From assembly GCA_016196885.1 (NCBI GenBank), contig JACPWU010000053.1, positions 1 through 32,000 of the forward strand: a stretch of DNA of 32,000 nucleotides, read 5' to 3'. A program made the position numbers and the translations under genes. The notes under the pieces were generated by a model. It did not search any database and was not told the DNA's origin. It saw nothing but the letters and a program-made list of their open reading frames with translations. Below, piece after piece: positions 1-32,000 of this stretch. Within the stretch, counting starts at the first letter, position 1, and every line of letters begins with the position of its first letter. Origin of the DNA: Chlamydiota bacterium. Its GTDB lineage: Bacteria > Auribacterota > JACPWU01.

Positions 1-993
1 ACTCTTCAAAACCTCCACCTCATGGATAAAGTCTTGAAGAACCTTCTGAAGATCATACTTCCTTCTTTGGAATAAATGATCAATGCAGGGCTGAATGAAT
101 CTCACATAAGGGATGAGGAACAAGGCCAGTGCCCCGGCGACGAGCGCAAAGGGAAGGACGGAAAGGTTCATCAGCCAAGGTCTGGCCAGATAAAAGAGTC
201 CCACAACCGGAAGAGTCACCCCGCAAGACATCACCAGCCATAAAATAGTTTTGTGGATGACGGTGGTGATGTCCAAAAGACGATGCTTGATGATGGCATA
301 ACTTATGCTTGCCAAGAGGGTTCCCACCAACATGTAGCCAAAAGGATAAAATTCAACTCCGTAGGTGGGAATGAAGTCAATCGCTCCGACAACGGCAATC
401 ACAAACGCCCAGAAAACAAATCGAATCCTGGCTTGATCCAATCCGGCATGTTGCTTTATCCTACAGGCTCTATAGAGATTGAATAATCCACGCCCATAAA
501 CGAGCGCGAAGAAGAAAAGAAATATTGTTTGAAAAAAACCTGCCTTGGCATAAAAACCCCACCGGTGTTGATAAAGGCCCTTGACGAACCAATCTGTAAA
601 TGTTGACACTATTAAGAAAAGGGCACTTAGCCAATAACACCCCTTTAAGAATGTTTTCTGAGTTTTAATATCAAGAAGCGCAACCGTAATGTGGTAAAAA
701 ACAGTAGGAATAAAAATAACTCCAAGATAAACAAACTTTGTCCAGAAATACGCTTCCTTAGGATCAGGAGTTGAGAAGATGATTGCATAACCAAACAACC
801 AGAGGGCAATACAGAACCACAGGAGTCCAAAAGCGATGTTGGTTTGAGAATTTCTATTTTTCAGATAAATATAAAATCCCGTCAGAGAGAAAAGGATTGA
901 GGCAACCAAATGTTGGATCGAGACAAATGTGGGTGGGTGAGAAGAGAATGAGTAGAGGGCAGCTGTAAGGCAGCTTCCCAGAAAAGCAGTCAT
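1..993 (-). CDS. polytopic (about 7-TM) membrane sensor N-terminal domain protein; C-terminal part lies beyond the window edge
   Basis: Absent from the ORF track because it has no in-window stop. I checked every triplet of this frame from 1053 down to 1 and found no stop. ATG at 993-991. The translation MTAFLGSCLTAALYSF...LLWFCIALWLFGYAIIF... gives successive hydrophobic helices, then the linker RFIQPCIDHLFQRRKYDLQKVLQDFIHEVEVLKS. That layout matches 7TM-receptor type kinases/cyclases. Family call is by resemblance only. Confidence 0.6.
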   Translation of the reverse strand, partial: MTAFLGSCLTAALYSFSSHPPTFVSIQHLVASILFSLTGFYIYLKNRNSQTNIAFGLLWFCIALWLFGYAIIFSTPDPKEAYFWTKFVYLGVIFIPTVFYHITVALLDIKTQKTFLKGCYWLSALFLIVSTFTDWFVKGLYQHRWGFYAKAGFFQTIFLFFFALVYGRGLFNLYRACRIKQHAGLDQARIRFVFWAFVIAVVGAIDFIPTYGVEFYPFGYMLVGTLLASISYAIIKHRLLDITTVIHKTILWLVMSCGVTLPVVGLFYLARPWLMNLSVLPFALVAGALALFLIPYVRFIQPCIDHLFQRRKYDLQKVLQDFIHEVEVLKS

Positions 994-1053
994 CAATAGC
1001 TTAGAATATCTAACCGACCCGCTCGTAATCTTTCTCCTTAAAAGGGTGGAAGA

Positions 1054-1230
1054 CTAAGGGATCTCAATCATGCCTTTAGAAAAATCAAGGATGACTTTTG
1101 CTTTCTTTAGAAAATCCAGACCCAGAAGACCCTCGATCGTACTTTCGGGAGGAAGATTGTGACAAATGTGAGAGATCTTAACCTTGCTCAAGATAATTCC
1201 AAATCGCGTATCGAGTTTAAACGTCCCCAT
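1054..1230 (-). CDS. 58-aa ORF resembling the C-terminal half of a retropepsin-like (clan AA) aspartic protease
   Basis: ATG 1230-1228, TAG 1056-1054. Sequence: MGTFKLDTRFGIILSKVKISHICHNLPPESTIEGLLGLDFLKKAKVILDFSKGMIEIP. The GLLGLDFL...ILDF..G.IEI tail is typical of bacterial retropepsin-like domains. The catalytic D-T/S-G half is missing. Below the ORF-track size cut-off. Confidence 0.35.
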   Translation of the reverse strand: MGTFKLDTRFGIILSKVKISHICHNLPPESTIEGLLGLDFLKKAKVILDFSKGMIEIP

Positions 1231-1233
1231 GGA

Positions 1234-1479
1234 CTAAAGCCCTTCTAAAAAGGCAGCCACATCCCCTTGAGGGAGTTTGTCTTCGGAGTACTCGACGAGA
1301 ATATTGCGTCTCTCGCGTAGGGAAAAGAGGTTGTGATAAACTTCGTCTCTGTGCGGGCTGTGTGAAAGGACTCTGCCGGAAATGGGCGTGGTTGTAGACT
1401 CATCCATTTTGTCAACAACGATCAAAAGCCATCCGCGATGGTATCTTTTCTTGATGGTATCAATAAGCTCGGCCTTCAT
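1234..1479 (-). CDS. small hypothetical protein (81 aa), possibly DUF5678-like
   Basis: Track ORF with ATG at 1479. It ends 3 nt before the next small ORF. The motif RYHRGWLLIVVD...GRVLSHSPHRDEVY loosely resembles small antitoxin-like DUF5678 proteins. No strong SD. Confidence 0.4.
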   Translation of the reverse strand: MKAELIDTIKKRYHRGWLLIVVDKMDESTTTPISGRVLSHSPHRDEVYHNLFSLRERRNILVEYSEDKLPQGDVAAFLEGL

Positions 1480-1660
1480 TCCTCATTTCTAACATGAAAG
1501 AGGAGGTCGGGTCAAGGAGGTTATACTCACCAAAAAGTGATAAAATTGCATCCCATCGAAATTATAAATCCAGCATTTAAAAGTGTGTCTTTTATTCATG
1601 CGGGTGACGCTCGATGGGGTGCCCCACCGAGCGTCAGCAGGTCGAGACATCGGCTTTGCA

Positions 1661-1866
1661 TTAACGCGACAATTCTACCGAGACCGATGCCGTCGGTGGG
1701 GCTATCGAGCGGCAGGACCCGCTACCTCTTTAAAGGGTCGAAGAAAGTTTGCGAAATGAGCGTCCTCAATTGCTTTACGCGATACAGCCCGGTAGCTCTG
1801 GTACTTCTCCACAACAAAGGATTGATCTTCCTTACTCCAATAAATAACGAGTTCATAACGATACAT
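1661..1866 (-). pseudogene. HicB-like antitoxin remnant, frameshifted
   Basis: ATG 1866-1864 follows AAGGTGA. The first frame reads MYRYELVIYWSKEDQSFVV. The hallmark EVPELPGCIA continues in a second frame and hits TAA, then KAIEDAHFANF resumes in the first frame. At least two 1-nt indels are implied. No hicA partner is present. Confidence 0.4.
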
Positions 1867-1915
1867 GGACTCACCTTTCCATCTCCTATTTCACCTGAAT
1901 CATCAAAGAGTGGGA

Positions 1916-3724
1916 TCACCCCGTCTTTTTCCTCTTCAGAGCCTTGCGGCGCTTGGCCCGCTCTTGATGGAGCATGATGAGTTCGGGGGCGATCTCGGTC
2001 AACAATTTCACGGCCTTTCTTTCAATTTCTTGGGCAGAGGTTAAACTCAAAACCTCTCGAGCCAATTGCTGAACAACGGAAAAATGAACGGAGCGAATGA
2101 TTTTTTTGATTTCGGGAACGGCGGAAGGACTGGTGCTCAATTCATCCAAGCCCAATCCCAATAGAATCAAGGCCATCGCAGGATCACCCGCCATCTCCCC
2201 GCACATCCCCACCCAAATATCGGCCTCGTGGGCTGCCTCAATCACCATTTGAATGAGCCTCAGAACAGCCGGATGTGCTGGCTGATAGAGATGGGCAATT
2301 TTTTCGTTCACCCGATCTACGGCCAAAGAATATTGAATCAGATCATTCGTCCCAATGCTGAAAAAATCTACATGCTTGGCCAAGACATCCGCGGTTAAAG
2401 CTGCGGAGGGAATCTCGATCATGGCTCCCACCTCGACTTGATCGTTGAAGGGAACACCTTCTTTCTTCAACTCCCCTTTTACATCTTTCAAAACTTCATT
2501 GGCGCGAATCAATTCATCCAGGCCCGAAATCATGGGATACATCAATTTGATATTTCTAGAGGTGCTGGCCCTTAAAATAGCCCGCAATTGAACTTTAAAA
2601 ATATCCAAGCGTTCTAGGCAAAATCGAATGGCCCGCCATCCGAGGAAGGGGTTCATCTCCCTAGGGATTTCAAGATGAGAGAGAAATTTATCTCCGCCTA
2701 AATCCAGCGTTCGAACAATCACATCATGCGGCCAAACCTTCTTGGCCACCTCTTGATAGGCCTTAAAATGTTCCTCTTCTGTGGGTAAATCAGAACGATT
2801 CATGTAAAAAAATTCTGTTCGATAAAGCCCGACGCCATGGGCCCCATGCTCTAACACCGAATGAATGTCCTCTGGCATTTCAATGTTCGCAGAAAGCGTG
2901 ATTTCATGACCATCTAATGTTTTGGCCGTTAAATCTTTTAACACCGCGAGCTTGTTTTCAAAAACAACAACCTTTTGGCGCTCCTGTTTATAACTCGCAA
3001 GGGTGGATTTGGAAGGATTGACAATCACCACCCCCCGATTTCCATCGAGGATGATGGTCTCTCCCATCTTGAGCCGAGAACTCAAATCGTGAAGACCCAC
3101 CACGGCAGGAATCTCCAGGGACCGGGCCATGATCGCCGTGTGACTGGTTTTGCTTCCAATATCGGTCACAAATCCAATCACCCGCTCCTTGTGCATCAAG
3201 GCCGTGTCAGAGGGAGAAAGATCATAGGCTGCGACAATCATTTCCTCCGGCAGATGCACCAAATCCTCCCGCTTCTTTCCCGTAAGGTTGTGGAGCACGC
3301 GCCGGCTGACGTCTCGAATGTCGCTCGATCGCTCTTTTAAATATTCATCGTTGATCTGAGAAAAAATCTCACAATATTTTTTAATCACCTGCTGAAAAAC
3401 ATATTCGACATTGTATTGATCTTTTTCCAAACGCTTGATCACCTCTTCAATCAAAGCGCGGTCCTCAAGGACCATCAAATGGGCATTAAAAATCTGGGCA
3501 TGCTCGACATCCAGTTTTTGAGAAATCTGCCGCTGAATGTTGAGAATCTCACGGCGGGTGGCAATGAGCGCATCTTCAAAACGCGCAATCTCCTTAGGCA
3601 AATCCTCTTCGGAAATAGGCCTCTGTACGACAGAATCTTCTGAACTGTCGAAAATAAAGACCTTTCCGATCGCAATGCCCGGAGAAACCGCGATGCCTTT
3701 ATAGCTTTTTTCTTTGGTTTTCAT
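1916..3724 (-). CDS. ptsI: phosphoenolpyruvate-protein phosphotransferase (PTS enzyme I)
   Basis: Full-length EI-like sequence (GIAVSPGIAIGK..., TSHTAIMARSLEIPAVVG, GGDK, IGTNDLIQY). I start it at the ATG at 3724 (MKTKEKSYKGIAVSPG). The track extension to 3778 reads through hairpin HPH1. Confidence 0.95.
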   Translation of the reverse strand: MKTKEKSYKGIAVSPGIAIGKVFIFDSSEDSVVQRPISEEDLPKEIARFEDALIATRREILNIQRQISQKLDVEHAQIFNAHLMVLEDRALIEEVIKRLEKDQYNVEYVFQQVIKKYCEIFSQINDEYLKERSSDIRDVSRRVLHNLTGKKREDLVHLPEEMIVAAYDLSPSDTALMHKERVIGFVTDIGSKTSHTAIMARSLEIPAVVGLHDLSSRLKMGETIILDGNRGVVIVNPSKSTLASYKQERQKVVVFENKLAVLKDLTAKTLDGHEITLSANIEMPEDIHSVLEHGAHGVGLYRTEFFYMNRSDLPTEEEHFKAYQEVAKKVWPHDVIVRTLDLGGDKFLSHLEIPREMNPFLGWRAIRFCLERLDIFKVQLRAILRASTSRNIKLMYPMISGLDELIRANEVLKDVKGELKKEGVPFNDQVEVGAMIEIPSAALTADVLAKHVDFFSIGTNDLIQYSLAVDRVNEKIAHLYQPAHPAVLRLIQMVIEAAHEADIWVGMCGEMAGDPAMALILLGLGLDELSTSPSAVPEIKKIIRSVHFSVVQQLAREVLSLTSAQEIERKAVKLLTEIAPELIMLHQERAKRRKALKRKKTG

Positions 3725-3743
3725 GTTTTTCAAGATGTGCGCA

Positions 3744-3811
3744 TGTGCCAATGTGTCAATGTGCCAATGATAAAACACCTTATTTCATTGGCACATAGGC
3801 ACATAGGCACA
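3744..3811. repeat. unit-periodic intergenic hairpin HPH1 (8-nt units ATGTGCCA)
   Basis: Left arm atgtgccaatgtgtcaatgtgccaatga pairs with right arm tcattggcacataggcacataggcaca. About 27 bp with 2 mismatches and 1 G-T. Loop is roughly taaaacaccttatt. Lies between ptsH and ptsI. Confidence 0.85.
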
Positions 3812-3815
3812 GTCG

Positions 3816-4118
3816 TTACGCCTCCCCAAACTTCTTCAAAAAAACATCCTCTAACGCCTGAACAGCCAAAGCCGCATCATCTCCCTTGGCAATAATCTTA
3901 AGCCTTGTCCCCTTGGAAGCGGCCAGCATCATGACCCCCATGATGCTTTTTCCATTGACCTTCTCACCATTCTTCTCCAAAAAAATTTCCGAGTGAAAAC
4001 CATTGGCGACCTTGACCAGCATGGCCGCAGGACGCGCATGAAGCCCCAACTCATTTTGGACCAGAAGCTCCTTCACCACCCAACCCCTTTTTTCTTTTGA
4101 ATCTATTTCTCGGCTCAT
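3816..4118 (-). CDS. ptsH: phosphocarrier protein HPr
   Basis: His-15 motif GLHARPAA and Ser-46 motif NGKSIMGVM are present. The N-terminus is about 14 aa longer than usual. An internal GTG near 4079 preceded by AAAGGGG is an alternative start. Confidence 0.9.
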   Translation of the reverse strand: MSREIDSKEKRGWVVKELLVQNELGLHARPAAMLVKVANGFHSEIFLEKNGEKVNGKSIMGVMMLAASKGTRLKIIAKGDDAALAVQALEDVFLKKFGEA

Positions 4119-4119
4119 A

Positions 4120-5097
4120 CTAAGATTCTTTACGATGCACGATGTTCGACGTACGATGTACGGTTTTTTTTCTCATCTGTTCAATCAGCTCTTGGTTCAA
4201 ATCCCGGCTTGCATGATATCCCATCTTTCTCAAGCGTTGATTGAGAGCCGCCACCTCTACCAACAATGCCAAATCCCTTCCCGGCCTCACCGGGACCAAG
4301 ACATGAGGCAAATCCACATCAAAAAGGCGATAGAATTGTTCGTCCATTCCGAGCCGGTCATATTCTTTTTCTGATTTCCAATCCTCTAGACTCACGACCA
4401 GTTCTACTTCTTTTTCTTGCATGACACAACTGGCACCAAACAAGGTCTGAATATTGATAATCCCAAGTCCTCTCACCTCCAAGTGATGCTTCAGGAGAGG
4501 ATCGCCTGTCCCCAGGAGACGACCTCCCGCTGTGTACCGAACCCGCACCACATCGTCAGAGATCAAGCGATGTCCGCGCTCAATCAAACTTAAGGCGCAT
4601 TCGCTTTTACCCACCCCGCTTTCACCCCGAATCAAAACTCCCACTCCAAATACTTCCACCAAATCAGCACTCACGGCTAAAACGGCTGCAAAAATATCTT
4701 CTAGGAAAAGGGTGGCTTTATTCACCAAAATCATGGTAACAAGGGGAGAGCGAAAAACAGGAATTTCTTTTTTTTCTGCTTCCTCCACCAGTTCGGTGGG
4801 AGGAAGCATTTGCCGAGAAACGATGCAGCAAGGAACGTCTTGGTCCAGAAGTTCAATAATCCTGGAGCGGCGCAGTTGGGGATCCATGTTCTTGAGATAA
4901 ATGAGCTCCACTTTCCCCAACACCTGAACGCGACGACGAGCAAAGTAATCGAAATAACCCGCCAGCGCTAAGCCCGGGCGATTGACCTCTGCAACTTTGA
5001 TTCGACGCTTCAACCCGCCAAAGCCAGCGACCAGACGCAACTGCAGCGAATCCCGCGTCTTTTGAAAGAATTCCTCAACGGTGAATCCTTTACTCAA
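4120..5097 (-). CDS. hprK: HPr kinase/phosphorylase
   Basis: 325 aa with Walker A GESGVGKSE followed by LIERGHRLISDD and LEVRGLGIINI. TTG start overlaps the hpf stop (TTGA). The last 14 codons lie in a tandem 7-mer array. Confidence 0.93.
   Translation of the reverse strand: MSKGFTVEEFFQKTRDSLQLRLVAGFGGLKRRIKVAEVNRPGLALAGYFDYFARRRVQVLGKVELIYLKNMDPQLRRSRIIELLDQDVPCCIVSRQMLPPTELVEEAEKKEIPVFRSPLVTMILVNKATLFLEDIFAAVLAVSADLVEVFGVGVLIRGESGVGKSECALSLIERGHRLISDDVVRVRYTAGGRLLGTGDPLLKHHLEVRGLGIINIQTLFGASCVMQEKEVELVVSLEDWKSEKEYDRLGMDEQFYRLFDVDLPHVLVPVRPGRDLALLVEVAALNQRLRKMGYHASRDLNQELIEQMRKKTVHRTSNIVHRKES
4131..4163. repeat. one-armed 7-nt tandem array (TACGATG x4.7) inside the hprK 3' end
   Basis: TACGATG CACGATG TTCGACG TACGATG TACGG. 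I saw no complementary arm nearby. It encodes the hprK tail TVHRTSNIVHR. Confidence 0.75.
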
Positions 5098-5642
5098 ATC
5101 TTCACCTTCCCCACACGGGGCTCAATCAGGCCAAAATTCCCATCTTTCTTTTTATAGACTACATTCACCGACTCACTCTGAGCGTTCAAAAAAACCAAAA
5201 AGACATCATCTGATAATTTGAGTTGGGCCATGGCCTCCTCAGAAGACATGGGTTTGGTCGCAAATTTCCGAGCTCTGACAAGGTGGGGTTCATTCTCCTC
5301 CTCATCCATCTCGTCGCCATCACCAGAAGAAGTCTCAAATTCCTTCTCTTTGGTTCGATGAAATTGAAGCTTGTCCTTGTACTTTTTCAACTGGCGCTGA
5401 AGTTTGTCCATGACTTTGTCAATGGAAGCCATCACATCTTCCGTTTTCTCAGCCGCACGAATCCGCGTATGATGGACAAGAATCACCACCTCCACTTTAT
5501 GCTGATAGCGCTCAGAATCAAAAATGGCATGCGCCCCCGTGACCTTCGGAATATTCTTTGAAATGCGCTCAAGCTTTTCAACCAAATAAGACTTGGCCAT
5601 CTTGGACACTTCTTGATGCCGACTCGTAAATGTAATATCCAC
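5094..5642 (-). CDS. hpf: ribosome hibernation promoting factor, long form
   Basis: 182 aa. The N-terminal sigma-54-modulation/RaiA-like domain begins MDITFTSRHQEVS. An acidic linker and a C-terminal dimerisation-type domain (KPMSSEEAMAQL...FLVFLN) follow. GTG start preceded by AAGGAG. Confidence 0.88.
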   Translation of the reverse strand: MDITFTSRHQEVSKMAKSYLVEKLERISKNIPKVTGAHAIFDSERYQHKVEVVILVHHTRIRAAEKTEDVMASIDKVMDKLQRQLKKYKDKLQFHRTKEKEFETSSGDGDEMDEEENEPHLVRARKFATKPMSSEEAMAQLKLSDDVFLVFLNAQSESVNVVYKKKDGNFGLIEPRVGKVKI

Positions 5643-5663
5643 ACTTTTCTCCTTTGTAAAAAA

Positions 5664-5725
5664 AAGTTGTAAGTAAGAAAATAAACTCTTTTAAAACTTA
5701 GAACTTAAAACTTACAACTTAGAAC
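5664..5725. repeat. unit-periodic intergenic hairpin HPH2 (units ACTTANA, short left arm)
   Basis: aagttgtaag (5664-5673) pairs perfectly with cttacaactt (5711-5720). The right side is ACTTAGA ACTTAAA ACTTACA ACTTAGA. The loop contains AAAATAAACTCTTTTAAAACT, like HPH3/9/10. Confidence 0.6.
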
Positions 5726-5786
5726 TGCTTTTCTCAGTTGATCCTACTAGAAAAAGAAGCCACGCGTCAACTAGAACAGAACGGCA

Positions 5787-6509
5787 TTACATCGAAAATT
5801 TCTCGCCCAAATAAAGTTGACGCGCTTCAGGGTCATTGGCTAAAAATTCAGAAGTCCCCGATTTCAAAACCTTTCCTTCATAAATTAAATAAGTTCGATC
5901 CGTCACGGAAAGGGTTTCACGAACATTGTGATCCGTCAAAAGAATCCCCATGCCTTTTTTTCTTAACTTCTTCAAAATTTCCTGGACATCCAAAACAGCT
6001 ATAGGATCCACTCCTGAGAACGGCTCATCTAACATGAGAAAAGAAGGTTTCGTAACCAAGGCCCGTGTGATTTCAAGCCGGCGCCTTTCACCCCCTGAAA
6101 GGGTATAGGCCTTACGAGTTGCCAGGGACGTCAGTTGAAGTTCATCCATCAATTCTGCCACCCTCTTTTTTCTCTCAGAGCGGGACATGGGCAGCATTTC
6201 TAAAATGGCGAGAATATTTTCCTCGACGGTTAGGTTACGAAAAATCGATGGCTCTTGAGCCAGGTATCCCATCCCCAGCCGCGAGCGCGTAGACACGGGA
6301 ATTTTACTGATATCTCTTTGCCTAAAAAAAACCTTGCCAGCACTTGGAGAAATGAGCCCCACAATCATGTAGAAGGACGTGGTCTTCCCTGCCCCATTGG
6401 GCCCTAAAAGCCCCACAATCTCCCCCTCATTCACCGTGAGATTGACCTCATTCACCACTTTTTTACGGTGATAGGCCTTTACTAAATTTTCAGTTTGAAG
6501 AAGTTGCAT
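5787..6509 (-). CDS. lptB: LPS export ABC transporter ATP-binding protein
   Basis: 240 aa with Walker A GPNGAGKTT, signature LSGGERRRLEI and Walker B FLMLDEPF. Sits next to lptA/lptC. Confidence 0.92.
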   Translation of the reverse strand: MQLLQTENLVKAYHRKKVVNEVNLTVNEGEIVGLLGPNGAGKTTSFYMIVGLISPSAGKVFFRQRDISKIPVSTRSRLGMGYLAQEPSIFRNLTVEENILAILEMLPMSRSERKKRVAELMDELQLTSLATRKAYTLSGGERRRLEITRALVTKPSFLMLDEPFSGVDPIAVLDVQEILKKLRKKGMGILLTDHNVRETLSVTDRTYLIYEGKVLKSGTSEFLANDPEARQLYLGEKFSM

Positions 6510-6533
6510 GCTTGTTTTCCCTCACGTGAAAAC

Positions 6534-6613
6534 GGTCGTGAGTCGTGAGGGATGAGTCGTGAGTAAAAAATAAATACCTTAAAACTCACGACCCACGACC
6601 GACGACTCACGAC
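6534..6613. repeat. unit-periodic intergenic hairpin HPH3 (7-nt units GTCGTGA)
   Basis: Left arm: GTCGTGA GTCGTGA GGGATGA GTCGTGA GT. Reverse complement of right arm: GTCGTGA GTCGTCG GTCGTGG GTCGTGA GT. Loop: aaaaaataaataccttaaa. Lies between lptA and lptB. Confidence 0.9.
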
Positions 6614-6620
6614 TGTTTTC

Positions 6621-7109
6621 CTAAAGCCATCCCTGATCCTGAGCTGACTTCTGATCCGTAGAATATAAAATGAGCTTCGCACTCGGCTCTACCAGCATAC
6701 GGCTGTCATCTCGATAAAAAGTGATTTTATCTCCCGTAATGACATCTTCTCCTTTTTTGACCATGGGGTGCCCCGTCAACACCACTTTGCCATCTTTCTC
6801 TGTGTAAATCGCTTCTTCAGATTTAGCGCTTTTCTCTTCTTTGCGAAATCGAACATTCCCCTTTGCCAAGACTTTCTGAATGGTTTTTGTCCCGCTTTCA
6901 AAATACACCGTCATTTCATTCGCTGTCATTTTCATCCGCGGATCATCTACCACCACATCCTTGTGAAAAATCGCCATGTTCTTTTCATAATCCATGTTCA
7001 ACTCACCCTGACAGGTAATGGTGGTCTGAGGTGGGGTCTTCTCAGGAAAAGCCTGAACACAAATGGCCAAGAGAAACATCGCTATGAAAATACTTTTTTT
7101 TCTGTGCAT
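6621..7109 (-). CDS. lptA: LptA-like periplasmic LPS transport protein (OstA N-terminal fold)
   Basis: 162 aa. Signal peptide MHRKKSIFIAMFLLAICVQAF. Repeated beta-jellyroll-type pattern (MTANEMTVYF...AKGNVRF...LTGHPMVKKGEDVITGDKITF). Position is between lptC and lptB. Confidence 0.75.
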   Translation of the reverse strand: MHRKKSIFIAMFLLAICVQAFPEKTPPQTTITCQGELNMDYEKNMAIFHKDVVVDDPRMKMTANEMTVYFESGTKTIQKVLAKGNVRFRKEEKSAKSEEAIYTEKDGKVVLTGHPMVKKGEDVITGDKITFYRDDSRMLVEPSAKLILYSTDQKSAQDQGWL

Positions 7110-7120
7110 CTTTTTAATTC

Positions 7121-7621
7121 CTACATTTCCTTAAAAGCCTTCATTTCACTGGAATCCACCACCATCTTCACATTTTTATGAATGACCGCCGTCCTCTTCA
7201 GGGTCTCCCAATACATCCCTACCCCTGTGAGTTTGAAATCGCCTCGAGTAATTTCGACAGGGGCCTCGGTCCAAACATCTCGGGTATTTTTATCCACATA
7301 CCCGACAGAAGACTCAATGAAATAATCCGGTTCGTTTCTTCCATAGACAACCGCTCGAACAGGTCTTATCTCAATCTTATCATCGGATAAAAACTGGGCC
7401 TCATCTCCCTCCACCTTCCAGCGCTTTTCATTTTCAAAACCCGGCGAGACAAACCGAAAGCCCTGTGTGATTTGATCGCCGGTTGAACCTGTTTCGACGC
7501 CATTCACTAAAATCGGAAGAAAAAAAGAAGCACACAGCATACAGCGTACAGCGTACAAAATTAAAAGGCAAAAAGTTTTTCCGTCCGCTGTGCGCTGTAC
7601 GCTGAACGCTCTCTTAAACAT
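7121..7621 (-). CDS. lptC: LptC-like LPS export protein
   Basis: Synteny (kdsC-lptC-lptA-lptB) and a beta-rich body. I start it at the ATG at 7621, which overlaps the kdsC stop as ATGTTTAA. This gives MFKRAF...FCLLILYAVRCMLCASFFLPILV as the membrane anchor. Codons 7-31 coincide with hairpin HPH4. The alternative ATG at 7540 would leave too short an anchor. Confidence 0.6.
   Translation of the reverse strand: MFKRAFSVQRTADGKTFCLLILYAVRCMLCASFFLPILVNGVETGSTGDQITQGFRFVSPGFENEKRWKVEGDEAQFLSDDKIEIRPVRAVVYGRNEPDYFIESSVGYVDKNTRDVWTEAPVEITRGDFKLTGVGMYWETLKRTAVIHKNVKMVVDSSEMKAFKEM
7530..7609. repeat. unit-periodic hairpin HPH4 (7-nt units ACAGCGT)
   Basis: Left arm ACAGCAT ACAGCGT ACAGCGT AC pairs with right arm GT CCGCTGT GCGCTGT ACGCTGA. 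About 24 bp with a few mismatches. 26-nt loop aaaattaaaaggcaaaaagtttttcc. Begins 4 nt after the kdsC stop. Confidence 0.85.
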
Positions 7622-8141
7622 ATTGCGCAATCACCTCTTCCCAAACCCCCTGAGCCTTCAGAATTTTCTCAACCACCTCTCGCACGGCTCCCCGTCCTCC
7701 ACAAGACTGGGTCACATAAGAGGCAACCCTTTTCACCTCAGAAACGGCATTCTGGACTGCAACAGAGAAACCAACCCTTTTCAAAATTGAAATGTCAATC
7801 AAATCATCCCCGACATAACATACTTCCTCAGGTTGAAGCCTAAAATTTCTCAAGAGATCTTCAAACGCCTCACCCTTCTCTAAACGATTTTGATAAAGGG
7901 CATCCACCCCCAACTCTTTTGCACGTAAGAGAAGCGCCTTGGATTCTCGTGCACTGATAAAGACCGTCTTTAATCCTGCCCTCTTCGCAAGCACAATGCC
8001 AAGCCCGTCCAAGGCGTGAAAAGTCTTAAACTCTTTTCCATCGCCATCCAGGTAAATCACACCATCGGTGAGAACACCATCCACGTCGAGGGCGAGGGCT
8101 TTGATATTCCGCAAAAGCACTGAAAGAGTTTGTTTTTTCAT
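7614..8141 (-). CDS. kdsC: 3-deoxy-D-manno-octulosonate-8-phosphate phosphatase
   Basis: 175 aa HAD fold: LALDVDGVLTDG, then GDDLIDISILKRVGFSVAVQNA. Sits next to kdsD. Confidence 0.9.
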   Translation of the reverse strand: MKKQTLSVLLRNIKALALDVDGVLTDGVIYLDGDGKEFKTFHALDGLGIVLAKRAGLKTVFISARESKALLLRAKELGVDALYQNRLEKGEAFEDLLRNFRLQPEEVCYVGDDLIDISILKRVGFSVAVQNAVSEVKRVASYVTQSCGGRGAVREVVEKILKAQGVWEEVIAQYV

Positions 8142-8146
8142 AGAAA

Positions 8147-8246
8147 TTCAGAATTCAGAAGTCAGAATTCAGAAGAAAAGCGAACACGCTAAGTTTTTCG
8201 TTTTTATTCTGAATTCTGTATTCTGTATTCTGACTTCTGTATTCTG
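8147..8246. repeat. unit-periodic intergenic hairpin HPH5 (7-nt units TTCAGAA)
   Basis: Left arm: TTCAGAA TTCAGAA GTCAGAA TTCAGAA. Right arm: TTCTGAA TTCTGTA TTCTGTA TTCTGAC TTCTGTA TTCTG. The innermost 12 bp are perfect. Alternative pairing registers are possible. The loop holds a small agcg-aaca-cgct hairpin. Confidence 0.88.
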
Positions 8247-8248
8247 TT

Positions 8249-9232
8249 TTAAAAAATCCCATTCCTAATCAAATCCTGCACATCCAACATCCCCACAGGA
8301 TGATCCCTTCCATCCACCACCGGCAATTCATCCACGCGCAAATCCTTCATGACGCGGAGCGCCTCAATCGCCATTTTCCCCACCTCGATGGTCTTCGGAT
8401 GCCGGGTCATCAACTCCGAAATCAATTTCTGAAGCACCTGCGGATCTTCTTCTAGATGCCGGCGTAAATCCCCATCCGTAAAAATTCCGACCAAGCGGCC
8501 AGAATCATCCACCACATTGGCCGCTCCTCCGTGTGCCGTCGTAATACGAATGAGCACATCTCTAACGCATGTTTTCATGTGAACGATGGGGTTCATCTCC
8601 CCCGTTCTCATGATGTCTTCAACCCGCAAGGTCAATTTTTTTCCCAGACTGCCCCCCGGATGATAAAGCGCATAATCCTCTGGTTTAATTCCCTTTCGAT
8701 CTAAAAGGGCCATGGCCAAGGCGTCTCCCACCACCAGGCTCACCGTCGTACTGGCCGTAGGAGCAAGACCCAAAGGACAGGCCTCTTTTTGAATCGTGAT
8801 ATCGAGAACAATGTCCGCATTTTTTGCCAAAGTGGATTGAAGATTTCCTGTCATGCCAATGACCTTGGCCTCCATGTGCTTCAAAAAGGGCAATAAATTT
8901 TTAATCTCTTCCGTCTCCCCACTGTTAGAAATAATCAGGATGACATCTTTTTCTAAGACTGTTCCCAAATCTCCGTGGCTTGCCTCCGCTGGATGAATGA
9001 ATTGAGACGGCGTTCCCGTGCTGTTAAAAGTCGCGGAAATTTTTCTCGCAATAATACCGGGTTTACCCATCCCCGTCACAATCACCTTTCCTTCACAGTG
9101 ATAAAGGAGATCCACAGCCCTTTCGAACTCATCTCCCAACCGATCCATCAAAGCTAGAATGGCCTCTGCTTCAGTCTTAATGACCATGCGGGCAATGCGC
9201 AATGACTCTGATAATTTTTCGGCTGCTCTCAT
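8249..9232 (-). CDS. kdsD: arabinose-5-phosphate isomerase (SIS + tandem CBS domains)
   Basis: 327 aa. SIS motifs GKVIVTGMGKPG and ISNSGETEE. C-terminal CBS pair. Confidence 0.93.
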   Translation of the reverse strand: MRAAEKLSESLRIARMVIKTEAEAILALMDRLGDEFERAVDLLYHCEGKVIVTGMGKPGIIARKISATFNSTGTPSQFIHPAEASHGDLGTVLEKDVILIISNSGETEEIKNLLPFLKHMEAKVIGMTGNLQSTLAKNADIVLDITIQKEACPLGLAPTASTTVSLVVGDALAMALLDRKGIKPEDYALYHPGGSLGKKLTLRVEDIMRTGEMNPIVHMKTCVRDVLIRITTAHGGAANVVDDSGRLVGIFTDGDLRRHLEEDPQVLQKLISELMTRHPKTIEVGKMAIEALRVMKDLRVDELPVVDGRDHPVGMLDVQDLIRNGIF

Positions 9233-9267
9233 GTTTTCTCAATCTATCCTTCTTGGCAACATCTTTT

Positions 9268-9296
9268 AAATCCAAAAATCAAAATGCAAATATCAA
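9268..9296. repeat. distal left arm of composite hairpin HPH6
   Basis: The reverse complement of aaatccaaaaatcaaaatgcaaatatcaa matches 9506-9527 (ttgatatttgatttttgaattt), except for one extra 7-mer and one mismatch. It is separated from that partner by the REP-like repeat at 9302-9405. Confidence 0.6.
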
Positions 9297-9301
9297 TTCC
9301 A

Positions 9302-9405
9302 ATGATCCTTCGAGATCATCATGTGCGATGAAAGTTCTCCCCATCATGCTTTTTTTGTAGTCGCCCGATTCATCGGGCAGCCCCATAAATGGGGCGACTA
9401 CAAAA
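9302..9405 (+). repeat. dispersed ~100-bp repeat, copy A, with GTAG...CTAC Y-shaped palindrome (REP-like)
   Basis: About 94% identical to 20805-20906. The 3' 55 nt are identical. It contains the hairpin atgatc-N6-gatcat and ttttGTAGTCGcccgattcatcgggcagccccataaatggggCGACTACaaaa. That second part is an outer stem enclosing two small hairpins. Confidence 0.9.
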
Positions 9406-9423
9406 TGAGCCTGACTTTCATAG

Positions 9424-9523
9424 CAAATGACAAACCAAAATCCAAAATGATTACCAAAGATAAAGACGTAGATACACTTTGATTTTTAATATGTCATTTT
9501 GATTTTTGATATTTGATTTTTGA
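9424..9523. repeat. unit-periodic intergenic hairpin HPH6 (A/T-rich units CAAAAT / ATTTTTG)
   Basis: Left: caaatgacaaaccaaaatccaaaatga. Right: tttgatttttaatatgtcattttgatttttgatatttgatttttga (7-nt periodic). aaatgaca pairs with tgtcattt, and further partial pairings exist. The exact fold cannot be settled by eye. Confidence 0.6.
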
Positions 9524-9525
9524 AT

Positions 9526-10371
9526 TTATTTAATTCCAAACTTCCCCACCACTCCATCTAATTCCAAGACCTGTTCCAAAAGGTCTGGAAGATCCGCCAA
9601 GCGAACCATATTCGGGCCATCGCTTAAGGCATGATCGGGATCATCATGCACCTCCATGAAAAGACCGTCACATCCCGTGGCCACCGCTGCCCTCGCCAGA
9701 GGAAGAACGAAAGAACGCTCTCCCCCAGAACGATCCCCTTCGCCCCCTGGCAATTGAACACTGTGCGTCGCATCAAAAATCACAGGAAAACCAAAAGAGC
9801 GCATCACGACCAAACTTCTCATGTCACTCACCAAATTATGATACCCGAAAGAACATCCCCGTTCCGTTAGTAAAATATTCTCTGTACCTACACTTTGAGC
9901 TTTTTCAACCACATTGTACATATCCCACGGGGATAAAAACTGACCCTTTTTGATATTGATGGCCTTTGCCTTTTTGGCCACCTCGACAACCAGATCTGTT
10001 TGCCGGGACAAAAAGGCTGGAATCTGAAGAACATCGGCGACCTCAGCCACAGGAGAAACTTCCTCTATCGAATGGACATCGGTCAAAATGGAGACGCCAA
10101 ACTCCTTTTTCACCTTTGTCAAAATCTCCAAACCTTTTTTCAGACCCGGCCCTCGAAAGGAACGAACGGAACTGCGATTGGCCTTATCATAAGAAGATTT
10201 AAAAATCCAAGGTAAAGATTTATTCTTAAAAACACGATGCAAAGCCTCCGCCATTTTCACACAGTGCTCTTCACTCTCAATGACGCAAGGCCCTGCAATA
10301 AAAACCAAAGGGTGCCCTGAACCGATAGAAATCTTGCCTATTTTTACTTCTTTGACTGTTGGAGAAGTCAT
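9526..10371 (-). CDS. kdsA: 3-deoxy-8-phosphooctulonate (Kdo-8-P) synthase
   Basis: 281 aa. FKSSYDKANRSS, KKGQFLSPWDM and FDATHSVQLPGG are typical of KdsA. Confidence 0.95.
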   Translation of the reverse strand: MTSPTVKEVKIGKISIGSGHPLVFIAGPCVIESEEHCVKMAEALHRVFKNKSLPWIFKSSYDKANRSSVRSFRGPGLKKGLEILTKVKKEFGVSILTDVHSIEEVSPVAEVADVLQIPAFLSRQTDLVVEVAKKAKAINIKKGQFLSPWDMYNVVEKAQSVGTENILLTERGCSFGYHNLVSDMRSLVVMRSFGFPVIFDATHSVQLPGGEGDRSGGERSFVLPLARAAVATGCDGLFMEVHDDPDHALSDGPNMVRLADLPDLLEQVLELDGVVGKFGIK

Positions 10372-10409
10372 GAGATACCCCTATCCTACGATCAAAAACC
10401 AATCATCAC

Positions 10410-10516
10410 TAATGACAAATTCCCAATTTCAAATGACAAATAAATGTTCAATGACTCAATCTTCAATTGGACATTGGATCATTGGAAATTAATTTGTTAT
10501 TTGTCATTGGTCATTA
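10410..10516. repeat. unit-periodic intergenic hairpin HPH7 (units AATGACA / TCATTGG)
   Basis: aatgacaaataa (10432-10443) pairs perfectly with ttatttgtcatt (10497-10508). taatgac (10410-16) pairs with gtcatta (10510-16). The flanks are 7-8-nt periodic. The right arm supplies the last pyrG codons (MTNDK-stop). Confidence 0.65.
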
Positions 10517-12137
10517 CTTTCGACCCCTTCTCTCTACCCTGATGTTCCACCACTGCCTGAATAAAACTCGCAAAGAGAGGATGTGCTCGGTCGGGCTTTG
10601 ATTGAAACTCGGGATGATATTGACAGGCCACAAACCAGGGATGACCTTCTAATTCTATCAACTCGGCCAAAACCCCGTCGGGAGAAAGCCCCGTCACCTT
10701 TAATCCATTTTTCTCAAAAATTTCCCGAAATCCGTTATTGAGTTCATAGCGATGACGATGACGTTCCATCACCCGATGGCGGCCATAAATCTCGTAAACT
10801 TTAGAACCCGGCTTCAATTCGCAAGGGGAAGCCCCCAGGCGCATGGTCCCTCCCAAATTTTTCACATTCTGCTGCTCGGAAAGCAGACAAATCACGGGAT
10901 GCGGTGTTTCAGGTTCGAACTCGGTGCTGTTGGCCTTATCAAAACCGCACACATGACGCGCAAATTCAATGACAGAGCATTGCATCCCCAAGCAAATCCC
11001 AAAAAAGGGAATGCGATGTTCCCGCGCGTATTGAATCGCAGAAATTTTTCCTTCAATCCCGCGTGTCCCAAATCCCCCTGGGACTAAAATTCCGGACACG
11101 TCTTTTAAGTAAAGACCCGGGCCATCTTTCTCAATTTTTTCAGCATCCACTTTTGTTACTTCGACCCGGACGCTGTTGTGAAAACCCGCATGGATAATCG
11201 CCTCATAAATACTTTTATATGCATCTTGATGCTCAATGTACTTTCCCACCACAGCCATTTTAACGGTCCCCTTGGGATGCTCCATTCTCTCGATCACCTC
11301 TCCCAAAGGGGTCCCCTGATGTTTTCTGGCTGTCAAGGCGAGCTTTTGAATAATCAAATCCCCCAAGCCTTCTTGGGCCAAGAGAAGAGGTACCTTATAA
11401 ACAGAATCCACATCTTTGGCTTGAATCACAGCCTTCGGATCCACATTGCAAAAAAGGGCGATTTTGCGCTTCACGTCATCCGAAAGATCCCGCTCTGTAC
11501 GGCACAAGAGAATATCTGGCTGAATACCGATTTGGCGAAGGGTCCCCACACTGTGCTGCGTAGGTTTGGTTTTAATTTCCTCTGCCGCGCGAATATAAGG
11601 AACATAGGTCAAATGAATGTAAAGCACATCTTGCCACCCCAAGTCTAAACGAAATTGACGAATGGCCTCTAAAAAAGGAAGACCCTCAATATCCCCGACC
11701 GTCCCGCCCACCTCCCCAATCACAACATCCAAATTTGGATCCAACTCGACCAATTTGCGGATGCGGCCTTTAATTTCATCAATGATGTGGGGTACCACTT
11801 GAACGGTACGACCCAGATAATCCCCTTTTCTTTCTTTTTTTATCACAGCATCATAAACCTGACCCGTGGTAAAATTATTCGCCCTCGTCATCCGTGCCGA
11901 GGTAAAACGTTCATAATGCCCCAAATCCAAATCTGTCTCGGCCCCATCGTCTGTGACATAAACCTCCCCATGCTGATAGGGGCTCATGGTGCCTGGATCT
12001 ACATTAATATAGGGATCCAATTTTTGAAGCGTTACCTTAAGCCCCGCTTCTTCCAGCAACCGCCCGATCGAGGCTGAGGCAATCCCCTTCCCCAAAGAAG
12101 AAATGACACCCCCCGTTATAAAGATGTACTTGGCCAT
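10497..12137 (-). CDS. pyrG: CTP synthase
   Basis: 546 aa: [18 protein letters not shown]... and the glutaminase domain GICLGMQ with HRHRYE. Confidence 0.97.
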
Positions 12138-12856
12138 AATATTTTCTTCACCTCCTCTAAATCTTCAGGGGTATCCACCCCGATGGAATCTTCTTGCGTT
12201 ACCATTACTTTAATTCGCCCACCTCTTTCCAAAACCCTCAACTGTTCAAGACCTTCAGCACGTTCCAGAGACGAAGGCTCACTGGAAGCCAAATCCAGCA
12301 AAAAATCCCGCCGATAGGCATAAATCCCCATGTGCTTTAACCAAGAGGGCGTTGGCCCATTTCTAAAAAAAGGAATGGGCGATCTTGAAAAATAAAGCGC
12401 AAAACCGGACTCATCACAAACCACTTTGACCACCCGTGACTCTTGAAAACCATCGGGCCCCGTCATGGCTCTGGCCAAGGTACTCATCTGGGCATCTCCC
12501 TCTAAAAGACCTTGAACCACTTTATCCACCATGGTTCCTGACATCAAAGGTTCATCCCCCTGAATATTCACAAAAATATCTCCATCCATTTTTCTCGCAA
12601 TTTCAGCCACACGATCCGTGCCACTGACATGATCCTTCGATGTCAATAGGGCCCTTCCCCCAAAAGCCTCCACCGCCTTCACAATACTCTGATGGTCACA
12701 AGCAACAATGAGATCCGTCAAAAGCCGAGCACTCTTGGCCCCTTCATAGACGTGCTGAATCATAGGCTTGCCGCAAAGATCGGCCAACACCTTTTGCGGA
12801 AACCGGGTGGAGCCAAGCCTTGCGGGAATGACTCCAATGATTTTATGAGTAGACAT
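12116..12856 (-). CDS. kdsB: 3-deoxy-manno-octulosonate cytidylyltransferase (CMP-Kdo synthetase)
   Basis: 246 aa with [19 protein letters not shown] and NIQGDEPL. The 3' end overlaps the pyrG start by 22 nt. Confidence 0.92.
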
Positions 12857-12869
12857 AATATTTACCTCA

Positions 12870-12952
12870 GTGAAGAATGAAAAATGAAAAGTGAAAAGTG
12901 AGAAAACTTGTGTTGGTTTTTAATTTTTCACTTTTCATTTTACATTCTCAAC
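12870..12952. repeat. unit-periodic intergenic hairpin HPH8 (7-nt units ATGAAAA)
   Basis: Left: GTGAAGA ATGAAAA ATGAAAA GTGAAAA GTGAGAA. Right: TTTTCAC TTTTCAT TTTACAT TCTCAAC. 12877-12897 pairs with 12925-12945 (21 bp, 1 mismatch). 27-nt loop. The right arm overlaps the gmhB stop. Confidence 0.88.
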
Positions 12953-13550
12953 TTTTTCGCTTTATCCCCATCTCCGCCTTCATGCTCTCCAAAACGCCAC
13001 TGTCTTTTAAAATCCACTCCGCCGCGCTTCCCAAATTGTCCGCAACATAATCTGGAAAAGGCCACTCATCATCATCCTCATCTAAATTCACACCTTCATT
13101 TTCAGAAAGAAGAAGAATGGTTTTACAACTTGCATTTTTTCCGGTCAGAACATCTGAAATTTTATCGCCAATTAAATACGATTTTTTCAAATCTATCCCG
13201 TACCTCTTTGCCAAATCCTTCAACATCTTGGGCTGGGGCTTGCGGCAAAGACACTTTTCCTCGGGGCGGTGGGGACAATAACTGATGGCATCCAATTCGA
13301 TTCCATCTTTTTGGAACTCTTCCACCATCCGATGATGAATGGATTTGAGCATTTCTTCCGCAATAATGCCACGCCCCACCCCTGACTGATTGGTTACCAC
13401 AAAAAGTTTAAACCCCATTTCTTTTAACAAAAGAAGGGCCGGCTTTACGCCAGCAATCAAATGGAAATTTTCGATCTTGCTGATATAACCAATATCCTCG
13501 TTCAGGGTTCCATCTCGATCCAAGAAAATTCCACGATTCTTAACTGACAT
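12948..13550 (-). CDS. gmhB: D-glycero-D-manno-heptose-1,7-bisphosphate phosphatase
   Basis: HAD motif GIFLDRDGTLNED near the N-terminus when started at the ATG at 13550, which overlaps the hldA stop by 11 nt. Zn-type CxH...CxC motif (YCPHRPEEKCLCRKP). The track start at 13586 is a TTG. Confidence 0.85.
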   Translation of the reverse strand: MSVKNRGIFLDRDGTLNEDIGYISKIENFHLIAGVKPALLLLKEMGFKLFVVTNQSGVGRGIIAEEMLKSIHHRMVEEFQKDGIELDAISYCPHRPEEKCLCRKPQPKMLKDLAKRYGIDLKKSYLIGDKISDVLTGKNASCKTILLLSENEGVNLDEDDDEWPFPDYVADNLGSAAEWILKDSGVLESMKAEMGIKRKS

Positions 13551-14523
13551 TTTCAAGCTCCTTCTCAATTTCACTTTTGTAAACAACCGCCGTCCCTAAT
13601 TTACCCACCACCACACCCGCACAGACATTGGCCAATTGAGCCGCATCCTTCAAACCCGCTCCACAGGCCATCGAAACCGCAAAGCTCGCAATCACCGTAT
13701 CTCCGGCTCCGGACACATCATAAACTTCCCTGGCTCGGGTTGGAATCAGATAAGGTTCCTCATTCTTTTCAAAAAGGCACATCCCTTTGGCACCCAACGT
13801 CACTAAAATCGCTTGGGCCTCCCACCTATCTAGCAAAATTCTCCCAGCCTCGTCCAGCCTAGAATCATCATCCCCTTCAATTCCAGCAAAATAGGAGGCC
13901 TCCTCGAAGTTGGGCGTTGCAAAGGCAATTCCCCGATAATCTAGAAAATGGCCTTTTTTCGGATCTACCCCTATGGGTATTTCTTCCCGCTTTGCAAAAT
14001 GAATGAGGCGATTCACAAAATCCTGATTCACCACGCCCTTTCCATAATCTTCAATCAAAATGACATCCGCTCTATTTTTGATCTTGGAAAGATGAGATAA
14101 AAATTTCTGAGTTTGCTTTCCATCCAGAGGAGAAAGCGTCTCTCGATCAATGCGAACCACCTGTTGTTGATGAGCCACCACACGTGTCTTTAATGAAGTG
14201 GGCCTTTCTTTATCCTGCAATACAGGTGAGGTATCTATTTTTCTCCGCCTCATGAGAGAAATAAGCTCGCGAGCCTCATCATCTTTCCCCACCACGCCTG
14301 AAATCCAAACCTTCGCGCCCAAGGCCGCAATGTTACTGGCTACATTCGCTGCCCCCCCTGGTACATAAGAATCCTTTTCCACTTCGACGACGGGAACAGG
14401 AGCCTCCGGAGAAATCCGACGGACCTTCCCCCACACAAAACAATCCAAAATCAAATCACCCACGACGTAAATCTTGGCAGAGTGAAAACGGGATAGTATC
14501 TTTTTATACTTAGAATGCATCAT
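13540..14523 (-). CDS. hldA: D-glycero-beta-D-manno-heptose-7-phosphate kinase (RfaE domain I type, stand-alone)
   Basis: Ribokinase-like: VVGDLILDCFVWGKVRRISPEAPVPVV, PGGAANVASNIAALGA, DVSGAGDTV. I start it at ATG 14523/14520. The track extension to 14601 reads through hairpin HPH9. No adenylyltransferase domain is present. Confidence 0.85.
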   Translation of the reverse strand: MMHSKYKKILSRFHSAKIYVVGDLILDCFVWGKVRRISPEAPVPVVEVEKDSYVPGGAANVASNIAALGAKVWISGVVGKDDEARELISLMRRRKIDTSPVLQDKERPTSLKTRVVAHQQQVVRIDRETLSPLDGKQTQKFLSHLSKIKNRADVILIEDYGKGVVNQDFVNRLIHFAKREEIPIGVDPKKGHFLDYRGIAFATPNFEEASYFAGIEGDDDSRLDEAGRILLDRWEAQAILVTLGAKGMCLFEKNEEPYLIPTRAREVYDVSGAGDTVIASFAVSMACGAGLKDAAQLANVCAGVVVGKLGTAVVYKSEIEKELENVS

Positions 14524-14538
14524 AAAATACCCAATGAA

Positions 14539-14624
14539 TGGTGAGTGGTGAGTAGTGAGTGGTGAGTGGTGAGTAAAAACAAAACACATTTTAAAACTCA
14601 CCCCTCACCCATCACTCCTCACCC
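14539..14624. repeat. unit-periodic intergenic hairpin HPH9 (7-nt units GGTGAGT)
   Basis: Left: GGTGAGT GGTGAGT AGTGAGT GGTGAGT GGTGAGT. Right: ACTCACC CCTCACC CATCACT CCTCACC C. Loop: aaaaacaaaacacattttaaa. 6-7-bp helices are interrupted by periodic mismatches. Confidence 0.9.
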
Positions 14625-15394
14625 TTGTTTTTAATGATTTCCACCTTTACCAACGTTGCAGTCACACTTCCAAAAGGGACTTTGGTTTTCACCAAGAGGG
14701 GAAGACGTCTGCGATCGTCCGAAACCCATGCCCAAACGCGGCCTCGCTTCTCAAACATTCCCTTAAATTGAGCCAGAGGTTCCACATAAAAAGCATTAAA
14801 AGTTCCGAGTCTGTGAACTTCCCAATTTTTTCGATAATCCTCTACTTGTACTTCCAACTTCCAATTTTTCTCATCGGCATTCACATCCATAAAACAACTC
14901 TCCCCCACTTTCATGGGGAAGGTTCGAAAAAAATAAATCGCCGAAAGGGTGTCTTGTACTTTGGGAGGGATCTCCATTTCCTTCACAGATCCATTTTTAA
15001 ACGAATGATATCGAGCCGTATGTTTCTCCTGATCGTAAACCATCTCCTCATCCGAGTGGTAACCTCCCTCAGACTGCTTCTTACAAAAACGCCAGGAATA
15101 AAGGCCCTCCACATCAAAGTAGGTCTCTGCATAATCACGAACCTTATAAAAGGTCGAAAGAAACGAATTGGACCCGGCCTCCATCACGATGTGATAGACG
15201 CGATGCCCTTCATATTCTTGAATCCCGTGCACATGAAGCGTGGCCCAACCGACTGGAATCACTCCCCAACGTAAAAGATAAGTCAACTTCTCACCCACCC
15301 TTGGACCGTGGGTCCCTGAAACTTCTTGAGCGTGAAGAGAAAAAGAAAATAAAAAGAAAATAAAAATTTTAGAAATCAGAAATCGAATCTCCAT
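14612..15394 (-). CDS. DUF3108-like secreted protein
   Basis: Signal peptide MEIRFLISKIFIFFLFSFSLHAQ when started at the ATG at 15394 (the track start at 15415 is TTG). GEKLTYLLRWGVIPVGWATLHV resembles the DUF3108 N-terminal signature. Confidence 0.65.
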   Translation of the reverse strand: MEIRFLISKIFIFFLFSFSLHAQEVSGTHGPRVGEKLTYLLRWGVIPVGWATLHVHGIQEYEGHRVYHIVMEAGSNSFLSTFYKVRDYAETYFDVEGLYSWRFCKKQSEGGYHSDEEMVYDQEKHTARYHSFKNGSVKEMEIPPKVQDTLSAIYFFRTFPMKVGESCFMDVNADEKNWKLEVQVEDYRKNWEVHRLGTFNAFYVEPLAQFKGMFEKRGRVWAWVSDDRRRLPLLVKTKVPFGSVTATLVKVEIIKNKGEE

Positions 15395-15460
15395 AGATTT
15401 TTTAATGTATAACAACGTTCATGAAATTATGAAAGAAAAAAAATAGCATGCAATTTTTCT

Positions 15461-15488
15461 TTGAACCCTTAAACCTTTGAACCTTTTT
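15461..15488. repeat. one-armed TTGAACC-type tandem array at the cyclase 3' end
   Basis: TTGAACCC TTAAACC TTTGAACC TTTTT. Its 15-nt core ttaaacctttgaacc recurs as ttaaacccttgaacc at 23774-23788. tttgaacctttgaac occurs at 18838-18852. Confidence 0.7.
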
Positions 15489-17385
15489 TATCGATAACTT
15501 CATACACAGCCACAGACCGCTCCATCCCCTTCACCTTGGTCTCCCCCAAAAATCGGGTCTCCCAATGATTTTCCACCCGTGCGTTCGTGGCCTGACTGAT
15601 GACGATCGGAACATCAAAAGACCTTGTGAGCCCTTCCAGTCGAGCCGCCAAATTTACCTCATCTCCCAAAACTGTATAATTCATGACATGAGAAGAGCCC
15701 ACATTTCCAACCACCATCCAACCCGTGTTGACTCCCACTCCGATAGAAAATGGCTCGTGACCGCGTGCCTTCCAATTTTGCTGAAGCTCCTTTAATTTCT
15801 TTTGCATTTGATAAGCCGCATTGACTGCGCACACCGCATGATTCTGAAACAGGGGAAGGGGCGCCCCAAAAATAGCCATGAGACCATCTCCCAAATACTT
15901 GTCCAAGGTTCCGCCACACTCCAAAATAATCTGGGTCATGGCGTCAAAATATTCGTTCAAAATCGAGATCACCTCTTCTGGCGTTTTTCGTTCACAATAA
16001 GAAGAAAAATTTTGAATGTCCGAAAAAAGAACGGTCAATTCCTCGCGTTTTCCTCCTAACGCCAGCCCTTGAGGATCTTTTAAGACTCTCTCCATCACCG
16101 CCCGTGAAACATAATGCTGAAAAGCTTTTTTAACATATCTTTTTTCTTTCTCTTCCGTCCAAAAACGATGGGTCGTTGAAATGAGATACGATCCCAAAAT
16201 GGCCAATGAAGAAATCACCCATGGCAATTGAACATTCCACCTGCCGAACAACACAAAATCGCTCACCGTAAAAACCATCAGGATCGCCAGAGACCCTAAA
16301 GCAGCCCAAAGAGGTTCAGCCCCACAACTCACAAGACTCGTCACAAGACAAAGGCCAAAGAGCATCAACCCATAAGCCCAAAGCGGAACAATTTTAATAA
16401 AATCCCTTTGCAAAATATTTTGGAGGGCATTGAAATGAACCATCACCAAAGGCGTATTGGGAGAAAGGGGAGTGGGCCCCACATCGGCCACGCCTGTCGC
16501 AGTGAACCCCACGACCACAATAGCATGGGGAAAGACCTTTTTTCTTTTTAAGACCTGATCAAAACGATAAGAGCGAATCTCATCCAAACCCGATCTAAAA
16601 TTTACCAGATAATCCCCTTCGCGATCGATCGGAATGAGAAGCGGGCCCTCTTTCAGCTTTAATTTCAAGAAGGGTCCTGGAAGAAGCTCCACATCCTGCC
16701 CCGAAAGATTGTAATATTGCATGATGAGCTTCAAGGTAAAACTCGGGAGAATCTGATCGCCATATTTGACCAGAAGGGGAATACGTCGAATAGAACCATC
16801 TACATCGCGGGGAACATTGATAAATCCCAAGGCACCATTCTGAGCAAGCTCTGGATATGGCATTTCTAATTCTTGAGCTGCTCGCAAGGAAAGATTTTCA
16901 GATGAAATGCGGGTTAATCCTGAAAGCTCATTTTTCTGGACAATCTTAATTTGCCAATCCTCCAAAGGTTTTCCCCAAGTCTTCTCCATTCTAAAATAAG
17001 ACGCATAGGTCAAGGTATCAAAGAGGCGGCTCATTTGCGCAAAATCATGATCGTCAGAAGGATGAGCCGTATCCGCCCCCTCAAAAAGGATGTCAAAACC
17101 TAAGGCAAGCGGAGGATTTTGAGAAAGGACTTGAAGAAGCGCTGCATGATAAGACCGTGACCAAGGCCACCGGCCCAGAACCTTAATCGCCCCATCATCA
17201 ATCCCCACCAACATGAGTCTTGAATCAGCTCGGTCTAAACCTCGAAAGAAAAATTTGACATCCAGCCCCTTGAGTTCCATCAACCGAATGAAACGGCCTT
17301 GGGAAAGAAAAGAAAAGACGGTGAATGAGAGAACAGCAATCGCAAAACCTCTCTTCATCCACTTCCTTGAAAAAATGTTTGGCAT
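15469..17385 (-). CDS. CHASE2-domain membrane sensor fused to a class III adenylate/guanylate cyclase
   Basis: The order is N-terminal TM, a large extracytoplasmic region, 3-4 TM helices, then the cyclase domain. Cyclase motifs: LTVLFSDIQNFSSY, LDKYLGDGLMAIFGAP, GVNTGWMVVGNVGS, YTVLGDEVNLAARLE. Start taken at ATG 17385; ATG 17358, preceded by AAGGAAG, is an alternative. The track start at 17445 is TTG. Confidence 0.88.
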   Translation of the reverse strand: MPNIFSRKWMKRGFAIAVLSFTVFSFLSQGRFIRLMELKGLDVKFFFRGLDRADSRLMLVGIDDGAIKVLGRWPWSRSYHAALLQVLSQNPPLALGFDILFEGADTAHPSDDHDFAQMSRLFDTLTYASYFRMEKTWGKPLEDWQIKIVQKNELSGLTRISSENLSLRAAQELEMPYPELAQNGALGFINVPRDVDGSIRRIPLLVKYGDQILPSFTLKLIMQYYNLSGQDVELLPGPFLKLKLKEGPLLIPIDREGDYLVNFRSGLDEIRSYRFDQVLKRKKVFPHAIVVVGFTATGVADVGPTPLSPNTPLVMVHFNALQNILQRDFIKIVPLWAYGLMLFGLCLVTSLVSCGAEPLWAALGSLAILMVFTVSDFVLFGRWNVQLPWVISSLAILGSYLISTTHRFWTEEKEKRYVKKAFQHYVSRAVMERVLKDPQGLALGGKREELTVLFSDIQNFSSYCERKTPEEVISILNEYFDAMTQIILECGGTLDKYLGDGLMAIFGAPLPLFQNHAVCAVNAAYQMQKKLKELQQNWKARGHEPFSIGVGVNTGWMVVGNVGSSHVMNYTVLGDEVNLAARLEGLTRSFDVPIVISQATNARVENHWETRFLGETKVKGMERSVAVYEVIDKKGSKV

Positions 17386-17450
17386 TGCCAAAGTGATCTC
17401 CAAATGGTTACAATAGGCGTGTTCGTAAAGTCTGCAATACCCCAAGAAAT

Positions 17451-17478
17451 AAGCACGAAATTCGAAGCACGAAGGTTG
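17451..17478. repeat. one-armed 7-nt tandem array in the divergent promoter region
   Basis: AAGCACG AAATTCG AAGCACG AAGGTTG. A related ACGAAGCA lies at 17496-17503. Confidence 0.6.
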
Positions 17479-17527
17479 TACTCATAAGCAACCATACGAA
17501 GCATGTCTTTTTAGAAAGAGTTTTGCA

Positions 17528-18850
17528 ATGAAAAAAATAATCCTCGCTTCTCTCTTTTTACTCATGGTTCTTTCACTTCTTCAAGCTTCTCCCATCCCCC
17601 AACCCTTGATCCAATCCTTACAAGGAGAAGTCCAAATTCTTAAAACCCAGGGGAGCGAACCGGCCAAAACAGGAATGGCCCTTTCAACATCGGATATTCT
17701 TTCCACGGGACCTCATTCCTTTTGCGTGATCAAAATGGACGAAGAGAATTCCCTTCGTGTGAAGCAAAACTCCAAAATTAAAATCAAAAAAATATGGGAA
17801 GAGGTTCAAAAATCAGACGGCCGTGTGGTTCAGGAATACCGAGTGAATGTGACCCAGGGCGAGCTCACTGCCCAATTAGGAAAACTCCCCAAAGACAGCG
17901 AATTCAAAGTCTCAAGCCCTGTCGCCGTCGCAGGAGCAAAAGGAACGGTTTACACAACAAGAGTAGAAGGAGAAAGCGGGAAGACACGGGTAAGCGTTCT
18001 AGACCATGAAGTCTTAGTCGAAAGTTTGGACAGTCCTAACAAAACAGTCACTGTGCAAAAATTTAGATGGGTGGACACGGCCCCCTGGGACGAAACAACA
18101 CTCAACGCAACAGGACGCGCTCTCCTCTCCGAGGCCATTTTAGGAAAAAATTTTGCGAAACAGGCGGAACAAAATGCACAAATTCAAGCTATCGGAACAG
18201 GCCCTTCCCCAGAGGAAGCCAAATTTAAGGCTACCTACAACCTATCCAGAATCGCCCTTCAACTCCATGTAGAACCAGAAAAAACCGTCGGCGCCTATAT
18301 TTCTCAAAGCACGGAACAAACTCAAAAATTTTATCAGGCGATTGCAAAAGCACAAGTCACCGAGCCCACTCAAAAAGAAGACGGGTCCTTAGAGGCCAAG
18401 GCCCAAATCAATGTTAAAGATTTGGCAGAAGCTTTGAAACATCCCCTTTCAGGGATCACACAAAGCATCATTCCCGTCACCCTTTCCGAATACTCATCAA
18501 AATTTGGAGCGCTGGCCCGCGTGACCACACAGCGAGCGGCCCAAGTAGAAGGATATCGAAACCTCGCCGAAATCATTTATGGCGTTGTGATCGACTCAAA
18601 CACCACCGTGCAAGACTTGGCCGTAAAAAATGACACGGTTCGCACAGTTGTTCAAGGCGTGGTCAAGGGAGCCAAGGTCGTGAACACTCAATACTTCTCT
18701 GACGGCTCCGTCATTGTCTCTCTGGAAATTCAGGGAGGACTCATTCCTCAACAGTTAGGGACAACCACAGGCAATGTATTTGGACAAAATTATCTCTCGA
18801 GTCCCAGAATCGTCCAATACGATGAAATCGTAGATTATTTGAACCTTTGA
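17528..18850 (+). CDS. secreted FecR-domain protein with a C-terminal LPP20-like module
   Basis: Signal peptide MKKIILASLFLLMVLSLLQA. FecR-like segment GEVQILKTQGSEPAKTGMALSTSDILSTGPHSFCVIKMDEENSLRVKQNSKIKI. The C-terminal segment is RAAQVEGYRNLAEIIYGVVIDSNTTVQDLAVKNDTVRTVVQGVVKGAKVVNTQYFSDGSVIVSLEI. It matches the module repeated in 22396-24289. Confidence 0.75.
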   Translation: MKKIILASLFLLMVLSLLQASPIPQPLIQSLQGEVQILKTQGSEPAKTGMALSTSDILSTGPHSFCVIKMDEENSLRVKQNSKIKIKKIWEEVQKSDGRVVQEYRVNVTQGELTAQLGKLPKDSEFKVSSPVAVAGAKGTVYTTRVEGESGKTRVSVLDHEVLVESLDSPNKTVTVQKFRWVDTAPWDETTLNATGRALLSEAILGKNFAKQAEQNAQIQAIGTGPSPEEAKFKATYNLSRIALQLHVEPEKTVGAYISQSTEQTQKFYQAIAKAQVTEPTQKEDGSLEAKAQINVKDLAEALKHPLSGITQSIIPVTLSEYSSKFGALARVTTQRAAQVEGYRNLAEIIYGVVIDSNTTVQDLAVKNDTVRTVVQGVVKGAKVVNTQYFSDGSVIVSLEIQGGLIPQQLGTTTGNVFGQNYLSSPRIVQYDEIVDYLNL

Positions 18851-18863
18851 ACTTTAGTGAACC
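18838..18863. repeat. TTGAACC-type tandem array between the FecR-like and DUF3307-like genes
   Basis: TTTGAACC TTTGAAC TTTAGTGAACC spans the TGA stop (18848-18850) and abuts the ATG at 18864. Confidence 0.6.
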
Positions 18864-19601
18864 ATGTTCCTTTTTCTTAGACTGCTTCTGGCTCATTTCA
18901 TTGGAGATTTTCCCTTACAAATCGGCGTGGTTTATTCAGCCAAAGTAAAAAGTGTTCAAGGGAAAATACTTCACGCAGGCCTCGTCACCCTTTCCATGAT
19001 TGTCTTTACCTGGCCTTACTGGAAAAATTGGATTTACTGGGGTCTAATCCTTTTCTTAGGAACGCTTCATTTCTTTCAAGACTGGGGGAAACTCGCCATT
19101 GCTCAGAGGATCAAAAATTCTAATAACTTTTTTCTCTACATGGCCGATCAAGTTCTTCATGTGGCCAGTTTCTTCATGATCTGGCTAACGCCCTTACCTC
19201 AAATCCCGATGAGGGCGAGTCATTCTTTTTTCATCTCTGGACTCTACTTCAACGATAAAGTAACGATCTTTCTGATTGCTGTTTTGGCCGTGAGTTTTGC
19301 AGGGACTTTTACCCTGGCCACCTTCAAGGCCACTTTCCTGTCAGAACGGTTCTACACCCCCTATCTCGACCCCCTGGAGAAAAACTATGGAATTTTAGAA
19401 AGAGGCGTCATGCTCGAATTTTTGATTTTATCCCCGAAGCTCATCTGGCTTTTTCCCCTCTTCCTCCTCTCAAAATTCTTCTATGCCAACCACCAGATCA
19501 AAAAAATCGAAGGAAACCCCTTCACACCTTTTCTCTTGGACACCGTTCTGGGAATGATTTTAACGACCCTCATTTACAAAATATACACCCTCTTCTCCTG
19601 A
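18864..19601 (+). CDS. DUF3307-like polytopic membrane protein
   Basis: 245 aa with several TM helices. The N-terminal LLLAHFIGDFPLQ and a later HF.QDW motif fit my recollection of the DUF3307 signature. Confidence 0.6.
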   Translation: MFLFLRLLLAHFIGDFPLQIGVVYSAKVKSVQGKILHAGLVTLSMIVFTWPYWKNWIYWGLILFLGTLHFFQDWGKLAIAQRIKNSNNFFLYMADQVLHVASFFMIWLTPLPQIPMRASHSFFISGLYFNDKVTIFLIAVLAVSFAGTFTLATFKATFLSERFYTPYLDPLEKNYGILERGVMLEFLILSPKLIWLFPLFLLSKFFYANHQIKKIEGNPFTPFLLDTVLGMILTTLIYKIYTLFS

Positions 19602-19610
19602 TCAGGAGGC

Positions 19611-19674
19611 TTGACCAAAATGCACCCAATTGCATTTTGGTCTTGACTAAAATGCAATGGGGTGCATTTTGGTC
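19611..19674. repeat. two tandem 32-nt hairpin units, mutually inverted
   Basis: Unit 1: ttGACCAAAATGCAcccaatTGCATTTTGGTC, a perfect 12-bp stem. Unit 2: ttGACTAAAATGCAatggggTGCATTTTGGTC. The reverse complement of 19611-19642 (unit 1) matches 19645-19676 at all but 3 of 32 positions. Confidence 0.9.
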
Positions 19675-19756
19675 ACTATGGATAGAATCCAAAAAAAGCT
19701 TAAAACACTACATCACTTCGGCTCTGAGTGATCCTCAAAAAGAAAGATCTTTCGTC

Positions 19757-19784
19757 CCCAGCCCTTTGTTAACAAAGGGCTGGG
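19757..19784. terminator. perfect 28-nt palindrome between convergent genes; candidate bidirectional terminator
   Basis: CCCAGCCCTTTG-TTAA-CAAAGGGCTGGG (12-bp GC-rich stem). On the minus strand a TTTCTTTTT run follows about 10 nt downstream. It lies 35 nt after the CsgG-like stop. Confidence 0.55.
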
Positions 19785-19818
19785 TCCTCGAGATGACACA
19801 CAAACTAGTGCGTTTGTA

Positions 19819-20769
19819 TCAACCCTCAAACTTCAAAACATCGCCGCGTTGAAAACCACCCCCCCCTACTGTGGTTGCAATTGAAAATTTATCCTGAACT
19901 TGAGAAACTTGAATCAGGCCAATTTTGGTGAGTTCAGAACCCAAATCCATTCCGGTGTCAGGATCCACCAAGGTTTCACCTGGACGATAGACTGTAAGCG
20001 TATCCCCCATCTGAATACCCGCCGAAGCTCCGGCATTGACAAACACTTTACCCTCCGGCTTCACATCCACAATGCGACCCAACCAAGGAACACTTTGCAT
20101 ACGACCCACAATAAAAAAAACAGACTTATCAATCGCCTGCTGACAAGCCTGGCCCAAAGGCGTCTTATCAAAACCCGCTCCACCAAAGGCAAAGTCGCTG
20201 TCCGTGTACGAAAAGGAAAGACCTCCCGCTTCAGCAATTCCTTCACAATGTTGAGAGTCCAAAACCTGACCGGTGGTTGTATCATAGATACGAATATTGA
20301 CACCCACCTTGGCCCGCGATTGATTGGCCCCAATGCGAAAACCATGAACAGCAAATCCACCGCCCTCGCCCCCGCCAGAGGCTTCAAATTCAGTCACAGC
20401 GCCACTGATCATGATTTGACTCTTAAGAATTTTTCCAATCTTGGCCGCCTCTCCACCCGCCGTGCGACCACTGACTCCAAAATCTTGTTCAGCAATCACC
20501 TTTTCAATTTCGGGACGCTCCACCACAATAAAACGCCCGCTTCGAATGAGTGCAGTGGTCAACATCTCGGCCATGCCATTGCCCAAATCCCATTTGGCCC
20601 ACTGACCTGCCTTATTTTCAAAAGTCCCGACCGCAATGGTTTTCTTAGGGCCACTGGGAGCCGGCAAGGCCGCCACAGGAGCCGCCTTCACGGGATACGC
20701 AAAGGCCCCGCCCACTGAACACAAAAGTGAAGCAATCGCTAAAACACTCAAAACCTTCATCTTTTTCAT
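19819..20769 (-). CDS. CsgG-family outer-membrane lipoprotein with an extra C-terminal beta-rich domain
   Basis: IAVGTFENKAGQWAKWDLGNGMAEMLTTALIRSGRFIVVERPEIEKVIAEQDF is the CsgG-family core. Start taken at the ATG at 20769 (MKKMKVLSVLAIASLLCS, AGGAG upstream). The track extension to 20874 runs through the REP-like repeat. The C-terminal ~90 aa (GRIVDVKPEGKVFVNAGASAGIQMGDTLTVYRPG...GDVLKFEG) resemble FlgT_C/LpoB-type beta domains. Confidence 0.8.
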   Translation of the reverse strand: MKKMKVLSVLAIASLLCSVGGAFAYPVKAAPVAALPAPSGPKKTIAVGTFENKAGQWAKWDLGNGMAEMLTTALIRSGRFIVVERPEIEKVIAEQDFGVSGRTAGGEAAKIGKILKSQIMISGAVTEFEASGGGEGGGFAVHGFRIGANQSRAKVGVNIRIYDTTTGQVLDSQHCEGIAEAGGLSFSYTDSDFAFGGAGFDKTPLGQACQQAIDKSVFFIVGRMQSVPWLGRIVDVKPEGKVFVNAGASAGIQMGDTLTVYRPGETLVDPDTGMDLGSELTKIGLIQVSQVQDKFSIATTVGGGGFQRGDVLKFEG

Positions 20770-20804
20770 GACCTTTAGATTTCTCCTTTCACAAATTAAT
20801 TTCG

Positions 20805-20906
20805 ATGATCTTTCGAGATCATCGTATGCAATGAAAGTTCTCCCCATCATGTTTTTTGTAGTCGCCCGATTCATCGGGCAGCCCCATAAATGGGGCGACT
20901 ACAAAA
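20805..20906 (+). repeat. dispersed ~100-bp repeat, copy B (REP-like GTAG...CTAC palindrome)
   Basis: See copy A at 9302-9405. Same orientation. Lies in the spacer between the FlgT-like and CsgG-like genes. Confidence 0.9.
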
Positions 20907-20920
20907 AGAACCTATTCTGG

Positions 20921-22063
20921 CTAAAGAGGTGCTTGTCTTTCCCCAACCCACTTCACATCAATACGGTTTTGAGATTTTGCCGTGACCGCCAAGGCAATGC
21001 CGGGAAGATTCTCTAAGTGAACATCAAAATCTTTCCAGATCGCCCCATCCACAGTCAAATCTAAAATCAAAATATTATTCACAAAACTTCTTTCATTCAC
21101 ACTCTGAATTCCTCGAATTTCTTCCAAGGTCTTGACAAGCATTTGCTTCGCAGTCGCATTCACACCACTGGCTACCACTTGAATGTTCACCACGTTATAG
21201 GCCTCGCTACGCATTTTCTCAACCATTTCACTCATCAATTTATCTGCCAATTGCCCAGCCCCGAACCGAAGGGCATCCTTAGCAGTTGGAATGCGACCGC
21301 CGCCCCTGGCTTCTCCTTCAACATCATCAGACACCATCACTTCAGCTGTATCTGTTTTAATCACCCGAGCTGAAATCTGGGAGCGGTAAGCAAAAACAGA
21401 AACGCCGTAGGGTCTAGAATGATCAATCAAATCTGCCGTGGCCTGCCCCACCACCACCATCTCTGCTCCAGATTGACGTCCCAGGGCAGCTGCTTTTTGA
21501 GGGTCGGCATAACTCAAGGCCGCATCTCTTTCCTTAATCATCTGTATCTGATTTTTGTCCACCAGAGGAAAATCCTTGGCAAGAAAAGCCCTCTCCATTT
21601 CAGTTTGAGTCACGGCACCTGCCTGCTCCAATCCATCAATCAATTCAGCAAAAATGAACATCACCCTTGGATTTTCCCGACGCTTCATCGTAATCTTAAG
21701 CGCCTTCAAATTCTTTTCCAAAAGGCCCAAGGCAACCACCGCCCGAACACGAATCACATAAAGCCCATCTTGACCTTGATTATCATTAATCACTTCATAG
21801 CTTGTGACATAACCCTTCACCTGAGAATAGACTTGATCGTCCAAAAGCTGAAAATTGCTGACCATGGTTTCAGAATCAATAATCGAACCCACGCCCTGCT
21901 CAATGGCATTCCTGAGCGCCCGATTCAAAGCCTCATCATGGGCCTGCAAACTATTTCCTACAGATTTCCCCTCAGCTTCAATCGCTGTCTCAGCAACTTG
22001 AGCAGAAAGTTGAAAACCTGAAAGCATCCCTAATAATGTAAAAAACATGATCCATCTTTTCAT
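20921..22063 (-). CDS. periplasmic FlgT_N/LPP20-like domain protein (380 aa)
   Basis: Signal peptide MKRWIMFFTLLGMLSGFQLSA. The N-terminal module is AHDEALNRALRNAIEQGVGSIIDSETMVSNFQLLDDQVYSQVKGYVTSYEVINDNQGQDGLYVIRVRAVV. It resembles the FlgT N-terminal domain. The remainder is alpha/beta with no motif I can name. Confidence 0.6.
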   Translation of the reverse strand: MKRWIMFFTLLGMLSGFQLSAQVAETAIEAEGKSVGNSLQAHDEALNRALRNAIEQGVGSIIDSETMVSNFQLLDDQVYSQVKGYVTSYEVINDNQGQDGLYVIRVRAVVALGLLEKNLKALKITMKRRENPRVMFIFAELIDGLEQAGAVTQTEMERAFLAKDFPLVDKNQIQMIKERDAALSYADPQKAAALGRQSGAEMVVVGQATADLIDHSRPYGVSVFAYRSQISARVIKTDTAEVMVSDDVEGEARGGGRIPTAKDALRFGAGQLADKLMSEMVEKMRSEAYNVVNIQVVASGVNATAKQMLVKTLEEIRGIQSVNERSFVNNILILDLTVDGAIWKDFDVHLENLPGIALAVTAKSQNRIDVKWVGERQAPL

Positions 22064-22086
22064 CTAAGTTTTTCCTTTCTTAACCT

Positions 22087-22165
22087 GTCGTGAGTCGTCG
22101 GTCGTGAGTCGTGAGTAAAAACAAATACTTTTTAAACTCACGACTCACCCCTCACGACTCAAGAC
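22087..22165. repeat. unit-periodic intergenic hairpin HPH10 (7-nt units GTCGTGA), paralogue of HPH3
   Basis: Left: GTCGTGA GTCGTCG GTCGTGA GTCGTGA GT. Reverse complement of right: GTCTTGA GTCGTGA GGGGTGA GTCGTGA GT. Loop: aaaaacaaatactttttaa. Confidence 0.9.
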
Positions 22166-22302
22166 TACTCGACCACTTCCGTCTGTTCTACCACCGTTTC
22201 ATTCATAACATCTGTATGATGCTCATGAGGTGCTTCACAACCCCAAAGATTCGTAAGAATGACAGCCACATAAGCAACACCCATCCATTTGAAAAGCTTC
22301 AT
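22165..22302 (-). CDS. 45-aa putative lipoprotein with a His cluster
   Basis: Not in the ORF track (too short). ATG 22302-22300 preceded by AAGGAGAAGAGACC; TAG 22167-22165. Sequence: MKLFKWMGVAYVAVILTNLWGCEAPHEHHTDVMNETVVEQTEVVE. It has a signal peptide plus a lipobox-like LWGC. HPH10 and HPH11 flank it. Confidence 0.45.
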   Translation of the reverse strand: MKLFKWMGVAYVAVILTNLWGCEAPHEHHTDVMNETVVEQTEVVE

Positions 22303-22323
22303 GGTCTCTTCTCCTTGTTTTAA

Positions 22324-22387
22324 CAGTCGTCAGTCGTGAATGTTAAAGGTATTGTTTATTTTTTTACTCATCCTCACCCCTCACCAC
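22324..22387. repeat. degenerate unit-periodic element HPH11 with inverted loop
   Basis: Left: cagtcgtcagtcgtgaatg. Right: actcatcctcacccctcaccac. The arms are no longer complementary. The reverse complement of the central segment is aaaaaaataaacaatacctttaa, which closely matches the HPH3 loop. Confidence 0.65.
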
Positions 22388-22395
22388 AGCTTTTA

Positions 22396-23724
22396 TTACA
22401 TTCTATACTTCCTCAACTTCTCCCACAAGCCCGCCAAAGACAACTGTACATCCACTTGAGCACTTCCATCTTCCAAATAACGAGGCTCACTCACTTGAGC
22501 CCCCGCCAAAAAAGTTTGAACCTGGGCATGGATGTCGTCATTCTGAACGGTAAAGTCCTTCACCGTGGTTTGAGAATCAATCCTAACCCCATAAACCATT
22601 TCAGCTAAATTCCGCTTGGCGTCCATTTCAGCAGCCCTGGCAGCCGCTAGTTTGGCTTCCATTCCCGTTTGCCCTTCAGGTGGGATACCCGTCCCTGTCG
22701 CACTCACCACTTGGAGAGCCCACTCAGGGGTCGTGGGTTGGACCATGGCCACAGGTCCCTGCGCTTCTTGAGGAGCTGTCATGTATTTCTCAGGAGGAAC
22801 TCCTTCTCCCGTGACACGGATGACTTTCTTAGGATAAAAATCCAGAACCTCCTCAAACTTGGTGGTTCTCAAATGCTCATGAGCCCAATGATGATAAGGA
22901 TCGTAGTGAATGTACCAATCGCGAATGGTGGTCAACTCCTTCACCACCGTTTGAATCGCCACTTCCACATCCACTTGGCAAGTCCCATCGGGAAGATAAC
23001 GATAAGGTCCTGCAGTTCTCATCCCCTTGATAAAAGTATCTACCTTGGTTGTGACCTGATCGGACTCCGCCACAAAATCACGAACGTACGTATCAGCCGT
23101 GATCTGAAGTCCCTTGATTCGCTCCGCCATGTTGCGATAGGCATCTACCTTTGCTGCCCGTTCAGCCATCATACGGCCCTGAGCCGTCACACTCTCCCAA
23201 CCAGGAACTCCTGTACTGGGCACTGCGGAAACACTTTCACCCATGGGAGGAAGAGGAGCCTCACCTGGATTCAAACGAGGGGCCCCATGGCCGGTCTCAC
23301 GAATGACTTTTTGACGATTGACGGTGACCATTTGGTCGAATGAATACACGTGATCGTGGCACAAATGATGATACACGGTGTAAACCCTTTGCAACTGCTG
23401 CACCACTTCTTCCAAGGTTACCTCCACACTCACCTCAGCCGAGCCATCTTCAAAATAACGGGGAGGACCCACGCGAACACCCTTGATAAAAGTGTCCAGC
23501 TCTGTATTGATTTCATCGGCCTCGGCCACAAAATCACGAACATACGTGGTCGCATTGATCTGTAAACCTTTGATTCTTTCAGCCAAATTACGATAGGCAT
23601 CCGCTACGGCAGCCCGCTTCGCCAAAAGCTTTTCTTGCGCTGGTTGCAAGGCCCACGACGGACTGGCCATTACCCACGCAAAAGCAAACAACGTTAAAAC
23701 ACTCGCTAACTTTTTCATATACAC
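22396..23724 (-). CDS. secreted protein with three LPP20-like modules and two His clusters
   Basis: Signal peptide MYMKKLASVLTLFAFAWVMASPSWA. Three modules are present. Module 1: RAAVADAYRNLAERIKGLQINATTYVRDFVAEADEINTELDTFIKGVRV...YFEDGSAEVSVEV. Module 2: RAAKVDAYRNMAERIKGLQITADTYVRDFVAESDQVTTKVDTFIKGMRT...YLPDGTCQVDVEV. Module 3: RAAEMDAKRNLAEMVYGVRIDSQTTVKDFTVQNDDIHAQVQTFLAGAQV...YLEDGSAQVDVQL. Confidence 0.78.
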   Translation of the reverse strand: MYMKKLASVLTLFAFAWVMASPSWALQPAQEKLLAKRAAVADAYRNLAERIKGLQINATTYVRDFVAEADEINTELDTFIKGVRVGPPRYFEDGSAEVSVEVTLEEVVQQLQRVYTVYHHLCHDHVYSFDQMVTVNRQKVIRETGHGAPRLNPGEAPLPPMGESVSAVPSTGVPGWESVTAQGRMMAERAAKVDAYRNMAERIKGLQITADTYVRDFVAESDQVTTKVDTFIKGMRTAGPYRYLPDGTCQVDVEVAIQTVVKELTTIRDWYIHYDPYHHWAHEHLRTTKFEEVLDFYPKKVIRVTGEGVPPEKYMTAPQEAQGPVAMVQPTTPEWALQVVSATGTGIPPEGQTGMEAKLAAARAAEMDAKRNLAEMVYGVRIDSQTTVKDFTVQNDDIHAQVQTFLAGAQVSEPRYLEDGSAQVDVQLSLAGLWEKLRKYRM

Positions 23725-23773
23725 TCCCTCCTCTTTCGCTTTTGAACTTCAGATTTTATAGTCCCTGTAGGGA

Positions 23774-24289
23774 TTAAACCCTTGAACCTTCTATTTCCTC
23801 CCATTCCCCCTGAGAAATTTCTTCCGTTTTGTCATCCACCACATAAACTGGAACACCATAAACTCTCATACGCCGAGAAAAGCAAGCCTCATCATCACAC
23901 GGATGAACCAAGCTGACATCCAAAACCATCTTCACTTGAACCCCGCCATCTGGTAAATAAACTTTCTCGATCACCTTAGCACCGCGAATAAATCCTGTCT
24001 CAGAAATAATAGAAGAGCCATCTCTTAACTCTAGACTCATTCGAGAAAGGGTGCGGGCGAGATTGTAATAAGCCTTCACTTTTGCGGCTCGCTCAGCCAA
24101 GAGTCTGGCCTGGGCGAGAGAACGACCTTGAGGAGCTTCACCTCTTCCAAGCGCTTCAAGACTCATGCTTGAAGGACTTTGTTGAACGGTTTCGCGATTC
24201 ACAGTCACGATGACATCTTCCCCCTGTGCAAAACCGAATACTCCTTGTAAGAAGAAAAGTGTTGTTATTATAGAGCGAGCTTTTGTCAT
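23774..24289 (-). CDS. secreted protein with one LPP20-like module
   Basis: Signal peptide MTKARSIITTLFFLQGVFGFAQG. Module: ERAAKVKAYYNLARTLSRMSLELRDGSSIISETGFIRGAKVIEKVYLPDGGVQVKMVLDV. Confidence 0.7.
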   Translation of the reverse strand: MTKARSIITTLFFLQGVFGFAQGEDVIVTVNRETVQQSPSSMSLEALGRGEAPQGRSLAQARLLAERAAKVKAYYNLARTLSRMSLELRDGSSIISETGFIRGAKVIEKVYLPDGGVQVKMVLDVSLVHPCDDEACFSRRMRVYGVPVYVVDDKTEEISQGEWEEIEGSRV

Positions 24290-24338
24290 AAATCAATGCC
24301 TTTGTTGTCTTGGCCCTGTCCAATATACCGCAACTTTC

Positions 24339-24641
24339 TTAATAATAACACTCCTCATAATACACCGGACGATGATAATAAGAATAAGCAGGATACCGAT
24401 GCCAGCAATTGTGATAAGGATAGGGATATGCATCATAAACAGGCTGAGCAGGATAGCAAGGCTGTGCATAATAATAATCGCCATGAGAATGATAAGCAGA
24501 ATCCGCAATGATGGCACCTGTCACCAAACCCACGGCCGCTCCTGCTGCCGCCCAACCCCAATCATCTGAATGAGCATGAGAAGGAACTGCATTCATTAAA
24601 AAAAGACTGACAAGCGCTAAAACCAATATTGTTTTTTTCAT
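24339..24641 (-). CDS. small secreted Gly-zipper protein with a Tyr/Pro/His-rich tail
   Basis: I start it at the ATG at 24641, with GGAGG 8 nt upstream. Signal peptide MKKTILVLALVSLFLMNAVPSHA. Gly-zipper GWAAAGAAVGLVTGAIIA. Tail YHSHGDYYYAQPCYPAQPVYDAYPYPYHNCWHRYPAYSYYHRPVYYEECYY. First gene behind the sigma-54 promoter. Confidence 0.65.
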   Translation of the reverse strand: MKKTILVLALVSLFLMNAVPSHAHSDDWGWAAAGAAVGLVTGAIIADSAYHSHGDYYYAQPCYPAQPVYDAYPYPYHNCWHRYPAYSYYHRPVYYEECYY

Positions 24642-24672
24642 TTGACGAACCTCCATTTCTAAGTGTCAGAAA

Positions 24673-24688
24673 AGCAAAAAAGATGCCA
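24673..24688 (-). promoter_or_regulatory. sigma-54 (-24/-12) promoter
   Basis: The minus strand reads TGGCAT-CTTTT-TTGCT (consensus TGGCAC-N5-TTGCW). GG at 24687-24686 and GC at 24675-24674, exactly 10 nt between them. It lies about 20 nt upstream of the GGAGG of the first operon gene. Confidence 0.7.
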
Positions 24689-24805
24689 AACATAAAATAT
24701 TTCTATAACTCATTCTTGTGAAATGTGTTATATCTTTTCTTGCTTCAACCCGCAAAAAACGAATGTTTTAAAATGGAGCAAAATGTGGTAATAAACAAGT
24801 GTCTG

Positions 24806-24819
24806 AGTGCTTAAGCACT
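24806..24819. promoter_or_regulatory. perfect 14-bp palindrome AGTGCTTAAGCACT; candidate activator-binding site
   Basis: It lies 119 bp upstream of the -24 element on the operon side and 12 nt upstream of the activator gene ATG. Confidence 0.4.
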
Positions 24820-24830
24820 GATTTCGTCAC

Positions 24831-26363
24831 ATGCAAATCAACCAAATCATCAACGAATTAGGAAAAGAAAGCCTTGGAGAATTGATTAAGGTCAGTACCC
24901 TTATCAATTCTTCCCTAGACCTTTCTGAAATTCTGACCCATGTCATGGAGCTTACCAATAGATTGTTAAATTGCGAGGCAAGCTCTCTTCTTTTACTGAA
25001 TGAAAAAACCAATGAGCTCTCTTTTAAAACAGCCACAGGCGAAAAAGCTCAAGACATGAAGGCCTTCAATCTCAAAATGGGTCAAGGGATTGCGGGCTGG
25101 GTCGCTCAGAAGGAAAAGGCGGTGATTATTCCAGATGTTGAAAAAGATCCCCGCCATTTCAGCCAAGCCGATTCCAAAACCGGATTCAAAACCAAATCCA
25201 TTCTTTGCGTCCCCATGAAAGCCAAAGGTCAATTGATTGGTGTTTTGGAAGGGATTAACAAAAAAGAAAATTTAGTTTTTGATGAAGCGGATCTTTCCTT
25301 GGCTTCCATTCTTGCGGATCAAGCTGCGACGGCCATTCAAAATGCCAGGGTTTATGAAGAACTCCAGCAAGACCATGAAAATCTAAAAAAAGAAGTACGG
25401 CCCAAGCAAACATTGGTCGGAAAATCTAAAATTATTCAAGATATTTTAAAAATGGCAGGCCGAGCAGCTCAAGGAGATTCTACCCTCTTGATTCGCGGGA
25501 AAAGCGGCACGGGAAAAGAAATGCTTGCCCGCGCCATCCACCAATTGAGCCCACGATCCAACAAGCCTTTTGTTTGTGTCACGTGCTCTATTCTGACCCA
25601 GACACTCTTGGAGAGTGAACTTTTTGGCCACGAGAAGGGGGCCTTTACGGGAGCCGATTCCAGAAAAATCGGCCGATTTGAAATGGCTGATGGCGGGACG
25701 CTCTTCTTAGACGAAATCGGAACCCTGGCCCCAGAAACACAACTTCGACTCTTGAGAGTTCTTCAGGACAAGGAATTTGAACGCGTGGGTGGACGAGAAA
25801 CCATCAAGGTCAATGTACGCATCATCGCTGCCACCAATGAAGATTTGGAGAAAGGGATTCAGGAAAATAAATTTCGTGAGGACCTTTATTATCGCTTGAA
25901 GGTGATTGAGATTTTCATGCCTGAGCTGAAAGATCGATCTGAAGATATTCCGATTCTTGCCCAGCATTTTTTAGAAATTTACTCTCGTGAAATGGCCCGT
26001 CCTGTCAAAGGAATTTCTAAAGAAGCGATTGAAATTTTAAGAAATTATCACTGGCCAGGAAATGTTCGGGAACTGAAAAACACCATCGAGCGATCGGTCG
26101 TTTTAGGGTCCAGTGAATACATTGTCTCCGAGGACTTGACTACAGAAATTCGTCATCCCCGTGAGGGAGCTACATCGCTTCCTTCAAGAGAGGGTCCATC
26201 GCAACTTCCTTCCGGAAACACCCTTGAAGAAGCAGAAATTCGCCATATTCAGGAGATACTCGTCAAAACCAACGGCAATAAAAGCAAAGCCGCCGAACTC
26301 CTCGGCATTTCCAGAAATCGCCTCGACCGAAAATTGGCAGGGATTAAACCGGCCGCGAAATGA
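24831..26363 (+). CDS. sigma-54-dependent transcriptional activator (GAF - AAA+ - Fis-type HTH)
   Basis: N-terminal GAF-like domain. Walker A GKSGTGKE. The sigma-54 contact loop ESELFGHEKGAFTGA (GAFTGA). GGTLFLDEIG and RVIAATN. C-terminal HTH NKSKAAELLGISRNRLDRKL. Confidence 0.95.
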   Translation: MQINQIINELGKESLGELIKVSTLINSSLDLSEILTHVMELTNRLLNCEASSLLLLNEKTNELSFKTATGEKAQDMKAFNLKMGQGIAGWVAQKEKAVIIPDVEKDPRHFSQADSKTGFKTKSILCVPMKAKGQLIGVLEGINKKENLVFDEADLSLASILADQAATAIQNARVYEELQQDHENLKKEVRPKQTLVGKSKIIQDILKMAGRAAQGDSTLLIRGKSGTGKEMLARAIHQLSPRSNKPFVCVTCSILTQTLLESELFGHEKGAFTGADSRKIGRFEMADGGTLFLDEIGTLAPETQLRLLRVLQDKEFERVGGRETIKVNVRIIAATNEDLEKGIQENKFREDLYYRLKVIEIFMPELKDRSEDIPILAQHFLEIYSREMARPVKGISKEAIEILRNYHWPGNVRELKNTIERSVVLGSSEYIVSEDLTTEIRHPREGATSLPSREGPSQLPSGNTLEEAEIRHIQEILVKTNGNKSKAAELLGISRNRLDRKLAGIKPAAK

Positions 26364-26468
26364 GTCGAAAATATATTACATTGACAATGAAATATGCGTC
26401 ACAAAATATTTCATTCATAATGAAATGCTTTTAGGAAAATTTTCTAAAAATCATTACTTTCTATCCTA

Positions 26469-26497
26469 TTGACAACGCTGCAGGAATACCGTACACT
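26469..26497 (+). promoter_or_regulatory. sigma-70-type promoter of the ATPase gene (near-leaderless)
   Basis: TTGACA (26469-74), a 17-nt spacer, TACACT (26492-97). The ATG at 26506 is only 8 nt after the -10 and has no SD. Confidence 0.45.
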
Positions 26498-26505
26498 TTT
26501 GCATC

Positions 26506-27663
26506 ATGTTAAACAGATACGTTGAACTCCCTCTGAAACAATCCTTTTTTCTCTTTGGATCCCGCCAAACAGGGAAGAGCACGCTCATTCAAACGCACAC
26601 CCCTGAAAAGACTTGGAAGATAGACCTTCTTTCATCTGACCTTTTTTTTAAATACTCCAGAGACCCTTCTTTATTCCGTCAAGAGGCAGAGGAAAAGATT
26701 AAAAACGAAAAAATACATACTATTTTTGTAGATGAGATTCAGAGAGTCCCCATTCTGTTAAATGAAATTCAGTCATTGATGGGCCTATGGAATGGGCAAT
26801 TCATTCTGACAGGGTCTAGCGCAAGAAAACTTAAGAAAGGAGGCGCTAATTTATTGGCCGGAAGAGCCGTTGTCAAATATCTATTCCCCCTCATCTATGA
26901 AGAACTGAAAGATGGATTTAAGTTAGAAGAGGTTCTTCTCTTTGGAACCCTGCCTGCCATTTTGGGTAAAACAAAAGAGGAAAAAATTCAGATTCTCTCC
27001 ACCTATGCAAACACTTACCTAAGGGAAGAAATTCAGAGCGAAGGAATTGTCAGAAATCTAGGAGGATTTTCACGGTTTCTAGATTTGTCTGCAAGTCAGT
27101 CTGGAGAACTGGTCAGTTTCTCAGCCATTGGACGAGAATGCCATTTACCTACACGAACGGTTCAATCTTACTACGAAGTTTTAGAAGACACCCTAATCGG
27201 CTTTAGACTTGAGGCCTGGGAAAAATCAATCAGAAAACGTTTAGTCAGTCATCCTAAGTTCTATTTTTTTGATCTGGGCGTAACAAATGCGATCAACCGG
27301 TGTCTGAAAGGGGGATTGCCCTCGCCTCTCAAGGGACGGCTTTTTGAACAATTTGTTATTCTAGAAACCTATCGCCTACTCCATTATCATGAAAGTGAAG
27401 CGAGGCTTTTTTTCTGGAGAACCAATCATGGAGCTGAAGTTGATTTACTTATTGAAAAACATGGAGAAATGATCGGTGCCTTTGAAATCAAATCCTCTTC
27501 AAATATTGCAAAGGCGGATTTATCCGGTCTAAAATCCTTTCAAGAGGATTTTCCAAAAACACCTTGCGCCCTTGTCTCGACGGCAATCCATGCTTACCAA
27601 ATCGATTCGATCAAAATCTTGCCCTGGCAGGTTTATTTAGAGAAGATATCTTCCCTTCTATAA
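26506..27663 (+). CDS. AAA+ ATPase of the AAA_14/DUF4143 type
   Basis: 385 aa. Walker A FGSRQTGKSTLI and Walker B IFVDEIQ. The C-terminal region is typical of DUF4143-containing ATPases (FFWRTNHGAEVDLLIE). Confidence 0.8.
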   Translation: MLNRYVELPLKQSFFLFGSRQTGKSTLIQTHTPEKTWKIDLLSSDLFFKYSRDPSLFRQEAEEKIKNEKIHTIFVDEIQRVPILLNEIQSLMGLWNGQFILTGSSARKLKKGGANLLAGRAVVKYLFPLIYEELKDGFKLEEVLLFGTLPAILGKTKEEKIQILSTYANTYLREEIQSEGIVRNLGGFSRFLDLSASQSGELVSFSAIGRECHLPTRTVQSYYEVLEDTLIGFRLEAWEKSIRKRLVSHPKFYFFDLGVTNAINRCLKGGLPSPLKGRLFEQFVILETYRLLHYHESEARLFFWRTNHGAEVDLLIEKHGEMIGAFEIKSSSNIAKADLSGLKSFQEDFPKTPCALVSTAIHAYQIDSIKILPWQVYLEKISSLL

Positions 27664-27711
27664 AAGATAGAACCAGCGAATCAACGAATTTATATAAAAA
27701 TTTATTTGCTG

Positions 27712-27740
27712 TTGAAATCTTTTTTTAAACATATTAATAT
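27712..27740 (+). promoter_or_regulatory. sigma-70-type promoter of the RelE/RHH pair (near-leaderless) with palindrome ATATTAATAT
   Basis: TTGAAA (27712-17), a 17-nt spacer, TAATAT (27735-40). ATG at 27750, no SD. The 10-bp palindrome 27731-27740 overlaps the -10. Confidence 0.5.
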
Positions 27741-27749
27741 CTATATAGA

Positions 27750-28007
27750 ATGAAATATAGAATAGAACTCAGGAAATCCGCAGAAAAGGCTTTAGGCAAA
27801 CTTGATGCTAAAAAGCGGGGGTATGTTTATGTAAAGTTACTGGAATTAGGAGAAAATCCTCGGGACCGCAAATGCGAGAAATTAAAGGGGATTGAACAGG
27901 GTTATCGTAAGGTCGCGTGGCCTTATCGTATTTTGTACACGATTAATGACGAACATAAAATTGTAGACGTTTATTTAATTGCTCATAGAGAGGAGGCTTA
28001 TCGGTGA
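27750..28007 (+). CDS. RelE/ParE-family type II toxin
   Basis: 85 aa. The pattern YRIELRKSAEKALGKL...GENPRDRKCEKLKG..GYRKVAWPYRILYTINDEHKIVDVYLIAHREEAY matches the RelE/ParE signature. Confidence 0.85.
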   Translation: MKYRIELRKSAEKALGKLDAKKRGYVYVKLLELGENPRDRKCEKLKGIEQGYRKVAWPYRILYTINDEHKIVDVYLIAHREEAYR

Positions 28008-28228
28008 AAACAATTTCCATTGGGTTTGAAGACTCGTTATTTAATGAAATGAATGAAAAAGCAAAGATATTAAAAACAACACGTTCTGAACTCGTTCGGA
28101 ATGCCATCATGGAATATCTCTTTCGGTTTGACGAGATCTTAGACGCAAAAATGTTACAGCATGCGATTGAAAAAGATGAATCGAAAAAATCATTAAACCA
28201 AATTGCCCATGAACTTGGATTGGCGTAA
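28004..28228 (+). CDS. ribbon-helix-helix (CopG-like) antitoxin
   Basis: GTG start in a GTGA overlap with the toxin stop, with GAGGAGG 8 nt upstream. An N-terminal beta strand (KTISIGFEDSLFNEM) and helices (RSELVRNAIMEYL) fit RHH. Confidence 0.7.
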   Translation: MKTISIGFEDSLFNEMNEKAKILKTTRSELVRNAIMEYLFRFDEILDAKMLQHAIEKDESKKSLNQIAHELGLA

Positions 28229-28275
28229 GGCAATCCGTCTTATCCACTCGTTCCAAACAACCTAAAAAAACAATT

Positions 28276-28581
28276 TTACGCTGCTTGACCCAGCTTATAA
28301 ATGTGAACCTCTCGTTCAAGACGTTTGCCTAAATGGTCTTTTCCAATTTCTATATCGTACCTGACTTGCAGATTCATCCAAAAGCGTTCTGAGGTTCCGA
28401 AATAGCGTGAGAGTCTGAGGGCTGTATCTGTACTAATGCTACGGTCTCCATGCACAATTTCATTGATGCGGCGGGCAGGAACAGAAATATCCTTTGCAAG
28501 TCGGTATTGACTGATTCCCATCGGTCTTAAAAACTCTAACAACAATATTTCTCCTGGATGAACCGGGCTCATTTTTTTCAT
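28276..28581 (-). CDS. higA: HigA-family antitoxin (XRE-type HTH)
   Basis: PVHPGEILLLEFLRPMGISQYRLAKDISVPARRINEIVHGDRSISTDTALRLSRYFGTSERFWMNLQVRYD is the canonical HigA pattern. Confidence 0.9.
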   Translation of the reverse strand: MKKMSPVHPGEILLLEFLRPMGISQYRLAKDISVPARRINEIVHGDRSISTDTALRLSRYFGTSERFWMNLQVRYDIEIGKDHLGKRLEREVHIYKLGQAA

Positions 28582-28606
28582 TTTAATTGACTCCCTTTCC
28601 TAGGGT

Positions 28607-28888
28607 TTAATGATAATCAACCATCTCAACTCGATAGGCACGGCCATTCGCCCATTCAAAACAAATACGCCATTGTTTGTTAACCCGAATGCTATATTGA
28701 TCTCTTCTTTTACCAAGCAACTTTTCAAGATGATTAGAGGGTGGTATTCTTAGATCTTCCAAAACTTCGGCCGCATCCAGCAACATCAACTTCCTAAGCG
28801 CCGCAGCTTGAATATCCTGAGGTAATTTCCGAGAACCCTCTCGGCAAAATATTCGCTCAGTTTCTTTACATCTAAAATTTTCAATCAC
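28607..28888 (-). CDS. higB: HigB-family toxin (plasmid maintenance system killer type)
   Basis: (V)IENFRCKETERIF...LRKLMLLDAAEVLEDLRIPPSNHLEKLLGKRRDQYSIRVNKQWRICFEW..GRAYRVEMVDYH. I prefer the GTG at 28888 by analogy with MIKSF-type N-termini. The track start at 28942 is also a GTG. Confidence 0.8.
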   Translation of the reverse strand: MIENFRCKETERIFCREGSRKLPQDIQAAALRKLMLLDAAEVLEDLRIPPSNHLEKLLGKRRDQYSIRVNKQWRICFEWANGRAYRVEMVDYH

Positions 28889-28894
28889 AGGAGA

Positions 28895-28923
28895 ATAATA
28901 ACATGAGGCGTTAATAACGTCAA
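28895..28923 (-). promoter_or_regulatory. sigma-70-type promoter of higBA
   Basis: Minus strand: TTGACG (28923-18), a 17-nt spacer, TATTAT (28900-28895), then 6 nt to the GTG at 28888. Confidence 0.45.
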
Positions 28924-28942
28924 AAGGTATTCTTAAAAACAC

Positions 28943-31900
28943 TTACATCGAACCCTGAGTAGCTTCTTCTTCCTGACGCAGCCATTGTAAACGTTCTAGA
29001 GGAGTGCGGGGAGCTTTCATGGGTTTTTTTAATTCATTTCGATCGACCTTCTTAAAAGCATTCAAAAGGTCTTGGTCCTTGACTGAATTTCCAGAAACAA
29101 GTTTCTCTAAAATCCAATCCATTTGTTGATCATCTAAGGAACCTCTTATCACAAGATAAACAAGATTTTCTCCTGAAAGAGGATCCGTCTTTAATAAATC
29201 GGCATAATGATCCTGATCTCCTTCTGCAATCACAAACCGAACACGCTCTTCTCTATTCCCACTTCGTTGTGCCCCCGCAAAAAATTCATGGATTACATCC
29301 CCTTTCACCTTTGCTCCTAGAGCGTGACTTCTAACGGCCTCATCATGGGCCTCGTAGTAGCGAACAGTCATGTTATCTTTTAACCGGCCATACCTATCTC
29401 CACAAACGGATTTAAAAATTTTCTCAGTCAGATCAGAAGGTAAATCATTTTTTGAGACCCCTTCAGGAAGAACAATCGAAATCACGATTCTAAATTTGTT
29501 CTTTTGAAGCAGCTGAATAGAATAGTTGTAGAAGAGTTCAAAGTTATCACGAGAGGCCTTCACCTCCCACTCTCCAGAACCCTTTTGAGCAAGTTCAATC
29601 CCAAATGTTTTTTGGGTCATCACCAAAACTTTGAGTGGAGTTTCATCTCTCTTTTTACCTTTGATAGGCTCGCGATAATTTGCCAATCGATCTTGGTATT
29701 GTTCACCAACCGTCTTAACATGAGCCTGAAGTAACCATCCATTCTTCAAAATTTCAACCTTGTCTCCTTCCAAATCTGAATCCTGCTTTGTATCATTCTC
29801 ATCATGATATTTCACCGCCCATCCTCTTTCCAGAGATTGAGGGTCACTTAAAAGAGTCAGCAATAATTTTTGGAAGCGGTCGGGGTGAATCGCCCCCAAA
29901 CTTGTAAGGTCAAGGTAGAGATAACCATGATTGAATGATTTCACTCTAGCGCAAAAATCTCGCACTGCGAAACGAGTTGCTGGAGAAAGATCCACAGAAA
30001 GCCACTGTCCCTCGTTCAATACCTCTAAATTTCCAGTAGTAGAAAATCTCAAAATTTTGGACTGTGATTTTTGAATTAAAACTTTTAATTCATCCGACAT
30101 ATGAAGCTGCTGTCCTAAGCCTACTAAGGCATTGATTGTTTTTTGATCGCGAAGGCGTTCCAATGCTGCAAAAAATCCAAAGACTGGTGTTAAGCCTGAG
30201 AGGAAAACTTGAGACAGAGGATTGTAACTTTGAATGGATTCTACCTGGCGCCTCAATTCTTTTTGTTCGTATCTTAAAACAACATCCAAAGACTGATGAG
30301 ATAAAATTTCATGAGAAATCCCATAATATTCCTTTCCAGCAACATAGCTTTCAATAAGTTGACTCAAGCCTCCAGAATAAGTCCTGCCACTTCTTAAGTG
30401 ATTCGCAATAAGAAGGAAAAGAACCACTACATCCTGAACCATGGGAAGTCGTGCATCATCATTGATAGTTCTTTGAGCGCTTGTTTCCTGAGCCATACGC
30501 AAATTGACTACTCCTTCAATATGACGCATCACATCTCCAAAACTAGGCTGATCGGTAGCCAAAAACTTTAGGGCATTGTCAATGGCTTGAGTTAAGTCCC
30601 GATCTTCAGGATCAGCACTCAAGTGCTTTCTTAAGAGCAAAAGATAATCTTCTCTCTCAAGACTCTGAAGAAAATGAGGTGCTTTGTTTTGAATATTTTG
30701 AACGAGGTTAAATTTTGATTCTAGAGATACATTTTTCGCAAAAGTCTGGGCAAGCTCACCTCCCTTTTTACTTAAAGCCTCTCCACTCACTTTCTCTTGA
30801 ATATCTCGAAGAGCCGCCTCTTCTCCTGGAGCCAGACTCTCAAGACTCTTTGGATCTTGAGCACGTCGCCTGACCAACTCTCGAGCGACTCTTCCCTTGA
30901 CCGCTCCGTCGATCACCCTCTCACTCTCAGGAAGATCTAAGTCAAAGAGCGGCTCCATCAAGACCATTTCCGTATGAATCGCACGGTTAAAGAGATCTAT
31001 TTCTTGAGGTTCTATGGAAACTGAAAGGGCTTCCATTCTCACTGGCAACTGAAGTCTACGCCATCCCTCGATAAATTCATGGGAAATGGCATCTTTAAAA
31101 AACCCTTCTGTCATAGCAATGCGAATGGTATGGCCGCTGATTTGTGTGACGGCCGATTCTGAAACACCTAAATCTTTTGCCAAATAAATCTGAACCGTAT
31201 AATTTTGTCTAACTTCGGAGAATGGGATAAAAGATCCCTTTTCAGATTGACCGCCCTCGGGAGGAGTTGCAAGCGCTCCGAGGACTTTCTTGAACGGCTC
31301 TAAACCCATATCCTCAACCTTCAAACCTAATTTTCCAAATTCACCCTCAAGAAATTCAGGCGCGTAACGATTAACCATCTTTAACATTTTTTTGGCTTGT
31401 TCTCTTTCTTCCTCTCTAACTCCCCGCGTCACAATTTGACCCCCATCAATCTGTGTAAAGACTCGATCGACCTCTTCTTGCGTCAGATTTCGAGTTCCGA
31501 TACGTTTTTGATGGGTACCGGAAGACGAATCACCTTTAGTTAAGGGGGTTTTCAAAGCATCACTCCATCGCAAATCACGAGCACTCCGCTGACCTCCATT
31601 GATTTTAACAAAGTTGATTTTAAAACCGTCTGGGCAGGTTTCAGATTGAATCTGATACTGAAAAACAGCAGCCCCTGATTTTACATTTATTGAAGCCATC
31701 AATCCGTCTTGCCCTCTACTCAGTTCCAACTCAAAGGCATCTCCACTGTCTCCAAGTCCGCTTAGAATGACCTCCTCCCCTTCCGAAAATCCTAATCGAA
31801 GGGTTCCCTCTGCCCCCAAGTTTCCATGAAGACGATCTGCATCTCGAATCTCTACGATCAATAACGGCGGAATGTTGCCGCTCCGTTCGGCCTCTAAAAA

Positions 31901-31987
31901 CCGCTGGACAAGATATCTAAAGTGAAAGGTGTCCGGATCCCAATTAAAAAACTGAAGCAAGCGAATATCACTTTGAAGACCGATCAT
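28943..31987 (-). CDS. large protein of unknown function (at least 1014 aa; may continue beyond the window)
   Basis: Uninterrupted ORF. No stop in the 4 codons between the ATG at 31987 and the window edge, and no SD before that ATG. I recognise no TM segment, no internal repeat and no catalytic motif. Confidence 0.8.
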   Translation of the reverse strand: MIGLQSDIRLLQFFNWDPDTFHFRYLVQRFLEAERSGNIPPLLIVEIRDADRLHGNLGAEGTLRLGFSEGEEVILSGLGDSGDAFELELSRGQDGLMASINVKSGAAVFQYQIQSETCPDGFKINFVKINGGQRSARDLRWSDALKTPLTKGDSSSGTHQKRIGTRNLTQEEVDRVFTQIDGGQIVTRGVREEEREQAKKMLKMVNRYAPEFLEGEFGKLGLKVEDMGLEPFKKVLGALATPPEGGQSEKGSFIPFSEVRQNYTVQIYLAKDLGVSESAVTQISGHTIRIAMTEGFFKDAISHEFIEGWRRLQLPVRMEALSVSIEPQEIDLFNRAIHTEMVLMEPLFDLDLPESERVIDGAVKGRVARELVRRRAQDPKSLESLAPGEEAALRDIQEKVSGEALSKKGGELAQTFAKNVSLESKFNLVQNIQNKAPHFLQSLEREDYLLLLRKHLSADPEDRDLTQAIDNALKFLATDQPSFGDVMRHIEGVVNLRMAQETSAQRTINDDARLPMVQDVVVLFLLIANHLRSGRTYSGGLSQLIESYVAGKEYYGISHEILSHQSLDVVLRYEQKELRRQVESIQSYNPLSQVFLSGLTPVFGFFAALERLRDQKTINALVGLGQQLHMSDELKVLIQKSQSKILRFSTTGNLEVLNEGQWLSVDLSPATRFAVRDFCARVKSFNHGYLYLDLTSLGAIHPDRFQKLLLTLLSDPQSLERGWAVKYHDENDTKQDSDLEGDKVEILKNGWLLQAHVKTVGEQYQDRLANYREPIKGKKRDETPLKVLVMTQKTFGIELAQKGSGEWEVKASRDNFELFYNYSIQLLQKNKFRIVISIVLPEGVSKNDLPSDLTEKIFKSVCGDRYGRLKDNMTVRYYEAHDEAVRSHALGAKVKGDVIHEFFAGAQRSGNREERVRFVIAEGDQDHYADLLKTDPLSGENLVYLVIRGSLDDQQMDWILEKLVSGNSVKDQDLLNAFKKVDRNELKKPMKAPRTPLERLQWLRQEEEATQGSM

Positions 31988-32000
31988 CTCTGGAGTATTC

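Follow-up and report, generated by a model that had tools for sequence, protein, structure and literature searches.

Hairpins of inverted heptanucleotide arrays at the junctions of a bacterial LPS/PTS operon

Our analysis identifies hairpins composed of inverted tandem arrays of 7-nt units (8-nt units in one case) at 11 junctions of a co-directional LPS/PTS operon. The portion of the genome examined is the window, i.e. the whole 32-kb stretch of DNA analyzed, and within it an element of this kind occurs in every co-directional spacer of 60 nt or more (11/11), which confirms the original prediction of a hairpin in nearly every long co-directional spacer. The hairpins belong to a repeat type known from cyanobacteria, Xanthomonas and Geobacter, here outside the cyanobacteria and at unusual density. 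The explanation we favor, at about even confidence, is that slippage-driven palindromic heptanucleotide repeats of the STRR type colonized the operon junctions and are tolerated, possibly even used, as the transcribed hairpin folds out. The elements are probably neither essential operon parts nor classical terminators. They constitute a real, non-random family of unit-periodic hairpins; the design itself has already been described in other bacteria.

Architecture and folding of the elements

In each element, two tandem arrays of a 7-nt (sometimes 8-nt) unit face each other in inverted orientation across an A/T-rich loop. The eleven elements and one solitary array are located as follows (window positions, with methods in brackets).

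H1, 3735..3811: 8-nt units ATGTGCCA / TGTGCCTA, in the spacer that separates the HPr stop (3816) from the ptsI start (ATG 3724) (repeat search, TRF, RNAfold)
H2, 5664..5726: weak (A)ACTTA(G/C) units in the lptB/hpf spacer (TRF; RNAfold z -1.2 to -1.7)
H3, 6528..6620: GTCGTGA units, from the first base past the lptA stop to 18 nt short of the lptB ATG (repeat search, TRF)
H4, 7529..7610: ACAGCGT units within the predicted lptC 5' coding region (TRF, RNAfold, NCBI gene call)
H5, 8145..8247: TTCAGAA units filling the kdsD/kdsC spacer, the 3' arm stopping 4 nt from the kdsC ATG (TRF, RNAfold)
H6, 9267..9531: AAAATCA units, left arm split into 9267-9295 and 9425-9460 (TRF, RNAfold, in-silico excision)
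H7, 10405..10515: degenerate AATGACA units, one arm encoding the end of PyrG with its stop (..MTNDK*) (repeat search, TRF)
H8, 12869..12953: (A/G)TGAAAA units, sited between the stop of the HAD phosphatase gene and the kdsB start (repeat search, TRF; RNAfold z -8.7/-7.1)
H9, 14535..14624: GGTGAGT units of the GTGAGTN subfamily, one arm forming the final codons of the DUF3108 gene, TGA stop included (TRF, RNAfold)
H10, 22087..22166: GTCGTGA units, unit and loop as in H3, downstream of a 45-aa ORF (repeat search, TRF, RNAfold)
H11, 22323..22390: decayed member of the GTGAGTN subfamily (RNAfold z -0.6 to -1.6)
Solitary array, 4131..4162, minus strand: four GTACATC copies without an inverted partner, encoding a C-terminal extension of HprK (TRF, alignment)

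The inverted-repeat search returned arms of 32-40 nt with 80-94% complementarity at 3744-3811, 6528-6620, 8145-8236, 12869-12953 and 22087-22165, and shorter arms at 7536-7610 and 10405-10515. TRF detected a period of 7 in both arms of H3, H4, H5, H8, H9 and H10 and a period of 8 in H1. Both the unit-periodic inverted design and the predicted positions were recovered in this way, with one revision: the CAAAAT-type element (H6) is larger than had been described, its left arm being interrupted by a 129-nt REP-doublet element (9296-9424). In silico removal of this insert restores a single long stem (dG -32.9 vs -17/-20). The GTAG-headed REP doublet occurs a second time in the window (20792-20913) and represents a family separate from the heptamer hairpins. 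The right arm of H5 contains a higher-order 21-nt repeat.

The heptamer-hairpin pattern is far beyond chance. In the proposed comparison with shuffled spacers, we counted 7 strict inverted array pairs and 18 arrays of period 7/8 in the 14 real spacers, compared to means of 0 pairs and 0.17 arrays in 200 dinucleotide shuffles. Folding with RNAfold on both strands, also proposed as a check, gave strong results against dinucleotide shuffles for 8 of 11 elements (z -5.4 to -10.3 on both strands), among them H1 (dG -39.9/-34.7, z -6.0/-5.4) and H3 (dG -49/-51, z -9/-10); H2 and H11 fold weakly on both strands and H7 on the sense strand only (z -0.6 to -1.8 for these weak folds; H7: -4.2 on the plus and -1.8 on the minus strand). 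Shifting an arm by +/-7 nt retains ~70-88% of the matches, in agreement with the suggested existence of several pairing registers. TRF detected no heptamer arrays past 24 kb in the window, as expected from the reported absence in the 26.4-32 kb segment. The elements are not an assembly artefact: over whole elements, independent assemblies (an NCBI MAG contig; Logan unitigs of three runs) agree at 100% identity, and all available assemblies are identical.

The elements match no Rfam family and, as predicted, are not ordinary intrinsic terminators, REP/BIME or CRISPR sequences. The statement that none is followed by a U-tract does not hold, because on the sense strand H2 is followed by U8 (A8 at 5658-5665 on the plus strand), which gives it a terminator-like look, and H4 by UUCUUUUUUUCUU. 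Neither are the elements strictly intergenic, as had been claimed: pyrG and the DUF3108 gene each end with codons that overlap an arm, and H4 lies inside the predicted N-terminus of lptC. The NCBI gene call for lptC (166 aa from ATG 7621) spans H4, whose loop and 3' arm code for an N-terminal hydrophobic segment of the predicted LptC; this protein was aligned with the LptC of the relative L001.

Evolution of the arrays

The fully syntenic relative L001 has the same 17-gene order (42-84% amino-acid identity). Its junctions measure 2-51 nt, and no long inverted repeats were found at them. By this comparison the hairpins were added, in the lineage of the window, to junctions that are short in L001. 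Arrays encode the tails of PyrG, DUF3108 and HprK as well as part of LptC, and in places they have overwritten gene termini. In the suggested comparison of orthologous spacers, arm complementarity is kept in Acidobacteria, and the nearest syntenic relative, L001, simply lacks the elements.

A survey of 1.93 Mb, comprising ~155 other genomes and the window, revealed 43 inverted array pairs, 36 of them outside the window and 7 within it, and 0 direct pairs, with periods of 7 (31 pairs), 8 (9), 9 (2) and 6 (1). Among the 73 intergenic period-7 arrays of the other genomes, 42 have an inverted and 1 a direct partner. The G-richer arm is the 5' arm in 30/37 pairs (p = 2e-4), and this polarity is identical on both strands.

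Arrays change by gain and loss of whole units. The sequences L048 and L147 are 99.3% identical, yet exactly one unit apart in one arm. At an orthologous site in L062, L079 and L148 (67-77% nucleotide identity) we find 5, 9 and 3 units, respectively, with unrelated loops; each genome uses one unit, AAGTTCA or AAGTTCC, in both of its arms, and in L080 and L139 nothing occupies this site. L027 and L036 have conserved arms around a diverged loop. Each arm is homogenized on its own: 5 of 7 elements differ systematically between arms at one unit position, which amounts to one mismatch per unit. The idea that changes are compensated in the opposite arm is not supported by our data, as permuting the unit order in one arm left complementarity equal or better and position-by-position compensation was not found. 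Separate homogenization argues against frequent cross-arm template switching, so that selection on the stem may be required for complementarity to persist over ~30% nucleotide divergence. Among the roles originally listed, a slippage-generated DNA structure fits best, given the one-unit difference between L048 and L147 and the individually homogenized arms.

H3, H9 and H10 have a common loop and GTGAGTN unit, which bears out the predicted shared loop core for these three; loop and unit of H2 are similar. The shared loop suggests copying between sites, which slippage alone does not account for. An unlikely alternative is that the hairpins are non-autonomous mobile elements (MITE- or REPIN-like) with tandem heptamers as TIRs, moved by a trans-acting transposase and then subject to fast concerted arm evolution. 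H3, H9, H10 and the decayed H11 (perhaps H2) would be dispersed homologous copies because of their common unit and loop core, hairpins of ~80-110 nt occupy sites where the L001 junctions are short, the same CACGAAGG arms in L035 enclose two different internal sequences, and in the Geobacter classes a single unit recurs at numerous loci, the spacing varying (PMC2700814). However, flanking direct repeats are at chance level (mean 2.0 nt vs 1.95 nt for random flanks), conserved termini are absent, and units and loops are unrelated in six elements. Furthermore, no transposase or RAYT was found in the window, and orthologous sites vary in unit number, not in presence or absence of a fixed element.

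Origin and possible roles

In the slippage scenario, which we prefer, arrays would have grown by replication slippage, fold-back or template-switch copying may have created or refreshed the inverted partner, and at least the GTGAGTN subfamily may also have spread from site to site. The elements are presumably co-transcribed with the operon, each RNA being predicted to form a register-flexible stem of ~25-40 bp. In 11/11 long spacers the element is placed between the stop codon and the next RBS. Since the stems begin just past the stop (0-13 nt) and end just ahead of the next start (4-23 nt), the insertion would loop out and bring stop and start adjacent to each other, and because of this looping-out the elements would be tolerated. 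The looped-out stem may preserve termination-reinitiation coupling and, we infer, hide untranslated RNA from Rho; the G-rich-arm-first polarity fits this reading. Secondarily, the elements may stabilize, pause or process mRNA.

It is possible, if distinctly less probable, that the hairpins were selected as intercistronic RNA structures, i.e. RNase III/processing sites, 3'-end stabilizers or pause sites that set cistron expression ratios in the manner of SRPS operons or T7 early-gene RNase III sites, with periodic arms as simply the most accessible way for mutation to produce a long stem. The exact placement between stop and RBS would agree with such selection, as would a stem length sufficient for dsRNA-specific nucleases, the conserved arms of L027 and L036, and the complementarity kept at the orthologous site in L062, L079 and L148 despite changed unit, copy number and loop. 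For STRR hairpins, roles in stability and coupling have been suggested (PMC2670836), and SRPS operons provide a precedent (PMC4423207). Against this reading, L001 has the same operon with zero hairpins, H4 is partly coding and position-specific compensation is absent. Selection on sense-strand RNA structure is also not supported by the 23 co-directional elements, in which neither stability (mean ddG 0.01 kcal/mol) nor the number of G-U pairs (47 vs 45) differs between sense and antisense. In the other genomes, divergent, convergent and co-directional spacers carry elements (6/6/26) roughly in proportion to the background (146/154/382).

That the elements act at the DNA level, as protein-binding arrays (nucleoid or global regulator, IHF/HU) or as cruciforms affecting supercoiling or replication, is quite improbable. 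The strand-independent symmetry, the occurrence in every spacer type of the other genomes, divergent promoters included, and the identical polarity on both strands are in line with it, and an IHF/HU reading has been proposed for the paired sites of G. metallireducens (PMC2700814). Yet units differ from spacer to spacer, which no sequence-specific protein fits and which makes the suggested periodic binding protein hard to reconcile, and a 7-bp period puts consecutive units on different faces of B-DNA. Also, imperfect stems with 12-30 nt loops would extrude poorly as cruciforms.

Relation to known repeats

The original prediction knew of no described class with this design, but such classes exist in cyanobacteria, Xanthomonas and Geobacter metallireducens. 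Cyanobacterial STRR 7-bp repeats (Mazel et al. 1990, as cited in PMC4692102) are described as forming hairpins in the hupS–hupL spacer of Nostoc, Anabaena and Lyngbya, with a proposed aid to transcript stability or translational coupling (PMC2670836). Like the window hairpins they are intergenic or intercistronic tandem 7-bp units in inverted arrays able to pair. The window host, unlike those of STRRs, lies outside the cyanobacteria, its closest relatives in the databases carrying the labels delta-proteobacteria or 'uncultured bacterium', and while STRRs comprise few genome-wide families, the window has at least 7 unrelated units in 20 kb, almost saturating one operon.

In Xanthomonas, GGGAATC arrays make up 70-75 inverted, convergent pairs (Rehm et al. 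2015, PMC4692102), each likewise consisting of two close heptamer arrays on opposite strands with the G-rich array first; their length differs among related genomes, the paired type is retained and the arrays are transcribed. The Xanthomonas unit is a single G-quadruplex-capable one genome-wide, whereas the window units are diverse and mostly A/T-rich, with G4 not possible. In Geobacter metallireducens, tandem heptanucleotide arrays come in pairs, one on either strand (Aklujkar et al. 2009, PMC2700814). Its class 2/3 'putative global regulator binding sites' resemble the window elements in consisting of 3-5 tandem 7-9-nt repeats per site, paired, and in lying within operons (e.g. proB–proA), and the class 3 unit MTYCTGA essentially equals the TTCTGAA of H5. 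Those sites are described as multicopy one-unit families and interpreted as IHF/HU sites.

SRPS operon stem-loops and phage T7 early-gene RNase III sites are comparable in working only: they are long intercistronic stems past stops, not unit-periodic and under evident sense-strand selection, whereas no strand bias was found for the window elements. REP/BIME/REPIN sequences are also small extragenic palindromes between operon genes, and REPs stabilize upstream mRNA. The heptamer hairpins differ from them in lacking a conserved GTAG/CGTC head and a family-wide sequence, and their internal periodicity is not of the REP kind. TAACTGA repeats of Beggiatoaceae, Cyanobacteria and Bacteroidetes are intergenic tandem heptamers adjoining start codons in phylogenetically scattered lineages (MacGregor 2015, PMC4679880); they share the CTGA core with H5, but are nearly always direct, unpaired arrays of one unit, with a single inverted case in the BOGUAY genome. 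Polymerase slippage has been put forward as the cause of an excess of heptanucleotide SSRs (Mrazek 2007, cited in PMC4679880 and PMC4692102).

Architecture of the inverted heptamer arrays

The gene blocks and the hairpins at their junctions (H1 to H11) are arranged as follows.

1916-17445, minus strand: one co-directional block carrying every gene of this interval (ptsI, HPr, hprK, hpf, lptB, lptA, lptC, kdsC, kdsD, kdsA, pyrG, kdsB, HAD phosphatase, PfkB kinase, DUF3108, CHASE2 cyclase)
19.8-23.7 kb, minus strand: second gene block
3735-3811: hairpin H1, 8-nt units
5664-5726: hairpin H2
6528-6620: hairpin H3
7529-7610: hairpin H4
8145-8247: hairpin H5
9267-9531: hairpin H6
10405-10515: hairpin H7
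12869-12953: hairpin H8
14535-14624: hairpin H9
22087-22166: hairpin H10
22323-22390: hairpin H11

The feature is real, and both the density of the hairpins and the variety of their units stand out. An inverted-repeat search recovered hairpins at the positions of the original prediction, with inverted arms of 32-40 nt and 80-94% complementarity, and an element is present in all co-directional spacers of 60 nt or longer. The arms are unit-periodic as claimed: TRF assigns a period of 7 to each arm of H3, H4, H5, H8, H9 and H10, and a period of 8 to H1. The units are ATGTGCCA, GTCGTGA, ACAGCGT, TTCAGAA, AAAATCA, AATGACA, GTGAAAA and GGTGAGT, none with a G3 tract; within the 32 kb, GTGAGTN is seen four to five times and each other unit once. 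When compared with dinucleotide shuffles, 8 of the 11 elements reach fold z-scores between -5.4 and -10.3 on both strands; the fold is weak on both strands for H2 and H11, and on the sense strand for H7. Among the 14 real spacers there are 7 strict inverted array pairs and 18 arrays of period 7 or 8, whereas 200 dinucleotide shuffles of these spacers yielded on average 0 pairs and 0.17 arrays. When the arms are shifted by one unit, ~70-88% of the matches are retained, so that several pairing registers are available, as had been proposed.

A loop core had been assigned to four elements; H3, H9 and H10 indeed combine it with the GTGAGTN unit, H11 is a decayed relative, and H2 belongs only perhaps. 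The claim that variants in one arm are compensated in the other is not supported by our data: after permuting the unit order of one arm, complementarity was equal or better. In five of seven elements (H1, H4, H5, H8, H9) one position of the unit is consistently different between the two arms (A/T in H1, T/A in H5, T/G in H9), which gives one mismatch per repeat turn (every 7-8 bp). The same pattern occurs at 13239-13309 of L027, one of the KdsA-centred loci from other genomes, and it means that each arm is homogenised separately.

H6 proved to be a genuine hairpin of larger extent than predicted, its left arm being split by a 129-nt element. In-silico excision of 9296-9424 regains a single long stem (dG -32.9 vs -17 to -20). 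This 129-nt repeat is present in two copies (9296-9424 and 20792-20913, ~90% identical to each other), the first inside the H6 arm and the second overlapping the first ~25 codons of a CsgG-like ORF. It holds a REPIN-like, GTAG-headed REP doublet (GTAGTCGCCC-N8-GGGC plus inverted copy), a motif absent from all other fetched loci. The 20-40-nt imperfect palindrome with GTAG/CGTC head that marks REP sequences belongs to this element, which is distinct from the heptamer hairpins; the latter have no common GTAG/CGTC head or consensus and are, as predicted, not REP or REPIN sequences.

Separately, two tandem 31-nt palindromes (GACYAAAATGCA-N6-TGCATTTTGGTC) lie at 19612-19675, right after the DUF3307 stop, and a perfect 14-bp palindrome (CCCAGCCCTTTGTT/AACAAAGGGCTGGG) lies at 19757-19784 in the same convergent spacer. 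These make up a separate hairpin family, possibly of bidirectional terminators.

The heptamer hairpins are not assembly artefacts, because the window is reproduced with 100% identity by independent assemblies: contig JACOUD010000052.1 of the NCBI MAG GCA_016178005.1, and Logan unitigs built from three sequencing runs. Several of these sequences run across whole hairpins (H2, H4, H5, H7 and H8), and others stop within arms. Exact-protein look-ups returned 100% identical contigs only.

Gene boundaries and the transcribed strand

The elements were described as intergenic; strictly intergenic they are not, since arms reach into the coding sequences of PyrG, DUF3108 and lptC. The last codons and the stop of both PyrG (..MTNDK*) and DUF3108 (..GEE*) are supplied by a hairpin arm. 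The NCBI call for lptC begins at ATG 7621 and overlaps the kdsC stop, so that H4 would be translated. Alignment with L001, the closest, syntenic relative, suggests that H4 sits in the predicted lptC 5' region, where its T-rich loop and 3' arm would encode the N-terminal hydrophobic anchor LptC needs. A solitary GTACATC x4 array at 4131-4162 (minus strand), without inverted partner, adds eight residues to the C-terminus of HprK in comparison with its L001 orthologue.

On the mRNA strand the hairpins begin 0-13 nt past the stop codon, or overlap it, and end 4-23 nt ahead of the next start codon. They are also a practical nuisance: arms interrupt short-read contigs, and ORF callers extend genes through the arrays. 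Because the stop-free arrays are open in all three frames, calls over-extend the N-termini of ptsI, pfkB and lptC (starts at 3778, 14601 and 7630, respectively), running through the hairpin arms. A use of the units as three-frame stop codons was rejected, several arms having no stop at all; so was SD/anti-SD mimicry, which suits GGTGAG/GGAGTG-type units only. An unlisted 45-aa ORF (MKLFKWMGVAYVAVILTNLWGCEAPHEHH...) with a lipoprotein-like signal occupies 22170-22307 (minus strand), with H10 and H11 on either side. ARAGORN found no tRNA in the window.

Selection of the hairpins for processing or stabilising mRNA appears unlikely. Among 23 co-directional elements, sense and antisense RNA differ in stability by a mean of 0.01 kcal/mol (Wilcoxon p = 0.77); of ~820 pairs, 47 are G-U on the sense and 45 on the antisense strand. 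This comparison of stability and G-U content gave no sign that the transcribed strand is under selection. It also served as the indirect test for the SRPS / RNase III processing class, with the same negative outcome. The symmetry is still compatible with an RNA role, because ~94% of the pairing is Watson-Crick whichever strand is read.

The hairpins are not ordinary intrinsic terminators, as had been concluded: a consensus scan was unenriched (30 hits vs 23 +/- 5 in shuffles). The accompanying statement that no convincing U-tract follows them does not hold, a sense-strand U8 standing directly after H2 and a U-rich tract after H4. U-tracts occur at these two only, and that of H4 codes for Phe-Phe-Leu of LptC. 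Promoter-like hexamer pairs are few within the hairpins; regionally they number 34 vs 22.6 +/- 5.3, an excess of ~2 sd.

A scenario of MITE-like mobile elements is improbable. Internal sequence is common to the GTGAGTN subfamily, and to that subfamily only. No transposase, RAYT or integrase genes were found in the window, and target-site duplications are lacking, the longest flanking direct repeats averaging 2.0 nt vs 1.95 nt for random flanks. The original separation from MITEs stands on this evidence, as does that from CRISPR arrays, where 23-50-nt direct repeats alternate with unique spacers in contrast to the contiguous 7-8-nt units in inverted pairs found here. Rfam gave 0 matches at gathering threshold over the entire window.

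Relatives and survey of other genomes

Genome and metagenome scans with KdsA for relatives with orthologous spacers found none above 71% amino-acid identity, and the closest loci are labelled 'uncultured bacterium' or 'delta proteobacterium'. L001, the closest genome found, has an identical 17-gene order with 42-84% amino-acid identity. Its junctions at the hairpin-equivalent sites measure 2-51 nt or overlap, with the exception of a 176-nt spacer at the H9 site. Long inverted repeats are absent from L001 and, in the corresponding region, from the loci L002 and L005; the hairpins are therefore lineage-specific additions and are not required for the operon. The junctions to which they were added are tight and probably translationally coupled. 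L001 also carries (14165-15295) a 376-aa gene between lptB and hpf, the position of rpoN in E. coli; at lptB/hpf the window has merely a 144-nt spacer (5643-5786) with a promoter-like site, the weak hairpin H2 and the U8 tract.

One detector was run on ~160 KdsA-centred loci (1.93 Mb in total) from Acidobacteriota, Verrucomicrobiota, Planctomycetota, Myxococcota, delta-proteobacterial lineages and others. It found 43 inverted pairs, 7 in the window and 36 in other genomes (among them Acidobacteriota, Verrucomicrobiota, Myxococcota and delta-proteobacterial lineages); gapped direct pairs were absent. The period was 7 in 31 pairs, 8 in nine, 9 in two and 6 in one. Outside the window, an inverted partner lies within 150 nt of 42 of the 73 intergenic arrays of period 7, and a direct partner accompanies one; among the 28 arrays of period 8 the figures are 10 and 1. 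Nearly all pairs are intergenic. Co-directional, convergent and divergent spacers hold 26, 6 and 6 of them, against a background of 382, 154 and 146, with no clear preference for a spacer type once the window is removed. The G-richer arm is the 5' arm in 30 of the 37 pairs compared (p = 2e-4), including 6 of the 7 strict window elements, and the purine-richer arm in 29 of 38. Because the element is palindromic, this polarity is identical on both strands. The window and the survey together indicate that intergenic heptamer repeats typically occur not as lone arrays but as hairpin-forming inverted pairs, always with the polarity G-rich arm first. The GTGAGTN family itself recurred among the fetched loci as one solitary array, in L122 only.

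Comparisons between related loci reveal how the pairs evolve. L048 and L147 (99.3% identical) differ by exactly one unit in one arm. Between L027 and L036 (86.5% identical) the arms are kept and the loop has completely diverged; the left arm of L027 consists of GTGCTGA and its right arm corresponds to GTCCTGA, so each arm was homogenised on its own. L062, L079 and L148 (67-77% identical) share an element in a common divergent spacer, with 5, 9 and 3 units, unrelated loops and fold z-scores of -7 to -9. Its unit is AAGTTCA or AAGTTCC, and within each genome both arms match. L080 and L139 have an unstructured sequence of 53-55 nt at this site. These comparisons show that arrays change by whole-unit slippage and that concerted evolution acts within each arm; they indicate that the inverted pair evolves in whole-unit steps and persists at orthologous sites despite sequence turnover. 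Arm complementarity is kept over long periods, which requires either that the stem is selected or that the arms are occasionally copied from one another.

Known heptamer repeats and a proposed slippage scenario

The original prediction knew of no described class with this design. This claim fails: inverted heptamer arrays are already present in papers on cyanobacterial STRR (short tandemly repeated repetitive) sequences, Xanthomonas and Geobacter metallireducens. The 7-bp STRR repeats can form hairpins; several cyanobacteria have them in the hupS-hupL spacer, where a role in stabilising the transcript or in coupling translation has been suggested (PMC2670836); in the Nostoc hupS-asr0689 spacer, TTGTCAG arrays stand together with ACTGAC-type arrays (PMC2408588). 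The window shares with them the tandem 7-nt units and the inverted, intercistronic arrangement able to form a hairpin, as of the hupS-hupL type. Unlike the STRR hosts, its host is not a (heterocystous) cyanobacterium, being a groundwater-type MAG (GCA_016178005.1) with a gene set of HprK, LptABC and Kds. STRR families are few and each is highly repeated genome-wide, a feature viewed here through 32 kb. Two Xanthomonas genomes each carry 70-75 convergent inverted pairs of GGGAATC arrays, which differ in length between the genomes and keep the paired type (PMC4692102). Those pairs resemble the window elements in their two nearby, convergent, opposite-strand arrays with the G-rich one first; the window units, in contrast, are not GGGAATC/GGGGAYT and lack G3 tracts for a G-quadruplex.

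In G. metallireducens, paired opposite-strand sites of three to five tandem 7-9-nt repeats were hypothesised by the authors to be IHF/HU sites (PMC2700814). The likeness to classes 2 and 3 of these sites, which have variable spacing, is close, and the Geobacter unit MTYCTGA is essentially the H5 unit. For the window hairpins, with a different unit at most junctions, protein-binding arrays or cruciforms are a very improbable explanation. CTGA/TCAG-containing units are seen in unrelated genomes (TTCTGAA in H5, 8145-8247; L002 5949-6107; L003 1163-1238), and the CTGA core is also part of the Geobacter class 3 unit MTYCTGA and of the Beggiatoaceae unit TAACTGA, a recurrence that may be chance.

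The inverted heptamer-array design is thus described, yet without a name, a general survey or an established function, and the window hairpins are a variant of this known, poorly understood kind of repeat, not a new class. We favour, with about even confidence, a scenario of STRR-type palindromic heptanucleotide repeats, a slippage-driven DNA-level class that colonised operon junctions and is tolerated by folding out. Arrays would lengthen and shorten through slippage, the inverted partner would be created or refreshed via fold-back or template-switch copying, at least one subfamily would also have spread among sites, and the operon junctions would have been colonised in the lineage of the window. 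Such elements may be tolerated because the transcribed element would fold into a long stem that brings the stop and the next start codon adjacent and shields untranslated RNA from Rho; since the G-rich arm is transcribed ahead of it, the C-rich arm would be paired as soon as it emerges. Secondarily, the elements may stabilise or process mRNA. Heptanucleotide repeats are reported to be the most abundant long SSRs in most bacterial genomes, an excess for which slippage of the polymerase has been put forward (Mrazek 2007, as cited in PMC4679880 and PMC4692102).

Three regularities are seen here across phyla and were not found stated in the searched literature: the arrays come by default as inverted pairs, the G-rich arm leads, and each arm is homogenised on its own. 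Xanthomonas, Geobacter and the cyanobacteria extend the surveyed phyla via the literature. A bolder proposal, which we regard as doubtful, is that G-rich-first inverted 7-8-nt array pairs form a pan-bacterial, self-organising element class with a dedicated generator or a general function. If so, it would explain most of the intergenic heptanucleotide excess, and the window would be the densest example known. A possible function would be that of register-shifting RNA hairpins insulating untranslated operon RNA from Rho, with unit number tuning stop-start translational coupling. Should the hairpins modulate coupling, stability or Rho access, unit number would be a cheap, reversible knob for operon stoichiometry in many phyla; if neutral, they would offer a clean natural system for slippage and palindrome maintenance.

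A second very dense carrier is L035, a locus of an Acidobacteriota MAG (1-17939), with five inverted 7/8-nt array pairs in 18 kb. It also carries a 13-copy solitary GGGTTTC array (1525-1622), and CACGAAGG arms at two loci with different internal sequences.

Follow-up and report, generated by a model that had tools for sequence, protein, structure and literature searches.

A sigma54-associated gene cluster of FlgT-, FlgP- and CsgG-like proteins in Auribacterota as a candidate non-flagellar outer-membrane assembly

Six genes (g1 to g6) on the minus strand of a Chlamydiota bacterium contig (Auribacterota; JACPWU010000053.1, positions 1 to 32,000, hereafter the window) are best read as encoding a non-flagellar ring scaffold that is associated with the outer membrane, surrounds a CsgG-like oligomer and is under sigma54 control. 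FlgT and FlgP are outer-membrane ring proteins of flagellar motors, and CsgG is the curli channel; our reading proceeds by analogy with these proteins. It draws together the protein families encoded, the sigma54 control, the absence of curli and flagellar genes, the co-conservation of the genes in related genomes, and a literature search in which no description of the cluster or of a matching characterised system was found. That g1 to g6 make up an operon which depends on sigma54 and encodes a non-flagellar assembly at the periplasmic face of the outer membrane seems to us about as likely as not. An earlier note on this DNA had proposed an undescribed ring or channel spanning the periplasm; the undescribed ring survives our analysis, whereas the spanning of the periplasm finds no support, the DUF3307 protein being the only inner-membrane structural partner identified.

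Results

All six open reading frames (ORFs) of the minus-strand cluster were recovered as first described (Table 1), spanning 19819-24656 with intergenic gaps of 49-151 nt, and each product carries a signal peptide. The g1 frame covers 24339-24656; translation probably begins at the MKK codon at 24641, which has GGAGG 7 nt upstream and yields the length also called by NCBI. The g6 frame covers 19819-20874, and its likely start at 20769 gives 316 aa, again the NCBI length. The six-gene module of the earlier note therefore stands, but the conserved unit is larger, since synteny extends to a divergent activator gene and to the genes encoding a FecR-LPP20 protein, a membrane protein with DUF3307 and a CHASE2 cyclase.

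Table 1. Features of the cluster and its surroundings (positions in the window)
Feature	Position	Strand	Description
CHASE2 cyclase	15469..17445	-	CHASE2 - adenylate/guanylate cyclase, divergent from FecR-LPP20 gene; Pfam CHASE2 9e-48, Guanylate_cyc 1e-24
FecR-LPP20	17528..18850	+	Exported FecR-domain protein, C-terminal LPP20/FlgP-like module(s); Pfam FecR 4e-10, LPP20 4e-7
DUF3307	18864..19601	+	Integral membrane protein; Pfam DUF3307 9e-14
Terminator hairpin	19757..19784	.	Between convergent g6 and DUF3307 genes; 12-bp G+C-rich stem
g6	19819..20769	-	CsgG domain and FlgT_C/TsaP-like C-terminal beta domain; signal peptide, no lipobox
g5	20921..22063	-	380 aa; FlgT-like three-domain periplasmic protein
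g4	22165..22302	-	45-aa mini-lipoprotein; lipobox LWGC, C-terminal end EVVE
g3	22396..23724	-	442 aa; exported, three tandem FlgP/LPP20 modules
g2	23774..24289	-	171 aa; exported, one LPP20/FlgP-like module, hairpin 9 residues shorter
g1	24339..24641	-	100-aa small exported protein; signal peptide, Gly/Ala-rich hydrophobic segment, Tyr/Pro-rich tail
-24/-12 element	24674..24688	-	Sigma54-type, TGGCAT-N5-TTGCT; one mismatch to consensus
Candidate upstream activator site	24765..24780	-	TGCTCCATTTTAAAAC; recurring motif, read by eye
Activator	24831..26363	+	Divergent GAF - sigma54 AAA+ - HTH_8 enhancer-binding protein (Pfam)

The -24/-12 element (TGGCATcttttTTGCt, compared with TGGCAC-N5-TTGC) lies 33 nt ahead of the g1 start and adjoins the divergent activator gene. 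Across the whole window such patterns are not more frequent than expected by chance (21 matches against 24 expected), and support for the element comes instead from its position and its conservation: GGCAT-N5/6-TTGC stands 43-58 nt upstream of the start of the first gene in 8 of 9 orthologous loci. Together with the adjoining activator, this upholds the proposed sigma54 control, which is typical of flagellar hierarchies and to that extent speaks for the flagellar alternative weighed below. The activator (Sigma54_activat 1.7e-69, GAF 1e-20, HTH_8 4e-11) is syntenic in loci L001, L008, L009, L014, L015, L016, L026 and L035, although only 6 of 23 close loci have a sigma54 activator near g5. Its GAF domain is 46% identical to that of a SpoIIE phosphatase co-operonic with the CHASE2 cyclase in L001. 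The candidate activator site belongs to a TGCTC[CT]A-N4-(G)CAAC-like motif, spotted by eye among the orthologous loci. In the window and in L008, L001, L014, L015, L016 and L035 it stands roughly 80-125 nt before the -24 element, and in L009 it is inverted. At the distal end, folding energy (-29.6 kcal/mol, z = -4.5) bears out the palindrome previously taken as the terminator; a small hairpin and UUUUU follow it, and a simple terminator scan made no call there because no T-run directly follows the stem.

Profile searches confirmed the CsgG, LPP20/FlgP and FlgT families named in the earlier note. The g3 product matches LPP20 in Pfam (3e-15), with three modules delimited by pairwise matches and alignment, the third of which matches FlgP of C. 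jejuni (PDB 9hmf_C, 6.7e-9) and of Vibrio (8z5n, 2.6e-6). The single module of g2, which has no Pfam match, is recognised by pairwise similarity to the LPP20 modules in the g3 orthologue of L001 (6e-7), g2 also matching its own L001 orthologue (3e-13). In alignment, the FlgP hairpin, to which a ring-forming role has been assigned (PMC12222027), is kept gap-free in g3 modules 1-3, in the g5 N-terminal domain and in the C-terminal module of the FecR protein; in g2 it carries a 9-residue deletion. The small lipoprotein g4 proved to represent a conserved family: equivalents of 41-72 aa immediately precede the g5 orthologue in about 20 loci across several phyla, the copy nearest g5 ending in [E/Y]VV[E/R/K/Q], and in L004 such a gene overlaps the g5 start by 14 nt.

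For g5, Pfam matches to FlgT_N (0.011) and CsgG (0.013) fall below cut-off, but homologue(s) exceed the FlgT_N cut-off, and the AF2 model (pLDDT 77.8) finds its best Foldseek matches in Vibrio FlgT (8z5n_0, 1.4e-11; 3w1e, 1.9e-9), so that its description as FlgT_N-like is sustained. The protein comprises a FlgP-like N-terminal domain into which a conserved hairpin is inserted, followed by a CsgG/LpoB-like middle domain and an alpha/beta C-terminal domain. The profile of the first matches C. jejuni FlgP without gaps (0.003); its insert (residues 60-82) hardly varies within the family and is poorly modelled as a monomer, which fits an oligomer interface. The middle domain lacks long hairpins, having about 10 and 13 residues fewer at TM1 and TM2 in a weak alignment (hhalign probability 14%).

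The g6 product exceeds the Pfam cut-offs for CsgG (1.7e-34) and FlgT_C (5e-8), and its family profile matches CsgG (2.7e-15) and TsaP (8e-9) in the PDB, in agreement with a CsgG-family protein whose added beta-rich C-terminal domain is FlgT_C/TsaP-like. The AF2 model (pLDDT 79.6, below 50 in the TM1/TM2-equivalent loops) matches FlgT (1.3e-16) and CsgG (2e-10) in Foldseek; for the g5 and g6 models alike, FlgT leads, with CsgG, PelC and GNA1162 next. As modelled, g6 thus resembles CsgG no more closely than it does the middle and C-terminal domains of FlgT, which leaves the term 'channel' unproven. Its designation as a lipoprotein did not hold: the N-terminus (...SLLC-SVGGAFA|YP) has no lipobox, and most family members lack an N-terminal Cys.

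Two Gly-rich hairpins of g6 may nevertheless form an outer-membrane pore. The cluster might be a type VIII-like secretion system, in which g6 would be a CsgG-type pore, g1 its fibre or amyloid cargo or a plug, and the FlgP/FlgT-like proteins periplasmic accessories. The CsgG match covers positions 8-207 of the 210-position Pfam model, hairpin regions included, and at the TM1 and TM2 positions the segments of g6 are as long as those of CsgG and fixed in length across its family; the TM1-equivalent segment equals that of E. coli CsgG in length, with an aromatic residue and an Asn aligned with Y51 and N55. Relative to E. coli CsgG, however, the constriction loop has 7 residues fewer and no equivalent of F56, and the TM1/TM2-equivalent loops have a more polar composition. 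CsgG requires a lipid anchor for membrane insertion (PMC13397529), and this anchor is missing from g6 and most of its family, g5 likewise being unlipidated. The Pfam scan of window ORFs of at least 100 aa found no CsgE/F/A/B-like genes. As putative cargo, g1 has the merit of heading the operon with a signal peptide, and Tyr-rich positional analogues occupy the first position, in the same layout, in seven other loci (L001, L008, L009, L014, L015, L016 and L035). Yet it is found only in those loci that have the activator as well, while the g5-g6 core occurs far more widely without it; it is fast-evolving, and a word-based database search matched only g1 itself. Tyr makes up 22% and Pro 9% of its mature part, and amyloid formation looks unlikely from the sequence because the tail is Pro-rich and CsgA-type repeats are absent; 'Gly-zipper' is descriptive only, no Gly-zipper Pfam family being matched. 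The tails of g1 homologues are strongly basic (net charge up to +9) and would be cytoplasmic by the positive-inside rule if the hydrophobic segment were a stop-transfer anchor. The fibre or amyloid role once suggested for g1 is thus weak, and type VIII-like secretion as a whole seems to us unlikely.

The neighbouring genes raise a second alternative, that the ring proteins serve mainly as a periplasmic sensor or scaffold for the FecR-CHASE2 cyclase signalling pair and report on outer-membrane or peptidoglycan status, rather than serving transport or anchoring. Of all genes around g5-g6, those with a FecR domain persist most often (near g5 in 12 of 27 close loci and in 9 of 16 at mid distance), and they are present even in minimal loci of three genes; the FecR-LPP20 protein itself (34% identical to its syntenic counterpart in L001) has one or two FlgP modules, which might assemble together with g3 and g5. 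The CHASE2 cyclase keeps its position in L001, L007, L008, L009, L012, L018 and L035, and the DUF3307 gene does so in these loci and in L011. FecR-plus-CHASE2 sensing pairs are known, as in the Burkholderia BiofilmReg operon (PMC5192318), and the g5 and g6 middle domains share an LpoB/TolB-N-like fold with envelope regulators. Against this, the minimal loci L006, L025 and L029 have a FecR gene with no cyclase nearby, many loci have no regulator at all, and six structural genes with multi-module ring formers would be a heavy investment for a sensor; we regard a mainly sensory device as quite improbable.

Co-conservation of the genes is evident as synteny across phyla. The same gene order recurs in Auribacterota and related uncultured metagenome-assembled genomes (MAGs), with 9-10 genes in the same order at about 50% amino-acid identity in L001. 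The full arrangement is restricted to a subclade, and the g5-g6 core extends to Omnitrophota and Verrucomicrobiota, with more distant versions in Desulfobacterota. Among GTDB loci, counted once per species, a g6-like gene immediately follows g5 in 22 of 30 close relatives and a g3-like gene is near g5 in 17 of 28; g5 relatives form about 830 clusters (50% identity, E <= 1e-30), and some Verrucomicrobiota have g5 without g6. As the earlier note had stated, curli and flagellar genes are absent: no such Pfam family was matched in the scanned ORFs of at least 100 aa in the 32-kb window, which comprise all such ORFs apart from some antisense to or overlapping called genes, and no flagellar family within about 9 kb on either side in six Pfam-annotated loci. 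Among the Auribacterota carriers, Ca. Theseobacter exili (L009), which has the full cluster, and Ca. Tritonobacter lacicola (L018) reportedly encode no flagella (PMC9324843). The MAGs of these two are 88-92% complete, and MAG-based statements of this kind depend on genome completeness, here 88-95%. That the cluster is a flagellar motor accessory, the H-ring or basal-disk equivalent of these phyla expressed through sigma54 as in Vibrio and Campylobacter, is highly improbable: FlgT (for g5 and g6) and FlgP (for g3) are the best structural matches and flagella are encoded in one carrier, Ca. Auribacter fodinae (L023; PMC9324843), but full or near-full clusters in those two MAGs, the lack of flagellar families nearby, an activator of GAF rather than FleQ/FlrA type, and the cyclase and FecR neighbours all argue against it.

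Discussion

Products resembling FlgT, FlgP and CsgG, in carriers reported to lack flagella and at loci without curli genes, suggest that the operon probably specifies a ring structure, as yet undescribed, beneath the outer membrane; that rings form, their stoichiometry and their location are proposed by analogy only. In such a scaffold, g6 would oligomerise into a CsgG-type ring, with its C-terminal domains forming a second ring below and a FlgT-like g5 ring lying beside or around it, and might insert its two Gly-rich hairpins as a pore. The FlgP-type hairpins of g5, g3 and the FecR-LPP20 protein could zip into concentric beta-sheet rings, while g4 may provide the lipid anchor in trans, its conserved C-terminal VVE strand docking onto g5. 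The g1 product would then be a lineage-specific accessory or client protein.

We infer that the CHASE2 cyclase provides a regulatory input. The periplasmic FecR-LPP20 protein may signal the state of the assembly or envelope to the cyclase, whose cyclic nucleotide could bind the GAF domain of the divergent activator and lead it to fire the -24/-12 promoter; GAF domains bind many ligands, which counts against the cyclic-nucleotide step.

By analogy with clusters of the CsgG/HfaB family, the scaffold likely serves as a platform in the envelope on which surface matrix or adhesins are assembled, or which supports the outer membrane. Subunits of the kinds assigned to it here also make up the H-ring of Vibrio and the basal disk of Campylobacter.

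Operon organization and transcription signals

Judged from the sequence, genes g1 to g6 form an operon-like arrangement with a conserved promoter, whose elements are listed in the table below. The six minus-strand genes proposed in the earlier note were all confirmed, with probable starts at 24641 for g1 and 20769 for g6. They are separated by intergenic gaps of 49-151 nt, and all six products carry signal-peptide-like N-termini. The -24/-12 promoter placed ahead of them is likewise borne out, with one mismatch and a divergent activator gene, and GGCAT-N5/6-TTGC occurs 43-58 nt 5' of the first-gene start codon in 8 of 9 activator-bearing loci. Because matches to the -24/-12 pattern are not enriched over the whole window (21 observed versus 24 expected), the promoter call is based on position and cross-locus conservation. 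The hallmarks of a sigma54-dependent operon, a -24/-12 element at the correct spacing and a gene for an enhancer-binding protein, are both present. A motif containing TGCTC[CT]A (TGCTCCA, read by eye) recurs 80-125 nt farther upstream of the -24/-12 element across loci, and no convincing activator site emerged from a search for inverted repeats upstream.

At the distal end, the palindrome previously proposed to terminate the cluster folds strongly, and a simple terminator scan made no call there. Terminator-like matches number 8, which does not exceed what shuffles give (4.8 +/- 2.3), and none of them falls within an intergenic gap. A separate structure, a nested near-perfect hairpin of ~65 nt at 19613-19680, lies between the stop codon of the DUF3307 gene and the g6 terminator; it consists of four alternating copies of GACCAAAATGCA, a 12-mer enriched relative to shuffles. 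Its folding energy is -44 kcal/mol on one strand and -49 kcal/mol on the other (z = -7.3 and -8.5), and it may be either a small repeat element or a terminator acting in both directions.

Features of the g1-g6 cluster and of its associated genes
Feature	Position	Strand	Remarks
g1, Tyr-rich small protein	24339-24656, probable start MKK codon 24641	-	GGAGG ahead of start; 100 aa, same as NCBI call
g2, one FlgP-like module	23774-24289	-	ORF
g3, three FlgP-like modules	22396-23724	-	ORF, 442 aa
g4, mini-lipoprotein	22165-22302	-	ORF
g5, FlgT-like protein	20921-22063	-	ORF
g6, CsgG-domain protein	19819-20874, probable start 20769	-	316 aa, as annotated
Sigma54-type element	24674-24688	-	TGGCATcttttTTGCt (TGGCAT-N5-TTGCT); one mismatch to consensus
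GAF-sigma54 AAA+-HTH_8 activator	from 24831	divergent	Pfam Sigma54_activat 1.7e-69
28-nt palindrome	19757-19784		segment -29.6 kcal/mol, z = -4.5; then small hairpin and U-run
DUF3307 gene	18864-19601		counterpart of L001 gene
FecR-LPP20 gene	17528-18850		counterpart of L001 gene; Pfam LPP20 30.7 bits
CHASE2 cyclase gene	15469-17445		counterpart of L001 gene

A CsgG-family protein without a lipid anchor

The g6 product matches the Pfam CsgG family (PF03783) at 119.4 bits (cut-off 20.8; E = 1.7e-34) over model positions 8-207 of 210, and FlgT_C at 5e-8 (33.7 bits versus a cut-off of 27). Against solved structures in the PDB, the g6 family profile finds E. coli CsgG at 2.7e-15, while the C-terminal domain finds TsaP at 8e-9. 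The core and the C-terminal beta domain are confident in the AF2 model (pLDDT 79.6), and two Gly-rich loops at the CsgG TM1/TM2 positions are poorly defined, with pLDDT below 50 in the AF2 monomer. A Foldseek search with this model ranks Vibrio FlgT first (1.3e-16, ~300 columns) and CsgG next (2e-10), the FlgT middle and C-terminal domains both aligning and so placing it on top. Of the earlier description of g6 as a CsgG-family lipoprotein with a beta-rich C-terminal domain, the family and the extra domain stand and the lipidation does not: the N-terminus, MKKMKVLSVLAIASLLCSVGGAFA followed by YP, contains no lipobox ([LVI][ASTVI][GAS]C), and an N-terminal Cys is absent in most of 43 aligned g6 homologues, ...AGC being found only in P0109 and P0114.

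In canonical CsgG, a nonamer, each protomer contributes the TM1 and TM2 beta-hairpins to a 36-strand barrel. For g6, the evidence on a pore of this type points both ways. At the equivalent positions its TM1 segment equals that of CsgG in length and its TM2 segment is ~5 residues shorter, both lengths being conserved across the family; this speaks for a pore, as does, more weakly, the lack of ~10 and ~13 residues there in the g5 paralogue. Against a pore, g6 has no lipid anchor, its two Gly-rich segments are more polar than those of E. coli CsgG, and its constriction loop is shorter, a Trp and an Asn aligning with Y51 and N55 and the next 7 residues, including F56, being deleted.

FlgT-like and FlgP-like proteins

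The resemblance of g5 to FlgT_N proposed in the earlier note is seen in the structure comparison and in more distant relatives, and is sub-threshold in the g5 sequence itself. Its Pfam matches to FlgT_N (0.011; 16.7 versus 28.8 bits) and CsgG (0.013) fall below cut-off, while a more distant g5 homologue in locus L064 passes the FlgT_N cut-off at 43.4; NCBIfam gives a weak match to Leptospira LipL46. In the AF2 model (pLDDT 77.8), an SHS2-like N-domain is followed by an alpha/beta middle domain, a long helix and another alpha/beta domain at the C-terminus. Foldseek places FlgT best (8z5n_0, 1.4e-11; 3w1e, 1.9e-9) over ~390 columns with low TM-scores of 0.23-0.31, followed by CsgG, GNA1162, PelC and LptE-like lipoprotein folds. 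A single-sequence search of the PDB returned nothing; with the g5 family profile, matches were confined to the FlgP-like N-domain, whose alignment to C. jejuni FlgP is gap-free. Residues 60-82 hardly vary within the family, yet have pLDDT below 50, and coincide exactly with the position of the FlgP ring-forming hairpin (PMC12222027). An LpoB-type peptidoglycan-synthase activator was considered and rejected; the matches are weak and below cut-off, and we read them as a common fold only.

An exhaustive profile search places ~830 clusters (at 50% identity) in the g5 family at E <= 1e-30 and 4212 at E <= 1e-10, and among its long members there are no g5-g6 fusions. Some metagenomic members (P0309, P0322, P0343 and P0344) have g5-like regions fused to transglutaminase-like plus TPR, caspase (Peptidase_C14) or SH3_3 domains.

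The three LPP20-like modules attributed to g3 and the single one attributed to g2 were both substantiated. The g3 product matches Pfam LPP20 (PF02169) at 3e-15 (56.8 bits versus a cut-off of 25.9), and its module 3 finds C. jejuni FlgP (6.7e-9) and Vibrio FlgP (2.6e-6) among solved structures; g2 lies below Pfam detection and resembles LPP20 modules at 6e-7. Relative to both C. jejuni and Vibrio FlgP, the hairpin insert is kept gap-free in g3 modules 1-3, the C-terminal module of the FecR protein and the g5 N-domain, and g2, a single module, lacks 9 residues at this insert. Both g2 and g3 have SPase-I-type signal peptides and no lipobox, and g3 is a three-module protein of 442 aa, not a small single-domain one.

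Small secreted proteins

The g4 product is a lipoprotein (lipobox LWGC) with a mature part of ~23 residues ending in EVVE. A mini-lipoprotein gene lies directly 5' of g5 in ~20 loci, overlapping the g5 start in the Auribacterota locus L004, and the copy closest to g5 has the C-terminus [E/Y]VV[E/R/K/Q].

The first gene, g1, encodes a protein whose hydrophobic stretch is rich in Gly and Ala (Kyte-Doolittle mean 1.56) and whose 53-residue tail contains 17 Tyr and 7 Pro. The Gly-zipper previously assigned to it found no match to any Pfam Gly-zipper family. A word-based homologue search returned g1 itself only, and analogues were found by position instead: a Tyr-rich first gene is present in every inspected activator-bearing locus except L026. 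The suggestion that g1 is an amyloid cargo fared less well than that of a lineage-specific accessory or client, which we judge the better reading.

His-rich stretches are found in this lineage only, in the g3 linkers (HHLCHDH and HYDPYHHWAHEH), g4 (HEHH) and g1 (YHSHGD), and the Auribacterota mini-lipoproteins start with C-TYHEHYY. These stretches may bind metal.

Conservation of the cluster

In locus L001, on a 1.99-Mb contig, the same gene order is found at ~50% amino-acid identity: a divergent GAF-sigma54 activator, a Tyr-rich small protein, a g2-like protein, a three-module LPP20 protein and a 41-aa lipoprotein, followed by a g5-like gene, two CsgG-like genes, convergent DUF3307 and FecR-LPP20 genes, and a divergent CHASE2 cyclase. 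When one genome per GTDB species was scanned, g5 relatives were found in 68 species. Carriers belong to the Auribacterota, Omnitrophota, Verrucomicrobiota (including a Methylacidiphilum MAG) and Planctomycetia, with more distant relatives in Desulfobacterota, Nitrospirota and Fuchsiella. The source MAG is named 'Chlamydiae bacterium' at NCBI; this label is probably wrong, as the nearest species-level relatives of its g5 are from Auribacterota MAGs (75% amino-acid identity).

Where close g5 relatives have sufficient flanking sequence, the gene directly 3' of g5 is g6-like in 22 of 30, and a g3-like gene (17/28), a FecR-domain gene (12/27), DUF3307 (7/27) and a sigma54 activator (6/23) lie nearby. 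Minimal loci retain g5, g6 and the FecR gene, and Auribacterota loci of the L004/L005 type are without the activator and g1 and have the mini-lipoprotein triplicated. A Nitrospirota homologue of g6 (L003) is solitary, so the presence of a g6-like gene alone is not diagnostic of the cluster. In a distant deltaproteobacterial variant (L050), a TPR/SLH protein and a GNA1162-like lipoprotein are inserted, the latter between g5 and g6, which links the cluster to the widespread CsgG-plus-lipoprotein clusters (10.1101/2021.05.19.444899). A distant version occupies positions 87-6196 of locus L057 in Fuchsiella alkaliacetigena Z-7100, a cultured diderm Firmicute, and encodes a CsgG/LpoB-like protein, two FlgT_N-containing g5-like proteins, a CsgG/FlgT_M-like protein and a small OMP beta-barrel; it may offer an experimental entry point.

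Independence from flagella and curli

The cluster is independent of flagella. Two Auribacterota MAGs from Ace Lake, Ca. Theseobacter exili (L009, with the full cluster) and Ca. Tritonobacter lacicola (L018), are reported to encode no flagella, and Ca. Auribacter fodinae (L023) has the cluster and encodes flagella (PMC9324843). The genome paper of Methylacidiphilum infernorum V4, a cultured relative, reports no chemotaxis genes and does not mention flagella, and was left out of the evidence. Curli and flagellar genes, first noted as absent from the cluster, are missing from the neighborhood too: flagellar and curli Pfam families, CsgA/B/E/F and HfaA/D were all absent from the scanned window ORFs (at least 100 aa) and from the Pfam-annotated related loci. 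We therefore rejected a flagellar accessory, on account of the carriers reported to be flagella-less, and a curli system, on account of the absent csgA/B/E/F genes and the missing g6 lipobox. Literature searches on CsgG, LPP20, FlgT and related terms in combination turned up flagellar-motor papers and work on A. baumannii and Neisseria only, and none that describes the cluster.

Regulation and signaling

A SpoIIE phosphatase whose gene immediately follows that of the CHASE2 cyclase in L001 has a GAF domain 46% identical (1e-46) to that of the activator. Because of this likeness, and because pairs of FecR and CHASE2 proteins are known, we infer a chain in which the FecR-LPP20 protein would act on the CHASE2 cyclase, whose cNMP product would be sensed by the GAF activator and so drive the sigma54 promoter. 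In the Burkholderia biofilm operon (BiofilmReg), FecR-domain periplasmic proteins are paired with CHASE2 sensors (PMC5192318). As in that operon, a gene for an exported FecR-domain protein here adjoins one for a CHASE2 transmembrane sensor; unlike there, a nucleotide cyclase takes the place of the histidine kinase as output, and the FecR protein carries FlgP-like modules rather than LysM. The GAF-SpoIIE gene lies directly 3' of the CHASE2 cyclase gene in L001 (15109-17245), L012 and L035, and in L001 it is followed by genes for an HATPase_c_2 anti-sigma kinase and a STAS protein. The L001-type set of SpoIIE, HATPase_c_2 and STAS is apparently a partner-switching module driven by the same cyclase.

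Other genes in the window

The remaining genes comprise LPS/Kdo and Lpt genes, hpf, hprK, HPr, ptsI, a HigBA pair and a few of unassigned function. A same-strand block at 1916-15415 (-) includes ptsI, HPr, hprK, hpf, lptB, lptA, lptC, a kdsC-like gene, kdsD, kdsA, pyrG, kdsB, a HAD gene, a PfkB kinase gene and DUF3108. It has no rpoN between lptB and hpf, where that gene sits in many proteobacteria. The -24/-12 pattern occurs a second time with one mismatch at 7987-8001(-), within the kdsC-like ORF and just 5' of lptC. Just 3' of the activator, an AAA_14/DUF4143 ATPase gene at 26506-27663 (+) is not syntenic in related loci; beyond it are a type II toxin-antitoxin pair at 28276-28942 (-), in which the HTH_3 antitoxin gene comes after the HigB-like toxin gene, and a 1014-aa ORF at 28943-31987 (-) with no Pfam match at E <= 0.001.

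A proposed assembly and its implications

The analysis shows family memberships, folds, export signals and synteny, and the cluster is a conserved, uncharacterised one built from known ring and channel families. The earlier interpretation, an undescribed periplasm-spanning ring and channel assembly with g1 as cargo or plug, is partly supported. If the Vibrio H-ring, the C. jejuni FlgP disk, the CsgG nonamer and the TsaP ring are taken as models, g6 would form a CsgG-type ring with a second ring from its C-terminal domains, and g5 a FlgT-like ring; the hairpins of the g5 N-domain, g3 and the FecR-LPP20 modules might build concentric beta-sheet rings, and g4 would provide the outer-membrane tether for an assembly that is otherwise unlipidated. 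Taken to its full extent, this would make the cluster a free-standing outer-membrane nanomachine, with concentric FlgP/FlgT rings round a CsgG-type pore, a mini-lipoprotein anchor supplied in trans and cNMP/sigma54 feedback, representing a non-flagellar source of FlgT, FlgP and FlgO and a second, curli-independent use of CsgG in exporting or anchoring Tyr-rich peptides; we consider this picture, taken whole, improbable.

To our knowledge, the only known role of FlgT, FlgP and FlgO is as add-ons of high-torque flagellar motors, and CsgG is known mostly for its part as the channel for curli. A conserved operon that joins their relatives, with no curli genes and in reportedly flagella-less bacteria, points to an unstudied ring structure associated with the outer membrane, and is a concrete candidate for the origin of flagellar disk proteins. 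It also gives context to a large 'hypothetical' family, that of g5, and raises testable ideas: trans lipid anchoring by a 23-residue lipopeptide, an anchor-less CsgG-like protein, and a FecR-CHASE2-cNMP-GAF-sigma54 circuit. For nanopore engineering, CsgG-like pores that are non-lipidated and have an added ring domain could be of interest.

Comparison with known systems

In type IV pili, the C-terminal domains of TsaP form a periplasmic ring round the outer-membrane channel. The C-terminal beta domain of g6 matches these domains (PDB 3JC8, 6VE2) by profile; unlike TsaP, g6 is without a LysM domain, and its neighborhood contains no pil genes.

Small, curli-less envelope operons with a CsgG-family gene are also known from the three-gene A. 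baumannii csgG cluster, N. meningitidis GNA1162 and Caulobacter HfaABD, and the A. baumannii phenotype is that PNAG matrix, pili and biofilm are lost (10.1101/2021.05.19.444899). Unlike in these CsgG/HfaB lipoprotein clusters, the partners here are FlgT-like and FlgP-like and the CsgG-like protein is non-lipidated; GNA1162/DUF799 and DUF4810 genes gave no Pfam matches in the window. With E. coli CsgG (PDB 4UV3), g6 shares the core fold, a TM1-equivalent segment of equal length and the aromatic residue and Asn aligned with Y51/N55, and it differs in having no lipobox, a 7-residue constriction-loop deletion, a TM2 ~5 residues shorter, an extra FlgT_C/TsaP-like domain and no accompanying CsgA/B/E/F genes.

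The C. jejuni basal disk (FlgP/FlgQ; PDB 9HMF) is built on the FlgP SHS2 fold, whose ring-forming beta-hairpin insert is kept in g3 modules 1-3 and the g5 N-domain; FlgQ resembles a two-FlgP repeat, and g3 is a three-module repeat. Unlike the disk, the cluster has no link to a motor, has CsgG-like and FecR partners, and its FlgP-like proteins are non-lipidated.

In the flagellar motor, FlgT binds the LP-rings and scaffolds MotX/MotY. The g5 product appears to share the architecture of FlgT in the Vibrio H-ring (PDB 3W1E, 8Z5N, 9YDS), its FlgP-like N-domain being followed by a CsgG/TolB-N-like middle domain and a third domain; g6 is similar to the FlgT middle and C-terminal domains, and g3 and g2 are of the FlgP family. 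Unlike FlgT, g6 is by sequence a CsgG-family protein with hairpin segments, and the g5 C-terminal domain is alpha/beta, the FlgT_C model matching only the beta-stranded C-domain of g6. The cluster also differs from the H-ring in having no flagellar context, being found also in MAGs reported to be flagella-less, and in having FlgP-like units that are non-lipidated and fused in threes, with lipidation on a separate 23-residue peptide. The H-ring contains 26 FlgT and 58 FlgP/FlgO subunits and is anchored by lipidation, FlgP and FlgO being lipidated (PMC13521929). Like the H-ring, with its FlgT, FlgP and FlgO, the cluster combines non-lipidated and lipidated subunits of a kind that lie beneath the outer membrane.
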